Part shown: positions 1 through 64,000 of the stretch, piece by piece
Position numbering within the stretch: position 1 is the first letter of the stretch
Layout: each line of letters opens with the position of its first letter
The notes under the pieces: generated by a model
What the model was told of the DNA's origin: nothing
Seen by the model: only the letters and a program-made list of their open reading frames with translations
The model's database searches: none
Translations under genes and position numbers: made by a program
Assembly: GCF_963676685.1 (NCBI RefSeq)
Contig: NC_092355.1
Location: forward strand, 73,470,001-73,534,000
DNA length: 64,000 nt
Direction of reading: 5' to 3'
Origin: Mytilus edulis
Lineage: Eukaryota

Positions 1-108
1 CGCTTCGATTTGACTGTTTATATTGCAGAAATGCTATAATAATGGTAGTTTTAATTTTAGTCAATTTTGTATAAATACACCCAGAGCAAACAGATGATTT
101 TTGTACAT

Positions 109-352
109 CTGGCCTTTGTTAGTCTTGTATTATTTTAACTTTTACTAGTTTCTTGTGTACAATTTGGAGTTAAGTATGGTGTTCATTATCACTGAACCAG
201 TATATGTTTGTTAAGGGGCCAGCTGAAGGACGCCTCCGGGTGCGGGAATTACTCGCTGCATTGAAGACCTGTTGGTGACCTTCTGCTGTTGTCTGCTCTA
301 TGGTCGGGTTGTTGTCTCTTTGGCCGATTCCCCATTTCCATTCTCAATTTTA
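109..352 (+). repeat. Dispersed repeat, same family as the 3' end of the Penelope-like copy at 11618-11856
   Basis: Near-identical to 11618-11856 (tggcctttgttagtcttgtatt...ccccatttccattctcaatttt). Diverged fragments of related repeats recur at about 1470, 2255, 30740, 35170, 37200, 42225, 49420 and 52395. Confidence 0.8.
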
Positions 353-2391
353 TTTAAATATATAAGATGCAAAAGTGATTAGAATAATCAAAGAATTTGA
401 CAACTTCCTTCTTGCAGTGCATTAATACATGAATAATCATGGCCATGCTATCTGCACTCTTATCGTCCCCCCACCCCCAAAAAAACCCCTAAACAACTCA
501 AAATAAAACACAAATGTTCAGGCCAGCAGAAAAACATGTACATACACTGCTGCGTATGCTCTCTTTCTTTATATGTAATTTATTTGGTATATACCATAAT
601 TGCATGTTGTCTGTAAATACTCAAACATTTTGGTGTGGATTGTTAGGAATTGGTGTTTATTGTTCAGGGGCAAATATTACATAAATATTAGCGAGAAAGT
701 GTTTATAAGGGTTTGGTTTATAATTTTCAGTGGCAAATATTACATAAATATCAGGTCGAGAGCATGTTCATTACAGATTTTGCTTTATGTTCAGTGGAAG
801 TAATTAATATCAATGGAACATCAGTATAATATCCATTTCAAACCTCCAATTTGCATCAGTAAGCCGAGCAATGCCTGAATGCCTGGTTAGAGAAAATGCG
901 TTCGGAGGATATGTCCAAATATAATACTTAAGCATGCACAAACTAACAAGAACAGAAGCGTAAACAGGTGCTTCGAAAAAAACATAACATTTAACTTTAT
1001 CTGATCAAGGAAGGTTTTGTCCTTGTTGTGAGTCTTGATGACACATTTCTATTTTTAGTTAACTGCAAAATTCTTGTTCTAAGTCATAATTTTGGTATAT
1101 ATATACTTTAAAAAATTCACACCACACTGAACAGGTGTAATAAATGTCAGGTTGATATCCCCAAGACATCAGGAGATCTGAAACTCCCTTATGTATATCA
1201 AAGCTTTCACACGATCCATGACAGACAGACAGACGGACGACCGAGAGAAAGAAAAGACACAAAGTAAAAAAAAAAAAAATGCACTTATGCTATTGTATAC
1301 GGGACACAGAAAGTATGTCCGACCCAAGGTTTTCTAGTCTCGTACGAGGCTGCGAACAGTATGTCAATATATATGTTCCCGTACGAGGCAACTGGAAAAA
1401 AAAAGAATAATTATAAATTTATTTTTATTGTAGTTTTGTTTGATAAAAGCATTGGGTATTGGCTTTGCTTTGGCGGTGACCTATAGTTGTTATTATCTGT
1501 GTCATTTTGGTCTCTTGTGGAGAGTTGTTTCATTGGTAATTATACCACATCTTCTTTTTTTATATGATATACTAGCATTTGATTTGAATTTAATCAAAGA
1601 ACAATCAGTATATAATTGCTTTTTAGTAATTTATTGCTCCATTCTCGATTGGTTTACACTTTATTGACGTGTGTGTTAAGTTTTCATCGACCATCTGTAT
1701 TGTTTCTATTTACCCCCTTGTGTTGTCTTTTTTTATCAACAAAATGACAACTCATTAACGACAATAGCAATAATAATATCACAATCAGACATTAAATATA
1801 TTGATCTGACGATAAAAAAACAAACGATGTGATGATATTATTACATAAAATAGGATGACATTTTGGCGGGTTTTACTGTTTGCTTATTACCATATTTTAT
1901 ATTAGTCAGAACAACCTATGTAAACCATAAGTACTTAACTGGTCATACAGTAACACGTATAATATTTACTTCCTATATGTATATGACTCTGAAGGTCGGA
2001 CTTGCTACCGTGAGTTTTTATTTATTTATCTAAAAAAATCAGGTAAGAAAATAATTATCAGGGGCGGATTCAGCCATTTTAAAAAGAAGATTCCAAACTT
2101 AGATAAAGGGGTCATGGGGTGGGGTTTCTAACCATATGTCCCCCTTCAAAAGTTTTGATCGTCAAAAAGGGGGGTCCAACTCCGGACCCCGTGGATCCGC
2201 CACTAGTGCAACAAACTGTCAATATAAATGAATGATCATATATGAAACCGTTTTAATAAATTTGAAAATGGAAATGTGGAATGTGTCAAAGAGACAACAA
2301 CCCGACCACAAGGCAGACAACACACATCATGTTTATAAATAAATCAACAGGTTGGGGACAACCCACCAAATGGGGAACTGTTCCCCAGATG

Positions 2392-2730
2392 AGTAACAAT
2401 CCCTCATTTGAGTTATAATTTCGTAGTGCAAAAAATCAAATTTTTCTTAAAAGAATCTTTTTCTTAAAATGGCACATATTCATGAAAAATACAGCAGATT
2501 TTCCATAAGATGCTCACCCCTATCTGCATTTACTGAGAAGATACAAGCCTATGAAAAATTGGAAAATTTGACTATTTTCAAGGCTTCTTAATTACTTTTT
2601 CAAAACCCATAATAAAAATATAGTTCTTTGGTAGAAGTTATTTCATTTTCTATAAATTTGTGCCATTTTACCTTAAAATATCATTTTTTTTAGCACTATG
2701 AAAATTACTCAAATGAGGGATATTGTTACT
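2392..2730. mobile_element. Non-autonomous TIR element (MITE)
   Basis: Inverted ends agtaacaatccctcatttgagt / actcaaatgagggatattgttact; no ORF inside. Confidence 0.55.
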
Positions 2731-2875
2731 GGATCATATTTCACATTTTGCTTGGTTTAGACAGAGACTGCTTCTTAATGAAATCACAGCTGTGTCGATT
2801 ATTTATTACAAAACTTTATTTTGATACTTTTTTGTAGATTAATTGAAGTCCATTAATTTCGAAAGACTAAGAGGA

Positions 2876-3916
2876 ATGTTTTCAAATCAAACCATCCAAG
2901 ACTTGGAAGAAGATAATTTTCGAAAGGATGGCATTGGAGTTACAATATTTTTATCTATACTTTGCGTTGTCGGTGTGTTTGGAAATGCGCATGCGTTTCT
3001 GATATACACTTTCCGTTTTAAACCAACGAATTGCCGTGTTTTTGTTCAATGGTTGTCATCGGTAGATATTGCAGTGTGTGTTATCTGCATCCCATTCGAA
3101 ATATCCATTGTCGTTCTGAATATGACATTTAAGTATGACATCGTTTGCAAAATATTTCGATTCCTTACGCATGCTCTAGTGATGGCATCCGGTTTCATGT
3201 TAGCAGTCATTGCAATCCACCGAAAAAGAAAACTAGGGAATCCCCATGGCCGTCAATTTACACTAAAGAGGGCACACATTGCTTGTTTTGTAGTACTAAT
3301 AATAGCAGGGCTAATATCTGTACCAAGTGTTTATTTTTATGGTGCTGTAGAAACTGGAACCCCGGATGTAGAACGTTACCAGTGTACAGTCGATCCGAAA
3401 CATTTTATGTCATCTTATTTTATTATATTCATTGGTTTTTTAGCGGTTTTATTGAATATTTTATACATAATTTGCATTATCGCATATTCAATTGTTATAA
3501 AGATAATTACGAGCCAGATCAATAGTAGGTTCTCTACAAGGCTGCAGACAAATGTCTATTTACCAAAAAGCAACAGTGATCAAAAGGAAAAGACACGTGA
3601 TAAAACTGAAAAACCGAATGACAGTCTTAAATACTCGCGGGATATTTCATTTTTATTCATTGCGGCATCAACTATGTCTTATATTGGATATTTGTTAACT
3701 GTGACCAGCTTTTTAATTGATTTTATCAATCCAGACACTACTGGCCCCTTTAAATCCGTGTCGGCCATTTTGTACAGAGGATTTTTCATTAGTAGTGCGG
3801 GGAATCCTGTCGTTTATCTGTTTCTGGAAAGACAGTTCAGAGTGGAATGTAAAAATGTTTATTCAAAATTGTTTGGAAAATGTAGTTGGAGCAAGGAAAT
3901 AACGATTACCGTATAA
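2876..3916 (+). CDS. Class A (rhodopsin-like) GPCR, neuropeptide-receptor-like, single coding exon, 346 aa
   Basis: Seven hydrophobic segments; TM1 GN; TM2 LSSVD; TM3 Cys with IAIHR (DRY variant); ECL2 Cys; TM7 NPVVY followed by FR helix 8; N-terminal NQT sequon. First in-frame ATG at 2876, after a ttgtag acceptor at 2837. Confidence 0.9.
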   Translation: MFSNQTIQDLEEDNFRKDGIGVTIFLSILCVVGVFGNAHAFLIYTFRFKPTNCRVFVQWLSSVDIAVCVICIPFEISIVVLNMTFKYDIVCKIFRFLTHALVMASGFMLAVIAIHRKRKLGNPHGRQFTLKRAHIACFVVLIIAGLISVPSVYFYGAVETGTPDVERYQCTVDPKHFMSSYFIIFIGFLAVLLNILYIICIIAYSIVIKIITSQINSRFSTRLQTNVYLPKSNSDQKEKTRDKTEKPNDSLKYSRDISFLFIAASTMSYIGYLLTVTSFLIDFINPDTTGPFKSVSAILYRGFFISSAGNPVVYLFLERQFRVECKNVYSKLFGKCSWSKEITITV

Positions 3917-3923
3917 GTGTCTT

Positions 3924-4125
3924 CAGAGCAGGAACATAGCTACAACTGACCGTGCAAGGGCTGTATAGCCAGTCAAGATAGTTTAAAACTTCAACAATCA
4001 TCATAACTATTTCCGTATAAATGCTGTCAGAGCAAGAACATAACTACAACCCACCGTGCAAGGGATGTATAGCCAGTCAATGTCGTTAAAAACATCCACC
4101 ATCAGCATAACTATGACCATATAAA
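3924..4125 (+). repeat. Two-copy ~104-bp tandem duplication just 3' of the GPCR stop
   Basis: cagagcaRgaacataRctacaac..accgtgcaaggg.tgtatagccagtcaa...cataactat...tataaat occurs twice. Confidence 0.8.
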
Positions 4126-5059
4126 TCTAAAATCTTATTCTATCGAAACTGGATAACTCATAACAAGATCAGCGTTCTATCTTTTGATCAGTTGGTAATG
4201 GTCCATAACATAAATTATAATTGTTCTCACATAATCGTAAGTGCTTCCATCTGTCAATATTAAAGTCAACAGACAACTTAACTCGAATAATTCAAGCCCT
4301 TTCCGTGTCCGATTTTCTCCCACACGAGGTTAATGTAGCCTTCGTAGATCAGCGGAATATAACGACTGAATTATTCGGGTTATAGACAATTCGAGTTCGT
4401 CAATTCCGTCAAAATTTTCGACTTAGAGAACACCATTCGTGTGTTTATGGGCGTCGTTCAAAATTACGAATGATGAACAACAATCTAGATCGAATGACGA
4501 TCACGAAGACGCTTGATGAACTTTAATAGAAACAACTCGAAAGAGTTCTACTTTATCTGTTATTTTAATGGCTATTTTGTTCTGTCGATTTTATAAATAA
4601 TTATATCTGGCGGACTTCATGTCAAAATAAGACGATTTATATCGTTTGATCTTTGATAAACTTAAGTTTGTAATCGTGTAAAGTATGTTGGCTTTTTTAA
4701 ATGCCGGATTAAAAAAAGTTACTCAGAAGTTACTATTCACTTCCGAAAGTACTGCTACACATTTTAAATTTTTTTCATGTTTCATTTTTTATCGACACAA
4801 CGCACTACACGAAGGAGATTATTGTTTGTCATCATCAACGAGAATATAAAATACAATCGAATGTGAAAAGTTTATTATGTTAAAAAGACTAATCAAATCT
4901 GAATTATCCCAAGTTTTAATAAAATGTGGTTTAAGGCATAAAGTTATGGCCTATGTTATGTTATCATTTATCCTGATTTAAATGCAATCTATAGAGTATA
5001 CAAACATCTAATTCGTGCTTTAATGTCAATAAAAGTATTACTTTTCTATCTTTCTTTAT

Positions 5060-5762
5060 TTTTACGGGACGTATTATGTTATACAAATGTCCGATGTCCG
5101 TCCGTCTGTCTGTCCGTCTGTCCGTCTGTTTGTCCGGCGTAAACATGTCGCACCGTAACTTGAGAACGACTTATCCAAATTTTATGAAACTTAATATAGT
5201 TGTTTCTTATGATGGTCAAATGATCTGTATACTTTTTTGTGAAAATAAGATTTAAACTTTTTGAGTTACAGCATTTTGTAACTAAAACAGGGGTGTGTTT
5301 TTTTCACATGTCGCACCGTATCTCAAAAACGATTCTTGATTATGGCTTAAAACTTTAAAGACTTCTTAGTTATATTAATCTTAATATCTGTATACTTTTT
5401 GGGGATGATTCAAAATTTTTATTTTTGAGTTATTGAGTATTTTGTTAAACAGGGGACTTTTTTTTACATGTCATACCGTATCTCAAAAATAATATATGAT
5501 TTTTGCTTAAAACTATACACACTTCCATGTTATATTAATCTAAAGATCTGTATACTTTTTGGTTTTGTTTTAAAATTTTATTTGAGTGATATTTAGTTTT
5601 TTGTAAAAAAAAAAAACAGGATGGGGGTTTCACATGTCCCGCCGTGTCTAAAAAACAATATATGGTTATTGCTTAAAACTTTCTCAAAAACTATTTATGA
5701 TTATTGCATAAAACTTCAACACAAGACGTCGGGCGTATCATGCGCTCATGGCGCAGCTGTTT
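5060..5762 (+). mobile_element. Helentron/HINE (DINE-1-like) non-autonomous element
   Basis: (gtcc/gtct)n microsatellite near the 5' end, internal ~160-bp tandem units (acatgtcgcaccgta...), 3' hairpin tgcgctcatggcgca, T-rich flanks. Confidence 0.65.
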
Positions 5763-5899
5763 ATTAAAGTTTAAGCAATAACAAATCTCCGTGTATTAGG
5801 GTAACATAAATACCGTTTACTCAGACGTTCTTTGACATTACCTATGGCAAGCCGTTCTCGTCAAAACTATGTTTAAACCCTTTTTTCGAAAAATATACA

Positions 5900-6120
5900 T
5901 ACTGAGAATTAAAAAAAAACACACTGAGATTAAAAAACCTAAAATAACACACTGAGAAATCGAAATTACACAGTCACTGAGATTTTAAAATTTCACACTG
6001 AGATTTAAAAAAATGAAAAACACACACTGAGAATTCAACATTACACACTGAGATTTTAAAAAGACACACTGATAATTATTAATTACACACTCAGATTTCA
6101 AAAACACACACTGAGATTAA
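5900..6120 (+). repeat. Array of (a)cacactgaga units; left arm of a putative foldback-type element
   Basis: About 10 copies of cactgaga separated by A-rich spacers; reverse-complement arrays at 54630-54820 and 55999-56077. Confidence 0.7.
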
Positions 6121-6548
6121 TATGCAAATTACTAATAAATATTCATGAGATTGTAACGGAGTTTCGCAGCTGTGTTATAATCTCCCTTTGCTAAACACGG
6201 AATGACGCAAAATGAACTATGTCACTGTCAGAGAAAGGAATAACAAAGTGCATATTTAGATAAATTATATAGTAATGATTTGGTAGACGTTTCAACAAAC
6301 TTACTGAATATTTAAGAGAAGATTTTGCCATTCTTATGGAGGAATTATACCGTCTGAAATGGACTTGTGAAAAGTATAGACTTGTTAAAGAAATATTTTG
6401 TACTGGGTCTCTAATTGACCACTTGGATTTATCATTAATCCGCTTAACATCATTTACATCATCGATTTATCATTAATCCGACCATTGAATATTTGCTCTT
6501 ACTCATCCAAATTTATGTTTTGACTTCACTGTTCACATGTTAAAGATG

Positions 6549-9500
6549 CACGGTGGGTATGGTTGTCCTGCGAGAGAACGTACTGTGCTGGTGATTTGGT
6601 CCTGACGGGTGCTGGTGGGTCCTGATTCTGTGCTGGTGGGTTTGTTTACATTGTATCAGAACGGCAATAAAACGACTGTTTTGTTGCTTAATTTTTCTCT
6701 GATGTGTCATAAGTACCATGCAAAGTGTATTACAACAATATTATATTGCAAAAGTCGTGCAAGTTCGTTTAACGGAATTGTCCTGACGCTGTGCTGGTGA
6801 TAAGAAAAACGGTCCTGGTTCTGTGCTCCTATGTCCTGGTTCTGTGCTTTTATATTTTAGTTAAAAGTGGCATATATTCAAGAGCATTGATGCTGTACTG
6901 TTGTTGACTAATTAGCTGTTGTCTGCTTTCTTGAAATTGACATTGTTGTGAATCTGTTTACTGTTATTATGAGAGAAAAAATACCCCTATTTTAAAAAAA
7001 AAAAATTGAAATTAACTGTAATCTTATTTATTGGCCTGTTAATGGAACCCTTCTTGCCCCCTTTTAAGATAAGAAAATATGTTTACGATTTTCGGGATTA
7101 CGATCATTTTGCAAGATCACCAAAATACGTTGTAATTTATACAATACTTAATATAGTGTAGATGATGTGGTATGTTTGTTGTCAATGGACAAATTTCCAT
7201 AAGAAACCAAAGGAAGTATGTGTTAACAACCATACGTCATCGTACGACCTTCAACAATAACCCATAAAATAAAAATGTGAAAGGTTTTGCATAAATATAG
7301 AACAAAGGACTTTCTGAGCGTTTGAATCATGTCTTTAGCAGCTTAAAACACATTTGTTTGTGAACAATTGAGTGTTGACTATAAGAATGACAATAGTATT
7401 GCGGGTTTGTTTGTTTGGTGGTTTTTTTGGGGGGAGGGAGGGGGATAAGTTAGAGCGAGGTTACAGTGAAAGCTTGGAATAGTTTCCCGTAAAATTTTAA
7501 AGGTGGATTGTAAAAGAAAAATGTATCTTATATTAGCCTTGGTCACACCTTACCGGATAGCTCGAACGGACGCCTAACGGATAACTTTTTCTCAATCCGT
7601 TCATGTCCGTTGGACGTCCGTTCTTATCCGTTAGGCGTCCGTCCATATCCGTTGCATGTCCGTTAAGCGTCCGTTTTATCCGTTGACGTCCGTTCTGTCC
7701 GGTGGAAAATTTTGAGCATGTTCAAACTTTGAACGGACGTCCAACGGATAAAATGTCCGTTGAACGTCCGTTAGGCATCCGTTTTGTACGGTACTCGTCC
7801 GTTTTGTATCCGTTATGCATCCGTTGGAGATCCGGTAGACCAATTCACCAACGGATGTCTACCGGACGCCTAACGGATAAAACGGATGTAAAACGGATAT
7901 TAACGGAAGGATAACGGATAAAACGGATGACTACCGGATGTAAAATGGACAAATGCCAATTGCTCATGGTTTATTGCCTTTAATCTTTAGATGGTTTATT
8001 GCCTTTAATTTTTAGATGGTTTATTGCCTTTAATTTTCAGATTATTTTTTTCATCCGTTTTATCCGTTACGTTTCCATTAGGTGTCTGTTTTATCCGGTA
8101 TTCGTCCGTTGGATGTACGTTTGACGTCCATTCTGTCCGGTACGTATCCGTTTCACGTACGTTCAGTGTCCGTTGTGTGTCCGTTTGGCATTCGTTACAT
8201 GTTCGTTAGTACACCAACGGACTCCCAACAGATACAAATTTTGTCAACGGATAACTTTTTTTTTATCCGTTAGGCGTCCGTTCGAGCTATCCGGTAAGGT
8301 GTGACCGAGGCTATAGCTATTAAGAATCACTTGCTGTAAGATTTTTCCAACATATTGTTTTTTGTCTAAGCGGTTATCAGGTATTTGCTTTTCGAAAATT
8401 CGATAAAACACTAAAAAAATCACTATTTTATGAAAGGGCAAGCTAAAATATGTCAGAGAATGAAGACGAGATAACCTAGAAAACACTAAAAAAACCTAAG
8501 ATTTCTTAGCTTTTTCATTTCAAAATAAATATTTTTGATAAAGAATTACGGGGGAGGAAGTGAACAATGTGTCCTACTTTTCTATATTTAAATATTTTTC
8601 ATGAATAAAAATCAAATGTGCCTTGATTATAATTGAAAATGAGTAAATGGAAAAAATACCCAACTAAAATACACTTTTATTTTAATATTGGTAATATCAC
8701 TAAGCTTTTAAGTTTTGTGTGTCAAACACACCATCTCTGTAGTTATGACTCCTTACTAAGATATTTCACTTCATTCATTTTTTTTCTGCATTTTTTTATA
8801 TTGTGAATTCATAGAATTATTATATTAAAATGTAGCCTTAATTTATATTTAAAAAACATAAACACGCCTGGAAAGTAAAATGTGTACTCGGCTGTCTGTA
8901 ATCGACCATTTTTAGACACCCCAGGCTCCTAAAAAAGACAAGCCGGGGTGGGGGTTCAAAGATGCAAATTAAGTACTTATATCAATATTTTATCTTTTCG
9001 TGTACGGTTTATGACAATGTCAATTACGAAATGTGCATATATCAAGGGGAAACTTCTTGCAAAGCATTATTATTTATTATAGTTCATTATTGTATTTAGT
9101 AGAAAAAAGAGAATTTAGTGAAAATAAAATCACTATTTTTGTAGAAAATTCACAGACCTTTGTACAGAGATTTTTGTTATGTTTAGCATGGGATCAACAC
9201 AAGGGTTCATTACCGAGTAAACAAACAAAATGTCTATCTACCTTGCACATTTCAGAAAATTCGGATAAGATAACGAAACTAGGTCCAGCAACATTTATAA
9301 GCAATTTAAGATTTTGACCCTCACAGTTTCCATGCATGCATTTACCACAAATATTCTCGTTACAACGAATCATTTTAAATACAAAAATACCAGTTGCAGC
9401 CTTTCGTTTATCTATTAATATATGTATACGGATGAAGTTATGAAAGGCAGCAGGGTGATCAGGGTGCAGGAGTCCATGTCATCTGAAATAAATGCTAAGC

Positions 9501-10287
9501 ATAGATCTAGAAAGCGACAGATAATCATGACATTAACTTAAACTCTCTTCCTTTCGACTTTTTTCGAACAAATTGACACATAAAATGAATTATATAGTAT
9601 TGTGGAATTTTTAACTTATTTTAGATACTATATATTGTTATCTGATATTGGACGAAAGATGTTGCCCTTTTATGTTATTATGTAATACAAGTTAAGATCA
9701 TTTGAAAACACATATTAAACAGCCAAATGGATGCACAAGAGCTAAAATAGGAGTCATAGATCCTGTTGGCAACAATTATCTGCCCAATTTTATTGATTTT
9801 GTAACATTTGTTTCAAATATGACCAACTTCTTATCCAAAATCACCAGCACCGTATCAGGACCCACCAGCACAATGACAGGACCCACCATCACAGTATCAG
9901 GACATGAATAAATTGAGAAAATGCTAAATTTTAAGAAATTGCAATGTTTTTTCACAAAATTGTTTTGTCGTGTGGATTGCGGTATAGAAAGCGGACTCTA
10001 TGAGCATTTTTGTTTTATTTTTTCAGTTCGAGATTTTCTGAAAATGAGCATTTTTGTGTTACGCTTACTGAAACAGTTTAGAGGGTCAATTTTTTAATGG
10101 TTTATATATGAACCCATAAGAAACGAAATTGAAAAATCTCAACTGTTTTCTTCCATTTTTTATGAGTCAAAACGTCAAAAATCATCATTTTCGTCTTTGT
10201 TTACATTTTTTCATTGATCACCAGCACCCGTCAGGACCGAATCACCAGCACAGTACGTTCTCTCGCAGGACAACCATACCCACCGTG
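6549..10287. mobile_element. Non-autonomous Transib-like DNA transposon
   Basis: 69-bp TIRs (6549-6617 / 10219-10287, one mismatch) beginning CACGGTG; 5-bp TSD AGATG at 6544-6548 and 10288-10292. CAC...GTG termini with a 5-bp TSD are the Transib signature. No transposase ORF. Confidence 0.8.
7535..8312. mobile_element. PIF/Harbinger-like MITE nested in the Transib-like element
   Basis: ~50-bp TIRs agccttggtcacaccttaccggatagctcgaacggacgcctaacggataa; interior built of aacgga/tccgtt units; TSD ambiguous. Confidence 0.7.
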
Positions 10288-10730
10288 AGATGTGTATTTT
10301 AATAAAGTATCTGAACATCTGTATTTGGTCTCATTTGCCAGAGCTCAGTCCCAGTGGAACGAACCATTAATCAACAAGAGGGAACGGTGACGCATAGCCA
10401 CCCGACCCTCCTGTTACAAGATGAATAATTCAACAGATTAATATCTTGATCTCCGGAACTCTTGTCATTATTATGAAATGCGATTCCTTCAAACAACATT
10501 CGTAATAAATTTCAAGACTTAACATCGTTTTTTGCTTACTCATACTCATAAGTTTGTTGCCTATAATTCAGATTATTACTACCAGTGTATCGGGACTTTT
10601 TTTTACCTAAAATTGGTTAAGCATGGGTCCCTCTGGGGTCCCTTTTCAAGTCTTCCAACTCCGTAGGCAAAACCATTAACGCATTTGATCGAAAACTTTT
10701 AAAGTTATGTTATAATACTGAACTTACTAA

Positions 10731-11856
10731 ATTTATGATAAAAGAGATGATTTTTCATTTCCTATCGTTAATTATCCATTTTTAGATGGTGACGTTCCCT
10801 TGTTACCATCTTACGGTGTTTATATATCTCAACTTGTACGATTCGCTGGTGTATGTAACAATGTTTTAGATTTTAACGAGAGAAATTTATGTATTACTGA
10901 AAAATTATTACACCAGGGTTTTCGATATCACAAACTAGTCAAAACATTTACTAAATTTTATCATCGGTATAAGGACATCATTCGTAAATATAGCTCAACA
11001 TGCAGACTTCTTATACGTTCAGGTATTTCACATCCATTTTTTTATGGAAATATTCTTTATAAAGCACAAAGGTGTCAGTATTCACCTCAAAAACTAACAA
11101 AACCTTTGAATAGACTTATTAAGAAGGGATATAGTTACGATACTGTTGTCAGGTCATTAAAGATTGCATATTTTGGCATTAATATTGATTCACTTATAGG
11201 GTCTTTGCATCGGAACTAAACACATTTATTCAAAAACCAGTTGTTGGCATGACACGGGTTATGTTCTTCTCATATATGTTATGATGGTATAATACTAAAC
11301 CCCTTACAGGAAGGATTGTGCCTGATGTTCATATGATGAAATCATAATCTTTCAGTCAGTTTAATTGAAGTCTGGAGCTGGCATGTCAGTTAACTGCTAG
11401 TAGTCTGTTGTTATTTATGTATTATTGTTATTTTGTTTATTTTCTTTGGTTACATCTTCTGACATCAGACTCGGACTTCTCTTGAACTGAATTTTAATGT
11501 GCGTATTGTTATGCGTTTACTTTTCTACATTGGCTAGAGGTATAGGGGAAGGGTTGAGATCTCACAAACATGTTTAACCCCGCCGCATTTTTGCGCCTGT
11601 CCCAAGTCAGGAGCCTCTGGCCTTTGTTAGTCTTGTATTATTTTAATTTTAGTTTCTTGTGTACAATTTGGAAATTTTTATGGCGTTCATTATCACTGAA
11701 CTAGTATATATTTGTTTAGGGGCCAGCTGAAGGACGCCTCCGGGTGCGGGAATTTCTCGCTACACTGAAGACCTGTTGGTGACCTTCTGCTGTTGTTTTT
11801 TTTCTATAGTCGGGTTGTTGTCTCTTTGGCACATTCCCCATTTCCATTCTCAATTT
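10731..11856 (+). mobile_element. 5'-truncated Penelope-like retroelement (RT C-terminal region plus 3' non-coding part)
   Basis: Frame reads IYDKRDDFSFPIVNYPFLDGDVPLLPSYGVYISQLVRF...LLHQGFRYHKL, typical of the Penelope-like RT C-terminus; the 3' part matches the abundant repeat at 109-352. Confidence 0.75.
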
Positions 11857-14689
11857 GATTAATATTGCTAATGAAAGACTCGGAAATCGTGTTGGAGAAT
11901 TCAAATTCTGTACAATGAATGGCAGGAGTGACAACGACTACCTACTTGTTTCACCTAGCGATTATACACTTATTAAGAATTTTGATGTGCTGAATTTCAA
12001 CGAAATTTCTGATCACGCACCATTACTATTTGAACTTGACTTCCGAAATTTTAGACCGGAGTTATCGTTTCCAAAGATTCGCAATTACATAAAGTGGGAT
12101 ATACAAAGATCTAATGAATATATAGATATTATACAACAAGAACAAAATAATTTTTTGCCTATAGTGAATAGCATTACCAATACAAATAACTTAAATCATG
12201 CTGTTAAGGAATTTACAAGGCTTAGCATCTTTTTTAATAGTGCTAATAAAGTTTTTGGTAGATACTTGTTAATACATCAAGATGAAATTAAAGTTAGGCC
12301 GAACAACGTTCGAGTGGTTTGATAACAATTGTGCGATTGCACGTAAAGATTTTCATGCGGCTAGAAACTTTTTCCAACATCAACCGTCAGACGTCAACCG
12401 AAAGGCATACGTTATTTCACGAAACAACTATAATAAAATGAAACGAAAAGCACAATTTAAATACAAACGTCAAAAAGGTATCGAACTCCGCGACTTAGCT
12501 AGTACCGAAACGCGAAAGTTCTGGTCGTCGATAAAACGAAAAGCGAACAACAAGTGTAAAATTGATAACGAAACCATGATGAAACATTTTGAGTCAATAC
12601 TAGGAGATAATTCGCAGGATCTATGTGAAGAAGTTCGTAATCTCATTGACAATACGGTATTTGGCGATATAAATGTTACACAATTAGACTCTGATATAAC
12701 TGAAGACGAAGTAGTAGCATCAATAAAAAAAATGAAGTCCGGTAAAAGTTCAGGTAACGATGGACCAATAAGTGAAATGTTTTCTGCCTGTCCTGACGTA
12801 TTTGCGCCAATATTAAAAACTCTATTTAATTACATTGATAGTTCGGGAATATACCCAGATTCATGGTCAGAATGTCTAGTAGTTGCTGTCCCAAAGAGTG
12901 GTGATCTATCCGATCATAAAAATTATCGTCCGATTGTATTGATCAGTGTTTTATAGAAGCTTTATACTACCATTTTGACAAATCGTTTACTCAGTTGGTC
13001 CGAAGAAGAAGACAGATCGATCGATAACCAATTTTGATTTAGACCAGGCAAGTCAACTGTAGACGCTATATTTATTTTACTTGGAATAATTTTGCATACA
13101 CTTCAAAATAAACAAAAACTTTATTGATCGTTTGTGGATTTCCGTAAAGCGTTCGATAAAATTAGCAGGAGGATTCTCATTTATAAACTATTACGGAGTG
13201 GTGTTAGCTCAAAGTTTGTAACTATGGTTAGATCAGTATATTCATCTGTAAAAATGCGTGTCAAAACTGCCGATTTACTGTCCGACTCATTCGAAAATTT
13301 TCTTGGTGTAAAACAAGAGGAGCTCTTATCACCTCTACTGTTTTTATTTTTTTATAAATGACTTGATTGAAGACATAAATAGTAGTCCTTCAGCTGACAT
13401 AGTTAATATTAATGAAGTTCTGATATACTTAATACTATTTGCAGACGATACTATATTATTTGGGAAATCTCCTGAAATTTTACAGGAACTACTTGATAAA
13501 CTACTTATTTATTGTAATAAATGGAATATAGAAGAGAATATTAACAAAAATGGCTGGCAACCCGTAACTGCAAAATTTTTCTACAGCAACGAAGAACTAG
13601 AAATTGTCGGTTCGTATATATCTTGGTATGCTGATGCACTGTAACGTAAAAATTTTAAAACACAGAAGCGATTAGCCTTACAAGGTTCACGATCGTTGGC
13701 AGCTCTGAGTAATTCAACAAATGGTTTATACTTGACGAAGAAAAAGAAATGTGATTTATTCGATAGTATGGTTGCGTCTGATAAATTATGCTTCAGAAAT
13801 CTGGGGTTTTCCATCGTGGAAATGATGTTGAAATTATCCATAACCGTTTTTGTCGATCTATTTTGAAACTGGGTAAAAGTACGCCAAATGTATTTTTATA
13901 TGGCGAACTAGGGCGTTTGCCAATGAATGTAATTAAAAAACAAAAAGTTTTAAAATACTGGTTAAAAATTGTAACTCATAAACCACTTATTGTGTATGAT
14001 ATCTATATATTGTTACTCAGAGATGCGAATACTGGTAAAACTTATTGGGTTTCTAATGTTCGTGACCTATTGTTTAGTATTGGTTTACACTTTGTATGGT
14101 ACCAGCAGTCTGGTATAAATATATCATTAGATGTAGTAAATACTAGGTTAAAAGATCAATATATTCAAAGCTGGTTAATTTGCATCTATACAGGATTGTG
14201 AGAAACTACTATGTACAGAATTTTAAAATTAGATTTTTGTTTTGAAGATTACGTAGATTGTAACTATAATTCACATTTTTTCACAAAGCTACGTAGTGGT
14301 GATATGAAGTTAAATGTTGAGGTGGGGTGTTATACAAATATACTAAGAGAAAACAGATTATGTACTTGCTGTAATATGAAAAGTCTTGAAGATGAGTACC
14401 CTACTTTAGTGTGTCCTGTGTCTAGACATGTACGGCTGCAGTTTTTACCAAATTATTACTTTTCGTGGCCAAATGTGAAAAAACTTATGTATTTGTATCA
14501 AACAAAATCTAGATCTTTAGTTGGAAAATTATGTAATTATTTGAAATCTGCCTGGCAGATTAGATCACATCTAATAAGTTGATCATTTGTCTATTGTAAT
14601 ATCTTATTATATTGTTCTCTGTTGTTTATTGTGTGTCACAATGTAAATATGTTTGTGTTGCTATAGCATGTAACTACTGCTTTGTAAAT
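11857..14689 (+). pseudogene. Decayed non-LTR retrotransposon (CR1/L2-like LINE) ORF2 and 3' UTR
   Basis: End of an APE endonuclease (DYLLVS...SDHAPL); RT motifs NYRPIVL, DFRKAFD, GVKQEELLSPLLF, LFADD; GELGRLP; C-terminal RLCTCC...EDEY; many stops and frameshifts. A (ttca)n tail resumes at 54279 after the Maverick. Confidence 0.9.
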
Positions 14690-14695
14690 AATGAA

Positions 14696-14786
14696 ACTAC
14701 TATAGGGGGCTCTGTGACCCCCATGATAAATAATTATAACCCCCACTATATACATTCTTATCGCAACAACATCTATCATTACATAA
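14696..14786 (+). repeat. Maverick left TIR
   Basis: actactatagggggctctgtgacccccatg...catctatcattacataa is the reverse complement of 54182-54272 with one mismatch. Confidence 0.97.
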
Positions 14787-15117
14787 CGGCATAATGGTCA
14801 TATAGATATATAGCACCCATATTTGAAGTATATCTGTTATTTTTAACAACCCTATTGCATAAGATATTTCATAAAATTTTACCCTCACATACTTTCAACC
14901 CCTAGATATTATAACCCCCAACATTTACATAAGATATTGAAATGTACTTTTTATAAAATTGTAACCCCTATTTTATGACATACTTTTAATTCCTAGGTAT
15001 TATAACCCCCAACATTTTATTGATCAGTAGAGTTTTCATTAATCATACACCATAACATGCTTACTATATAAACCTTCAGAATAAACTACTTAAATCATTC
15101 TTCCTCTTGTTAACGAA

Positions 15118-16188
15118 ATGGGGTTTGAAAGAAAAATGACAAAGTATCGATGTGGATGTTATTCTGAGGAAATGGCTCACGACTCCTTTGATTATACGGA
15201 ATCAAGTGAATACAGAAACATATGTGGAAGACATCCTTCAGAAGAATCAGCAAACGAAGATCATAGCAAGTGTACCAAAATGGTTGAAGTGATAGAAAAT
15301 GCACGCTATGCATTAAGTCAAAATATGGATACAGACACCGTTGCATGCCATTTAACAGCAAGAGAAGTAATTACAAAAGGTCAAAAAGATGAGTTACTAA
15401 AATGTAAATCGAAACAACTTAAAACAAGAAAACTTATCAACATGATAGTAGAATCGAAGAATATATCACTGCATCACCTTAGAATGTCTTTACTCAAGGC
15501 AGGTCAACCTGATTTACTACCTTATATCAGTGAAACAAAACAAAAAGAGAGTGACTACAGTGGTGATGATGAAAAGGATGCCCGACAATCATCTGAAAAT
15601 AGATGTATGATAGAACTACAGGTAGAGTCTTTCGTGGGAGTTAAAGACTTTAAGGGTCAAACATATATCAACATCCGTAATTATCAAACAATTGAAGGAA
15701 AGAAATATCCTACGAAACAAGGTGTGGCACTAACTTTATCACGTTGGTTAGTACTGGAAACTCAAAAGGATTTCATTGACAGTGTTTTTAAACTGTGTTT
15801 GACTGGAGAACAGGTTAATGAAGAACTTATTCATTTAGGCGGGGGTGTTTACGTTACATTAAATTCTAAATACCCTACAGTTGACGTCCGTCAATTTTGG
15901 AAACCAGAAGATAAAGATAAACCTATAGCTACAAAACGAGGAATACCTTTGAATAACATCAAATGGCAAAAACTTTGCGATTCCATGAAAATAATGAGAG
16001 ACTTTGTTCCAGAACTGAATAGCGCAGTCATCTGTAGAAATACCCACAACAACCAAATGGAAATGTTCAAGTGTTCTGAATGCGAACCTTACCACATTGA
16101 TGAGGATGACGACTTTGTAACACAGAATCAAGAAGGAGATTTCGAAATTATGAAAAACATATTAGACCCAGATGGTGAATCTGAATAA
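15118..16188 (+). CDS. Maverick accessory protein: CARD/death-fold-like domain, two PC4/Sub1-like ssDNA-binding domains, C-terminal Cys/His motif
   Basis: VIENARYALSQNMDTDTVACHLTAREVIT...KTRKLINMI...LRMSLLKAGQPDLL fits a CARD helix pattern. FVGVKDFKGQTYINIRNY...PTKQGVALTLSRW and VYVTLNSKYPTVDVRQFW...ATKRGIPLNNIKWQKL fit PC4. CRNTHNNQ...CSECEP at the C-terminus. TATA-like tatataaa at about 15065. Confidence 0.75.
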   Translation: MGFERKMTKYRCGCYSEEMAHDSFDYTESSEYRNICGRHPSEESANEDHSKCTKMVEVIENARYALSQNMDTDTVACHLTAREVITKGQKDELLKCKSKQLKTRKLINMIVESKNISLHHLRMSLLKAGQPDLLPYISETKQKESDYSGDDEKDARQSSENRCMIELQVESFVGVKDFKGQTYINIRNYQTIEGKKYPTKQGVALTLSRWLVLETQKDFIDSVFKLCLTGEQVNEELIHLGGGVYVTLNSKYPTVDVRQFWKPEDKDKPIATKRGIPLNNIKWQKLCDSMKIMRDFVPELNSAVICRNTHNNQMEMFKCSECEPYHIDEDDDFVTQNQEGDFEIMKNILDPDGESE

Positions 16189-16407
16189 CAGACAAAGAAT
16201 GAAAATAAATACATGTGACTTTCATGAACCAAGTGTTTACATACTTTCATTGTATTTGAAAAGATGATATATATATAAATAATGTAATTTGTAAATAAAA
16301 ATATATAAGATGATGTATTTTTTTTAATTTTCATTATAAAGAGTTGTAGTAATGGACATATTCATTTTACAAATAGAAATTGAACTGTCCATAAATACAT
16401 TAGGAAA

Positions 16408-17573
16408 ATGACACAAAAACAAAAAGAAGCATATGTCAAACGAATATGGACAGATCCAGGTCATCCAGCTGCTTTTGCTGGCCCTAATAAATTATTAAAG
16501 GTTATTCGTCAAGAAGGAAAATTCGACATCAGCAGAGGACAATTGAAAAAATTTTAGCTGGTCAAGATACATACAGTGTTCAAAAACCTTCAAGAAAAAA
16601 CTTTAAAAGGAATAGGGTAGTTGTTGCTGGTTTAAATGCTCAATGGGACGGAGATTTAGCATCAATGGAAAATGTATCGGACTTTAATTCTAAAAAAGAA
16701 AATGTGTCTAAGTTTAATTCTAAAATAAAATTTTTATTAGTATTGATAGACATATTTTCAAGATTTTTGATAGTAAGACCATTAATAGACAAAAAAAGTG
16801 CGACAGTAACAGCTGCATTAAAATCAATTTTTACCGAAGGTAACAGAAGACCCAATACAATTCGTTTTGATTTAGGAGGAGAATTTCAATCAAGTGTGAA
16901 AAAATATTTACAAAAGGAAAAAATTCACGTTTTTTACACATATAATTCACGGATAAAAAGTAACTACGCAGAGAGGGTAATCAGAACTCTGAAGAATCGT
17001 ATATATTCCTATTTTATGGAAAATCAAACATCTAAGTACATAGATGTTCTTCAAAAATTGGTCGACAGTTACAACAACACACCACATCAATCACTGGGAG
17101 GTGCAACACCTGCATCTGTGACAAAAACGAACGAAGACGAAATTCGATACATGCAATATGTGGCCAGAAAAAAGTCAGTTTCTACAGGAGTTATGAAACA
17201 TAAAAAGAAGAGGAGACAATTTTACAAATACAGGGTCGGAAATCAAGTAAGAATTTCGCAATTGAAAAGAGTTTTCGAAAAGGGATATCAAGAAAATTGG
17301 ACTTTGGAATTTTTTAAAATATCTAAAAGATATAGAAGACAACAACAGGACATTTACAAATTAAAAGATACCCTAAATCAGGAATTAAAGGGGTCTTTCT
17401 ACAGGTATGAGATCCAAAAAATTGACCAATCAAAAACGAAACTGTATAAAATAGAAAAGATTGTTAGAAAAAGAAAGTTAGACGGTAAAGATCAAGTATT
17501 AGTAAAATGGTTAGGTTGGCCAATAAAATTTAATTCTTGGATTTTCAAAAATTCCATCAAAGATATTAAATAG
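16408..17573 (+). CDS. Retroviral-like (rve) DDE integrase with C-terminal chromodomain; one 1-nt frameshift at about 16552-16557 (388 aa if corrected)
   Basis: ATG 16408 reads ...WTDPGHPAAFAG...KKF then TAG at 16555. The -1 frame continues LAGQDTYSVQKP...WDGDL (D1), RFDLGGEF (D2), YAERVIRT (E), YNNTPHQS, and chromodomain YKIEKIVRKR...LVKWLGWPIKFNSWI. Confidence 0.92.
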
Positions 17574-17590
17574 TTCTTAAATGTTGTTTA

Positions 17591-18037
17591 ATGTCATTAA
17601 TTGGGAAAATGAGCGTGAGACTAGTTGTATCATCAGATGACGGAAAAGATTTATTCTTAGAAAATAAACCACACGACTTTAGAGTCAAATTAAATCAAAC
17701 AATACAGCTGGACGGTTACTGGGTTGTCGCTGTTACCGAATTTACTACAACAGAACGCAACGATTCAGACCAAAAGCCGGAATTGTTTATCTTTTCCGAC
17801 ATATGTCAAGATAGTTTTATTGGAAATAACGAACAACCGTTACTTAGAAGAATATATTTCGACAGAAAAAAACAAAACAATATAGTTTACCATAATCCTT
17901 ATTACATACCCGTTCGATTTAGCGAAATACAACATCTACATTTTTATATAAAGGATGATAAAGGACAAGATGCCTCATTTCTAAAACAGAAAGTGACGAT
18001 AACACTTCATTTGAAAAAATTCCCGTTCGTTTTCTAA
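17591..18037 (+). CDS. Maverick minor capsid (penton-like, single jelly-roll) protein
   Basis: FLENKPHDFRVKL...L.GYWVVAVTEF; FIFSDIC...IG...PLLRRI; YIPV...IKDDKG...ITLHLKK; located in the morphogenesis cluster. Confidence 0.8.
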   Translation: MSLIGKMSVRLVVSSDDGKDLFLENKPHDFRVKLNQTIQLDGYWVVAVTEFTTTERNDSDQKPELFIFSDICQDSFIGNNEQPLLRRIYFDRKKQNNIVYHNPYYIPVRFSEIQHLHFYIKDDKGQDASFLKQKVTITLHLKKFPFVF

Positions 18038-18038
18038 A

Positions 18039-18491
18039 ATGAACCTAACAACTGAATCTACATTATGGGAGCAATTTTATAAAAACATGGCTTCAAATAA
18101 ATTTAACCCCTACCAATATAGACGCATAAAAAGAAAAAGACATTCGGGACGTGGACTTCATGGTCGTTTTAGAAATTCCTACATGATTCCGGTTAATCCA
18201 AATGCTGTTGACGTCAACAAAAATGTTATCAAGTCAACTATGGTATCACCTGTTGCTGCTGCAGAGGAAAGAGCAATGTCGGAAATGAAAGATTTAAAAA
18301 AAGAGGAAAAACCTCATGTGAAGGTAAAGAACATTATAAAAGACAAGAGAAAAAAGAAAAAGCTCAAAACGAAAAAATCTAACAAAGGATCAACATCGAG
18401 ATTAAACAAGAAAGAAAAATTGAAAAGAAAATTTGACAAGAACTATTACGATAACGCGTGGAATCAATACCGGGTTAAAAGAAAGCGATAA
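18039..18491 (+). CDS. Lys/Arg-rich putative DNA-condensing core protein
   Basis: Very basic 150 aa; HSGRGL motif; packed between mCP and MCP with 1- and 3-bp spacers. Confidence 0.6.
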   Translation: MNLTTESTLWEQFYKNMASNKFNPYQYRRIKRKRHSGRGLHGRFRNSYMIPVNPNAVDVNKNVIKSTMVSPVAAAEERAMSEMKDLKKEEKPHVKVKNIIKDKRKKKKLKTKKSNKGSTSRLNKKEKLKRKFDKNYYDNAWNQYRVKRKR

Positions 18492-18494
18492 ATT

Positions 18495-19802
18495 ATGGCA
18501 TATTTGAGTGATGATAATAAAGAAATTGGGCAACCAATGGAACTTTCTATTTTTGCCTCTCCTCCTAATCAAGTGGCAATCGAGAAAATGATATATACGG
18601 AAGAACGGCCTATTTCAAATTTGATTAACGACTCTACACCTATTGAAATAGTAATCTCGGGAGCTGGTAATGACTACATTGATTTGAGAAAAAGTCGTTT
18701 ATACGTTAAAATGCAAATTTTAAAAGAAGATGGAACCAAACTTGCACCAAAAGAGAAGGCAGGGATAATTAATTTACCTTTACAGAGTATGTTTTCCAAC
18801 ATCGATGTTTACATGAATAATAAATTAATATCGGCAAATTCTAACAATTATCCGTGGAAGTCATACTTTAAAGTCATTCTATCTTCTGGCAGTGATGAAC
18901 AAAATTCTCAACTGCAAAGTCAACTCTTCATGAAGGACAGCGAACCTATGGACTCTTTAAATTTAAATGCCGGATTTGTAAACAGATACGAATATACAAA
19001 AGAATCTAGGACTTTTGAGCTAGAAAGCAATTTAATGGAAGACACTTTACTTTTGGATAAATATTTGATAAACGGCGTAGACATCTACATCAAACTTTAC
19101 CGTTCCAATGCTCCCTTTTTACTAATGTCTGCAGAGAAGACCCCCAAATACAAAGTAAAAATATTAGACGTATTCTTCAGAACAGCAAGAGTCAAGGTAG
19201 ACCCTGGTGTAATATTGAATCACAGACGTCAAATTAAAGAGTCACCTGCTAAATACCTCATGAACAGAAGCCATGTAATACAAAATGTCATACCTCAAGG
19301 ATCAACTGAATTTTTTTGGGATTCTTTGTTTCCAAAAGCACTGCCTTCTAAAGTCGTGTTTGGACTTGTATCTCAAAAAGCAGCAAATGGACACTATACA
19401 GCCAATCCTTTCAATTTCCAACACTATAACATGTCCAATATCACTTTGAAAGTGAATGGTGTAGAAGTATACGGGTCACCCCTAAACTTAGATTTCAGCA
19501 ATAATAGAAATTACACAGCAGCATATGTTAGGCTATTTGAAATTTGCGATAAATGGCAAAAAGACACCGGTTTAAACATAACTTTAAATGATTTCGGTAA
19601 CGGCTATACATTCATTGTTTTCAACATGGATCCTTCGGACCTACAGGAAGATTTTCTAAATCTCGTAAAACACGGGAACGCCAGGTTAGAAATGAGATTT
19701 AGCGTACCTACGCCAGAAGTTATAAATTGTCTCTGTTATTACCAAACGCAGGCCATTTTGACCTGTGACGAGACAAGAAACATCAACATTGTGGAACCAT
19801 GA
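18495..19802 (+). CDS. Maverick major capsid protein (double jelly-roll)
   Basis: 435 aa; YIDLRKSRLYVK, SMFSNIDVYMN, YPWKSY, LINGVDIYIKL, LPSKVVFGLV, NPFNFQHY, GYTFIVFNM are typical of Polinton MCPs. Confidence 0.9.
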   Translation: MAYLSDDNKEIGQPMELSIFASPPNQVAIEKMIYTEERPISNLINDSTPIEIVISGAGNDYIDLRKSRLYVKMQILKEDGTKLAPKEKAGIINLPLQSMFSNIDVYMNNKLISANSNNYPWKSYFKVILSSGSDEQNSQLQSQLFMKDSEPMDSLNLNAGFVNRYEYTKESRTFELESNLMEDTLLLDKYLINGVDIYIKLYRSNAPFLLMSAEKTPKYKVKILDVFFRTARVKVDPGVILNHRRQIKESPAKYLMNRSHVIQNVIPQGSTEFFWDSLFPKALPSKVVFGLVSQKAANGHYTANPFNFQHYNMSNITLKVNGVEVYGSPLNLDFSNNRNYTAAYVRLFEICDKWQKDTGLNITLNDFGNGYTFIVFNMDPSDLQEDFLNLVKHGNARLEMRFSVPTPEVINCLCYYQTQAILTCDETRNINIVEP

Positions 19803-20248
19803 ATGGAAAACAATTAACCAAATTATTAACCGACTACGAATGTTTAAAAAAGACATTTATCCATATCATCGATCTTAATAATCTTCACGATATCGTCCAG
19901 AATCATTATCCACAAGTTTATATAATCAATCCGGGAAAACATTGGATATGTGTAATTTTCTACAATTCCATAGAAGCGGAATATTTTGATAGTCTTGGAA
20001 AACAGGTTAATTTTTATGGTACTAGACTAGTTAATTTCATAGCCAACAACAGTCAAAGATGTACTTCAATCCAGAGACAAACACAAGCTAACACTTCAAA
20101 CATTTGTGGACTGTATGTTGTATTTTTTGTAACAATGAGATTATGTTTTAAAATGTCATTGGAAAATGTATATGATATGTTGTCTGTAAATAGGCATGAA
20201 AATGATCGATTTGTTAAGTTATATTTTTTAAAGGTATATTCTAAATAA
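19799..20248 (+). CDS. Adenain-like cysteine maturation protease
   Basis: PGKHW (His), EYFDSLG (Asp), QANTSNICGLY (Gln/Cys); ATGA overlap with the MCP stop. Confidence 0.9.
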   Translation: MNGKQLTKLLTDYECLKKTFIHIIDLNNLHDIVQNHYPQVYIINPGKHWICVIFYNSIEAEYFDSLGKQVNFYGTRLVNFIANNSQRCTSIQRQTQANTSNICGLYVVFFVTMRLCFKMSLENVYDMLSVNRHENDRFVKLYFLKVYSK

Positions 20249-20329
20249 AGTAAGATTAACAGATATTTTTTATTTACTTATTCTTCATGAACCTTATGAC
20301 GTAAGTCTTAATAAAAAACCCCCGCTATT

Positions 20330-21022
20330 ATGACAGTAGTTCATTTGTCACAAACAAACGCGATGGAGAATGATCGAACGATGTTACCCTTTTCTTCGCC
20401 GACAACAATTTGTGTAGTAGGACCAACTCAGGCAGGCAAATCGATGTTTACTAAAAGACTCATAGAAAATGCCAATGTCATGTTCGTTGAACCACCAGAA
20501 AAAATATTGTATGCTTATTCCGAATATCAACCACTGTTTGACGACATGCAAGAACAATCCAACTTGATATTTCACGAAGGTCTCCCGGATAAACAAAAAA
20601 TTGAAGAATTTACGGAAAATGGAAAACATTCATTGATTATTTTGGACGATCTAATATCTAAAATAGTACAATCGGAAGAGCTTTTGCATTTATTTTCTGT
20701 TACAAGTCACCATAGAAAGGCATCCGTAGTTCTCATTTCGCAATCTTTGTACCCTCCAGGAAAATACGCTAAAAGCATTTCTTTGAATTGTGCCAATTTC
20801 GTTTTGTTTCGTAACCCTAGAGATATGCGTCAGCTGATAACCTTTGCATCGCAGATTCTCCCAGGCATGACGCAATATTTCATGGACAGCTATTTAAAAG
20901 CGACAAAAGAGAGGTATTCGTATATGCTCGCTGACCTTTCACCCCACAGAGAAGATCGACAATACATGCTCAGAACAGGGATTTTTCCCGGTGACACGTG
21001 TGTAGTCTACAGACCTATATAA
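20330..21022 (+). CDS. A32/FtsK-like genome packaging ATPase
   Basis: Walker A GPTQAGKS; Walker B LIILDD; SHH..ASVVLISQ; ISLNCANFVLFRNPRD. Confidence 0.92.
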   Translation: MTVVHLSQTNAMENDRTMLPFSSPTTICVVGPTQAGKSMFTKRLIENANVMFVEPPEKILYAYSEYQPLFDDMQEQSNLIFHEGLPDKQKIEEFTENGKHSLIILDDLISKIVQSEELLHLFSVTSHHRKASVVLISQSLYPPGKYAKSISLNCANFVLFRNPRDMRQLITFASQILPGMTQYFMDSYLKATKERYSYMLADLSPHREDRQYMLRTGIFPGDTCVVYRPI

Positions 21023-21061
21023 ATATCGATGAATGTGTTTTTTCGTATCATTTTGTAAAAT

Positions 21062-21370
21062 ATGAGTCAACGAATGAAATCAAATACAGTATTTTTAAGA
21101 TTTTTATACCAAGCTAGTAAAAATCAAAGAGTGGCAATCTTTCCACATTTGACTAAAGAACAGGTGAATGTTCTATCCGAAGTGGCTTTAAACATTTTTA
21201 AAGGAGTGTTTCCGAACAAACAAAAATATCTAAAAACTTTGAAACCATATAAATCAGTTCTTTACCAATTAGGATCAAAATCATTAGGTGTACGAAAGAA
21301 AAAACAATTACTGATACGTTACAACAATTTGATTCCACATTTGTTAGGACCCTTATTGGATTTCTTGTAA
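21062..21370 (+). CDS. Small basic Maverick protein of unknown function
   Basis: 102 aa; LSEVALNIFKG resembles a small ORF family common in Mavericks; preceded by tatataaata at about 21017. Confidence 0.65.
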   Translation: MSQRMKSNTVFLRFLYQASKNQRVAIFPHLTKEQVNVLSEVALNIFKGVFPNKQKYLKTLKPYKSVLYQLGSKSLGVRKKKQLLIRYNNLIPHLLGPLLDFL

Positions 21371-21372
21371 CA

Positions 21373-21645
21373 ATGGCAAAAGAGCTGATATTAGTGTCAA
21401 AAAGAAAATACGAAGAACTCTTAAAATCGGGGAATCATAGGGATACAGAAATGACAAGACAGGTCGACGAGCATGAAAAACCTGAAGATAGTGATCCGGT
21501 GAAAGAAGTTTCTATGCAAACAGGAAATGGACAATTCGTTGAAAAACTAGACACTAATGAACATGGTACGCCCGGGATACTAGATCGCCCTCCGAAGATA
21601 CGAAGGAAGACATTAAAAAAGAATGTAAAATGGATTTCATTTTAA
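21373..21645 (+). CDS. Small Maverick protein of unknown function
   Basis: 90 aa, 2 bp after the previous stop; MAKELILVS start, QTGNG motif, KWISF end; converges on pPolB. Confidence 0.6.
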   Translation: MAKELILVSKRKYEELLKSGNHRDTEMTRQVDEHEKPEDSDPVKEVSMQTGNGQFVEKLDTNEHGTPGILDRPPKIRRKTLKKNVKWISF

Positions 21646-21687
21646 TTATCATATAATACAGTGGTTTTCAAATAAAAAATATAATGA

Positions 21688-24600
21688 TCACTTATTTACA
21701 CTACAATAGCCAAATGGTAAAGTTGTCAAGTCGTTTAATAACCGTCTCTTCGTGTATACCATTCTGTAATCTTTCTCTTCGACCCTGTTATACAATTTCC
21801 TTTTAAGGGCTAGTCTTGAAATTTTGCGTGGATTCCTCGTTTTGATATACTCGATATTTTTATTCACTACAACATCGCAAATAGAAGAAAAATTAATTAG
21901 ATCTGAATTGGTTTTATTGTTTAAGGAAAAGCCTCTAACTTTACAGGTTTCTCTTCCAGAGGCCATCTTATAGGCGTAATTCTTAGGACCTCCAGACACA
22001 AAATGTGTAATATGTCCATCTTCTGGTGAAACTTCGTTTGTCAATTGACCCAAGTAATTCCCTATGGGTAGTGTTTTTGTTAAGTTTTTATCTTTATCCC
22101 GAAAGATAATCGAGTCCGTATCCACGTACAAAGCGTCGGTACCAGTACGTTCCAGTAATTCGTACAGTTTGGTCCTTGCCCAACAAGTAGTAAATGAAGC
22201 TATGAAAATGTTAGTTTTGACGTCCATAGGAATAAAAAACGGATGATCCGTATGTTCCATTTGTACCAAATCTTTACTAATGATGTGAAAATCTATAACC
22301 TCTTTTCTAGGATCAGACAGTAACTGAAAAAAATTCTCTGCCTCGTTCTCGTGGAAAAATGTAGTTTGTTTCATATTTAGACGTTGACCAAATTTACCCC
22401 AAAAACTGTTTAAAGCAATTTTTGCCAAGCTACGAAGTCCTGGATTTTTTTTAATTTGATTATAGTCCAAATGTATTCCTTCATTTTTAGCGTAGTCTGC
22501 TATGTAATCCCGTTTCTGTTGTTCCGTTCTGCACTCTTCTGGAAACCCCGATGCTTCTTGTTTTAATTTCAAAAAGAGGTTGACATATGCATCGAAAAGT
22601 CCTCCTTTGCCCGTTCGAGGATTGTACGTTCGATGTTCTGGAAAGTGATATACTTCGTATATCTTTTGAATTGCATATCCTTTCGAACGTGCCAGATTCA
22701 GCTCTGGAGTACACCAAGTTCCGACAATAGCTCTTTCTTCATCTGTACAGGTACAGTCATTTTGGTTTTCGTTATCTGCACATTGTTTACAGAGTGGAAA
22801 CTTCAATTTTCCATTAGAAACGTACGGTAGAACAGGATGAAACAGATGCCTGTTAGGCAAGACTTTGACCTTCGCGACTCCGAAATAATTGGAAATATCT
22901 TCGAAATCCGATGTTATGATGACGGGATGACCAACTGGATATTTTCCATATTTGTTGACACTGGGATACAGACTACAAAATAAAAAAAAATGATATAACA
23001 AGGGATGAAATCATTTGAATAATTATATCATAATCCAGATTCTAAGAATTGAGATTACCTCGTAAAGTCGAAATACTCAATGGTCTCTCCTGGTTCTGTA
23101 CATTCGTGATAGAGCGTAATTGGATTGGTCCTACCGCCAAAAAAACTTTGTCTAACGTCTAAACGATCTTCGATCTCACACGTTGATACGTAGTCTCTCA
23201 TAGGGTCGTCTAAATCCAGCTGGTGGTGAAATTCGTGCTCCCAAATGCAGACATACTTGTACCCCAGACGTATCAGTTCTCTCTCTTTCTTTCTGGTTAG
23301 GTAGTACAATTCATTCATAGAATGTTTTGTCATTGGATGTGTTGTCTTTGTTCTATCGTGTGGGTAGCAGGAAGGACATCCATGGAAAACACAACCTTAA
23401 AATATATAATAATATATATATATATATATATATAATATATAATGTATATACATATATATATATGTGTGTATATATAATATATAAATTTTATAAACATATT
23501 AATATTGCCGCCGCCGCCGCCACCACCGTTTCGTCTCATACATTTACCACTCACCTAAGAATTCGTAAGCTGTCTTTTTTGGGAACTCCACGTAACCGTC
23601 TAGTCTGTAGTTCGTTCCAGGTACTTTGTATTCACCTCTACCGTTCAAGGCGTGTTGTATGTGGAGTCGTTTTCCCTTACGTCTGCTGGTTTCCATGATC
23701 CATTCCAACCACTGAATGGAAACTTTGCTAAAATTATCCCTTGCAACATAACCTTCTGACGGGACGACAGCAATCGGACTTTTGACAAATGTCGTTTTCT
23801 CTACTTTGTATGTATCCGAAGAATGTAAAGCTTTTTCGGTTACCCATTCACCACGGGGCAAACGTACAAGAAATTCACCACTTTCCTGTTTCGATGGACA
23901 CTTCAGAGTCTCGTTATTCGACAAATTTGTCAAAACAGTTTCATATTCTTCTTCCAGAAACAATTGTCTGTAGATCGCCTGACAGGCAGAGGCAATCGTG
24001 ACGTAATCGTATGGATCTATGCCTTCGGTAAGTTTTTCGTTGCTAACCGAAGTAACTTCCATCATGATTTTTCGAAACTGCATGCATCCACGTCTTAAAA
24101 TGTCTACGTCCGATACACAGTACTTGTACATCTCTGACTGAAAATCAAATGTTTTGCTCTTGTTGCTATTGTACCATTTCCAAAATGTGTTGGCTTCTTC
24201 TTCGCCCATGTATTCGATTCCGTAATAGTATGCCTCTGGTTGTGGCCCTTTATAAGACTGGTTTTCTTTCGTGTTGAACAGATGTGGAAAGTAACCTTTT
24301 TGTAATTCCTGTAAACCGAAACACTTGGGAATTTTCGACAATTTCATTCCTATGAAATTGATCGAATCCAGGAAGGTCAGGTCTAAATTCTTTGACACAT
24401 GCATATATACTATCTTCGAACCGTTAAAAATAATTTTATTGGGTTTTACGCTGTGGTGTTCTATCAGGGCATTCAATACGGGGTAGTTGTCAAAACCTTT
24501 CGCATTGTGTGCTATGAGTACCGTGTTTTTGTAATGCGGCGTCATAATCTGGGAACAAAATTCGTATGGAACGTCTTCGCCTTTAAACACCCTTTGTCTG

Positions 24601-26991
24601 TAACCGCAACTGCTTTCGCATGGAAGTGTCGTAGTATTCTTTTTGAAAATTCTACACTTATCACAGCGACTTCCACAAGTGTTACATTTTGAATCCGCGG
24701 TTAATTCTACATTTTCACAAATGACGCATGTGGACTGTAAAACCGCATAATTCACCTTGTGTTCCGCTAATCCGCACCATGACTGGTTACAGTTTTCACA
24801 AATTTTACACGTCTTACATCTTTCATCTGCTGAACATTTTTGTAGACAGGGTCGTCTAGGTACATGACCGTCCTTGCATTGATTATTATAACTGCATGTA
24901 ATCCGATGACAATGGGTACACTCTTTACATTTCCTACATCTATCTCTGTCCGTGCATGATTTCCCACACGGAACGTTAGGTGCATACCCTTCTTCGCACG
25001 ACATCTTTTCGTTTTGGGTTGTTTCGAAATCGTAAAAAAAGTATTTTCTCGGTTCTTTCTTCGTCGTATCTTTTAATGTCTTACGTTGATAACACCAATG
25101 TGTACCTATGTGATATTCGAAACAGTTTTTACATCGCCACTCACCGCATGTATGTTGTTCAGGTGAGCGTTTCTGTCGACACAGAATCTTACGACAGTTT
25201 TTACACTGGTAAAATCTTTCGCACATCGTTTTGCTATTTTCATTGTCCCTTTTAGACGTTTTGGTATTGTGTCTGTCATAACAGTCCTGGCTGCGACATG
25301 TTTGATTGCATTGAGAGCAAAGAACAGTATGATTACTAACGCGACACAAATTGCTACCACATACGGCACATGTGTCAACGCAAGAGTGTTTTCCTTTATT
25401 TTTGTAAGGTTTTAAGCAAGATTCGCAAAAATACCCATAGCCAAAAAAACCATTTATACTTCCTATACCTTGAAAATGGCCCGTTCCATCGGTATTTTCT
25501 ATCAGATACAAGTAAATATTTTTACGCTGTGCTTTGGTACTGACTCGACAAAACTTGTTGCCCAATCTGGCAGAAAGTACCAAAATATTAACGTCCAATA
25601 CATTTTCAAATTGTTCGATATCTCTTATACTTAAAGCTTCGTCTGTTGAAAGATTGGCTTCTTTGCATAATGTTATAGCCATTGTTTTACTGTAACTTGT
25701 ATTCTTTAGAGCAGATGCACTCACGTGTTTGAAATAACTTTTAGTCGTCATTCCGTGTTTTATGACTTTTTGAAAAGTGTTCATGTCTTCGTCGTTTTTT
25801 GTTGTTTCCCTCCATTTTTCTAATGGTACAATTTTACAGAGTTTTAAAAAACATCTACCAATAGCCGTTGCCAGACACATTTTATCTTCATTGCATACCT
25901 GTAAAATCGATTTTTTCAAAGCCAGGGAATTCGATGTCCCTTTCAGGCGAATTATTGGCAATCTCCCACTACCTCTAGGTACTGTTATATTTCCTATCGT
26001 GACATGCATTGACGTATCTAAAGGTAGGTTTTCCTCTGAATTCAGCACATTCTCGACAGCTTCCATTACTCTTTGTGAGTTTATGTTTGACCATTTATCT
26101 AAGGGTACAACGATGGAATTATTTAGTTCGGGATGAGAGATGATAACTCGTCCTAAATCGTTGTCATTGCCTTTGGCTTTGTTTAAAACATCATCAAACA
26201 TGTTTTCCAATTCCTTTTTAAGATTACGTAGTTTTTTACCCTTCCACGTATCATTAAATTTTACTTTATACGTGGTCTCTTTTGCCAGATTTTTAGAGAA
26301 TGTTTTTTTGTCCGGATCTTCGAAATAAATAGGGGTTTTCTTCGGGTTCTGCGCCGTAACCCTCTTCTTCCGAGTCATTCATGTTCAGTGTGATATGTTG
26401 GTCAGTACCAACAAGCACATTTTCTATGTCTGACCCATTAGTATTGGGGCAACTGGTGGAGTTAAAAGGTAATAAATTTGCGAGGATGGAGTCTCCCAAA
26501 TCATCCGATGGACAGTGTAGAGGTGTAACCAGTTCGCTTTCCAACGTCGGGGTATATTGGTTAGAAAAGCTTGTGGAGGGTACGTCTGATATATCGCTGG
26601 AATAGTCAACGGTAGTATTATTGGCTATATTTACAGTTGTGTTTTGACCTGTGGTCATGTCACCCAAAATTTCATGGATTTCCAAATGGTCTCTCAACTC
26701 CGTTGATAAATAAAATCTCTTTTTACACCATGTACACGTAAGTAAAATTACGAGCTTGTCTAATACTTGAGAGTTGTTTAAGAGACAGTTATCTGTGGCC
26801 CAACTTATCAAACTGTTGGCGTCAGTGAAACTGTTTAGAACATCTGTCCAATTGATTGACTGAAAATGATTTATTCTGTTTTGTACCAAGATATGATTCA
26901 TTAGACCATTGTCTGCGGCCCATTCTTGTAACTCATTTAAAGATGTGAAGTTGTTGATGATATTGTTCAAGGTTGGTGGTTTGTGTTTCAT
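21688..26991 (-). CDS. Protein-primed family B DNA polymerase; 3 exons (26991-23555, 23395-23059, 22972-21688); one +1 frameshift in an A7 run at 26303-26309; about 1685 aa if corrected
   Basis: ExoI FFYDFET; ExoII AHNAKGFD; ExoIII YCVSDVDIL; Vsr-like domain RLDGY...YEFLGCVFHGC...WEHE; motif A YFDFTSLYP (formed by splicing); motif B KIALNSFWGKFG; motif C YVDTDS; GPKNY. N-terminal C2H2 finger CTWC...HLEIH. Confidence 0.93.
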
Positions 26992-27092
26992 GGTTTCAAC
27001 TAAAAAAAAAAAAAAAAGTAGAACTTGTTCCTAGTGAATTCATTTTTTTTTTTTAAATTTCATTTCGACAAATGTTGTTTTTTTTTTTAAAT

Positions 27093-27342
27093 AAAACAGA
27101 TTTTAAAAAACAATTATTAAAACAAAGATTGCTCCCATGAAGACTGGTAGTACAAGCTAATGTGAATAAATTATTTCGCCTTTTTTTTTAGTTATTTTTT
27201 TTTTCTTCGACTACAAAACAGATTTTAAAAACAATTATTAAAACATAAAGATTGCTTCCATGAAGACTGATAGTACAAGCTAATGTAAATAAATTATTTC
27301 GCTTTTTTTTTTTTACAGTTATTGTTTTTTTCTTTGACTATA
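27093..27342. repeat. Two-copy ~120-bp tandem duplication upstream of pPolB
   Basis: aaacagattttaaaaa...catgaagactg.tagtacaagctaatgt.aataaattatttcgc...gacta occurs twice. Confidence 0.85.
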
Positions 27343-29112
27343 CTATCTTAATATAATTATGGGTCCTACCTTATGTATCATCTCCCATACCTCCAGTGAA
27401 TCTTTCATGTTCTTTTCACTTCTTATAGTGTCAAACCCCCCATATTATGCAATTTTAAAAGTAGGTTAATGGTTTGATTGTACTTTGTGTTATGTAAAAT
27501 TTAAGGTTCAGGTTTATTAGATCCCATTAAGATACTATGTTCATCTTTTCTTTGTATGGTTCATTAATTTCCTTTTAGTGGGTAACCTAGATACAAACAT
27601 CAGATTAAAGGATGGTTCTTCTCCATTTCATAAATAACTCAAGACATTAAAAACAACATATTTAATAAAAAGTAATCATAAAATATACATTCATCATATA
27701 AAACATTTCAAGTAACAAAAACCCTATAAGTAACAACCTTTTTTTTTCTTCTCATACAGTGAACAACATTAATTGAACACTAGTTTAGCACCATTTTCAT
27801 AATTAAAACTTTGGGACTAGAAAAATGTCTTTGGTCCATAAAACAATAGTCTTCTAAATAAGACAAGTCATAAAAGCATCAAAAAGTTACATCAAGTATC
27901 AAAAAGGAAAATCTTTTACAAAAAGATATGAGACAGTTTAATCACTTCATATTACATATCAACAGTAAGAATAAAAAACTAATATAAAAACAAAACACAG
28001 AAAAATATAATATATATATCAGCTCAAAACCTTTTATATACATAGTGGAATGATATAGTTATAAACTTATGAACACTGTTTCACTAAATGATGTGTACAC
28101 AAGGAAGACAAAATTACTTCAGACATCTTACTTTAACAAAAAATAAAATTCTTCAAGACCAAACTCAAACAATGTATATTAATGAGAAACTTAACAGCTT
28201 TCAGAAAATTTGAGCAATATCACATGATATATAACAACAATCATAACATTGGGACATTATGTACCTGAAAAGAAAACCATACCAACTGTTAGATTTTAAA
28301 AATGGAACACCACAACATTCCTGAGTATTTGAGCAAAAAAAAAATTAACATAATATATCTATTTACACTTTTTTACACACTTGTAAAAAAAAAAAACTTT
28401 TAATTTAGTTTAACCCAGTATGTTTTAATTTAATTGGACCAAATACTGGTGTAATCACCAAACAGATTTTTCAAACAGAACACTTTCTTTTGTAGCACTA
28501 TTTAAAAAACAAAACAATTTAGAAACATACTTAGCACCAATTTATAACTGCAAACAATAACAAAAAAAAAAAAAGTACAACATATCTTTTTTTTATTTTT
28601 CTTGATACAAAAGAGGTAAAAACATGTTTTAAATTTCTCATTGTGTTATCTCAGAAATTTTTCAAATATAGTTTAGTTATCAATATACAAAAGATAATTT
28701 ATACAAAGACTATATTGATTGATGAGACACTTAAAATATGGGACTTGGCATTGTATAATGAACAACAAAACTTAAAAACAATCCTGAGTATTTCACTGTG
28801 CATGCATATAAAAATTGAAAATCTATTTACATTGTTTTGAAGTCACCAAATACTTTAAACCTATATTATTTATTTATCCCCAAATTTATAGTCTAATATT
28901 TTCACACTGGTTTGAAAAAGTTAAAAATGAATGAAATTTAAAATTTGTTTCCCCCAAAATGTAATGCTTTTCACTAAACTATGGTCAAAAGTTATTTAAT
29001 TTTGTTTTAATTTAAATCTTGCATTTAGTATTTTTGAATAAAAATTTACTCTAAAAAAAAAATAATCCAAATATTATCAAAAAATAAAACTAATTTCATT
29101 CACATATAAGAT

Positions 29113-31767
29113 TCACATATAAGTCTCTTCTGTTAAGGGGGTCTTTATACGGTGACTTCTGGTTCGTCTGGCTATGGGGGGTGTTGGATCTTCCATTGGA
29201 GGTGCAGATGGTTCTGGCGATGATTCCCTATTGAAACTTTCAGTGTCTGATGAGGAGGAGTACGTACGGAGGGTAAAAATAGGTGTGATGTCTTCAATTG
29301 ATCTCAATCTAGGTACTGTTGGTCTTTGGGGGGTGGATATTTCTGGAACGGGAATGATGGTGGGTAATTCGAATGATGGAGTTATATCTAAAGTGGGTAT
29401 CTGAGTGGTTAGTGTCGAATCCTGTTGTGATCTGTTAATTGGTAAATAAGGCAGTTTCTGGTGTCTCATTCGGTAAAGCATCTTGCCTACGACCAGGGAA
29501 ACGTATGCAACAAATAGTCCCGACACTGTCCAAAATACTGCAAAATAAAAAACACATTTATATTCATTGTATAACCTTACCACAATAAATTGATATTTTT
29601 ACTTGCCATGACAGAATGTAATGTTATTTTTTTTTTTTTCCATTGTTTTTTTTTTTCATGTAGAATTAAACATATACTGTTTAGTTGATCAAATACCAAT
29701 TCTCCTCATTTTGTGCAAAAGTACAACTATAATGCCAAACCATCATTCACATTTATGTATTAAACCCTTAATTAACATTTGAAAAAATATTATTTTCTAT
29801 TAGGGTTAAACAAAACTACAGAACTTACATATCCAGTGTTATACATCTATAGCTAAAGAACTGCCATAACCTGTGATAATTTACCAGATCATTTGTATTG
29901 CCATGATCTTGACTTGATACAGACATTTTAATTGAAATGGTTATTCAAACAATAAAAGATTGTTATGTACCTGTCATAAATACATCCATTTTCTGTAAAT
30001 AATGTCCCAGGTCTTTCTTCTGTTCTAAAAAAAAAAGAAAGTAAAACACATTTAAATAACTTAAAAAAGTCATATCTCAAATTATTTTCATTAGTCATGA
30101 ACAACACTAAAAGTCTTACTAAATGTATGTGCATCCTATAACCTACATTGTTAACAATATAAAACAGAAACTTGTACTGTTAAAATGCTTTATTTTTGAA
30201 AGATCTTATAATTTTATATTTTAGATAAACAATCATTTTCTATTTTTACATATCACCTTTTTTGTATCATTACCTGAATGTGGTTCTTTGTTGTCTGTGG
30301 TCACCCTAACTGTTGTGGTAGGCCATGCTTCTTTGAGATCACTGGTTGTTGAATCCCTAGTGGTGGGCCATGCTTCTGTGTGGTCTGTTGTTGTTGTTAC
30401 ATTTCTAGGCTTGGGGGGTGTTTTTTCCTTCCTTGTCACTTCTAATATGTTGTCAGGTACTGAAAAAAACAAACATTTTTAACACAAATATATCTTTATA
30501 AAAATATACAAAAGGTTGTCTTACCAATTGTCTGTTAGAAAAAAAATTATTTTTTTTACAATAGAATTAAGTCAAAAATAAGTTCTGTCCAGTAAAACAC
30601 CTTTAAAATCATTGTATGGGGGGCCATTTTTGGATTTTAATTCATTTAAAGTATTATAAAAGATTTGACACTTTGGGAATATATATATAAATTTTATAAA
30701 CTTTTTAATATATAATTTATGTATATAATATATAAGGTGGTTAATTTTCTCATTTGATTTGTTTTACATTGTCATTTCAGGGTCTTTTATAGCTGACTAT
30801 GTTGTATGAGCTTTGCTCATGGTTGAAGGTTGTATGGTGACCTGTAATTGTTAGTTTCTGTGTCATTTTGGTCATTTATGGAAAGTTGTCTCCTTGACAA
30901 TCATACCACATCTTCTGTGTTACATTACAAAAGTTATTATCCCTTGAGTAAGGAGACAGTCTTGCAGGTAATTCATTATTTGATCAAGTGACTTACTACT
31001 GGCCAGTGCAATAAATTTGTTATTACATAGTACTGTCAAAGCAGATATTTTCATGTGAACTTTATATTTTGTTATTTTCTTTGGTGGCACATATTGGACA
31101 TAATCGTATAATGCATTGTCTGTCTTTAAACTTGTGGTTCAAAAATAAATAATATATTCTCCCATGAGACTTTTGAAAATAAACACAGTTTTCATTATTT
31201 TGTTAACCACAACATAATGTCCATTTTCCCACCAAAAGTACAGCTGCTAAATTTATGAAATACATGTTATAATCAATCAAGGGGTTTTTGAGGTGTAAAT
31301 AAGCTACAATAGGTTTGATTAAGATCTGTATTTAACTTATGCTGTGCTTAAACCATCAGGAATGGTCTTAGGTGGATTTTCTTTAAAACTTTGAAATTGA
31401 ACATTTACATATCTTTTGGTAGGTTGATGTGTAATATTTTCTTGGACAAAGTTTAATCACAGACAGTATTATTTTTTTTTACTTCATATAAGAAACTGTG
31501 TTAATGTAAAAACCTACCACATGTCTCATTTGTGCATGTCCAGCTACACTCTCTGTCAAACATGTTTGTTACAGTAGGGGGCTCATTGAAGTCTACCAGA
31601 TGTATAATACAGTCACAACTTTCTGACATCACTTCTACAATCCTCACTTCCCTGACATAAACTTCCTTATTGCAAAAGCAAACGGCCGAAGCTGTGTCAT
31701 ACTGACATTGACCATTTATAGTTGTAATAAAGATGAATAGAACTGATACAATTTGAAACCACGCCAT
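29113..31767 (-). CDS. Four-exon type I membrane glycoprotein, 304 aa (exons 31767-31518, 30459-30274, 30024-29971, 29537-29113)
   Basis: All three introns are GT-AG and phase 1, joining into one open frame: signal peptide MAWFQIVSVLFIFITTING, Cys-rich ectodomain, Thr/Pro-rich stalk with an EAWPTT repeat, TM VFMTVFWTVSGLFVAYVSLVVG then KMLYRMRHQK, and a Pro/Ser-rich tail with PSAPP. Confidence 0.75.
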
Positions 31768-33097
31768 TTTTGTTTTGAAGAGAACGGAAAAGAGGTCGGG
31801 GGTGAATGTAGACTGGGATCCCGCTATATATAATCACCTTGTTCTATAAATAGACAGGTGGAGACCAGCGCCATTTTAGTACTTTTTAGTACTATTTAAT
31901 GCGCAACCAGTCGCGCAGGAGATTCCGGATGTTTCATGGGAATTTCCTAACTAGAATACAGCTGTCAGAATGGAAGAACGTCTGCTACAATGAAGATCGA
32001 CAATGTAACCCATAAGCTCATTTAAATGGTATCGTCAACAAATAATTGAATATATATAACATGTAAAAATATTTATTATAGATATCAGTACTATAAAAAA
32101 AAAGTTCTACCCCAAAAAATGAGGATTTAGATATATTTTATTTTTATTTTTGGGCAGTTGCTATTTTTACAAAAGTGCCAAGATATATATAACAAAAAAT
32201 AAACAGTCACAAAAAACATTTTCAAATCAATTTATAAAAGATGACATACATGTAGACTCCTTTGTAGAAAGCAGTATATTAATATCATATACATGTATAA
32301 ATTATACATATATGTAAGTTGTTTTCATCTCTAACAAACTAAACAAGTGATTATTGGACATTTTTTTCTCATCTTAAACATATAAAATACTGTCTTCTTT
32401 AAGATTTCATCATTTTCCCAGCTAGCTACTTTTTCAATTTCATAACTTTTTCTTCATTAAGGTAAACAAAATTTTGACCTGTGTTTCCCAGTATTTTGAT
32501 TAAAGAAATGATGAAACTTTCTCCATACAAATAAAGCAAAAATTTATTTGTACACCTGTTATTTGTACAATAAAAGGCTAATTACAGGATAAAATGTCAT
32601 ATTTTGATTGGCTAATACGTTCATTTACTCTAATGCAGCAGATTTTTAATTATTCTTAACCATCAATCATGAATGAATATTTAATAGACTGCAGTCTTAA
32701 TCAATTTTTAAACAATGGAAAATAAATACTTGTTATTAATATAATTACATTAGATATATGTTTCATTATAATACATTATTCTGATTGACAAACTACACAT
32801 CACATGTTATTCTTTAAGCAATTGCATTACACAGTTAAACTTCTTTTTGTAACTTCATATGGTTGTAAAAGTGTTGACAGTGCACACTTTTTAGAATGAA
32901 GCACTTTCGCACTTCATACAAAATGAACTTTGTTCAATGCTTTTACACCCAATGAATTTTCACAAAGAATCATTCAATTCTTGAATAGTTGTATAAGGAA
33001 CTTATTTCATTTTAAATGCTTAATTGTAATAAAATCAATGATATTTTTTTTTACAGATGGAAAGCTGACATCAAGCAGCAAATTGAACAACTATACG

Positions 33098-33240
33098 GAC
33101 AAGATGGAACACTATTAAGTTAATAAGTACTAGAAAGACAAGATGGAACATTATTAAGTTAATAAATACTAGAGAGACAAGATGGGACATTATTAAGTTA
33201 ATACAGACAAGATGGATAACTATTAATTTAATAAGTACTA
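33098..33240 (+). repeat. Minisatellite, about 4 copies of a unit up to ~39 bp
   Basis: gacaagatggaacactattaagttaataagtactaga with variants. Confidence 0.85.
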
Positions 33241-33695
33241 CATATATTAAAATAAGTAAAAATAGTAGTGGTAACAAATTTAGTCATTGAAGGTGATTTC
33301 TGGATATTATAGTCTTCAAAAAAAGAAGATATGGTATGATTGAAAATGAAAAAAATATCACCCAAAGACATTGGAACCATCGTAATCATCAGCAAATTAT
33401 ACTGGAAAATAAATACACACTTCGTGTACCATTATATACCTAAAGCTCTTAAGCTTTGCTGGTTCCAATTTAGAATTATTCAGAGAATTTTAGGACATAA
33501 TTCACTACTTAACCATGTTTACAAGATGAAAAAAAAATGGTTATGAGTATCATATGGTTTTTGGCACAGTGGAAGAAAAACAATTTACCAAACAAAGTCA
33601 CATAAAGTATTACCAAAAAAAAGGGAACACAAACTTACAGAAATACATTTCATTTAAAAACCTCTCTGTAATGAAATATGATAAATCTCAAAGAC

Positions 33696-35035
33696 TTAGT
33701 GGTGTCTTCTTAATCTATCATGTCTATCTTGGACTGGTTTATTTGTTTTCTTTGTCTGAACCCTCAACTCTCATTAGAAATAGGATAACTAAAACTCTAT
33801 TCATCTAGTAGGTCATTAAAGCAAAGAAAAAGGATTACGTTCATAGTATAAGGGAGATAATTCCTATTGATGTAATAAAAAAAATGTACTGAATTTTATT
33901 GGGACAATATCAGCCAATCAAATTGTGAAAAATTACTCCAGCGATCAGCCAATTTTTTTTTTTTTTTTTTTATTTATAGATGAGAAAAGACTTATGCACA
34001 AACATGAACAACAAGACAAGAATGAATTATATATGCAGAATTTGAAATTAAACAAAAAGCAAGGTAAGTTCTAGGTAAGTTCAATTTGTGACACAGTTTG
34101 AACATCAACAATAAAAAAGGGACATAATTATGTATCATATTAATCCAGTTTTTTTTTTATTGATATTAAATAAAAAAATCGTGGTTTTTTAAAAATCATA
34201 TTCCTGAATTTAAAGGTGGAGATTATTTACCATTATCGTTAAGTATGCTAACAACAATGCTATTAAGAGATGTGGTATGATTTCCAGTGTTACAACTACC
34301 TATCAAAGTTCAAATTTAGCTGATTTAAGCAATTGCATGCAACCGTACAGCATTCAACTATGAGAAAAATCCATACCTTATTGTCAGCCCTAAAAGACTC
34401 CAACCTGATAAATATAATACATTTCAATTAAAAAAACTAAAGGAACTGTTTCTTTCAGAAAATTGATCTTTGTTCAATGGAATAATAAAGACAGTTTGTG
34501 TATATGGTCATTGGTTAAAAATAAAAGCTTTATTGGCAAGGGTTACAAATTTTGAAAAAAGGGAATTTTAAGCTATTAAAGGTATAGGATAAATGCAGAA
34601 TATACTTTTATTGTAAAAATTTATTTGTATGAGCTTGAGGTGCATATTTTAAATTAAATAATACAGAGGAAATAAGCAACATATAAACACCATTTAAAAA
34701 AAATAGTGGGGTCTTCTTAATCTATCATGTCTTTCTCACACTAAATTATTTTTATTCCTTGTCTGCACCCTCAACTGTCATTAGAAATAGGTTACCAAAA
34801 ACTTTTTTAAAGCCAACATTTATATGTGTACCTGTTAATACCAAAAATTGGTTGATTGCAGGATAAAATCTTGTATAAAATATTTTTATTTATAGATGTG
34901 AAGAGACTTATGCACCAACCTGAACAAGACAAAAATGAATTATACTAGTATATATGTGCAGAATTTGAAATTAAACAAAAAGCACGGTAAGTTCAATTTG
35001 TGACACAGTTTGAACATCAATAATAAAAAAGGGAC
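33696..35035 (+). repeat. Diverged direct duplication (33696-34125 vs 34705-35035), each copy holding an exon-like unit
   Basis: Shared gtcttcttaatctatcatgtct...tcattagaaatagg and ttatag|atg.gaa.agacttatgcac...aaaaagca.g|gtaagt...gggaca. Confidence 0.75.
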
Positions 35036-35690
35036 AGAATGGCGGGTCCCTCCTTAGTTACCCCTGGTCAACTGTGGATTTGACGGCAACTTTTAGCCAA
35101 TGAAAAAAATTGTTACATCCAAATTGCATTAGAATATTGGTTCTTTGTCAAATCTAATAAGTAAAGACATTAAAATTGAAAATGGAAATGGAGAACATAT
35201 TAAAGAGACAACAATCCTACCAATGAGCAAACAACTGCTTACAGCCACTAATGGGTCTTCAATATAGTGAGAATCTCCTGCACCTGGAGGCGCTCATACT
35301 AGTTCAGGGATAATTAATGTCATACTAAACTCCGAAATATATACACAAGAAACTAAAATTTAAAATCTAATAAGACTAACAAAGTCCAAAGGATACTTGG
35401 ATACACGTACTTGGGACATATGCAACAATGAGACAACAATACAATATGCACAATAAAACTCATCATAACAAAAAAAGTACATGTATGTGGTCATTGCTTA
35501 AGATTAAAAGCTCCATTGGCTGTGTATGGATACTTATACATTCCAATTACACACCTATGACTACTTTGTAAAATGCATAACTGTTTTAATTTCATGCAAT
35601 ACAGGCTTTTTAGAGTTTAAAAGAAAACTGTGTTAAATGATGCATACTTTTAATCTTTCCTTTATATAGTTGATTTCTAATACCAAGAGG

Positions 35691-38600
35691 ATGAATGTAG
35701 GTCTAGGTACACCTATCAAGCAGAGAGAATGTGATAGAGATTTTTGTTTAGTGTGTGGGAAATTTGCAAAGGAAGCCCGTAGAGTAGAAACCATCCGGAA
35801 GTTAAAAGGGAAAGATTACAGTTTAAAGGAGTTATTGAAGAAATATGGTGGAATTAATGTTGAAAGTGGAACAGTATGTAGAAACTGCAGTAAAAAAGTT
35901 GACTCTCTTCACAAAAAGAAAACTGATTTTTACAATGAATGCCAAAAAAATGCTGGGATGTCAAAACGAATGGCTTCCTCACCACATATAAATCCACCAA
36001 AGAGAATAAATATGTCAACACCGAAAACATCTACTCAATATGCAGCAGTTTTCAGTGACAGTGAAGAAGAAGAAGATGACATTTCCATCATTGGTTTACA
36101 TTTATCAGATGAAGGTAATTAAGTTAAGATATATGTTAACTTAAACCTGGCAACAATGAGTTGGGTGGTGCCCAATGAAACCCTTGCAAAAATGCAGATA
36201 ATACAGATTCTTTACTATAAAGTTTCTGGGGGACCAGGAACCATTGTAAATACATATAAATGTAATTTTGTATACTTATTAATCAATAACTTTAAAAATT
36301 TAATAATTAAGACATATAAGCTAACAAACATTATAAAAGAATTAAAATACAATTTATGGTAGCCACACTATTGTGCTGGTTTTAACTTTTGTCCTTGTAC
36401 TTTGAGCATATCCAAGGGATCATAATTTCAGAAAAACCACGGTGGCTGAAATTATTTTCACCCTTTGATGTGTGGTTTCATGTGAATAAATGTAAGTTAA
36501 GTTTTTTTTTCACACTTTTAAATTTTATTTTTAATTGGAGTTATTTCCCATTGCTCAGAATGGTACTAGAATTAATTTTTTTTGTTGATAGGTGGCCTAG
36601 ATTGATGCTTATGTTATGATCTATTTTAATTTATGAGTTATCTAAGTTTGAACAGGAATGGTGTAATTAATAAGTATATGGTTAAATACATGTAGTATAT
36701 CAATGAATGTATCTCTTCAAATGGTTTTAGTCAGAAGTTGTAAAAATATCATTATGACTATTTTTAAGTTATTTGTCTTTTTAATGTAGAAGTCCCAGTT
36801 GATCCTGTTTGAGTTTCAAGATTTCCAAATATCATTTTCATGCAGGAATTATGGTTTGCTGTCACTCTGACAGACTCTTGTTCTGAATCTTATATGGGAA
36901 CAATGCAATTAAAGAGGCATATCATCAGAAAAACTCATGCGTACAAAAATTAACCAAAGCAGACAACATTCAAACTTTCTAAAAAAAAGAAATTGAAAAC
37001 AAACCTTTAATAATTTCAATGTATCTGAAGCTCTTTTCTGGATTTACCTTCATCAGAAACTCTCATAGTCAAAGCCAAAGAAGGGAAGAAAGATACCAAA
37101 GATACCAAAAAGGACAGTCACACTCATTTATTGATAGATAAACTGACAACACCATGTCCAAAAAAGAAATAGACATAATTTTTTATATAGAATAGACCAC
37201 TGGTGTACCGTTTCAATGGTTTTACACTTGTAATTTTGGGGACCATCATAGCTTGTTGTTCGGTGTGAGCCAAGGCTCCATGTTCAAGGCCGTACCTTGA
37301 CCTATTATTGTTTACTTTATAAATTGTTATTTGGATGGAGAATTGTCACATTGGCCCTAATATCGCATCTTCCTATACTTAAATAACAGTTTACAGAACA
37401 CAAAATAAAAAAACTAAAGACTAAGCAACACAAACTCAACCAAAAACAGTTGGTGGTATGAGGTGCTCCAGAAGGGTAAGCAGATACTGCTCCACATGTG
37501 GCAGCAGTTGTCTTGTTCAAGTTATTACAAATCGTGCAAATAGTCTAACTGGGTAAAGTCACATGCAGGAAAAGAGAAGGGGTGGTAGTAACTACATAAG
37601 GAGCATATATATCTGATTCCATCTGTCAAACTGCTCATCGATAACGATCAACCACCTCGTGACGGCCTCCCTCTAAATGAATTAACAAATTTCTTGGAAC
37701 ATAAGGTCGATATCAGATGTTGTTTAAGGGGGAGCACACTTGAATTAACTTATCTAAGAATATCAGTTAAAATCTGTTTGACAGTCAAAATGTAGGAGAC
37801 AGTAAAAATGTGTTACACAGTAAAAATCTTATTTTCAAATTTGGTTCGATGAATCAATCTTTTTTATTCTGAAAATAGATTTTATTATTTGGAACAAATT
37901 TGTATACTTTTCTTTATTTTTTCATAACATTTTTATTATAGATACAGAAACAAACCAAGCACATGTATCAGGTATCCTATCTTTACAGTCTGCATCATCT
38001 TTATCAGGATCATCTTCACATCCATTTTCATTAGATTCATTGACTTCTTCTGCTACATCTGAATCGGCAACATCCTTTCAAACAGCTTCTATGACATCTT
38101 TGGCTTCATCTAATTCTGTAACATCAAACCAAACAGGTTCATGCTCAACATCTACTGATCACATATATTCCAAGAATAATGAGAAATCTTCAACCGTAAA
38201 ATCTAAGGGTAAAGAAGATAAGCAAAGATCAACAATTCCTGCTGCCATAGATCACGATTATATTGTATCTAAGCCTTCCCCTGTTGTACAAAATATAATG
38301 GTAGATAAAATCATGGATTTTAAAAACAATATAAATATAAATTCAAAAACAGAAATGAAAGAAGCAGACACAGAAATTCTTATGTCTATCTTGAAAACAA
38401 AAAACAAAAGAGAAGTTATCAAACATCTCCTCACAACTGAGGGTTTTAAAGACAGCATCCTGTGCCTTTTGATGGAGGAAACAAATTTGATGTCCAATCG
38501 TCTAAGAAATAGGAAACTATTTTATGTTAGTGAGTTGATGAAAAAGAGACCAGAGGATTTGAAATTTTTTAAATGGAATGAAATTATTTGTGAGTTCATG

Positions 38601-41600
38601 GTAAAATTTCCAACAGTTTTCAGTTTGATATTGACAATGTTCTTAACGCCACAAGACATGGAGAACAAAGATAAAATAGAAGCTATTATACCAAGAATAG
38701 GAATGGTTTACAGCATGCTAATGCAGGGAAGAAACAAAGAGCTCAGCAGAATACAGCGAATAACATCACTGTTTTTGTTTGACAACATATGTGATCAAAA
38801 GGTAAATAAATGTTTTATACTATTCATGTACAGAGAATTCATCCTTGATTCCTTTATAATGCAATGGTGATCAATCTGGTATTGTTTTTTCTAGGTGTTA
38901 TACTGGAAATAGAAAAACAAGCAAGAAGGTGGAATATATATCTATGTGTTCAAATAAATTAAAAATTCATGATGATAGCTAATAAGAAAACTCTCCCTAA
39001 GAGACTAAAAGCCACAGAAATTAACAACTTTAGGTCAGGATACAGCCTTTAACAATGAGCAATTAATAACAATGTATAATGTCGACTCCAATTTTTTATA
39101 AATACTAAAAAAAGAAAAGAAAATTATTAATGAAATGAAAAATCTAGCAATACAATACATCAAATACTTAAAGGGTACTTTGAACAACTGTGTGCAGTGC
39201 AGTATGGTACCATGTGAGGTATAACTGGAGCCAGTAGACTTGTGGTATAATAATACTGTTCAGAAAAAAACTAAACTTTTTTTCCTGAAAAGAAGATGGT
39301 TTTATTTAGGATAAATGTTACACTTCTGGTTTTAATGTGTTTTCTTTTCAAGTTTAGACAATTCAGAATACCTGTGAATACAATTAAACTTCAATACACT
39401 GAATACTAATTTGTTTACTCACTTAATTTGATTTTAAAAGAATTATTACTTTTAAAATATACTTCATATTAAGGAAGATTCATTTAACTTGCAGGTGTTT
39501 GATAGACTTCAGACGGTTGGCGTATGCCTAAGTTATGAAAGAAGCCTACAAATTGTAGAGATGATTGGAGGCCATTTCAATGATAAGGTAGTGCAGCTGG
39601 TAAAGGACAACACTCGTTTCCGAATCATTGGTGACAACATCAATTGGACTGTTGGTGTTCATGACCAACGAATTAACAACAAACAGAAAATGATGCATGC
39701 TTTTGGTTCAGCAGTGATAGTACAAAACCTGACCTTCACCAATCTAGACAGAGTTGTACCACAACAGCTTTATAGTCAAACACCAGTTCAAAACTTCATA
39801 CCATCAGAGGAAGATTACAACCTTATAACAACTGACTACATCATTCTAATGTCAAGGGTTGTTTTTGAACACATTCCATACTTCAAAAAATTTTCAGATA
39901 TTGTTCCAATTAACATCAGCACACCATGTAGTCCTAATTTGAAAAAAAAGTCAGAAGTCATACCATTACCTGTTCTGTTAAAAAATGAGCAATACTATCA
40001 AGATGTCGTAGGGATACTTGATTTCTATGAGAAATGTTTAAAAGATGCGCATGATAAAGCAGGAAAACAACTCCATGATCAGACATATCAGATAGGAGGA
40101 GACCAGCTGACACGAGAGAGATTCTCAGGAGCAAAGTCACTCAGGGCACACCATCTTAATCCTAGTGACAAATTCACCCACTTGAGTCCAATAACTTTTG
40201 AACTTTTCCACATGTTGATGTCCTACCTCAAAATGTCATTGAACCTCACATACAAACAAGAAAGTGGTCAGGATATTGGAACCTTAAAATCACTCCAAGA
40301 TAGACTTTCCAGAAAAAATATTGGTGACAATGTGAATGATCACTATGAAGCAAATAAAGACTTTTTTATTTCTGTTACAGACATGTACATTGTGGAGTGT
40401 TTCTTGGAGTTTTTTGGTATGGAAGATAAATATTCAATGCCAACTAAACATGTGCCACCAACCTTTAACACAAATGATGAAATGAAGGAATGGTATTTCA
40501 GTACTGTGGAGATGATAGTCAAACAACATGTTTTCCTCCAAACTATAACCACAGGTGCAAAACAACAAATGCTGGAAGGTATATATATTTATATATATAT
40601 ATGTGTGTGTGAGCATGAAACATTAAATGAACTGAGTTCACTAACCATCATTATAAAATACCAGGATAAAAGCAACTATTTGTCCAAATACATTTGCTGT
40701 GTACATTACAATTCACCTTGGTCAAATTAAACATATACTGAATCCTTGATCAGACACACTGACATAAAAAGCAGGTTTAGACAGGCAGCAAGGGTTATAT
40801 AAATTGGGCGTAAGATTTTAATTTCTACTATAGATGTTTCAATTAACACTGATCAAACTATAAACTAACTTTCAGCATGAATAAGTAAGAAAACAGATTT
40901 GTTTTTTTGATTAATTAATTATGACAGAATTCTAAACTTCAAAATCTGTTCTGATTGTGATTATATACTGCTACATTTAAATTTGAGGATGAATATACCT
41001 GTATAAATCAAATTGATGGAAATAACTCCCCATACAGAAATTAATGCTAACAAAAGCACATAAGTTTCACATGTGAAGCACATGAGATGCAAGTAAGAAT
41101 TGTATGCAAATCAGGTTGCTCATATGTGCAGTTTGGTAGTTCATATATATCTAATTTAGAAAACTAATTCTTTACAGTTGATGGTCAAGTTTTCCGATTA
41201 GTTTTGGCGAATGGGAAAACCATCACACTCATGAAGAAAACAATATCAAAGTCAAAGAAAGGTGATCAGATTAGTAATTATGGAAATCAAATACTCCAAC
41301 TAGGATTGTTATTTAAAGACTTGATAGATATGATACATATGCCAGAAAGAGTAAGAGGGATACGTTTGTTGAAACTTGCAATGATGTATTTTAAAGTCTA
41401 TAATAATCTATCTAAGTATGCCTTAGAAATACTCAGACTCCTGGTACATCAGTTATGTACTTTGTCTGAGAAAGGCTCCAATGAGGAGTTCTACGCCATG
41501 TTTGTGAATACAGGAGGAAAATTTGAAACACATATTCCTGCTGATCGAAGAATGGAGTACCTTGTCAAAGAAGTGAAACAACATGTTAAGCATATGTACT

Positions 41601-41914
41601 CCAACAAAACAGAAGAGAATATTTCAAACCGTACCAGGGCAATATCTGGAATTCGTGAAATTTCAGTAAATTTTGACCAACAGTCAGGGGTAATTATACG
41701 CTCAAAAAAACATTCCGACAAATCATCTAAGGAAGATGAACTGGCTATTTTATCAGATTTACGAGATATTAGACCATTTCATTGTCAACCTGGTAGGAAA
41801 CATTCATGTTTTGGAGAAATGTCATCATCTGTTGTTCAAAACCTTGATGTGGACCATTATCACAATTGGATCAATACCAGAAAAGTTAAATTTGCTTTGG
41901 AAAATGGGAACTAA
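35691..41914 (+). CDS. Academ-type DDE transposase, 4 exons (35691-36114, 37942-38801, 39495-40578, 41178-41914), about 1034 aa, intact
   Basis: GT-AG introns of phase 1, 0 and 1 keep the frame; N-terminal CLVC...CRNC zinc site; Ser/Thr linker; IIGDNIN (D), GGDQLTRER (D), FELFH, PADRRMEYL (E). Confidence 0.85.
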
Positions 41915-42599
41915 ACATTGACATAATCAAATGACTATTAATAGTCTGTAATTTGCCAGGTGCAATTTGTTTTTTTGTAACTTGTTTTCTTTGGATTGAT
42001 CTGAAGATTGAAGATATTTCATCAGATTTTTGTAGATTGTTGTTATGATGTATTTGATAATTACATGATTTTCCCTGGTTGGGTGAAGGGTTTGACACCT
42101 TCAAACTAGTTAAACCCAACCATAGTCTGTTGTTGTTGGTTGATCTAATATTTGTATTTTTTTAAATTTTTTTATATGAAATAGAGCACTTAGTTTTCTA
42201 AAAAAAAAATCTCACTTTTTTCAAGTGGGACCTTTTATAGCTGACTATAGGTTTATCTCATTGTTAAAGGCTATACTTATTTGATTGCCTATGATTGATT
42301 ACATTTAATTCTTTTGAACTTTGGTCATGAGAGTTGTCTCATTGGCAATCTTACCACATCTCCATATTTTTATGACAGTTCTTCTTAATTAAAACTACTA
42401 TATAGCTTTTATCCAATCAATCATTTTTTCTTCAAATATATTCCACCTTTGGTTTGTATTGATATTTGATATGTAAAGGTCATAAAGTTTTTTTTTAAAC
42501 CTGGTTAATGGTAAACATAAAATCAAAAGAACTAACATACAATATGCATATAGCTTTTTATATACTACAAATATTTTCAACTTTTTAACTAGTTACATG

Positions 42600-44290
42600 A
42601 AACATTTTTTACCTATTATAAAGAAAATGCACGATCACTTACACTGTTTTCTTTAGTTTAAAAATCTACAGTTACCATATACAATGTAGAGAATATTGGA
42701 CATTTTCTTTGCTGTTTCATATGATAGACCAGCAATAATTACTCTAGTTTGGAAATAAAATATTCACCTTTTTTTTAGATATTAGCAAAGGCAAAAATGA
42801 TTATTCAAAATAATTTTTTTTGTCAAAATAATTCACAAATTAAAATAGTGGAAAGATACAGATATTTACAGTATTTTACCGGTAGTTATTGTATTTATTT
42901 TTTATTGAAATTAAAAAAATGCCACAGATGATCTCTTTAATAAAGCTCTACAAGTCTTTTTCTCCATTAAAAGTATATAATTGTAATTTCTGTGAGGTAC
43001 CCTTGAAAACCTGTCTTAAGGTGGTACCCAACACTTTCACTAAAATTAATTTGGTTCGTTTAATTTTCATAAAATTTCGTCAAAGTATTTACTTTGAGAC
43101 TTTGATAAATATATAAAAAATTTAATTTTTTTGAACCAACCATTTTGTCAGAAAAAATACACTGGTTATATAGCAATTTGACAAACTCCAATTTTGATCA
43201 TTGAGAAGCTAAATATTCCTTTTACAACACAACGTAATTAAAACGTTTAGCTGATTTTACAGAGTTATCTCCCTGTAGTGTTAGGTACCACCTTAAACTT
43301 TTTGAAAGTCTGATTAAACCTTTTTTCACATATGGTAGTGAAATGTGGTTATTTGATCATTACATAAATTTGAATAATTTTGACAATCTACCAACTGATA
43401 GAATACAACAAAAGATGTGGGAATATATTCTGAGGGTCAAAACATAGTCATCAAATATGTCTAGTAGACTTGAATGTAACAGGAATCCAATGTTGTTTAT
43501 TAATTTTGTTTAATGTATAGTTATCATAAAACAATACTTAAAATAAATATAGCTAGAATATTATATAGTGCATTTAATGCAGGTCAATAATTATCTCATG
43601 AAAACTTAAAATGCTGGTTTTCTACACTGAATAAAATGTTAAAGTACTTAAACTTAATACAAAAAAATTGACAATAAAAACTCTTATAAGATAATATAAT
43701 CAGCAATCTGTCTTACAACCACAAATAATCATATCTGGAGCTGTGGACAGAAACCTGGTGTTTTTTAGTAATATTTTTGTTTCAAATTTTGTTCCCAGTA
43801 CTATCTTCAAACCAATCTTTTCAAAAATATGAAAAGTAAAATTACACACTTACATGTATGTGCTCAGTTTTTAAATTTTAAAATGGGAAGATACAATAAA
43901 CCCAAAATTCCAAGATAACTACGTTTTTCACTCAGTACAGACTGAAGAAGATTTATTAAAATCTTGTGATGAATATAAAGTGTTTAAAGGTACCAGATTA
44001 TATTATAAAATATAAGGCACATTGTTTACCAATCTTATGGCTTAAATTTAAAAGATTCATGAAATAATCATTTTCTAAACTTTTAAATCCACAAAATATT
44101 ACTGAATGTACATGTAATCATTTATTCAAATTTGTCAGAGATGCATTAGACATAGGAAACAATTCATAAAAGGAGGGTTACAATTGTATAACATGTGAAA
44201 CATTGAAATTTTGTTTTGTATGATATCATACATGTATGACATTTAATGGAGAATACTTATGTTATATTACTTATCTAATCTGAATCTGAA
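42600..44290 (+). pseudogene. Heavily degraded LINE 3' remnant between the two AcademH genes
   Basis: Residual YGSEMW, ILRVK and GRYNKPKIP motifs; (atctga)n tail at about 44272-44290; boundaries approximate. Confidence 0.5.
43020..43292. mobile_element. TTAA-specific MITE (Kolobok- or piggyBac-like)
   Basis: ttaa|ggtggtacccaacact ... agtgttaggtaccacc|ttaa. Confidence 0.8.
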
Positions 44291-44558
44291 AATTTGGAGT
44301 TATCTCCCATTGTTTTGACCAACTTTTTGTGAATGAAGTATTAGTGGTACATTTTATTTCTAACAGTCAAACATTTTAATTGAAAGGTGGCAAATTAGGT
44401 GTTCTTCAACTTAATTATTTGTTTACTTCTGAAAATCATAACAAGATAGGCCCATTTTCTTGTGTTTTTTTTTATAAAAATTTGTTTAAACACTGAATTA
44501 GCCCAGTCAATCCATTTTAACTTTCGACTATTAATATGCAGTTTTAAATTGTGTAGAT

Positions 44559-47500
44559 TTAATTTAATGTTTGTACAATGAGTAAAATGTTACTCAAATA
44601 ATGCTGCTTTAGGTGAACATAAGGAAATAAGCCCTGGATGTCCTCTTCACATTTAATGTCTTTGTAGTTCAAAACAATTTTGTCACACAAAGTTTGGGTC
44701 AATCCTGTCACAAGTTGTTGGTTTAACATGTTTATTTGATCATTTTCTGCATTGAAATATGATTCTAGCATTTCCTTTAATTGTGTACAATCAGGTTCAT
44801 CAGCACATTGACAATTATCTATGACCTCACACTTTTCCACTTCACTTACAAGACAATGATCACATTCACATTCTTTTTCACATACATCACAGCAGTTATG
44901 CTTAAGTATTGAATCTAAATCAACCTTTGTCTCAAAATACTGGCTTAGAAACTTTCTTCTGCATGTTTTTAGGAGGCAGAATTCTCTCACTTCTGGTTGT
45001 ACAATTGTGTTGGTGGCAATATCACTCATATTGTAATGCATATATGCACTGCTTTGTCGACCATCTCTACCAGCTCTACCAATTTCTTGTAGATAACCTA
45101 AACGAGTAAACAATAATTGTTTTTGTTAAATCATTTCCTTTCATTTTTCAAATTTTTGGTTCTGACATTCATGAAAAAAACGAAACAATATTACATATTT
45201 CAAATTTTAGAACTGCAATTTTTTTCTGTTAAAGTCTCATGTTTTTTTGCATGTTGGTGTATCAGCATATGAAAATGTGACCAACATACAGCATTGGCTT
45301 TTGATCTCAAGGTGAAAATATGGATTTTTGTATTGTAAATACTTGTGACCTATGACTTTTCATCTTTTTTTACAAAGTGTTATGATATTTGGAATATCAC
45401 AAAAGGATGAAGTGTATGATTTTTAGGCGTCTATGTATATATATATATATATATAGTTACAATTATTGGCCTTTCACTTGTTGTAAAATATGAAAGTCTT
45501 TGTGAAAATTAATTAATATATGCATAATCCAGAACTTTTCTATTTAGATAAATTTATTTATATTTATAAATATGCAATTGTGTAATATATATGTATTAGA
45601 CCGCAGTCAAATTTTTTAAGGTGCTTATGATCCAATTCTTGCAATTTAAATATTATAAACTGTTAACATAAATAGTTAGTTTTATGTTTCCATATGTAGA
45701 TAGGAGATAACTACCCTTATATTTTATCAGTTGAGTCTGCTTTTTATGCAGCTCTGAACACCATGGTTCTGTTGGTATTAATAGACACAGTCTAAAGGGG
45801 AATAATCCTTACATATGATACTGATTGTCTCCCATATCAATTATGTATTCAGTGTTTTATAATGTTGTATTTTATTATATTATTATTTCATTGTTATCAT
45901 ATTGTATGAAATTTTGAAACCCTAATAACCTTTAGTGTAATACGTTATATAGCCTTAATACTTGCATTCCAAAGAACTTGGTGGTCCAATGTGGCAAACC
46001 CTTTCCACATCTGGGGCATCAGTGCCCATACCATAAGCTTGAGTGGCAAAAAGCAACTTTATGGATCCATGTGTGTCTGCCATGTTCTGTGCTATATTTT
46101 TTTTCATCTAGAATTATACAATTTATTTCAAATGCAAATGATTTATAATGATTTCATATTTCTTTATACATGTAAAATACTGTTTCATTCAATTCGTTGT
46201 TTATTGTTTAATACTAATGAAATATGTTGAATAAAGTGGACATGGACATTAATGTTCTGTAACAATTAAACTGTTTTTTTTTGCATCCATGTACAAAGAT
46301 GAATAAGGGTTCTGTCCATGGCCAAATATTAAAATTAAATCAAAGTCAAAAGCACTAAATGCATGAGCGTTATGAGTATATGACCGCATTAAGATAAAAT
46401 GAAAATTCATAATATAAGTAGTAACCAATGGATGTCACTGTCATAATTTGTTGGACAATATTAGTGATGGGCACATCTAATGATTGGTTTATTTTTCAAC
46501 TCTTAAAAAAAATATTTCTGAAATATGCTTATTTCTTGTAAACCATATTATGAAATTAAAAGAAAAATCTTCTACCTTAAGAATGGAAGTATTATTTATT
46601 ACAAAAATATGTACAAAAACATCAGACCAAAATGAAAATAGAAAAAATATTTGTACTCCTGTGGAGTCAGTATACCAGATTTGAATCCATTCCTTTTTTT
46701 GAAAGTTTGCCTGGAGTTTGCTTGTCTATGTTTGATTTCTTAGTAGATTATAAAAGGAATGCTTTATTAATATTTAAAATAACCTCATCTGTGCAAGGTG
46801 CATGGAACTGTGACACTGCTGAAAGTATTTCATCGGTATTGTCTTCCAGGCGGGCTGCCTGTGACACCATGTCATAGCCTACTCCACACCATTTCAGTTT
46901 TGAATAAACAATAGTTTTGGGAACATTCCAGATCTGACTACAAAGTTCCTCAATATATGGGTTTAACACATCTTGATATGAACCTTCTGCTGTTGTTTTA
47001 CCTCCAGTGAGAGGTAAACGTTTTTGAACTATAAGTTTGATGTTTGGTCTATCAACTGGACCTGATAGGGAAAACACATCTTTCATACAAAGTTGTTGTT
47101 GTATCTCTTTCCTCATTTTCGGTGTTGCTGTTGCTGTAAGTGCTAGGATTTTTGCCTGTGGCAATATTGCACGTAATTTTGAAATGTTTCTGAAATCTGG
47201 ACGAAAATCGTGTCCCCATTGAACCACACAATGAGCCTCGTCTACTACAATGTGTGACACATTTTCCCAACTCTTCTGCTTAAAAATGGTGCAAACTTCT
47301 TTTTTTAGAATTTGTTCAGGGTGGCCAAAAATGTACTCAAATTTACCATCCTTGAAATCTGCTGCCTCTGGTCCTGAAATATAAAAATTAAACCTTTTTG
47401 GTACATAAACACCATTTATTTTTAGACTTTGATTAATAATAAGATTAATATGTATTTACAGATTTAATGTAAAAATATTATTAACAGTTTAATTCTTTAG

Positions 47501-50410
47501 AAACAGATGCATGAATGTAAGGTAATGTATTGCCCACAGGATTCATTTGACATTGGTCTCATTTCATGTTTCTATTTCTATAACTAGCTGCAATCAATAT
47601 TCTATATATGAAATGATTGTGAAGTGTACATGTATTTCCATCTTGGTTATCTGACATTAAAATTTTGGTTTATTTTATTTAGGGAATTTTATGACTGTAA
47701 CATTTTTTCGGTCTATGAAGAAATGTTATAAAAAAGGTGCTGCACACTGAATAACCTGTATATGTGTTATACTAAAGTGTGCACCACATTTTTTATTGTT
47801 ATTTGTCCATAATTTTATTCTAATTTTCATTTTAAACTGGAGTAAATCATGAAAAGGTTGATGACGTCACAGTCACATTTCAAAATTATGTCTACATGTA
47901 TGAGCTGATAGACAAAACACTGTCACTTGTTACATCCAAAATAAAATTTTGGTTTAATACTTGTAGTTAAATTTTTAATTTATGAATATCATTGCATAAA
48001 ACATTTGGTTTGAAAAGCAGGAAAGACAGTTCAGCATGTGCAATTTTGTTTTAATAAATGATTGAAGACAAGTATTTTAACATGAAATATAAAATTAAAC
48101 TTATCAATTTTTGGTTTTTAAATTCTATATTATCTGTTGGATAATTCAAAGTGCTACCAAAGTAATTCACACAAAAAGGTAATTGAAAGTATATAAAGCA
48201 ATAAGCACATCAACGGTTCCTGGTCCCCCAGATTATATCAAGAATCTGTATTATCTGCCATAATGGCAGGGGTATCATTGGGCACCACCCAACTCATTGT
48301 TGCCAGGTTAAATGTGTCATGCAACAGTACTTGAACTTATTATACATAAGATGTAGTAAGAGGTCCAATGAGGCAACTATCAATACAAGTCACTAGCCTA
48401 TTTTAAAAGTATTGCCGAAACATTTTTCTGCAAAGTGTAGCGAGGCTAAAAATAATAAACGAAGGAATCATGCTTTCTGAGTGTTTCCCAGACCCTGTCT
48501 TAATCTGAAAGCTTGAATGTGTTCTGTTTCAAAATTGTTTATATTTTGGACTCAAAGCAAAATGTATAGAATCTGTGTAAGACTTTAGTTTTTAGGGACA
48601 ACATCTAAAGAAAAATATTTAGGATAAAGCAAAAATGTAATTCACATAGTTCAGCATGTGGCCACTGGGTTTTCCTTTTTTCTTTTTGTGTGTGTGACTG
48701 TTTCAGCTTGCATAATTTTAATCTTTTATACCTGTAAATTATTAAAAAAAAATTCAAATAAGTCAAGAGGGGGCTGAATATCATTGATATAACTATGTCA
48801 AGTAAGTTTTTATAACACATTTCAATTACAATTTGATGTAGCTCCTATAAACTTGGATACAATTTTTAGTACCGTAGTTGAAAAGTTGTAATTTTATATT
48901 AGCTATATAATATAAAACTAAAAGGTATGCAAAAAAGAATCCAGGATCAGGTGTTTAGTGTTTGTAAGCTCATGATTATGTGATTGACCCTTTCAGGATA
49001 AAGGAATTCTTTTTTCAAAATTTCATGATTATGATTTGTTTTGATTTTGGACTTCAGGATTTCATGTTTTTTTAAGTCCAGGATTTGGGGATCACAACCC
49101 CTCCTCCCCCCCCTCCCTTTCCCTTCAATGCAGACATTTCAATTGTATCTAATTAATATTTATTCTTTTTTAAATAAAAGATATGGGAATTTTTTGAAGA
49201 TTTTTTTTTTAAAAAGATGAATATTATAAATAATCTGGTGCCCTCTCAAAGTATCAAACTATGAATAGCATTTATGAAATGGCTTAAAAGACCTGCTGAG
49301 TTATCTATTTTCAATAGTAAAACATTGCAAGTCAGATTAGTTTTTACAAATTACCACAGAACAAACCATTTATTTTTGTGATTATCAAGGCAGCCCCATG
49401 TTAGGGGAGGGGGATTCTGCCAACATGTTTAACTCAACACATTATATATGTATTTGCCTGTCCCAAGTCAGGAGCCTGTAATTCAGTGGTTGTCGTTTGT
49501 TTGTGTTACATATTAGATTTTCATTCATTTTTTTATACAAATAATGTAAGGCCGTTAGTTTTCTTGTTTTGAATAATTTTACATTGTCATATAGGGGCCT
49601 TTTATAGGTGACTATGCAGTATGGGCTTTGCTCATTGTTGAAGGCTGTATGGTGACCTATAGTTGTTAATGTCTGTGTCATTTTGGTCTCTTTTGGATAG
49701 TTGTCTCATTGGCAATCAATTACCACATCTTCTTTTTTAGTTATTTATTTCACCCCCCACCATGAAATGGTTGTTCCCTTACACAACATATTTTCTGTTG
49801 AAGAACAAATAAATATACATTTATAAATATAATTTGTTCTTCCTTTAACATGTTTAATATTCTGCAAAACTGGAACACAATTTAAATATAATATCATTTA
49901 TTTATATCTATTGGTATTTATAACAGTAATATCAAACATATATCTGTATGAATATTTTTGGTGTCTCTGTTTATCTGTTTCATACTTGAGTTTCCCTAAA
50001 ATTAAAAAGTGTCAATGACACTGCAGTCAAGAATGGAATGAATGAATATTACAAATACCTTCAAGACTATTTATTAGCGCTGAATTAACGTTAACAGCCT
50101 TTCTACCCAGCTTTCTTGTCTGCTCTTCAATAATGGCATTTAAGGGGCTGATTATTATGCATTTGGTGTTATTCATTTTTCCAAGCATTTCAAAAATTAA
50201 TGACTTCCCATAGCCAGTGGGTAGCATGATCAACGCATCACTTTTCATTGCACCTTGAATACTTTGCAATTGCAAAGGTTTCAAGTGGGTTAAATTAACA
50301 TTTCGCGTACAGTTGATCTTAGTTAAGGCAATTTTATGTATCAAGACATTCTTAAGTTTTTCTTTAAAATCTTTCACATCGTCTGCTGCCATATTGTTTA
50401 TTGTTGTCAT
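44559..50410 (-). CDS. RecQ-like SF2 helicase of AcademH, 4 exons (50410-50059, 47373-46784, 46107-45966, 45097-44559), about 540 aa, intact
   Basis: Motif I LPTGYGKS; Ia SPLNAI; II DEAH followed by CVVQWGHDFRP; III LTAT; V ATQAYGMGTD; VI QEIGRAGRDG; RQC zinc site CRR...CCDVC. Intron 3 requires a GC donor (t|gcaagt at 45965). Confidence 0.9.
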
Positions 50411-52237
50411 TTACAAATGCATGCCGGGAGAAAACACCGGCTTTCCTATTTTGATGACGTCAATATTTTTAAATTTAGAACAACCTCGATTTCAAATAAA
50501 AAGATGGCGTTATACCCTACCTGTCTTGATATATGAAATATGTAATATGCACATTGATCTAGACAGGCGAACCAGTCTAGGGGTGAATGGAGAACCTGTT
50601 GGGATAATATCGAATGTCGCTAATTGTTTCAGTTAATAAGAAGGAAAAAAACCCGTTGTAATTATTCTTATTTGTTGTAAATAAAATATTAATTCAATTT
50701 CGGATTATATATATTATAAAAGAAAATAAATTCAACTCCATGACACTCGAGCTACCTTCTTACGTTAGAAGATTCGATATAGAAAAACTTACTGTTCTCT
50801 AAAAACACTAAGTACCAAACGGTTACGGTTAAGGACATGATTTTCATTCGTATACATATAGGTAAATACTAGGGTTATTCATACAATTTTGACTAAAATC
50901 TGTAAATGAAAATATATCAATAACCTGATATAACATTGAATATTTTTTTTTTAAATGTCATCCATTATTGTAATACTGTTAACAATTGCAGTACTACACA
51001 TTGAGAGGAGTAAATTTTATATAATAAAAAAAAAAATGTTCCAGATATATCATTTTAAGCATTTGTTTTATCCACATAATTTCTCCTGTGTACATTTAGT
51101 TGAATCCTAAGTCCTATGTACTAGAGTATTAATACAGTGTTTTTTCCCCCATATACATTTTATAAAACCTACCATCACTTCATATTTTGGATTGCTCATT
51201 TCATACAATTCTTCATTCTTCCCCCCTATTGACAATTATGAGGTTGTTTTTCATAAGAAGTCTTGTAAAATATTCTTTATATTGTTATTTAAAATCATAG
51301 ATTCCAACACTAAACATTTTATTCATTTTAAAGTGTAGTAAATTGTTCTGACATATTAAAAAAAAAATCTAAATTTGCCTATTTTCAGTAACTAACTAGT
51401 GAACATTATATTGTATTACATAACCATTAGTTACAACAGAATCCATAGTCTAGTAGGAAAGGTCTATGATGGAAACCTACAGACTGAAAAGCATCTTAGA
51501 TATTAATCTCAGGTACATGTACATGATTTTTTTTTTATCATTTAACATAACAATTTGTAATAGTAACACTATTTTAATATATGGTCTTTGTTTTTCATAA
51601 CAGTCTATGTAAAAGATGTGTAAATTGATAAACCTCAAAAGATGTAAAAATGATAAAACAATAATTTAATGGGAAGTTTCAAACTATTATGTAGTTTACA
51701 TAATTATTTGTTATGTAAAGATTCATATCTATTGTTTAAAAGGGTCAATTAGAAGATCTGTAAATCTTAGATTTTACAGTTACTTATTAATTATGTAACA
51801 TTTTTGTATAAAATATACACTACTTTCTTTTTAACAGCACAGGTCAACAGATAGAAGATATTGTAAGTACTAAAACTATTCTTTTTACACTTAGATTTTT
51901 CAAAAATGTTACTTTTATAAATATAAAATATTTTATCTAAAAAGTCTTCAATGATTGTAGTAAAAGCATTGATTGTAACAGTGTTAGTACTGTGTACCTC
52001 CATTTTCATTTTGAACATCCTTGAGTTTTATGTCATCCTTGTACATGTTATACTTGTTTCCTTTGAATTTTGTAACATTTGCTCCTGTTTATCTTATTAT
52101 TTAAGAGATTGGTTTCTTAATTTAAATTATAGTGTGTGTGTGTGTGTGTATTTTTTTTTCCTGTTGACATTATTGTATTTTTAATTATATTAATTACTGG
52201 AGGTTTTTTTTCCAGGTATAATCAGATTAAATTTATT

Positions 52238-53098
52238 ATGGAAGGAGCAGCAATGATGAAACAAGAGCCTCAAGCAAATGATGTTCAGACAAGGTATTTA
52301 ATAATTTTTCATTACTGTTATTATAATTGTTCTTAATCATTACAATATAGATAATGAAACTGAATAGACTGAATCTCTTACATTTTTGATTATAAAAAAG
52401 AAGATGCAGTATGATTGCCCATGAGACAACTCTCCACAAAAGACCAAATAACACAGAAATTAACAATTATAGGTAGCCATATGATCTTCAAGAATGAGCA
52501 AAGCCCCTATCACATGGTCAGCTATAAAAGGTCCCACCATGATAATGTAAAACAATTCAAACAAGAAAATTGATTAGCATACTATATGATATTTTTACAA
52601 TATAACAACTAACTATTCTTATTTTGAATTCAGTTCAATATTTGATAATGATAATAATAATTCACTGAATATTTATAATTTAAATGTATTTTTTTAGGTA
52701 CTGTAAATTCAGAAATTAATGCGAGGTTTTTATTATTGCGAAAAATGCGACTGAGTTGTAAACGCAATAATTAAAACTCGCATTTTGAAATATTTTATAT
52801 GAATTTAACAGGATTTTTCTCAAAATCGTTAAAATTAAAATCGCATTTAAGTCTAAAATGACAAAATCGCAATAATAAATGAACGCAATAATTTCTGAAT
52901 TTACAGTATTCAGAAATAGCTGTGATTACTCATTTGGAAGACCTCCTAAAAAAGAAAATCGACGACATGGCTGTTAAAATTATGTATCAGGCTGAATTGA
53001 TGGAACGGAATAAAATGAAACTGAATAGTGACATTGTATTTAAAAAACAATTAAAATCCCGCAAAAGGGATTTAATGTCTGAAGAATTAAACAGTTAA
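52238..53098 (+). pseudogene. Putative two-exon 82-aa helical protein in the Maverick right arm, disrupted by a MITE
   Basis: Exon 52238-52293 (ag|gtattt) splices to the acceptor at 52697. Removing the MITE and one TA gives MEGAAMMKQEPQANDVQTRYSEIAVITHLEDLLKKKIDD...EELNS*. Confidence 0.45.
52701..52906. mobile_element. Tc1/mariner-like MITE with TA TSD
   Basis: ta|ctgtaaattcagaaattaatgcg ... cgcaataatttctgaatttacag|ta. Confidence 0.85.
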
Positions 53099-53491
53099 CC
53101 TTAGAAGAAGGACAAACCATATATATAGTTTTTTAAATATCTAAAGACATTTGTTGTTGAATTAATTTTGTATTATACATTTGTGTAATGAAATTTATAG
53201 ATTCTTTTATTTGATGTCTTTATATAAATAAAGTTATCTTGACAGGCTATGTAGAGAGTTTTTATCAAATGTTATACCTGTATATAATATCTGATTTCAT
53301 TTAACTTTATAACATGCATGTAAAGGGGTTTATTAGTAAAAAACTAGATATAGTTTAAAAAAAAACCAACACTAATAATATATGCATACCTAATTTATTT
53401 CACAAATATTCACAAATAAATTACACTGTACAATATCTGAGAGAAAATATCATTTATACTTTTACAGTTTTTCTACATGTATTAAACCATA

Positions 53492-53941
53492 TCATCCTAA
53501 ATGTTTCTGATTCAAAGCTTTATTAATATACTGTGTGATGGCTGTTAAGTAGTTCCATTGTATCAATGTTAATGAAATGCCTTTAATGGTAGGTTTATGG
53601 TTTAAAAATTGTCTGATGTCTATAACTGTTCTCTTGTTGTATTCACATATAGTTAACACAAATTCACTAGGTAGACTAAAATGTTTAATAAAAGAGCACA
53701 ATGACTGGTTGAAGTTTTGGTCAATTTTAATGTAGTCAGTCATGTTTGTGTTTTGTTTTGAAGATTCATATACACCACAAGTTATCCACAAAGTTGTTGC
53801 TGATAATATTAATATCACAATTACTCCTGTCCATTTCAACATATTTATATGCATTTCATAATGATAGTACATATCTGACAAACTAGATGCAATGCTTTTT
53901 CTTGATGATGAAGATGTAGAATTAATCCTGGTATGTGACAT
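53492..53941 (-). CDS. Maverick accessory protein: single TM helix plus PC4/Sub1-like domain, 149 aa
   Basis: ATG 53941; TM WTGVIVILILSATTLWITCGV; NMT and NQS sequons; FVLTICEYNKRTVIDIRQF...KPTIKGISLTLIQWNYL PC4 signature. Confidence 0.75.
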   Translation of the reverse strand: MSHTRINSTSSSSRKSIASSLSDMYYHYEMHINMLKWTGVIVILILSATTLWITCGVYESSKQNTNMTDYIKIDQNFNQSLCSFIKHFSLPSEFVLTICEYNKRTVIDIRQFLNHKPTIKGISLTLIQWNYLTAITQYINKALNQKHLG

Positions 53942-54039
53942 GGTTAAAATATTATGACAACCTTTCTCTTTCAAGTCATCAATGTAAATAAACTTGTAAA
54001 TAAATAACAACTACTCTTATTTGTCAGTTATGGTTGCTT

Positions 54040-54040
<1 letters not shown>

Positions 54041-54105
<65 letters not shown>
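54041..54105. repeat. (CT)n microsatellite between the right TIR and the TM-PC4 gene
   Basis: 65-bp perfect CT run. Confidence 0.98.
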
Positions 54106-54110
<5 letters not shown>

Positions 54111-54181
54111 AATGTTGAAAAGTATGTTTTAATATCTTATGTAATAGGATTTTATTAAAGTTCAAAAAGTGGTGATATATA

Positions 54182-54272
54182 TTATGTAATGATAGATGGT
54201 GTTGCGATAAGAATGTATATAGTGGGGGTTATAATTATTTATCATGGGGGTCACAGAGCCCCCTATAGTAGT
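54182..54272 (-). repeat. Maverick right TIR
   Basis: Ends ...gagccccctatagtagt, followed by the TSD aatgaa. Confidence 0.97.
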
Positions 54273-54824
54273 AATGAATTCATTCATTCATTTTTATCCT
54301 CATTTCGCAAGGTAATCTTTTATATTTTAGTTACGTTTATATGATATAATAGGCATTTGAGAAAAAATTTCACTGCATCGTTTGTCTTTTTGTAGTTTGT
54401 TCCAATATTTTTTTATAATTTTAATAAAGTTTTTCACCATTTGGTTATTTTTTGTAATAAGAGTAAGTGGATATTTTTCTTGTTCTTGTATTTATAAAGT
54501 TTTTTTATAACTAGTTTAGAACCAAATCGAAGGACTAACGAGTTCTGTCCCCTAGTTGTTTTAAGGTGTAATGGAATAAGATTTAGATTAAGTATGCTTA
54601 TTAGAAATATGCGCATAAAAAGTGCGCACAAATCTCAGTGTGTAATTCTAAATTCTCAGCGTGTAATTTCAAATTCTTAGTGTTTGTTTTTTCAGTTTAT
54701 TTAATCTCGGTGTGTATTTTTGAAATCTCAGTGTGTAATTTTCAATTCTCAGACTAATTTTCAATTCTCAGACTAATTTTCAATTCACAGTGTGTGTTTT
54801 CATTTTTTGTAATCTCAAAAGTGT

Positions 54825-55998
54825 CACCGTGCATCATCAGTACACCGGATATAGGTACTAAGCAAGCGGGCATGATCGATTTTGACCTTACACGGTAACG
54901 AAAACCTTTTTTTTGCTTGATCAATATTCAATGTACATTTCTCAACATTTGAAATTCCTGCTCCCAAATAATTTTTGCATCGATTTTTTCCTATTCATAA
55001 AACAAAGGAGTAGGTCCGGTAAAGACCGATTTTGGCCTCAAATTTCAGGTTCATCTGACGAAAGATTTTGACCACTTAAGTGTCTATTTTATTTGAATTA
55101 ATTAGTTTATGTGAAAGATTTTAACAGATTTAGTCATTAAAAACGATCCGATTCAAGCTCAAATATGAAAAATCTACCTAATATGCCAAAAAATGTCACT
55201 TTTCAGATGGTTTTTGGTAAAAATGAAAGTGGCCGCATCCGTGTTCATCCTCAACCTTTATATATGTTATGTATTATCATAAAATACAACTTACATTTCA
55301 ATATTAAGGATGAACACGAATGCGGTCACTTTCGTTTTACACGAAAACCGTCTAAAATTTAACTAAAATGCTAGAATTATGAGGATTTTAGTAATTTAGC
55401 ATGACTTAATGGTGCTAGTACCGGATATATGTGCATTGTATTGTCAAAAACAGCCCATATTTATGTAGCAGAAGCATTGTCAAATAAATAACTAAAGGTT
55501 TACATTTTAACAATTTTGTAAAACTGCTATATTTTGGGGCCAAAAAGGGGTCTTACTGAACCTACTCCTTTGATATTCTAATAAGAACAATTAACTTTTT
55601 TAGGAATAAAATATCGAAAAATAACATATGTATGAAAGATTTCAATGCCAATTATTGAAACAGCTATACTTATTACACACACACATTGACCTTCTATCAG
55701 AAAAAGAGTTGCAATGAATATAGAATTATATCGGATGAGACGAGGGTCAACTTCTTTGACAAGTATTTGCACATGCTTTTACAATGTTTTAGTAATCCCT
55801 CTTGTTTTGAGAAAATAATGAGACATCTCTAACCATCAACCTACGACCAAATCATTTCTTAAAACAGCAATTATGTTTAGATTGAAGTACACATTGATAT
55901 TATGTGAACAAAACAAAGATTTTCGTTACCGTGTCAGATCAAAATCGCTCACGCCCGCTTGGTTGGTACCTATATCCGCTGTACGATGATACACGGTG
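54825..55998. mobile_element. Second non-autonomous Transib-like element
   Basis: CACCGTG / CACGGTG termini, ~80-bp imperfect TIRs, 5-bp TSD AGTGT (54820-54824 and 55999-56003). Confidence 0.8.
55005..55570. mobile_element. MITE nested in the Transib-like element
   Basis: aaggagtaggtccggtaaagacc ... ggtcttactgaacctactcctt inverted ends, plus an internal inverted repeat (aaagtggccgcatccgtgttcatcct / aggatgaacacgaatgcggtcacttt). Confidence 0.7.
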
Positions 55999-56077
55999 AG
56001 TGTGTAATTTTAAAATCTCAGTGTGTAATTTCGATTTCTCAGTGTGTTATTATATGTTTTTTAATCTCAGCGTATTT

Positions 56078-58414
56078 TAAACTCACCTGGCCCGAAGGGC
56101 CAAGTGAGCTTTTCTCATCACTTTGCGTCCGTCGTTCGTCGTCGTCGTCGTCGTCGTCGTCCGGTGTCGTCTTTTAACTTTTACAAAAATCTTCTCCTCT
56201 GAAACTACCGGGCCAAATTAAACCAAACTTGGCCACAATCATTATTGGGGTATCTAGTTTTAAAAATGTGTCCGGTGACCCGGCCAACCAACTAAGATGG
56301 CCGCCATGGCTAAAAAAAGACAATAGGGGTAAAATGCAGTTTTTTGCTTATAACTCAAAAACTAAAACATTTAGTGGATCCATACGATGTGTGTTTAACC
56401 AAACTAGCTAAGGACATTTTTACCACATGGTAGATTGTGGTTTGTCATTATGTCGTCTAATCTTTTAATTACCAAACGTGACTTATTCCCGATTGTGACT
56501 GTTTTGCTGAGTGTGAATTCGCATTACTATAAGACGTGTTACGGTACTTGTCTATCCCAAACTCGTGTATTTAGTTTAAATGTTTAATGTTATATTTGTA
56601 ATTCTCATCGGATTTTGTCAAATGTGTTGACGTCTTTTCTATTATATTTATGTGTTATGGAAACAAAAATTAATCACCGCCGTCATTTATTAGATTTAAT
56701 TTTGGTCAACATAATCTGTACGATAATTTAAGTTTGAAGTTGGATTCATAACAAACTGCACATATATATATTATAGTTAATTGCTATTAATTAGTATTGC
56801 AATATGCATTGTGTTTAATTGCAATATCAGTATTTAGTTCTATTTTAATCTTTAATCAATCCTAATTCTATCTTACTTTGGGATATAGTTTTTCATATGT
56901 GACGTAATTTTTCTGCTGTTTCAGAAATTTCATATGTTCAAATTTTTAATGCCTTTTCACCATAGTATGTGACGTAATTTTTAATGCCTTTTCACCATCG
57001 TATGTGACGTCATTTTCATAATTTACTGCGTTGTGGCCTGGACTGAGTCGGGTGTGTCTATTCTGTGTTGGTCATTCATTATGTATTCGTGTTTGTTTTA
57101 TGTAATGAGTTAATACTTCAGTTTCATTATGTATATCTGTTATATTCATTTGATAAAATTTACTGTTTGCAATAGCATTAATCCTTCTAAATAATTAGGA
57201 TGTTCTTATCCCAAGCATACAAACTTAGCCGTATTTGACACAACCTTCTTCAACTTTTGATCTTCAGTGCTGTACAACTTTGTACTTTTTTTCGCTTTCG
57301 ATCTTTTATATCTGGGCGTCACTGGTGAGTCTTGTGTGGACGAGGCGCGTTTTTGGCGTATTAAATTTTAAACCTGATGCTTTTTGTTATTCATTAATCA
57401 TGTGTTTCTTTGTCTAATACGTTTTCCTATTTATTTGTATTGTAGTCCTGTAATATTATGTTGTCATTTCTATGTTATATTTAACATTGCCATTAAAGTG
57501 CGAGGTTTTGCATGCCACAAAACCAGGTTCAACCCACCATTTTTTCCTTTAAAAATGTCCTGTACCAAGTCAGGAATATGGCCATTGTTATATTATAGTT
57601 CGTTTCTGTGTGTGTTACAATTTAACGTTGCGTCGTTTGTTTTCTCTTATTTTTTAGTGTAAATTGACATTGCGATAAGACGTGTCACGGTACTTGTCTA
57701 TCCCAAATTCATGTATTTGGTTTTGATGTTATATTTGTTATTCTTGTGGGATTTTGTCTGATGCTTGGTCCGTTTCTGTGTGTGTAAGTTACATTGTAGT
57801 GTTGTGTCGTTGTTCTCCTCTTATATTTATGCGTTTCCGTCAGTTTTAGTTTGTTACCCCGATTTTGTTTTTTGTCCATGGATTTATGAGTTTGAACAGC
57901 GGTATACTACTGTTGCCTTTATTTAGAGCAAATATGAGAAGGAGTAAAATTGTTTATCAGATTAAGATCTATCTGCCCTGAAATTTTCAGATGAATGGGA
58001 CAACCCGTTGTTGGGTTGCTGCCCCTGAATTGGTAATTTTAAGGAAATTTTGCCGTTTTTGTTATTATCTTCAATATTTTTATAGATAGAGATAAACTGT
58101 GAACAGCAATAATGTACAGCAAAGTAAGACCTATAATTAAGTCAACATGACCAAGATGGTCAATTGACCCCCTAAGGAGTTATTGTCCTTTATAGCCAAT
58201 TTTTAACAATTTTCATAAAATTTGTAAATTTTTACTTACATTTTCCAGTGAAACTACAGAGCCAAGTTCATTATAGATAGAGATAATTGTGAGCAGCAAA
58301 AATGTTTAGTAAAGTAAAATGTACAAACACATCACCATCACCAAAACACAATTTTGTCATGAATCCATCTGCTTCCTTTGTTTAATTTTCACATAGACCA
58401 AGGTGAGCGACACA
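56078..58414 (+). mobile_element. Helentron-like non-autonomous element interrupted by a 1.55-kb insertion
   Basis: 5' ctcacctggcccgaagggccaagtgagc hairpin, (tcg)n microsatellite, 3' aggtgagcgacaca inverted to the 5' ctcacct; cut short by the next element. Confidence 0.6.
56375..57920 (+). mobile_element. Non-coding inserted repeat (possibly a retroelement 3' end) flanked by an ATTTAG duplication
   Basis: atttag at 56369-56374 and 57921-57926; internal direct repeat taagacgtgt.acggtacttgtctatcccaaa at about 56530 and 57676. Confidence 0.5.
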
Positions 58415-61272
58415 CCCAGCAGGCACTCAACGTTGATTCAACGTTGAAACAAGGTTGTTTCTCAACGTTGAAACAATGTCAAATTTATGTTTGATTTTGA
58501 AAATTTGAATTAACGTTGTCATTTCAACGTTGAAGTTTCAACATCCATTCAACGTTGATTCAATGTTGAATAGTAGTTGAAAGTATAACAATGAAATTTA
58601 TTATAAAGCTACAAACACCACATTTTTTACCTGCTTTCCAAATTTTTGCTGTTGTTAGATGGTAAACAGGCAGTGTGGGTGTACATGTTTTTTTTTAATG
58701 TTTTTCCCTCTCACCAATACACATATGAACAAAATAGTTAAGTTAAATGGAAGACATCAAAATACATACATTAACTGTTACTTTCAACAACATTTGGTGC
58801 TTGTACAAAGTCAAAAATCTAGACCATAAATGTCATATCTTAAAATCCTGTTGGCAGAATGAATGAATTTGCACAGTTTGCATAAAAACTAAGACATGCA
58901 CTTTATTCCCTGACACCACAGAAAGGAAAGAAGATGTTGAATAGTTCTAAACAATTCTCACAAGTTCAAAGCAGTTTTTGTTAAACGACCAACCAATGTT
59001 AAACCCTTCTTGAAAGTAGTATAATATATATCTAGGAGGAGTGAAGACATTATCAGATCCAATGTGTGTTCAGGATGATCGCAATATTTACGAAAATAAG
59101 AAGATGCTGCATGACTGCTAACCAGACAACTATCCACAAAAAACAAAGGTCCTTGATTATATATACATATGTTATATAAATGTATATATTACCCTCATAA
59201 ACCATTACATTAATACTTATTTACTCAGGAACAATAATATCAAAAATAGTAATACAATGATATTTCTTTTGATACAAGATTTATTTTATAAATTCATTTG
59301 TTATATTTGTCTCTTTTTGTCCTTATTGCATGTCATCATTCTTCAACCACCTCGGGATCTTTCAGCAGTAAATTTTAAGCAGGAGAGGTCTTTATCAGAT
59401 ATTTAATTCCAAGTGACATCTTTTTACTCCTGCAGTATATTTAAACTCTGGAAAAAATCAGATTATATATATATAATAAATATAAATTGTATGTCATGAA
59501 AAGATATTTTAAATTTGAGCCACTTTCAATTTGTTTCTAGAAGCATTGAAAATAAATAAAAGTTAAAAACCATAATGACGAAGCACATATTGTAATAAGA
59601 TAATCATTAATAAAAATATATACATTAATGTTTACTATTAGTAGTTTTTTGTTAATGAAGAAGCTTCAATCTGAGTTTTGTAAGACTGCGGGTTTCACTA
59701 TGTTATTGATAACAATGAAAACACTTTACCTAAGTAAGACGTTTTTTTATTGATGACTGCACAATTCCATTAACATAAAATAAAGAACTTTACTAGAATA
59801 GCTTAGATATAAAGACAAACATAATATGGTATGTAAGGTAAACAAAATTAGAATAAACAAAAGATTAATCTTTGAACACAAATGGTATCTATACAGACAA
59901 AAAACCTACCTTTGATGATTTTAAAGACTGGAATTCCCAAAACTTAATTTTAATTTTGCTCCACTTGATGCCTTTTAGCCACTGATCTGTTTGACAAGCT
60001 TCTGTAAAATAAATAATACATGTTCATGATATCAGATAATGGACGGTCACTGCTATAACATTCAAAACCAGGTTACGTACACCTTAATGTAAACATGCAT
60101 TTCTCATATTACACAGAGTTAGAGATCACCTGAAGATCAGTAAAGGCTCAGACTGACTTGTTTCTGTAAAATAAAAAACAATAAAAGTATCAGTTTTCCA
60201 TGATCGTTCAAATTCAATACTTTGTTGTCCAGTTGAAATTCATTGTTTAATATGATCGTCAAAAAGTATGTGGTTTACCAAGCCTTAAAGTTAAACTAAA
60301 AGAATCGCATATATATAGTATAAAGTAAACATGTTGGGAAATTTACCTGAGCAAAATAATGTAAACACTTGCTTATCCCCCCCTTTTTCTTATACTGTTA
60401 TATGAATCTTTAAGCATAATAATTGTAACAATCTTTACCTAAACTTTGAAATGAAACTAAATATGCTTTCCACATTAAATGCTCTTAGAAATAGTATAAT
60501 TGGAGGAAATTATATATGATGGCCCTTCCATGTGTTCTGATCTGTTTTCTGGAATACAATGTTGACGTTATAATTTTCTCTAATTGTGCAATATGATACC
60601 AATTCAGAGTTTCTATACACAATTCATAAATATAACAAACCGTGATAGTCACATGCAAATATCTACATACCATAAATATACGTGATAAACGGGAAGTTTC
60701 TCTTTCGACTTGGTCCTTTGTCTGTTTGTTGTTCTTTTTCAAATACAGGAAAGGTGCGTGTTTGAATAATGCGCATGGGCAATCTAACTTCCTGTTCAAA
60801 TCCCGCGAAAATATGAATGAAAGAAATCGCGATCATTGTTGATAATCAACTATTTTAAATTTCTTTACCATGTTATCTTTATCATGTTTATGTTCAATTA
60901 AAGTTATGTGAAATGAAATTAATAAATTATATTTCTTATTCCCTAGAAATTTAGTATCAAACGACTCACCTCCCCCCTTTTCTCATACCGTCACGGTGAC
61001 GCAAAACTCAACTTGAAATAGTGACCAATAGTTAGTATTATACTGTTTTGTGAAACCCAAAACTCTTTTTCATTCTTTTCTTTATAAATATATACTTCTA
61101 CAGTTATGCATATATTGCCTTCTGATAATGATTTTTTTATATAGGCCTACTATGAGTAAATAAGTTAACGTTGATTCAATGTTGAATCAACGTTCCAATT
61201 ACAACGTTGAAATGATCAACGTTAATTCAACGTTGAATGTTGATTTATTCCTCAACGTTGAAAATACGTTGA
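58415..61272. mobile_element. DNA transposon relic with TCAACGTTGA palindromic subterminal arrays; right terminus missing
   Basis: Starts cccagcaggcac, then multiple tcaacgttga at 58427-58570; mirror cluster at 61166-61272; exon-like remnants on the minus strand inside. Confidence 0.55.
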
Positions 61273-62861
61273 TCAAAGTTTCGATAAATTAATTTCAGAG
61301 AAAGATCTCTAAGTTTTTATCAATTAATTTCAGACAAAGATCGATAACTAGTTTTCTATGTTGTGTCTTACGAAGGGATAGAAACGGAGAGGCAGACAGT
61401 TCGTTCCAATAGTAACGCCGGTAATTTAGATAATGTTTAGTTTACCTTCTTCGCGTTTGGCCTATGCTCTGGTTTAGTCCTCATTATAATCCATATCTTC
61501 TTTGAAGTTATGGTTTCAATTGATGTTTTTTTAAACTTGAAAACATTTATTATATTCTTAGTATGTGAAGAGGAGGTTTAAATATAAGGAAATTAAGATG
61601 TTACCTCTTTGTTAGGAAGAACTTTAGTGAAATACTTTAATGGTACAAAAATCAGAAGATCTAGTTTTCAGTGTTTAGAGGGGAGATAACATTTTGTCAC
61701 TACAATGCCCACTGAATAAGCTCTAAACACCCATACCAAAAGAGTTTTCGATCTGCAAGCATTATACACGAAGTTATTTATGAGTGTTTTTATTTTCTAC
61801 CCATCTGTTATCGGTTTGTTATATGTCATTTACGTAAACGAAAACGAAACGAAAACATACTCGAATTGTAAGTAATCGTTTTACACGAATTACTTAAGCA
61901 TCAGCACAATTTCTTCAGGCGTTACATCGAACAAAGAAAGAATAAATCAGATTTTATGAATTTACAGGCATTATATGAAATAAACAAAGAAGATATCAGA
62001 TCAATTAAATGGAAATGGATTTATATTTATTAAGTTGATGAACAAAATGTTTTTTTTTTTAAATACACGTATATGCTTAAATACAAAGTCTGTAGAAAAC
62101 AACTTATCTGCAAATTAAGTACATATTGAATAGTTTACACAAAACAAAAACAGCAAACACATGAACAAAATTATATGTATAAGCATTGGTTCAATCTATA
62201 AGAGACTCCTCGCATCAATGTCCAATAACATTCAATCATATTATCATTTATCAATTTTAAATTGTGTTTATATCATCTGAATCGTTTTGCGTTAATAACA
62301 ACAAAAGAATGATATAACTCACCGCATCATATTGCATGTAAATGCGAAATAATATTTTGGTTAAAGCAGTTTATCCTCTCGTAAGCCTTTCATATTCGTA
62401 CAAGTAAATGTCATCTGGATATATGATGACAACCCACAAAATCGATTGGATATTTAGTAATTTTTGTACATCAGGATTGATTGTTTTTCATAAATAAAAT
62501 TAAAGGAATAAAACACAAAGAAACTCAAAAGTAAAATCACAAAAATACAGAACTCCAAGGAAAATTCAAGACGGAAAGTCCTTAATCAAATGGCAAAAAT
62601 CAAAAGCTCAAACATATCAAATACAAATTTCTGACATAGTACAGGCATTTTATAAATTAGCAAAGGAATGTACAGTCTAAAATAATAAATAGAATAAAAA
62701 CATACGACCAAAGAAGAAATGTTTTAGTTGGACTCTGGAAGATTTAAAATATTGAAGAAACTATTTTCAGATGAGGGAGTCGGGCTACTAGTTAAAGTTT
62801 TTCTTCTGTTTTTAGTGGTTATTCTTCTTTCATTGATCTTCAAAATATATAAATATATGTT

Positions 62862-63154
62862 TTATTTACTTCTTTCAGTGCAATTTAGAAAGTTTTTTCT
62901 ATCTTCAGATGTAATTTGTGTTGTTTGTATTCGTATTGCGAGTTCTTTATATTCATTGAATGCGTTTAAAGCTTTGAGGAATTGATCATACTTGTCTTCT
63001 CCTCCATCCAAAAGTGTTTCTAGTAGATTCCTTATTTCAATTTTAGCTTTTTCCTCTTCTTTTAACATGTTTAACTTTTTAATAATACTCAGGCGATCTA
63101 CTATCCATTCAAACGAACAAACTTTATAGAATGCAGCAGGCCACTCTGATAAAC
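62862..63154 (-). CDS. Probable exon of a host death-fold (CARD-like) protein
   Basis: cttgcag acceptor, then ...WIVDRL...EIRNLLETLLDGGEDKYDQFLKALNAFNEYKELA, resembling CARD helices 4-6. The rest of the gene could not be resolved. Confidence 0.35.
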
Positions 63155-64000
63155 CTGCAAGTACAACCAATGTTATTTATCAAACTTCAATTAAGTGCCG
63201 TATCAATCACATAAAAGAGGGACGACATATATCAGAGAAACATTCATGGCAGCAGAAAAATCACTGTTTATATTCGCATAATACAAAGATAAGAATGCAC
63301 AGCTTATTAGATTTTTAAATATGAAAACAAAACAAAACATAAGGGAAAATGATAATGACTGATCCATAAATATTATTTTCTCGTTGCAGTTTATGCTATT
63401 ATTTTTATACTTGGCAAGGATTCAAGAATTATTTTTTATAATAAAGTACATTGTGTTTGAAGTACACCGTCAACAATGTTTGTACTCGAAATTATATGAT
63501 ATCTATGACGGAAACTGGACCACATCCATATATATCTAAAGTGAGTGTGTTAGTTAGTTAAATTTATGAGCTTGTGGAATATAAATATCAAAATTATAGT
63601 TTTGGATTGTGAGATGCTATGTTCTAGACTCGTTCACGATTAATAAAGAAATAAGTAAAATATTTGTTGGCCAGATAATGACGTTACCACAGCTTGAACA
63701 TGTTGAATATCAAGACAGAAATAACTGTTTTTATAAGAAGAGGATGTCGCCATATACAGTATTTACATTACATAGAATTATGTAGGTCTTATATGTATAT
63801 TCGATGCTTCAAAAAATGAAAACAACACGTAAGATAATTCCTTGCACTCGAAGCTCTTTCCTTGACTTAACTTCATCAGGAAAGCTCGAAGCCGAATATT
63901 GTAGCCGAGGATGTATAAGTACTGAAACAATTGAAAAGCTTTATCCTCAATGCTCTTAATCTAAAATTGTTTGGATTTCTAACTTTTTTGACCTGAGCGT

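Follow-up and report, generated by a model that had tools for sequence, protein, structure and literature searches.

A recent ACTACT-ended Mytilus Polinton/Maverick with a likely splicing-dependent polymerase and a nested AcademH-like transposon

We conclude with high confidence that a 64,000-nucleotide stretch of Mytilus edulis DNA (the window) holds a recent Polinton/Maverick of about 20.8 kb with ACTACT ends, likely protein-primed and likely dependent on splicing for its polymerase, that was later invaded by an 18.8-kb AcademH-like transposon. We establish here the ends with their 6-bp duplication, the genes present, the folds of the capsid proteins, the nesting, where the introns lie and the conservation across the lineage. 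The ends are:

14690..14695, no strand: left target-site duplication AATGAA, within the 3' tail of a LINE
14696..14786, plus strand: left TIR, 91 bp, starting ACTACT
54182..54272, minus strand: right TIR, ending AGTAGT

The Maverick inserted into the LINE 3' tail, and AATGAA flanks both of its ends (on the right at 54273-54278). In all 10 paralogous LINE tails, drawn from 40 other matches listed, AATGAA stands singly, directly before the TTCA tail; the single copy in these paralogues fixes the duplication at 6 bp and the start of the Maverick exactly at ACTACT. A preliminary description had proposed 91-bp TIRs with one mismatch, a perfect 6-bp duplication, an ACTACT start and a recent insertion; the first three are confirmed by the two arms, both flanks and the empty-site paralogues, and the last is supported by substitution levels of 0.45-2.2% between the window Maverick and its sibling copies. 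At 91 bp the TIRs are short against the 100-1500 bp range given for Polintons/Mavericks in the literature excerpts consulted. The full span is 39,577 bp, of which 18,771 bp belong to a second element; without it the Maverick measures 20,796 bp, which fits the Polinton/Maverick size of about 13-25 kb.

31809..50579, no strand: nested AcademH-like DNA transposon, not part of the Maverick, with ends TAGACTGG...CCAGTCTA and 10-bp duplication GGGGTGAATG
35670..41914, plus strand: its transposase-side exons (zf-AD, DUF6589)
44559..50410, minus strand: its RecQ-like helicase exons (Pfam DEAD; helicase and Cys motifs)

The 18,771-bp block is an AcademH-like transposon that inserted into the Maverick later. 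It sits between both TIRs, as it would if the whole 39.6 kb were a single giant Maverick with DUF6589 and helicase cargo, but it has inverted ends and a 10-bp duplication of its own, three sibling Mavericks lack it and join 31808 directly to 50590, and near-identical free copies occur at three other sites (C1, C4 and C14), where we found no close capsid copy. We regard the giant-element reading, which the sibling empty sites refute, as having a negligible chance of being right, and the extent first proposed, 14696..54272, holds for the outer TIRs but includes the nested transposon. The duplication is 9 bp at the C1 copy, and candidate D, D and E motifs were located in DUF6589. AcademH elements are described, in the portions consulted, as encoding a helicase and making 9- or 10-bp duplications (PMC10045372); the nested element is likened to them by description (PMC10045372, PMC10799480), the helicase and duplication length being the features in common. 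KolobokH was ruled out, as the consulted account gives it a 4-bp TTAA duplication (PMC9587614) and RR...YY ends.

The virion, integration and replication genes lie to the left of the nested element:

16408..17573, plus strand: integrase, rve and chromodomain, D-D-E motifs located; frame break near 16,556 in the window copy
17591..18037, plus strand: minor capsid (penton) protein, single jelly roll, structure model pLDDT 84.7
18039..18491, plus strand: basic, putative core protein, an open frame labelled from position and composition only
18495..19802, plus strand: major capsid protein, double jelly roll, model pLDDT 82.2, mavirus major capsid protein E 1e-14
19799..20248, plus strand: adenain-like maturation protease, Peptidase_C5 7e-4 (below the curated cut-off), H, D and C motifs
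20330..21022, plus strand: A32-type packaging ATPase, Pox_A32 5e-5, Walker motifs
21062..21645, plus strand: two small conserved genes (21062-21370 and 21373-21645), kept in relatives
21688..26991, minus strand: protein-primed DNA polymerase B (pPolB), three exons, PF03175, VSR-like insert recognised by visual inspection; frame interrupted near 26,303 in the window copy

The minor capsid, core, major capsid, protease and ATPase genes had been called open, and their frames and the double jelly roll of the major capsid model bear this out. Sequence search against solved structures did not identify the minor capsid protein; fold search with its model did, matching a PBCV-1 capsid chain (7.5e-5) and the mavirus penton (1.8e-3). 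The integrase accompanies its chromodomain with an rve match of 7e-7, just under the curated cut-off. The putative core protein has no Pfam match and is conserved in relatives, the protease has a dN/dS of 0.47 between the window and its sister family, above other core genes, and the two small genes are presumably of PW/PZ type. Because of the frame breaks in integrase and polymerase, the window copy as assembled is unable to copy or move itself; both breaks fall in single-base runs, neither is present in the closest sibling, and they may be assembly errors. A programmed frameshift at the polymerase break was considered and dropped, since the closest sibling lacks the break and in the sister family a single long frame runs through that region. 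With its pPolB, rve integrase, TIRs and 6-bp duplication, capsid set and size, the element is a Polinton/Maverick.

The exonuclease and polymerase motifs of pPolB were located, and two predicted introns separate its exons:

23396..23554, minus strand: intron A, 159 nt, GT-AG, between EFLG and CVFHGC, containing a GGC run
22973..23058, minus strand: intron B, 86 nt, GT-AG, splitting polymerase motif A between DFT and SLYP

Among 106 relatives, those not labelled eukaryotic gene models, the motifs at these sites are uninterrupted in 100 (A) and 104 (B). Maverick core genes are described as intronless in the consulted parts of studies of intact vertebrate (PMC8097293) and nematode (10.1101/2022.07.12.499685) elements, intron A contains an AT microsatellite, and the pPolB of one sibling on C11 has large insertions, all of which would fit later insertions that knocked the gene out in an already integrated element. 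Against this, both introns recur in frame, at identical sites and with GT-AG ends, in the sister family, which shares about 72% DNA identity with the window element and whose polymerase database models splice together the same exons; dN/dS between window and sister is 0.07-0.10 in all three exons, at a dS of 1.7-2.3 that is near saturation; and intron A recurs in two oyster-clade contigs, its site and phase unchanged and its GC-rich run conserved. Inactivation after integration is therefore very improbable, and we conclude from these comparisons that the predicted introns were passed down as the element replicated, with purifying selection acting, and did not arise by decay once it had integrated. 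The polymerase likely needs host splicing, and the spliced genes anticipated in the preliminary description are recovered as predicted introns in pPolB and accessory genes. Intron A also occurs in relatives beyond the ACT clade. Two polymerases within the intron-A clade, P0122 and P0123, read straight through the site, and in the AGTAG family the intron is displaced by two bases, so a single gain of intron A is not proven.

The ACTACT end is a trait of a lineage. Four full Mytilus elements in three subfamilies have ACTACT ends and 6-bp duplications (AATGAA in the window, TATGTG and AACGAC on C11, TAAGTA on C4), the other three having first been reached by capsid similarity and not by the end motif. 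In the capsid tree the ACTACT-ended elements form one clade (10 rows, support 100/100), and four other families of the same genome, which start with AGT, fall outside it; the distinct lineage proposed earlier thus emerges from the capsid phylogeny that had been suggested as its check. All 15 ends inspected carry (ACT)2; in one element the ACT unit stands three times at one end and twice at the other. The end pattern ACTACTAWMGGGGG had 16 matches against 19 for its reversed control, a count that alone is no evidence; 15 of the matches are the inspected ends and one, on C14, has no Maverick gene nearby.

Relatives were found at 49 loci in a metagenome scan and five in a genome scan, both ends being visible in none of the seven metagenome loci mapped; scans of viral contigs found no relative. 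Oyster relatives share 55-57% capsid identity, and partially consulted reports describe very many Polinton-type regions in bivalves (10.1101/2025.04.19.649669) and mollusc pPolB with a VSR insert (10.1101/2023.08.22.554363). It is possible, if on balance doubtful, that a bivalve Polinton family with this ACTACT end, these introns and this cargo has been catalogued before, for instance in Repbase, which would make ours only a new member; among the papers that literature searches brought up, judged by their listings or by the excerpts consulted, none describes (ACT)2 ends or a spliced pPolB in animal Polintons. Further end motifs or bivalve elements may stand in the supplements of PMC8097293 and PMC8502044.

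In the consulted part of the vertebrate survey (PMC8097293), Mavericks share with the mussel element pPolB, rve integrase, both capsid proteins, protease, ATPase, TIRs, a 6-bp duplication, a repeated 6-bp end motif and a size near 17 kb. The end motifs listed there are (AGT)2, (AG)3 and (AC)3A, in contrast to 5'-(ACT)2//(AGT)2-3' in the mussel, although 5'-AC...GT-3' ends do exist as (AC)3A; unlike the intact vertebrate elements, the mussel Maverick has two predicted spliceosomal introns in pPolB and four accessory genes. End motif and intronless core genes are typical, not defining, traits of vertebrate-type Mavericks. Closer in host are the mollusc pPolB2 Polintons (10.1101/2023.08.22.554363) and Beta adintoviruses (PMC8502044), with which the element has in common a marine mollusc host, a divergent pPolB and a VSR-like insert, a likeness drawn from partially consulted descriptions and a motif recognised by eye; one relative is named very-short-patch endonuclease. 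The pPolB2 survey, as far as its consulted text describes, admitted only pPolB frames of 900 aa or longer and left splicing aside, and that text gives neither end motifs nor cargo of the mussel kind (10.1101/2023.08.22.554363).

Four accessory genes were counted, in place of the three first proposed:

15118..16188, plus strand: CARD and two PC4 domains, single exon, Pfam CARD 6e-7, PC4 2e-17
29113..31767, minus strand: predicted type I membrane protein, 304 aa, four exons (31767-31518, 30459-30274, 30024-29971, 29537-29113)
52238..53101, plus strand: small two-exon gene, 44% identity to sister
53492..53941, minus strand: hydrophobic segment and PC4 (TM-PC4), 149 aa, PC4 3e-9, hydropathy 2.19, 63% to sister

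The cargo had been called membrane/immune-type; a predicted membrane protein is indeed present, and "immune-type" derives from the CARD domain only. The CARD-PC4 fusion is also found in all three relatives tested and reaches beyond the ACT clade. At the start of the small gene's second exon lies a 205-bp MITE (52701-52905), present in the window copy and missing from siblings.

The four membrane-gene exons reproduce database model P0244 (XP_071143936.1) exactly. The protein has a signal-like N end, a 64-aa Cys-rich ectodomain with eight cysteines, a Thr-rich stalk, a hydrophobic segment of modest hydropathy (1.85-1.92) and a tail carrying YLP and SPEPSAPPME, the latter invariant in 4 of 4 sequences that are 33-38% identical. 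These motifs suggest that it likely binds ESCRT-I through PSAP and a sorting adaptor through YxxI/L, which would place it in membrane traffic, where its task would be to let virions leave or to remove a host surface protein. A protein atlas search with it returned nothing usable (best 0.81, chance level). Were the gene instead a captured host passenger, its PSAP without a role for the element, one might expect its introns, the several matches in partial elements or without core genes nearby, and its 93% identity in M. californianus. We nevertheless consider this quite unlikely: the diverged sister family has a 40% identical gene in the corresponding position, the 14 genomic matches of the membrane gene are without exception window-like or sister-like, a profile search through 1.84 billion proteins recovers no more than 12 clusters, not one of them named, and the accession number of one distant member is five off that of a capsid protein, on equally long contigs. 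Intron-bearing Maverick cargo is already known from nematodes, whose elements, in the consulted part of their description, also carry a signal-peptide single-pass membrane protein (10.1101/2022.07.12.499685); there MFUS-1 is an 866-aa gB-like fusogen, in contrast to the small ectodomain and long PSAP tail of the mussel protein.

We suggest the following life cycle for the ACTACT Maverick. Adenovirus uses slide-back priming on CATCAT. By analogy, pPolB would prime on the inner ACT unit and slide back three bases, and the three versus two ACT units at partner ends are as slippage during slide-back would give. Insertion with a 6-bp stagger would be the work of the integrase; pPolB and the membrane gene would be expressed through host RNA polymerase II and the host spliceosome; virions would be assembled from capsid and penton with the help of ATPase and protease; and the membrane protein may act in their exit or in host surface protein removal. 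A bolder version is tentative and, in our estimate, rather unlikely as a whole: a nuclear, splicing-dependent bivalve Polinton virus that leaves cells non-lytically by a PSAP late-domain glycoprotein, controls polymerase output through its conserved GC-rich intron and arose with a switch of priming end from AGT to ACT.

With ACT, the end motifs fill all four cells of a two-by-two scheme (AG, AGT, AC, ACT), and as AGT relatives live in the same genome, one can test whether the ends have evolved together with terminal protein and integrase. Where the polymerase carries inherited introns, a survey that relies on long open frames can overlook the element or take it for a decayed one; the splice junctions offer an easy marker of true expression. 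Cell exit of animal Mavericks has long been open because virions are unobserved according to the literature excerpts consulted; an invariant PSAP in an element-specific membrane protein would provide a testable route.

The element is a bona fide Polinton with the ends that the preliminary description had assigned to it, but half of its claimed span (14696-54272) is a passenger transposon, and the insert is absent from sibling copies on contig C11.

Features of the window (G000:C12:73470001-73534000)
11810-14695 and 54273-54292: insertion target, a fragmented LINE with a TTCA tail (RVT_1 match in the left flank)
14696-14786 and 54182-54272: left and right TIR arms of the Maverick, 91 nt, one mismatch
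22973-23058, minus strand: predicted pPolB intron B, 86 nt, GT-AG; removal restores DFTSLYP
23396-23554, minus strand: predicted pPolB intron A, 159 nt, GT-AG; removal restores EFLGCVFHGC
31767-29113, minus strand: four-exon gene of a predicted membrane protein; exons reproduce the database model P0244 (XP_071143936.1) exactly
31809-50579: nested transposon, 18,771 bp, flanked by a 10-bp duplication; its 8-bp inverted ends are TAGACTGG/CCAGTCTA

The Maverick reads 5'-ACTACT...AGTAGT-3', AATGAA abuts it on either side, and the LINE tail picks up again beyond its right end. The left LINE flank had 40 other genomic matches listed, of which we fetched 10; all 10 paralogues carry the matching hexamer once, followed directly by the TTCA tail. 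The 6-bp duplication and ACTACT start are therefore exact. The TIRs and perfect target-site duplication claimed earlier are confirmed. Elsewhere in the window, three further inverted-repeat pairs (6549-6617/10219-10287, 99%; 7534-7584/8263-8313, 98%; 54840-54915/55909-55984, 88%) are likely non-autonomous DNA transposons, one nested inside another, and a single-exon frame of 357 aa (2843-3916, plus strand) encodes a host rhodopsin-family GPCR.

On C11, three sibling copies lack the insert and run directly from 31808 to 50590; subtracting it leaves a Maverick of ordinary size, 20,796 bp. The nested transposon has zf-AD and DUF6589 exons on the plus strand and RecQ-like helicase exons on the minus strand; it sits 41 nt upstream of the membrane gene's start codon. 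Copies on contigs C1, C4 and C14 differ by 0.1-3.8% over most aligned blocks and by ~10% near the left end, and a capsid DNA search of the genome found no match at these sites. Its helicase and 10-bp duplication (9 bp at the C1 copy) resemble AcademH, which encodes a helicase and makes duplications of 9 or 10 bp (PMC10045372); the duplication of Kolobok is TTAA (PMC9587614). In the C4 copy (L012:8350-8430) the terminal stretch is repeated after the right end.

The plus strand carries CARD-PC4, integrase, mCP, basic protein, MCP, protease, ATPase and two small genes; pPolB lies on the minus strand. The MCP model (pLDDT 82.2) matches the mavirus, iridovirus, PBCV-1 and Sputnik capsid folds (E 1e-14 to 1e-13), and the mCP model (pLDDT 84.7) a PBCV-1 capsid chain and the mavirus penton. 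Frame breaks in integrase (near 16,556) and pPolB (near 26,303), both inside single-base runs, may be mutations or assembly errors; the closest sibling has neither, but shows breaks and insertions of its own. Substitutions between siblings amount to 0.45-2.2%, and a TIR search of the 1.37-Gb genome gave six matches, indicating a family that spread recently at low copy number and bearing out the recent origin proposed. Among named capsid proteins, the nearest relatives belong to Mytilus edulis, M. trossulus and M. coruscus, which makes the host a Mytilus mussel. Database records attributed to bacterial gill symbionts (loci L129, L130, L131; proteins P0110, P0125, P0147) contain Polinton genes too, likely host DNA that entered those assemblies. 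Host repeat fragments in non-coding parts of the Maverick (30743-30921 and 52383-52571) are common to sibling copies.

The ACT end is a lineage-wide trait. An MCP search of the genome gave 101 matches, among them a sister family with 88-89% MCP identity and identical gene order, in which both copies examined start with ACTACT (duplications TATGTG and AACGAC). A decayed, rearranged C4 element with 72% DNA identity in MCP also starts with ACTACT (duplication TAAGTA); this element (G000:C4:48223280-48241212; L064, L033) differs in gene order and carries three additional PC4-like genes. Three more distant capsid groups, examined in two copies each, begin with AGTAGAGTAG (49% MCP identity) or AGTAGT (37-38% and 31%). 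In a 43-row MCP tree, midpoint-rooted and with decayed copies left out, ACT rows fall inside one 10-row clade (100/100), in keeping with the distinct lineage proposed; an oyster and pearl-oyster clade is its sister, and AGT families lie outside. The simplest reading is that the end motif switched from AGT to ACT. One of 15 ends, a sister left end (L030:1600-1620, G000:C11 near 44922600), reads ACTACTACT, with three ACT units versus two at the right, a possible trace of slide-back slippage in priming. Vertebrate Maverick ends are (AGT)2, (AG)3 and (AC)3A and are tied to jump-back priming (PMC8097293); (AC)3A has its three-base counterpart in (ACT)2. Mavericks of several families cluster at G000:C11 44.9-45.5 Mb, among them duplicated partial copies whose flanks are identical, and about twenty capsid matches of identical score suggest that the AGTAGT-ended 31% family expanded in a very recent burst.

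The pPolB introns, as predicted from sequence, are inherited and agree with the spliced genes proposed earlier; the sister family retains both GT-AG sites. Its database pPolB models join the same exons, and window-sister dN/dS, by a simple pairwise estimate, is 0.07-0.10 in the three exons (dS 1.7-2.3). In two oyster-clade contigs intron A occupies the identical site and phase, and intron B is absent; the AGTAG family has two introns, one lying two bases off site A and the other at a separate position. Among 106 relatives not labelled eukaryotic gene models, a comparison of proteins of at least 743 aa and so biased toward intronless genes, sequence is continuous at site A in 100 and at site B in 104. 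All five intron-A rows fall within one 8-row pPolB clade (FastTree support 99), whose other members are one gene model and two rows that read through site A. Each of seven intron-A sequences examined contains GGCGGCGG or its complement, which occurs nowhere else in the window and 14 times over all loci examined (945,705 bases). The GC-rich GGC/CCG run (window 23500-23527; also L028, L031, L045, L048, L080, L081) is kept across lineages ~50% apart in capsid sequence, and may act as a G-run splicing enhancer or in regulated retention. Core Maverick genes are called intronless in vertebrates (PMC8097293) and nematodes (10.1101/2022.07.12.499685), in contrast to the two introns predicted here; introns do occur in nematode cargo (10.1101/2022.07.12.499685) and, in the form of introners, within dinoflagellate proviruses (PMC11957031). 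In the passages searched, no animal Polinton is described with (ACT)2 ends or with a spliced pPolB, the end-motif search being weak and swamped by unrelated papers; the passages covered also come from PMC8502044, 10.1101/2023.08.22.554363, PMC12220804, PMC11296320, PMC10799480, PMC10294476, 10.1101/2025.04.19.649669 and 10.64898/2026.10.13.758929.

The accessory genes vary in reach. CARD with two PC4 domains occurs in all three relatives tested (sister, AGTAG family, oyster-clade contig), marking the wider clade. The PC4 fold, for which structure matches were found, binds single-stranded DNA, so CARD-PC4 likely acts in replication or transcription, with its CARD domain a possible connection to death signalling. 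Close to the right end are two more genes, a TM-PC4 gene and a small two-exon gene; in the window copy only, the two-exon gene holds a 205-bp MITE. Among 1.84 billion proteins, the 8-Cys domain of the membrane protein matched 12 clusters; no cluster bears a functional name, and all named sources are Mytilus. Its tail keeps YLP and SPEPSAPPME invariant across four aligned tail-bearing sequences of 33-38% identity. In enveloped viruses P(T/S)AP is a TSG101-binding late domain, while YxxI/L serves as a sorting signal; PSAP and YLP are candidates for these roles. The interest of the family lies in this invariant PSAP tail, the lineage-wide ACT end and the inherited, predicted polymerase introns.

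Follow-up and report, generated by a model that had tools for sequence, protein, structure and literature searches.

Spliceosomal-type introns within the polymerase gene of a Polinton from Mytilus edulis, shared with related elements

A Polinton (Maverick) in the genome of Mytilus edulis carries a gene for a protein-primed family-B DNA polymerase (pPolB) that is cut inside two conserved motifs by intron-like segments. This raises the question of whether the segments are introns that the element transmits and the host removes, or marks of a decaying copy. The window in which the element lies is the whole stretch of DNA analysed here, 64,000 nucleotides of contig NC_092355.1 (assembly GCF_963676685.1, positions 73,470,001 to 73,534,000 of the forward strand), its first letter being position 1. 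The answer that we consider highly probable is that the pPolB introns are GT-AG introns, shared with related Polintons and likely removed routinely by the major spliceosome of the host, giving the full enzyme.

The element spans 14696-54272, with 91-bp arms that are 99% complementary and AATGAA flanking both ends, and measures about 21 kb once a nested 18.8-kb transposon is subtracted (Table 1). A CARD-PC4 gene, an integrase, a likely capsid gene, a protease and an ATPase lie on the plus strand and pPolB on the minus strand; the integrase, capsid-like, protease and ATPase genes are single frames each, and pPolB has two introns. Among the proteins by which Polintons/Mavericks are recognized, a protein-primed family-B polymerase, a retroviral-type integrase, a packaging ATPase and an adenain-like protease were found. 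Inverted repeats, a 6-bp duplication, an integrase, a protease, an ATPase, a capsid-like gene and pPolB likewise appear in the accessible portions of two published accounts of these elements (PMC8097293; 10.1101/2023.08.22.554363). The last exon of pPolB matches Pfam DNA_pol_B_2 above its cut-off (E 6e-18), and 1518 longer relatives were found at E<=1e-50, with PF03175 in all 120 of the 120 listed. For the integrase, the rve match reaches 29.9 bits, below the Pfam cut-off of 32.6, and the Chromo match is above its cut-off. No Pfam match was obtained for the capsid-like gene (18495..19802) or for the 148-aa gene (17591..18037), the Atlas neighbours of the latter being unnamed viral proteins of low recognition value.

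Table 1. Coordinates of the Polinton and of its features within the window
Feature	Position	Strand	Evidence or remark
Left target-site duplication	14690..14695	.	AATGAA
Left terminal inverted repeat	14696..14786	.	91 bp, starts ACTACT
CARD + PC4-domain gene	15118..16188	+	Pfam CARD E 6e-07, PC4 E 1.6e-17
Retroviral-type integrase + chromodomain	16665..17573	+	intron-free; rve E 6.8e-07, Chromo E 1e-06
148-aa gene, possible minor capsid protein	17591..18037	+	position and weak look-alikes
Candidate capsid gene	18495..19802	+	Atlas feature score 0.98; clusters with PF21738 DJR-like on 15-30% of members
Adenain-like protease	19799..20248	+	Peptidase_C5 E 6e-04, just below cut-off
A32-like packaging ATPase	20330..21022	+	Pfam Pox_A32 E 4.4e-05, above cut-off
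pPolB last exon	21688..22972	-	LYP... to stop, motifs B and C
Intron 2	22973..23058	-	86 nt, phase 2, motif A (DFT-S)
pPolB middle exon	23059..23395	-	337 nt, second half of Vsr-like domain to motif A
Intron 1	23396..23554	-	159 nt, phase 1, Gly codon of EFLG/C; (GGC)5 run and TA tract
(GGC)5 run	23507..23521	-	33 nt past intron 1 donor
pPolB long first coding exon	23555..26378	-	Cys-rich; exonuclease motifs (by eye); first Vsr-like half
pPolB N-terminal part	26293..26991	-	out of register with long frame
Nested 18.8-kb transposon	31809..50579	.	TAG...CTA ends; DUF6589 and DEAD-helicase pieces
Right terminal inverted repeat	54182..54272	.	ends AGTAGT
Right target-site duplication	54273..54278	.	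AATGAA

Several further features of the element were observed. PC4-domain genes occur near both of its ends (15118-16188, plus strand, fused to CARD; 53495-54010, minus strand). The transposon nested at 31809-50579, which resembles AcademH, has a 9-10-bp direct repeat on both sides, with DUF6589 on the plus and the DEAD-helicase on the minus strand, and is absent from the sister copies. At 29113-30460 (minus strand), a multi-exon cargo gene was recognized by eye, with a Thr-rich repeat exon, a short exon, a hydrophobic stretch and a Ser/Thr/Pro-rich tail; its product looks like a single-pass membrane protein, and its last frame has no Pfam match. Extra copies of the right part of the element, matching the window from 27594 or 30185 to 54275 (L093, L095, L094; G000:C11), have no high-identity pPolB match nearby and are possibly non-autonomous or truncated derivatives.

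Read on the minus strand, intron 1 (23554-23396) is 159 nt long (GTGAGT...TTTTAAG, GC 23%) and follows the first base of the Gly codon in YEFLG, and intron 2 (23058-22973) is 86 nt long (GTAATC...TTGTAG, GC 22%) and interrupts the Ser codon between DFT and LYP after its second base; the coding DNA around both has a GC content of 37-40%. A preliminary description of this DNA had given the same coordinates, lengths and end sequences, which proved exact. It had also held that spliceosomal-type introns split conserved motifs here, and joining the exons indeed restores unbroken EFLG/C and DFTS with open frames: in the frames that follow from the phases, the middle exon (337 nt) reads without interruption as CVFHGC...YFDFT and the last exon runs open for 427 codons. 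For intron 1, a single frame-keeping GT/AG pair exists within 40 nt of the borders; intron 2 allows four, and the pair originally proposed is the only one that leaves the residue count unchanged. The signals are of the U2 type, with GT donors, AG acceptors and 60% and 80% pyrimidines in the last 20 nt of introns 1 and 2, respectively. The acceptor region of intron 1 is weak and TA-rich, and a simple scan gave no clear branch motif in either intron. Unspliced RNA would end before the polymerase domain, as claimed earlier, since intron 1 carries an in-frame stop at which read-through in the window ends (YEFLGEW-stop); in each of the seven introns read (7/7), retention of intron 1 brings a stop 1-37 codons past the donor, ahead of the polymerase domain. 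Judged from the DNA, both segments are real GT-AG spliceosomal-type introns, exact at these borders.

By pattern matching, the motif-A string is uninterrupted in 114 of the 120 listed relatives and the site-1 string in 94 of the 120, the two being mostly about 111 residues apart. Intron 1 falls in a region that had been labelled Vsr-like, and the label is sustained by a profile of nine uninterrupted relatives that matches the E. coli Vsr structures 1ODG, 1VSR and 1CW0 (E 0.0014-0.002) in an alignment that includes the HGC motif; with Pfam by itself the domain went unrecognized, the best match reaching E 0.07 in one of five proteins. This Vsr nuclease domain sits between the exonuclease and polymerase parts of pPolB. 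A Vsr domain inside pPolB2 is described for molluscs and marine nematodes in the accessible text of 10.1101/2023.08.22.554363, and the window pPolB shares the Vsr domain with the mollusc pPolB2 that bears this insertion, a likeness of domain content.

Junction reads had been proposed as a check. Reads were compared for 4 of 24 runs on 21600-23395, a region covering intron 2; these runs carry no RNA record, and run X3 is RNA by guess. In X3, a 299-nt contig (depth 4.5, 72 nt on its short side) joins 22972 to 23059 exactly, and the skipped segment 22973-23058 has CT..AC ends on the plus strand. The exact skip of intron 2 was seen in one of the four runs, as this one low-depth contig. It could conceivably come from a DNA allele without intron 2, since the RNA status of X3 is guessed and a single low-depth contig is involved. 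The contig of run X2 stops two bases into the intron 2 acceptor, that of run X1, which may be DNA, retains intron 2, and about 6% of the raw RNA run X21 gave two reads, neither on the intron 2 junction. For intron 1, splicing is suggested by sequence, conservation and public gene models.

Those gene models concern a sister family that is 99% identical to public proteins named M. galloprovincialis, clustered with M. edulis ones. In this 99%-identical family, the public eukaryotic gene models P0001, P0121 and P0122 join both junctions, and ORF-type gene calls split the gene into pieces of 81, 441 and 1187 residues, the 81-residue piece ending YYDFTR. The gene structure of an intron-bearing pPolB is already implicit in public data. 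The prediction that ORF-based surveys would see this gene as broken is borne out by the fragmented ORF calls and fails for eukaryotic annotation, which joins both junctions.

As assembled, the window's own pPolB copy is no working gene. Its frame breaks at 26293-26378, where a 232-codon N-terminal frame and a 944-codon frame overlap out of register; at the place of this break, L061 and L074, which are 70% identical to the long exon, have one 1199-codon frame. A close sister copy (C11, 98-99% identical) carries a stop codon within its last exon, a separate break near the start and several insertions. Of the window's subfamily, this genome yielded two copies, and both are damaged.

A protein search of the same genome gave 93 matches, of which 77 candidates were scored and 30 loci returned; 25 loci were scored for introns, L055 and L057-L060 being left out as partial or degenerate. 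At site 1, 12 of the 25 loci carry an intron (11 by script and L032, where a 1.28-kb insertion breaks intron 1), 12 are contiguous and one is unscored; at site 2, four carry an intron, 20 have none and one is unscored. The bearers fall into three families, in which intron 1 follows the first base of the Gly codon (family A, the window and L032-L034; phase 1), the second base (family B, L035 and L036; phase 2) or the third base (family C, L037-L042; phase 0), with GTRAGT donors and AG ends that each permit a single reading. As read from these loci, intron 1 stands at three consecutive positions in three related families, which is new. In this genome, intron 2 occurs in family A alone; family C has a different phase-0 intron just ahead of GGRT, and family B has neither extra intron. 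The termini of family A (ACTACT...AGTAGT in the window, L033 and L034) are the reverse of those of families B and C (AGTAG...CTACT).

Both introns occur at the window's sites and phases in L033 and L034, whose last exons are 80% identical to that of the window in protein. Between the window and L033, dN is 0.118 and dS about 2.9, near saturation, in the last exon (415 codons), and dN is 0.18 and dS 2.6 in the first 85 codons of the middle exon; the family C pair L037/L038 gives dN 0.030 and dS 0.182. By these estimates, the exons flanking the shared introns are under strong purifying selection. Intron lengths vary among copies (159-331 nt for intron 1; 86, 87 and 113 nt for intron 2) and include every residue modulo 3, a free variation that is expected of spliced sequence. 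At their separate loci, the elements of the window, L034 and L038 are each flanked by an exact 6-bp target-site duplication, and that of L033 by one with a 3-nt offset; none was seen for the L035 element. The last-exon proteins of L039-L041 are identical, that of L038 nearly so, on three contigs, and L065 and L075 are 99.7% identical across 6.5 kb. Purifying selection together with separate target-site duplications indicates that the introns were passed down within a lineage that went on inserting, and are not signs of decay.

The search outside this genome covered 110 loci, from metagenomes (best 80 of at least 366 confirmed), viral contigs (4) and genome contigs (26). At site 1, three have an intron (L096, L150, L106), 67 have none and 40 are unscored, and L097 starts inside a site-1 intron; all external site-1 introns are in phase 1, as in the window. 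At site 2, five have an intron (L104-L108), 79 have none and 26 are unscored. Site-2 introns are all in phase 2, in a Ser codon that starts with AG, and 64 of the 79 intron-free external loci have a TC codon there. The proposed comparison of intron positions across related Mavericks places intron 2 at the same site in L032-L034 and L104-L108, and shows intron 1 shifted by one or two bases between families. Among the viral contigs, a single-protein scan confirmed 0 of 16 candidates and an alignment scan gave four distant loci; no free virus of the intron-bearing clade was found in the viral contigs scanned. Additional GT-AG introns were observed at other pPolB sites in L104, L106 and L118 (PSxG/Y, AHNMK/GYD, DYLG/ELT), with up to four in L106. 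Polinton polymerases also turned up in bacterial genome bins from animal-associated or environmental samples (L180-L205; P0005, P0027, P0047), where they are probably host DNA within the bins.

In a tree of 47 last-exon proteins (30 loci and 17 public proteins; quick search, SH-aLRT support without bootstrap), families A, B and C form one clade with L096, L097, L150 and P0002-P0004 (SH-aLRT 99), families B and C pair as sisters (SH-aLRT 100), and L104-L108 group apart in a clade of their own (SH-aLRT 100). Counting loci alone, two changes are needed at each site. Forcing all site-2 bearers into one clade was rejected (p-AU 0.013, for a group named after the tree was seen). On this tree the motif-A intron recurs in a separate clade, and intron 2 was likely gained in parallel, at an AG-bearing Ser codon, in the window's family and in that other clade. 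P0002 and P0003, inside the site-1 clade, show uninterrupted motifs; if they are plain ORF calls and intron-free, intron 1 would have been lost in them or gained repeatedly.

A second shared trait lies within intron 1. The (GGC)5 at 23507-23521 is the sole run of at least three GGC/GCC units in the 64-kb window, and each DNA-checked site-1 intron of the clade has at least three such units about 25-80 nt from the donor. A stricter 8-mer, GCGGCGGC on either strand, occurs in 6 of 7 representative introns (L038 being one base off) against 0 of 12 other introns, in 0-13 of 300 dinucleotide shuffles, and at 11 places in 407 kb of window and fetched DNA, comprising eight intron 1 copies, one remnant and two proline-coding runs. 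Site-1 introns are related by descent, so this count is not independent evidence. On the sense strand, the run reads GGC in family A, L096, L097 and L150 and GCC in families B and C, the introns of which add 3-4 ACGCGT copies; the run aside, the intron 1 sequences of the three families do not align. It is striking that the run appears to have survived while synonymous sites saturated, and its inversion would point to an element acting at the DNA level. That intron 1 keeps a (GGC)n run, inverted in two families while the rest diverged, is also new, and the run may be regulatory. At L092 (G000:C7:19285100-19285460), two inverted partial copies of family-C intron 1 stand side by side, likely a rearranged remnant.

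Our model is as follows. Host RNA polymerase II would transcribe pPolB and the major spliceosome would remove introns that a free or integrated ancestor had gained. Polintons are copied DNA to DNA, and because this copying has no reverse-transcription step, the introns would pass to every descendant. For intron 1, a single gain in the ancestor shared by a bivalve-associated clade is likely, and two slides of one base each would have followed on the branch to families B and C. Intron 2 probably arose later in the window's family and, independently, in another clade. Left unspliced, intron 1 would end the protein within 1-37 codons, without a polymerase domain, leaving the N-terminal part of pPolB. 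In Polintons, this part includes a terminal-protein domain according to the accessible text of PMC11161782.

Two observations speak for intron-like insertions into dead copies after integration: the window copy and its sister show damage and further insertions, and in the same pPolB region L049 contains an AT-rich insertion that lacks GT-AG ends. Such late insertions are nonetheless extremely improbable as a source of the two segments, given that the same positions are occupied in separately inserted copies and in elements from other samples, that donors and acceptors are canonical throughout, that purifying selection extends across the shared introns and that an exact junction occurs in reads. 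The preliminary description had named missing spliced reads together with sister copies lacking the segments as grounds against introns, and L032-L034 were found to carry the segments. Moreover, three intron-1 queries match, in the genome, Polinton copies, one rearranged remnant and two short AT-rich stretches only (these being lower bounds), and we regard the idea of dead-copy insertion as already largely refuted. An origin from introners was also considered and rejected: the same queries gave at least ten, two and four genome matches, nearly all of them Polinton copies and not dispersed, in a search that skips simple repeats and so yields lower bounds. A further proposal casts the introns as a regulated switch, splicing or retention differing by tissue or germline and gating replication, much as the third intron of the P element is a known tissue/germline splicing switch. 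Retention of intron 1 would stop translation ahead of the polymerase domain in 7/7 introns read, a GC-rich run is conserved in that intron, and the X1 contig retains intron 2. We find a switch quite unlikely, however, considering that X1 may be DNA, that the GGC run has opposite orientations between families, as would be expected of a DNA element more than of an RNA splicing signal, and that intron number and place vary by family, many relatives having none. The tissue or germline control point suggested earlier is unsupported, and intron-free Polinton polymerases with 1400-codon frames are present in the same genome (L045, L048, L051).

The three positions of intron 1 could also reflect separate gains at a favourable AG/G site, with no slide, for phases 1, 2 and 0. 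L106, in the other clade, has at this same codon a phase-1 intron that lacks the GGC run (it is among the 12 introns lacking GCGGCGGC), and its close sister L108 has none, so that site 1 can be hit or vacated again; the introns of families A, B and C are unalignable apart from the run; and P0002 and P0003 lie in the clade with uninterrupted motifs. Against this, all DNA-checked clade members carry both the intron and a GGC/GCC run of at least three units, the 8-mer is absent from all 12 other introns, and the sister families B and C (SH-aLRT 100) have GCC runs and 3-4 ACGCGT copies in common. One-base intron sliding is described as real, at less than 5% of introns, and parallel gains as rare among close lineages, in the accessible text of PMC3488318. 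On balance, separate gains seem to us somewhat unlikely. The cases in that source likewise involve positions one base apart and separate lineages sharing an AG-bearing codon site (protosplice gains); unlike them, the present series has three consecutive positions in one mobile-element clade of one host genome, with an internal GGC marker.

Returning to a single intron 1 that slid, we also entertain, as a rather doubtful extension, that it is an old regulatory cassette: a selected GC-rich DNA element, inverted once and carried along as the borders slid twice. Its elements would be the GGC run and, in some families, G-tracts or ACGCGT repeats. If so, it might serve as a promoter, enhancer or pause site inside the gene, or adjust how far the intron is retained; the latter would yield an N-terminal part (terminal-protein and exonuclease) without the polymerase domain, dividing replication functions in the manner of adenoviruses. 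A counterpart of the adenovirus major late promoter inside pPolB was rejected, since the structural genes lie past the 3' end of pPolB on the other strand, pointing toward it, and their position and orientation would keep a promoter in intron 1 from driving them.

The adenovirus E2B polymerase and pTP offer a nuclear protein-primed system that needs host splicing, with leader exons and a polymerase body in one exon. A T-tract followed by AG (about 27020-26998) lies just before the pPolB start in the window, in families A-C and also in the intron-free L072 (at least one intron-free family), and a pyrimidine tract with AG was noted before the start at L061, L062, L064, L065 and L072. This suggests a further splice acceptor and hence a spliced leader upstream, and the acceptor-like site would recall the E2B leader exons. 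As the T-tract and AG also precede pPolB in L072, leader splicing may be a general feature of these elements, and the internal introns would not necessarily make them newly dependent on splicing. Unlike the uncut adenovirus polymerase body, the window pPolB has introns that cut conserved motifs inside the body.

Among Polintons, genes of intact vertebrate Mavericks are reported as intronless (PMC8097293), and a nematode Maverick-type element has core genes without and cargo genes with introns (10.1101/2022.07.12.499685), both according to the accessible text. In contrast, the window polymerase itself has two introns, and the intronless-core-gene trait of the vertebrate description does not extend to it. 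That trait is descriptive and stands outside the definition of the Polinton class. Introners are reported inside dinoflagellate Polinton-like elements in the available parts of PMC11957031 and PMC12166617; these, likewise, are intron-generating insertions within integrated Polinton-type elements, but they are repeated transposons that mostly entered after integration, whereas the pPolB introns appear non-dispersed, old and inherited under selection. In the literature searched (Repbase, Kapitonov and Jurka 2006, supplements and subscription papers aside), no report of spliceosomal introns in an animal Polinton polymerase was found, including the accessible text of PMC8502044, PMC12220804, PMC10294476, PMC12721341, PMC11296320 and PMC11161782. 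In the portions available, a large survey states that endogenous viruses lack introns (PMC10120064), and another demanded 650-residue matches and 900-residue ORFs (10.1101/2023.08.22.554363).

The intron-bearing Polinton is a real, well-supported variant of a known element class, and its most interesting additions, as read from the sequences, are the three-phase series and the conserved, inverted GGC run of intron 1. Surveys based on ORFs would miss intron-bearing families or count them as fossils, despite purifying selection and recent insertions, and dependence on splicing ties transcription of these elements to the host nucleus. For the study of intron evolution, a DNA-to-DNA replicator with many families per genome provides a compact test case, in which one codon pair hosts introns in three consecutive phases, a marker lies inside the intron and a second site has probably gained introns in parallel.

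Follow-up and report, generated by a model that had tools for sequence, protein, structure and literature searches.

The window, a 64,000-nucleotide stretch of the Mytilus edulis genome (assembly GCF_963676685.1, contig NC_092355.1, positions 73,470,001 to 73,534,000 of the forward strand), contains a Maverick element with 91-nt terminal inverted repeats (TIRs) and a 6-bp target-site duplication (TSD), AATGAA. The left TIR (14696..14786, plus strand) begins with ACTACT directly after one AATGAA, and the right TIR (54182..54272, minus strand) ends with AGTAGT directly before the other. Near the left TIR lies a CARD + PC4 ORF (15094..16188), followed on the same plus strand by an integrase with chromodomain (16491..17573; Pfam rve and Chromo), a probable minor capsid protein (17570..18037), a probable major capsid protein (18492..19802), an adenain-type protease (19769..20248; Peptidase_C5, below the curated cut-off) and an A32-type packaging ATPase (20315..21022; Pox_A32). 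Protein-primed DNA polymerase B (pPolB; 21688..26378; Pfam DNA_pol_B_2) is encoded on the minus strand in three exons. Neither capsid gene has a Pfam match; the minor capsid protein was assigned from position and from conservation across families, the major one from size, position and conservation, the latter traced over 101 genome matches. The major capsid protein has an omega of 0.04 against the sister family. With pPolB, integrase, ATPase, adenain protease, capsids, TIRs and a 6-bp TSD, the element is a Maverick/Polinton, and the capsid-encoding element of the preliminary description is confirmed.

The core gene set, the TIRs, the 6-bp TSD and the accessory regions flanking the core are like those of vertebrate Mavericks, and the native size of about 20.8 kb falls within the vertebrate range of 12.7-24.6 kb (PMC8097293, in excerpt). 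The termini, 5'-ACTACT...AGTAGT-3' (14696, 54272), are the reverse of the common vertebrate motif; the excerpt gives three end motifs, none of which is 5'-(ACT)2 (PMC8097293). Two GT-AG introns interrupt the pPolB gene, one of phase 1 at 23554-23396 and one of phase 2 from 23058 to about 22973; they occupy the same positions in sister family B and nearly the same in family C (41-55% identical). In contrast, the excerpted sources describe intact vertebrate elements as free of introns (PMC8097293) and nematode core genes as intronless (10.1101/2022.07.12.499685). The gene studied here lies beyond PolB, in the accessory arm between PolB and the right TIR, unlike the nematode cargo, which adjoins the integrase (10.1101/2022.07.12.499685, in excerpt). 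The same arm holds a second PC4 ORF (53492-54010) near the right TIR, which has a hydrophobic segment and recurs in other families.

Gene model, transcripts and the nested transposon

Four minus-strand exons joined through three GT-AG introns, all of phase 1, encode a predicted membrane protein of 304 aa. Exon 1 (31767-31518, 250 nt) holds a signal peptide (about aa 1-19) and an eight-cysteine domain (aa 21-83); exon 2 (30459-30274, 186 nt) a Thr/Ser-rich stalk with 31% S+T across aa 84-145; exon 3 (30024-29971, 54 nt) the membrane-proximal linker and the start of the transmembrane segment (TM); and exon 4 (29537-29113, 425 nt) the remaining TM and a 120-aa tail with YLPI, SPEPSAPPME and PIARRTRS. 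The PSAP codons lie at 29200-29211 on the minus strand (aa 273-276). The joined frame and an agreeing RefSeq model thus bear out the four-exon gene proposed earlier, and its layout of signal peptide, Cys-rich domain, Thr-rich stalk, TM and PSAP tail was found by hydropathy and sequence as described. It should be mentioned that the RefSeq model (P0003, XP_071143936.1, Mytilus edulis), identical in sequence to the 304-aa protein, may be the same locus and then reflects agreement of gene finders but no independent occurrence.

The signal peptide and the single TM (about aa 161-183, with a modest peak of 1.85) are hydropathy calls, as is the cytosolic placement of the tail, which has only two lysines. 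The eight cysteines, S48 and W76 of the Cys domain are unchanged across ten aligned relatives. No match for the ectodomain was obtained in Pfam above cut-off or in the ESM Atlas, none for the membrane protein among PDB sequences, and none in the viral and metagenome contigs searched. The AlphaFold2 model of the Cys domain has a pLDDT of 45.5 and is unusable as a fold. No convincing alternative terminal exon was found 3' of exon 4 in the window copy.

Transcript evidence bears out one junction of the model. One RNA contig, from one of the four runs, crosses intron 3 between exons 3 and 4, and no joint is listed for introns 1 and 2; other contigs read unspliced across introns 1 and 3. In raw RNA from two runs, one run gives low cover over exons and introns with no listed joints, and the second almost no cover outside a repeat. 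In run X21 the cover over window 28700-32100 is low, with the first mate mostly on the minus strand and exons and introns alike; depending on the library chemistry, the reads may represent antisense RNA or precursor that has not been spliced. A common host repeat in intron 1 (about 30723-30932), present in the examined family-A copies, dominates the RNA depth there. Among runs catalogued as RNA, none contained the stretch, a result with no bearing on expression.

Directly upstream of the gene, an 18.8-kb DNA transposon that is not part of the native Maverick occupies 31809..50579. Its ends, TAGACTGG and CCAGTCTA, match over 8 nt and are flanked by a 10-bp TSD, GGGGTGAATG; it holds DUF6589 and DEAD-helicase exons, and its end has many genomic copies. 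AcademH elements encode a RecQ-like helicase and a transposase between short TIRs, with a TSD of 9-10 bp, and we provisionally call the nested element AcademH-like on these features. The empty site is preserved in five sister copies, which join window 31812 straight to 50580, so the DNA that natively lies upstream of the membrane gene continues at 50580..54181 (minus strand), together with the second PC4 ORF. About 40 nt separate the ATG from the transposon, which cuts the coding region off from this native upstream DNA. In an intact copy a TATA-like word stands 168 nt upstream; the insertion displaces this native word, and another is available in the transposon end, at 65 nt. Since the coding region is split from its upstream DNA, expression may come mostly from sister copies.

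Copies, relatives and the conserved tail

Three of the five near-identical sister copies are open in all four exons with the same splice sites, so the reading frame is conserved, as the preliminary description required; one of the others has a stop in exon 4 and the other has no exons 3-4. Older copies provide three last exons, one of them open, the other two carrying frameshifts. Sister family B encodes a protein 39-40% identical to that of family A, the family of the window gene, in five exons with four introns, again all of phase 1. Comparison with older copies gives omega values of 0.12-0.32, and that with family B gives 0.21 in the last exon (where dS is near saturation); both indicate purifying selection, the outcome of the dN/dS comparison suggested earlier. 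Between families A and B the core genes are 58-89% identical and the capsid protein 89%, as against 39-40% for the membrane protein. Low omega together with faster divergence than the core genes marks the membrane gene as a maintained but fast-evolving accessory gene.

All copies with several exons lie in Maverick sequence, the complete ones always between PolB and the right TIR, and 15 of the 16 loci of the membrane gene are on one contig (C11, 6% of the assembly), a clustering whose test ignores segmental duplication; local hopping or a transposon-trap region is a possible cause. In four decayed intermediate elements no membrane exons were seen in the stretches examined. An M. trossulus gene model fuses family-B exons to a zinc-finger/PolB ORF. 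The contigs of the M. trossulus records are equal in size, as are those of both M. californianus records. The database protein P0001 has a different TM-tail piece, which was not found in the genome of the window.

The tail is conserved most strongly around PSAP. Families A and B share SSPEPSAPPME without a change, although synonymous differences occur in 6 of the 11 codons; a run of this kind arose in 267 of 200,000 permutations, a figure that overstates significance, as columns were taken as independent and the alignment favours runs. Two M. coruscus proteins (CAC5421908.1 and CAC5381132.1), found with a profile of the ectodomain only, both keep SPEPSAPPME, YLPL and P[IV]AxRTR. Across the resulting four last exons, which are 32-50% identical, SPEPSAPPME is the longest invariant run (10 residues; 11 of 200,000 permutations under the same simple null of independent columns, which likewise overstates significance). 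The PSAP motif pointed out in the preliminary description is therefore conserved in divergent relatives. YLP[IL] near the membrane and the basic P[IV]AxRTR near the end are kept in all four divergent tails as well. The chance of any P[ST]AP in a tail of such composition is 1-3%. Conservation reaches past the core motif (RD.SPEPSAPPME), S-P pairs recur, and another ligand or a phospho-site may lie behind this wider conservation.

The motif resembles a known ligand of TSG101. PEPTAPPEE of HIV p6 binds TSG101 (PMC7650771, in excerpt), and PEPSAPPME matches it at 7 of 9 positions, in a cytosolic proline-rich context like that of HIV-1 p6. A TSG101-binding late domain has a conserved P(T/S)AP in a cytosolic segment, and the mussel tail, placed in the cytosol by hydropathy, has one too; it differs in having no companion PPxY or YPxL. 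The canonical host TSG101 gene keeps the UEV pocket residues (residue list from the excerpt of PMC7650771). Three UEV loci lie at C10:50.00, 50.83 and 50.88 Mb, one being the canonical TSG101, and a UEV-RING paralogue (P0024/P0026) has changed pocket residues. For pocket residues outside 63-119 the numbering is our assumption. Given this conservation, the PSAP tail likely recruits the host vesicle-budding machinery.

The motif is present in 14 of 22 database records; four stop before the TM, and four (P0008, P0009, P0010 and P0015) have a TM but stop before PSAP. Two of the last four are the only M. californianus records seen. These four TM-bearing records may stem from dead copies with frameshifts, or they may represent a genuine short form.

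Membrane genes of other Maverick loci

A heuristic scan of 20 other capsid-bearing Maverick loci found spliced membrane genes of like layout (signal peptide, Cys domain, stalk and TM) in six (L080:7850-9409, L088:4336-6230, L141/L142, L149/L150, L167 and L147:7900-9487), one of them seen only as TM-tail exons, and none in 14. Four of the six share one ectodomain, which has no detectable relation to that of the window gene; homology of the window Cys domain with this E/G/H/I ectodomain was rejected by hhalign (probability 0.15%). The ectodomain introns of these other families are of phase 0, whereas a phase-1 intron interrupts the TM, as it does in the window gene, so the all-phase-1 pattern emphasized in the preliminary description holds for families A and B but does not extend to comparable genes.

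In families E, G, H, I and J, two to four candidate alternative TM-tail exons are predicted from sequence behind one ectodomain, the last of them ending in LRRSxR. This arrangement points to display of the ectodomain with variable sorting. P[ST]AP occurs in one of 12 TM-tail exons of other families, as PTAP in family G (0.004 expected by shuffling); a sorting signal specific to one lineage accounts for this better than a budding role shared by all would. The last exon of family G has an in-frame stop. The family-E ectodomain exon (C1:72464086 and others) is present in 22 copies of 99-100% identity, and 20 of 21 family-E capsid loci (with identical scores) have it within 31 kb. Atlas matches for this ectodomain all score under 0.9 (ECPIP, LRR) and serve as leads only.

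Possible roles of the membrane protein

The sequence shows a spliced gene inside a Maverick, kept under purifying selection and encoding three conserved tail motifs. We tentatively favour, with somewhat less than even confidence, an adenovirus E3-like accessory glycoprotein of predicted type I topology, acting on the host and sorted via ESCRT-I. The signal peptide would direct insertion into the ER, and an O-glycosylated stalk would hold the disulfide-rich domain off the membrane, where it could bind some host surface or soluble protein. The YLP[IL] motif (YxxPhi) would then mediate endocytosis and PEPSAPPME would bind the UEV domain of TSG101, after which the protein and its bound partner would bud into multivesicular bodies, to be degraded or released on extracellular vesicles.

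Adenovirus is described as a non-enveloped relative of Polintons, and its E3 proteins (E3/49K, CR1 family) are likewise accessory type I glycoproteins; E3/49K is glycosylated, has a YxxPhi sorting motif in its tail and is encoded in a fast-evolving region (PMC13437282, in excerpt). E3/49K differs in its Ig-like CR1 domains and in a tail of 19 residues, which carries LL and YxxPhi, against 120 aa with PSAP in the mussel protein, and neither sequence similarity to E3/49K nor CR1 Ig-like homology emerged from the Pfam and PDB sequence matches. The short-form records without PSAP, the thin RNA support and the lack of an ectodomain match in Pfam and PDB count against the E3-like reading, as do the conservation past the core motif and a tail with two lysines and neither PPxY nor YPxL. 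The combination of one ectodomain with a set of candidate TM-tail exons, present at six or more further mussel loci, suggests that invertebrate Mavericks have an E3-like region. Membrane-active accessory genes named in adintoviruses are PLA2X, GasderminX and a cupiennin-like gene (PMC8502044, in excerpt).

It is possible, though not probable, that the protein is instead an adaptor for egress or quasi-envelopment, in which PSAP would bind TSG101, the basic AxRTR end would bind capsids, and particles would exit in host vesicles without lysis. Bluetongue virus NS3 and hepatitis E virus ORF3 are models for such non-lytic vesicle exit; like p6, they have a topology other than type I with a mucin stalk. 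The topology and stalk of the mussel protein also differ from those of host LITAF/SIMPLE, another P(T/S)AP protein. The full morphogenesis module under strong purifying selection, the late-domain context near that of HIV, the PTAP in a TM-tail exon of family G, whose ectodomain is unrelated, and the recurrence of R-rich basic ends in non-homologous tails argue for an egress adaptor. Nematode Mavericks, moreover, gained a gB-like fusogen, and enveloped particles have been proposed for them (10.1101/2022.07.12.499685, in excerpt). However, 11 of the 12 comparable TM-tail exons have no P[ST]AP, no such gene was seen at 14 of 20 loci, no fusogen-sized ORF was found in the window Maverick, and the concentration of loci on one contig suggests local copying more than reinfection. 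For these reasons we rank egress below the E3-like role.

The nematode fusogen MFUS-1 has, like the mussel protein, a signal peptide and a single TM, and the nematode cargo genes wasp and krma are, like the mussel gene, spliced and carried inside a Maverick, but MFUS-1 is an 866-aa gB-like fusogen (10.1101/2022.07.12.499685, in excerpt). The mussel protein has 304 aa, with a folded domain of about 64 aa in an ectodomain of about 145 aa, dimensions that do not suit a class III fusogen. The proposal that a recurring, alternatively spliced module of mussel Mavericks here combines a true TSG101 late domain with a capsid-binding end, leading to ESCRT-dependent quasi-envelopment of the Polinton particle, appears rather unlikely to us. 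If it is true, ESCRT-dependent budding would occur in the group from which adenoviruses arose.

The E3-like and egress readings would share one step, the recruitment of TSG101. Animal Maverick particles have not been observed according to the excerpt of PMC8097293. A small protein with a conserved TSG101-type motif offers a direct way to study how animal Mavericks exit from cells and handle host defence. Intron-bearing Maverick cargo genes and a Maverick membrane fusogen are already known; neither a Maverick protein with a conserved TSG101-type motif nor a recurring spliced membrane module was found in the open-access literature, where supplements may list such ORFs.

An improbable alternative assigns the basic ends, P[IV]AxRTR in the window gene and LRRSxR..P.RL in five other families, to the nucleus: as nuclear localization signals or anchors to the nucleosome acidic patch they would tether an inner-nuclear-membrane protein, or a released fragment, to chromatin, with ESCRT acting at the nuclear envelope. 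The retention of P[IV]AxRTR in all four divergent tails and the LRRSxR ends in families E, G, H, I and J, which presumably resemble the CENP-C motif, would suit such a tether. The mucin-like stalk and YxxPhi, in contrast, point to passage through the Golgi and to surface or endosomal cycling.

The capture of a host-type surface protein, as put forward in the preliminary description, is not supported, and very doubtful is a recent capture of a host cell-surface gene as a passenger that would do everyday host work, as nematode wasp and krma do. Nematode Mavericks do carry intron-bearing host cargo (10.1101/2022.07.12.499685, in excerpt), and the introns of families A and B are all of phase 1. 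Introns are no mark of host origin here, as the element's own pPolB has two. Within the mussel's own genome, exon 1, exon 4, the family-B exon and two distant homologues, used as queries, led to nothing but Maverick-linked copies and single-exon fragments; homologues as intact host genes outside Mavericks were not found. Six loci with such fragments show no core gene in the part that was inspected, which would suit a host gene; a seventh fragment adjoins a truncated copy. Of 11 matches to a profile run against 1.84 billion representatives, all five named ones are Mytilus uncharacterised proteins; moreover, the membrane gene diverged together with the element. An old host origin is compatible with the analysis, and nothing in it shows one.

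The least likely reading, that the conserved block is another linear motif (a proline-directed phospho-site or an SH3/WW/EVH1 ligand) in a signalling-type tail and no TSG101 ligand, accords with the conserved residues on both sides of PSAP (RD.SPE..PME), the recurring S-P pairs and the 1-3% expectation for P[ST]AP, but the invariant run is centred on PSAP, with flanks as in the HIV p6 ligand.

Follow-up and report, generated by a model that had tools for sequence, protein, structure and literature searches.

Just inside the right end of a Maverick element in Mytilus edulis lies a small gene whose product, a 149-aa protein, is predicted to be a type II membrane glycoprotein with a PC4-fold domain on the lumenal or exterior side of the membrane. 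This is a conserved Maverick accessory gene, and we propose that its product serves as a non-structural host-interaction glycoprotein dimer and not as a replication factor that binds DNA; from the sequence evidence we judge the chances of this role being the right one as even.

The element spans positions 14696-54272 of the window (the whole stretch of DNA that was analysed, 64 kb in length) and is bounded by TIRs. Its features are as follows.

14696..14786, left TIR, preceded by the TSD AATGAA
15118..16188, plus strand, soluble CARD-PC4-PC4 protein, 356 aa, a separate paralogue (Pfam; C-terminal Cys/His cluster)
16408..17573, plus strand, retroviral-like integrase with chromodomain (Pfam rve and Chromo), split over two frames in the window copy
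17591..21022, plus strand, morphogenesis module (probable minor capsid protein, basic ORF, probable major capsid protein, protease, ATPase)
17591-18037, plus strand, probable minor capsid protein, 148 aa, labelled from gene order and size
18495-19802, plus strand, probable major capsid protein, 435 aa, labelled from gene order and size
19799-20248, plus strand, adenoviral-type protease (Pfam Peptidase_C5, just below the cut-off)
20330-21022, plus strand, A32-like ATPase (Pfam Pox_A32)
21688..26991, minus strand, protein-primed PolB in several pieces; in the window copy two frames share its N-terminal part
31501..31767, minus strand, small Cys-rich ORF whose N-terminus is hydrophobic, probably for a secreted product; a related element retains it
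31809..50579, nested transposon with DUF6589 and a DEAD/RecQ-like helicase, foreign to the Maverick, bounded by short TIRs and flanked by a 10-bp TSD
53492..53941, minus strand, gene for the membrane-anchored PC4-fold protein of 149 aa, predicted to be a type II glycoprotein (ORF, Pfam, model)
54182..54272, right TIR, followed by the TSD AATGAA

The two TIRs, of 91 nt each, are 99% identical and the 6-bp TSD AATGAA is found on both sides. The Maverick core set of integrase, pPolB, ATPase and protease is present, the pPolB being assigned via related copies: its three C-terminal pieces show 70-80% identity to a related copy, in which DNA_pol_B_2 is matched by the last piece. The 435-aa and 148-aa ORFs occupy the expected positions and are conserved across elements, with no Pfam match to either, and are candidate major and minor capsid proteins by gene order and size. 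The element measures 39.6 kb because an 18.8-kb transposon, which has the ends TAG...CTA and which we take to resemble AcademH, is nested inside it; the remainder amounts to about 20.8 kb, and a relative on contig C11 with an identical gene order is 21.7 kb long. TIRs with a 6-bp TSD are expected of Mavericks, according to the available part of PMC8097293. The ends of the window element read 5'-ACTACT//AGTAGT-3' (14696-14701 and 54267-54272), the inverse of the usual AGTAGT//ACTACT, with perfect 6-bp TSDs, and it can be seen that its nearest relative shares these inverse ends (L031:3603 / L033:5296), the remaining seven of nine TIR-bounded elements starting AGTAG. Neither 5'-(AGT)2//(ACT)2-3' nor (AG)3//(CT)3 is found at the window ends; the same part of PMC8097293 gives these motifs as 'most common' in vertebrate elements rather than as strict.

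The anchored gene starts 331 bp inside the right end of the element and reads inward. Its product is divided as follows.

53834..53941, minus strand, N-terminal tail, aa 1-36, predicted cytosolic, with a conserved juxtamembrane helix (H31, K36)
53771..53833, minus strand, hydrophobic segment, aa 37-57, predicted signal anchor (Kyte-Doolittle, homologues)
53696..53770, minus strand, stalk, aa 58-82, bearing Cys82 and two sequons, N66 and N78 (sequon and Cys conservation)
53504..53686, minus strand, PC4-fold domain, aa 86-146; Cys99 stands where PC4 has R75, and Leu113 where it has W89

The first-pass annotation had recognised a PC4 signature in this gene, and this is borne out both by Pfam, which places PC4 at aa 90-134 (E 2.4e-9; 37 bits against a 25-bit cut-off), and by modelling. 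Among 114 aligned family members 50 match Pfam PC4, and none matches another family. An AlphaFold2 model built from the 114-sequence alignment has a pLDDT of 94-98 across the domain, and its structural comparison with human PC4 gave Z 8.9 and an rmsd of 1.3 over 61 aligned residues, PC4 and MoSub1 being the best matches. A Foldseek search with the model also returned PC4 (1PCF, rmsd 1.4), with an E value of only 4.5e-3 and no row under 1e-3. We conclude that the modelled C-terminal domain is a true PC4 fold, a beta-sheet with a C-terminal helix.

For the topology counts we used, among the best 150 profile matches, the 103 that cover the domain with at least 55 aa before it. The search profile included the anchor and so favoured anchor-bearing matches, and the homologues are related, so that the counts are not independent trials; for this reason the topology is rested on signals that the profile does not force. 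The one TM helix annotated earlier is indeed a single hydrophobic segment, with a best 19-aa Kyte-Doolittle mean of 2.19 at aa 39-57, and a hydrophobic segment (KD of at least 1.6) is present in 94 of the 103 homologues, six of the other nine being soluble multi-PC4 proteins. The count of two N-glycosylation sequons made at the same time has to be amended, as the 149-aa ORF holds three (N7, N66 and N78); two of them, N66 and N78, do lie C-terminal to the anchor. In 90 representatives there are 146 sequons between the anchor and C82 against 56.1 ± 6.2 after shuffling (maximum 76 in 1000 shuffles), 63 against 44.1 ± 5.9 inside the PC4-fold domain, and 26 against 31.1 ± 4.9 in the N-terminal tail. 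All 90 have a sequon C-terminal to the anchor. The N7 sequon in the tail is probably unused, because sequons are not enriched N-terminal of the anchor. Of 94 homologues, 80 retain N78 and 84 retain S/T80, the position between them being variable.

Two cysteines form a near-invariant pair (C99 in 94/94 homologues, C82 in 92/94), which is not seen at the matching columns of the six soluble multi-PC4 proteins. Two relatives, P0040 and P0093, have one anchor followed by two PC4-like domains with the Cys pair in each, an arrangement compatible with a disulfide inside each domain and with two domains acting as the working unit. The net charge on the N side of the anchor is higher than that on the C side in 74 of 94 homologues, lower in 8 and equal in 12. 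The ER lumen is where proteins acquire N-glycans and structural disulfides, and the PC4 domain is therefore most likely lumenal or exterior. The signals of a type II membrane glycoprotein, namely a single signal anchor, a positive-inside N side and C-side sequons, are all present at the sequence level. The predicted N-in/C-out topology, the glycosylation and the disulfide are all very probably right, and the stalk sequons, Cys pair and charge bias agree with the type II lumenal or surface reading that had been one of two put forward in the first-pass annotation.

The other of those two readings was a membrane tether that faces the cytosol or nucleoplasm and holds ssDNA replication intermediates. 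Protein-primed replication displaces single strands, which speaks for a tether, as does the true PC4 fold. A PC4 homologue of phage T5 is likewise tied to replication (PDB 4bg7 title). Against this, both the selected sequons and the Cys pair lie on the PC4 side, the charge bias runs in the opposite direction, and the key DNA contacts (the equivalents of W89, R75 and R100) have been lost, so that we regard the tether as highly improbable.

The DNA contacts were assessed by mapping residues from an alignment to 1PCF (C99 to R75, Y101 to F77, R110 to R86, L113 to W89, I119 to R100 and K120 to K101) and counting them in 90 anchored homologues. In PC4, F77 and W89 stack on bases, alanine at either position abolishing ssDNA binding, and R70, R86, R100 and K101 hold the DNA backbone (PMC4350104, in the part available). 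In the anchored clade the W89 place is aromatic in 7/90, the R75 place is Cys in 90/90, and a basic residue is found at the R100 place in 1/90 and at the R70 place in 16/90; a sequon directly follows the W89 place in 24/90. Residues that are kept include R86 and D84 (82/90 each), a basic residue for K101 (46/90) and an aromatic for F77 (45/90), and an extra aromatic stands at the S104 place in 36/90. Of the features whose conservation the first-pass annotation had singled out, the anchor and sequon N78 are kept; of the DNA-binding aromatics, by the counts above, that at W89 is mostly lost and that at F77 persists in half of the homologues. The anchored clade does not carry the ssDNA-binding residue set of PC4/Sub1 (W89, F77 and R70/R86/R100/K101), and since the W89, R75 and R100 equivalents are gone, canonical ssDNA binding has likely been lost, leaving a basic remnant. 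Some nucleic-acid or polyanion binding may remain in the domain, as the R86, D84, K101 and F77 equivalents persist and it is net basic (mean +3.7).

This remnant bears on the possibility that the protein is a lumenal or surface trap which binds DNA, RNA or glycosaminoglycan via the R86, K101 and F77 equivalents, either as a decoy for endosomal sensing or in DNA uptake. Such a trap would make use of the persisting R86 place, the aromatics at the F77 and S104 places and the basic domain; it would have to work with the W89, R75 and R100 places lost and, in some homologues, with a glycosylation site adjoining the W89 place, and D84 and R86 may persist for structure. We consider a trap distinctly unlikely.

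In the same genome 45 matches to the anchored gene were found, down to about 28% identity, and 29 of them have a Maverick-type ATPase no more than 40 kb away, where about 0.5% would be expected per match. Conversely, 29 of 87 ATPase sites have the anchored gene within 40 kb; the 87 were taken from 150 listed sites (354 candidates), those left out being mostly longer-frame and lower-scoring. The gene thus appears to be common among Mavericks but not universal, or not always detected. When 20 loci were read over 20-64 kb, 15 had core genes, three had only TIR or accessory markers and two had nothing; with Maverick core genes, TIRs or accessory markers at 18 of 20, the idea of a domesticated host gene was rejected. 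Contig C11 carries 19 of the 45 gene matches along with many Maverick fragments, including right-arm-only copies 99% identical to the window gene.

The proposal that homologues lie beside Maverick TIRs holds well: in the nine TIR-bounded elements the anchored gene is the first from the end in six (at 223-626 bp), the second in two and internal in one, and in eight of the nine it is first or second from the TIR and reads inward. In several elements the integrase/capsid module follows directly downstream of it in the same orientation. Of the nine, five carry the polymerase type of the window and the other four a second one, and tblastn gave no cross-match between the types at 1e-6; the two likely correspond to the two pPolB groups of PMC10748475, as described in the available part of that paper.

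A profile search of 1.84 billion representatives returned 573 proteins at E <= 1e-3, some of which are ordinary soluble PC4s. The closest named homologue, 86% identical, is from Mytilus coruscus. Of 30 clusters examined, three had an organism name, being M. coruscus and two Solemya gill-symbiont assemblies (2-7 kb contigs); a Sedimenticola MAG is also among the sources of homologues. We read the homologues from symbiont assemblies as host DNA, and on that reading the range of the family is probably the bivalves. In a tree of 63 rows and 71 columns, 27 of 27 anchored domains are set apart together by a single branch (95/91). L093, an independent record of 2.9 kb, holds a distant member, then a tandem-PC4 gene, a TBP-like gene and the start of an integrase. 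No relative of the anchored gene was found in IMG/VR with three queries, in a phage collection by tblastn or in a JGI scan with P0056, and two queries of the ESM Atlas gave no usable match; a GTDB scan with P0153 returned two Micavibrio stretches (E 3e-5) that match the stalk only and were taken as chance.

Nei-Gojobori dN/dS of the anchored gene was 0.22-0.54 in 10 of 10 natural pairs, which are not independent. Between the window copy and the C11 relative it was 0.23 overall, 0.19 in the tail, 0.30 in the anchor and 0.24 in the domain; control genes in this pair ranged from 0.05 (capsid) to 0.46 (protease), several of them near saturation. The tail and anchor are therefore under purifying selection and translated. 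Two unspliced contigs span M1 and the anchor, one covering 53489-54010, with a single base inserted close to its 3' end, and the other 53682-54038; their source runs are only guessed to be RNA, none of the runs listed as holding the gene being recorded as such. A true RNA run, of which 6% was read, gave a sense depth of 1-2 over the 3' half of the gene and none over the anchor, and a second true RNA run gave no reads on the gene. The RNA data are weak, and compatible with low expression starting upstream of M1.

These results also bear on a soluble product. The hydrophobic segment might be a cleaved signal, or be cut after insertion, to release a secreted glycoprotein dimer, and it is indeed only moderately hydrophobic, with a Ser/Thr-rich second half, and preceded closely by a methionine, M34, in the window copy. 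A Met no more than 10 aa upstream of the hydrophobic core is, though, present in only 28 of 101 homologues, and the upstream tail, of median length 31 aa, is under purifying selection, which makes a secreted dimer improbable. Downstream of the anchor the window protein has M67, and a Met between the anchor and C82 is present in 51/101 homologues, that one included, so anchor-less forms starting at such a Met are possible.

Taking the gene to encode the host-interaction glycoprotein proposed above, a promoter at the end of the element would drive its expression in the host cell. The Cys82-Cys99 disulfide would close the PC4-fold domain on the lumenal or exterior side, and the working unit, going by the fold and the two-domain relatives, would be a dimer, which as a scaffold would bind a partner in the host secretory pathway or at the surface. 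The soluble tandem-PC4 paralogue, where present, would retain the nuclear DNA-binding job. The end promoter and the dimer scaffold are a tentative part of this scheme, for which we put the chances slightly below even.

The gene could instead encode a virion envelope or egress glycoprotein, where capsids bud through a membrane, the cytosolic helix grips the capsid and the PC4 dimer attaches. Retention of the gene by elements of both polymerase types, an independent record beside an integrase, and conserved juxtamembrane residues would all suit this role, as would the elements in which the gene lies upstream of the integrase/capsid module in the same orientation. Nematode Mavericks, moreover, have a fusogen (10.1101/2022.07.12.499685, in the part available), and envelopment elsewhere, that is, a membrane or envelope stage of Mavericks outside nematodes, is stated as open in the available part of PMC10748475. 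No fusogen-sized or shared fusogen-like ORF was found by six-frame comparison of 11 accessory regions, from which spliced genes could escape. Genes of host-modulating type (CARD, BIR and Macro) are also found in the end regions of gene-bearing elements. We prefer the non-structural role to the envelope, which we hold to be unlikely, because of the mostly terminal position of the gene outside the capsid module, these neighbours, its presence at only a third of the ATPase sites checked and the lack of a fusogen in the regions compared; these are soft arguments. A more elaborate version, in which bivalve Mavericks have a membrane-wrapped stage and the anchored family forms a disulfide-locked, glycosylated attachment or egress dimer whose basic patch binds host-surface polyanions, seems to us a little less likely still.

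The left gene is a different protein. The first-pass annotation gave it two PC4 domains and an inward orientation, both of which stand (two PC4 stretches, E 1.6e-17), and overlooked an N-terminal CARD (E 6e-7, above the cut-off). It has no hydrophobic segment (maximum KD 0.64), and its C-terminal Cys/His cluster is conserved. Weak matches to toxin and receptor chains were treated as noise. In the tandem paralogue Trp is present at the W89 place of domain 2 in 6/6, with basic residues before the GI/GV motif. The CARD-PC4-PC4 protein may serve as a decoy that binds DNA, or may modulate death-fold signalling. Two tandem-PC4 relatives lack the CARD (L087:6303-6938 and L093:1034-1582).

PC4 genes at both ends describe the window element correctly and do not generalise. 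The anchored and tandem genes lie at opposite ends in three places in the same genome and side by side (within 640 bp) in 13; among the nine TIR-bounded elements they are at opposite ends in two, at the same end in two, with one of them internal in one, and the tandem-PC4 gene was not detected in four. A rule of symmetric PC4 at both ends was rejected on these grounds, the two elements representing the layout of one lineage. We considered whether elements without the tandem gene might encode a different soluble PC4. A small beta3-alpha2 ORF is conserved beside the second polymerase type (L041:2207-2452, L044:6655-6900, L047:8889-9149 and L082:882-1127) and has a PC4-like pattern by eye, with no match by hhalign and none in Pfam; its model (pLDDT 75, from only four sequences) has a best Z of 3.8, with Pur-alpha at 3.5. 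In P0002, a database protein, the anchored gene and this ORF appear to have been fused by the gene model.

Compared with the C-terminal domain of human PC4/SUB1 and with MoSub1 (PF02229; 1PCF, 6YCS, 4BHM), the anchored family shares the fold and the D84-x-R86 and G102 places. It lacks the W89 and R100 places, has a five-residue loop deletion, and adds a membrane anchor, a stalk predicted to be glycosylated and, at the R75 place, a Cys that is presumably paired. A PC4-like gene in a Maverick/adintovirus has been recorded as 'MOSUB' of a Branchiostoma lancelet adintovirus (A0A5H3CIS2, also a BFVD entry), labelled beside 'ITR' in Fig. S2 of PMC8502044 and not mentioned in the main text of that paper; it is known from the map label, and its size of 203 aa would better fit the tandem form. 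The phage T5 homologue (4BG7) shows a viral PC4 fold (Z 6.7) but is a soluble ssDNA-binding replication factor. PC4 is absent from the text of PMC11161782 and of 10.1101/2024.03.25.586562, the latter mentioning candidate envelope glycoproteins in one adintovirus, and a review of PC4-like domains (PMC7549692) does not contain 'membrane', 'extracellular', 'secret' or 'disulf'.

Small accessory membrane glycoproteins that act on the host are encoded near the genome end in the E3 region of adenoviruses, a virus group related to Mavericks; these are mostly type I, and with no homology to the anchored protein the likeness is one of role only. In nematodes, MFUS-1 is a Maverick-encoded membrane protein that suggests a membrane stage (10.1101/2022.07.12.499685, available part); at 866 aa it is a type I, gB-like class III fusogen, unrelated in fold, size and topology to the anchored protein, which with 149 aa, an N-proximal anchor and a PC4 fold does not have the make-up of that class. 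We found no description of a membrane PC4 in Mavericks in the literature, although the supplements of PMC8502044 and 10.1101/2024.03.25.586562, and Repbase, may annotate such genes. PC4-like genes in Mavericks, probably of the soluble kind, are already known from MOSUB. The membrane-anchored form is an apparently undescribed variant, both among PC4-like domains and among the accessory genes of Mavericks.

A large clade appears to have shifted a nucleic-acid-binding fold into the secretory pathway, and the PC4 fold would thereby have been put to a new use. As a small single-exon gene under selection in elements of two unrelated polymerases, it offers both a marker and a bench handle for the question of a membrane stage, and it points to an unstudied host-interaction layer of endogenous viruses in bivalves.

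Other accessory genes were seen in these elements. A TBP-like gene is present in tandem-PC4-bearing Mavericks (L088:603-1130, minus strand, Pfam TBP 5e-26; L093:1829-2344, plus strand, 2e-27), and the two may form a viral transcription module. Small ORFs that begin with a hydrophobic stretch and contain several Cys occur at 31501-31767 (minus strand), L033:1138-1485, L041:488-931, L044:8166-8615 and L048:948-1388, in the accessory regions; they make up at least two families, and these Mavericks seem to encode several secretory-pathway proteins. Near the end of elements of the second polymerase type lie a BIR (IAP) gene (L043:3059-3379) and a weak Macro-domain gene (L042:4173-4700).

In the window, a (GA)n microsatellite (54045-54105) lies between the right TIR and the start codon of the anchored gene. 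Downstream of the gene is a high-copy host repeat (52699-52910) that is absent from near-identical copies, and a short basic ORF (52892-53098, plus strand) faces the gene and shares 40% identity with part of the C11 relative. Fragments resembling a decayed LINE (11915-14582, plus strand) adjoin the left TIR, and a single-exon rhodopsin-family GPCR (Pfam 1.9e-17) is encoded at 2876-3916 on the plus strand.
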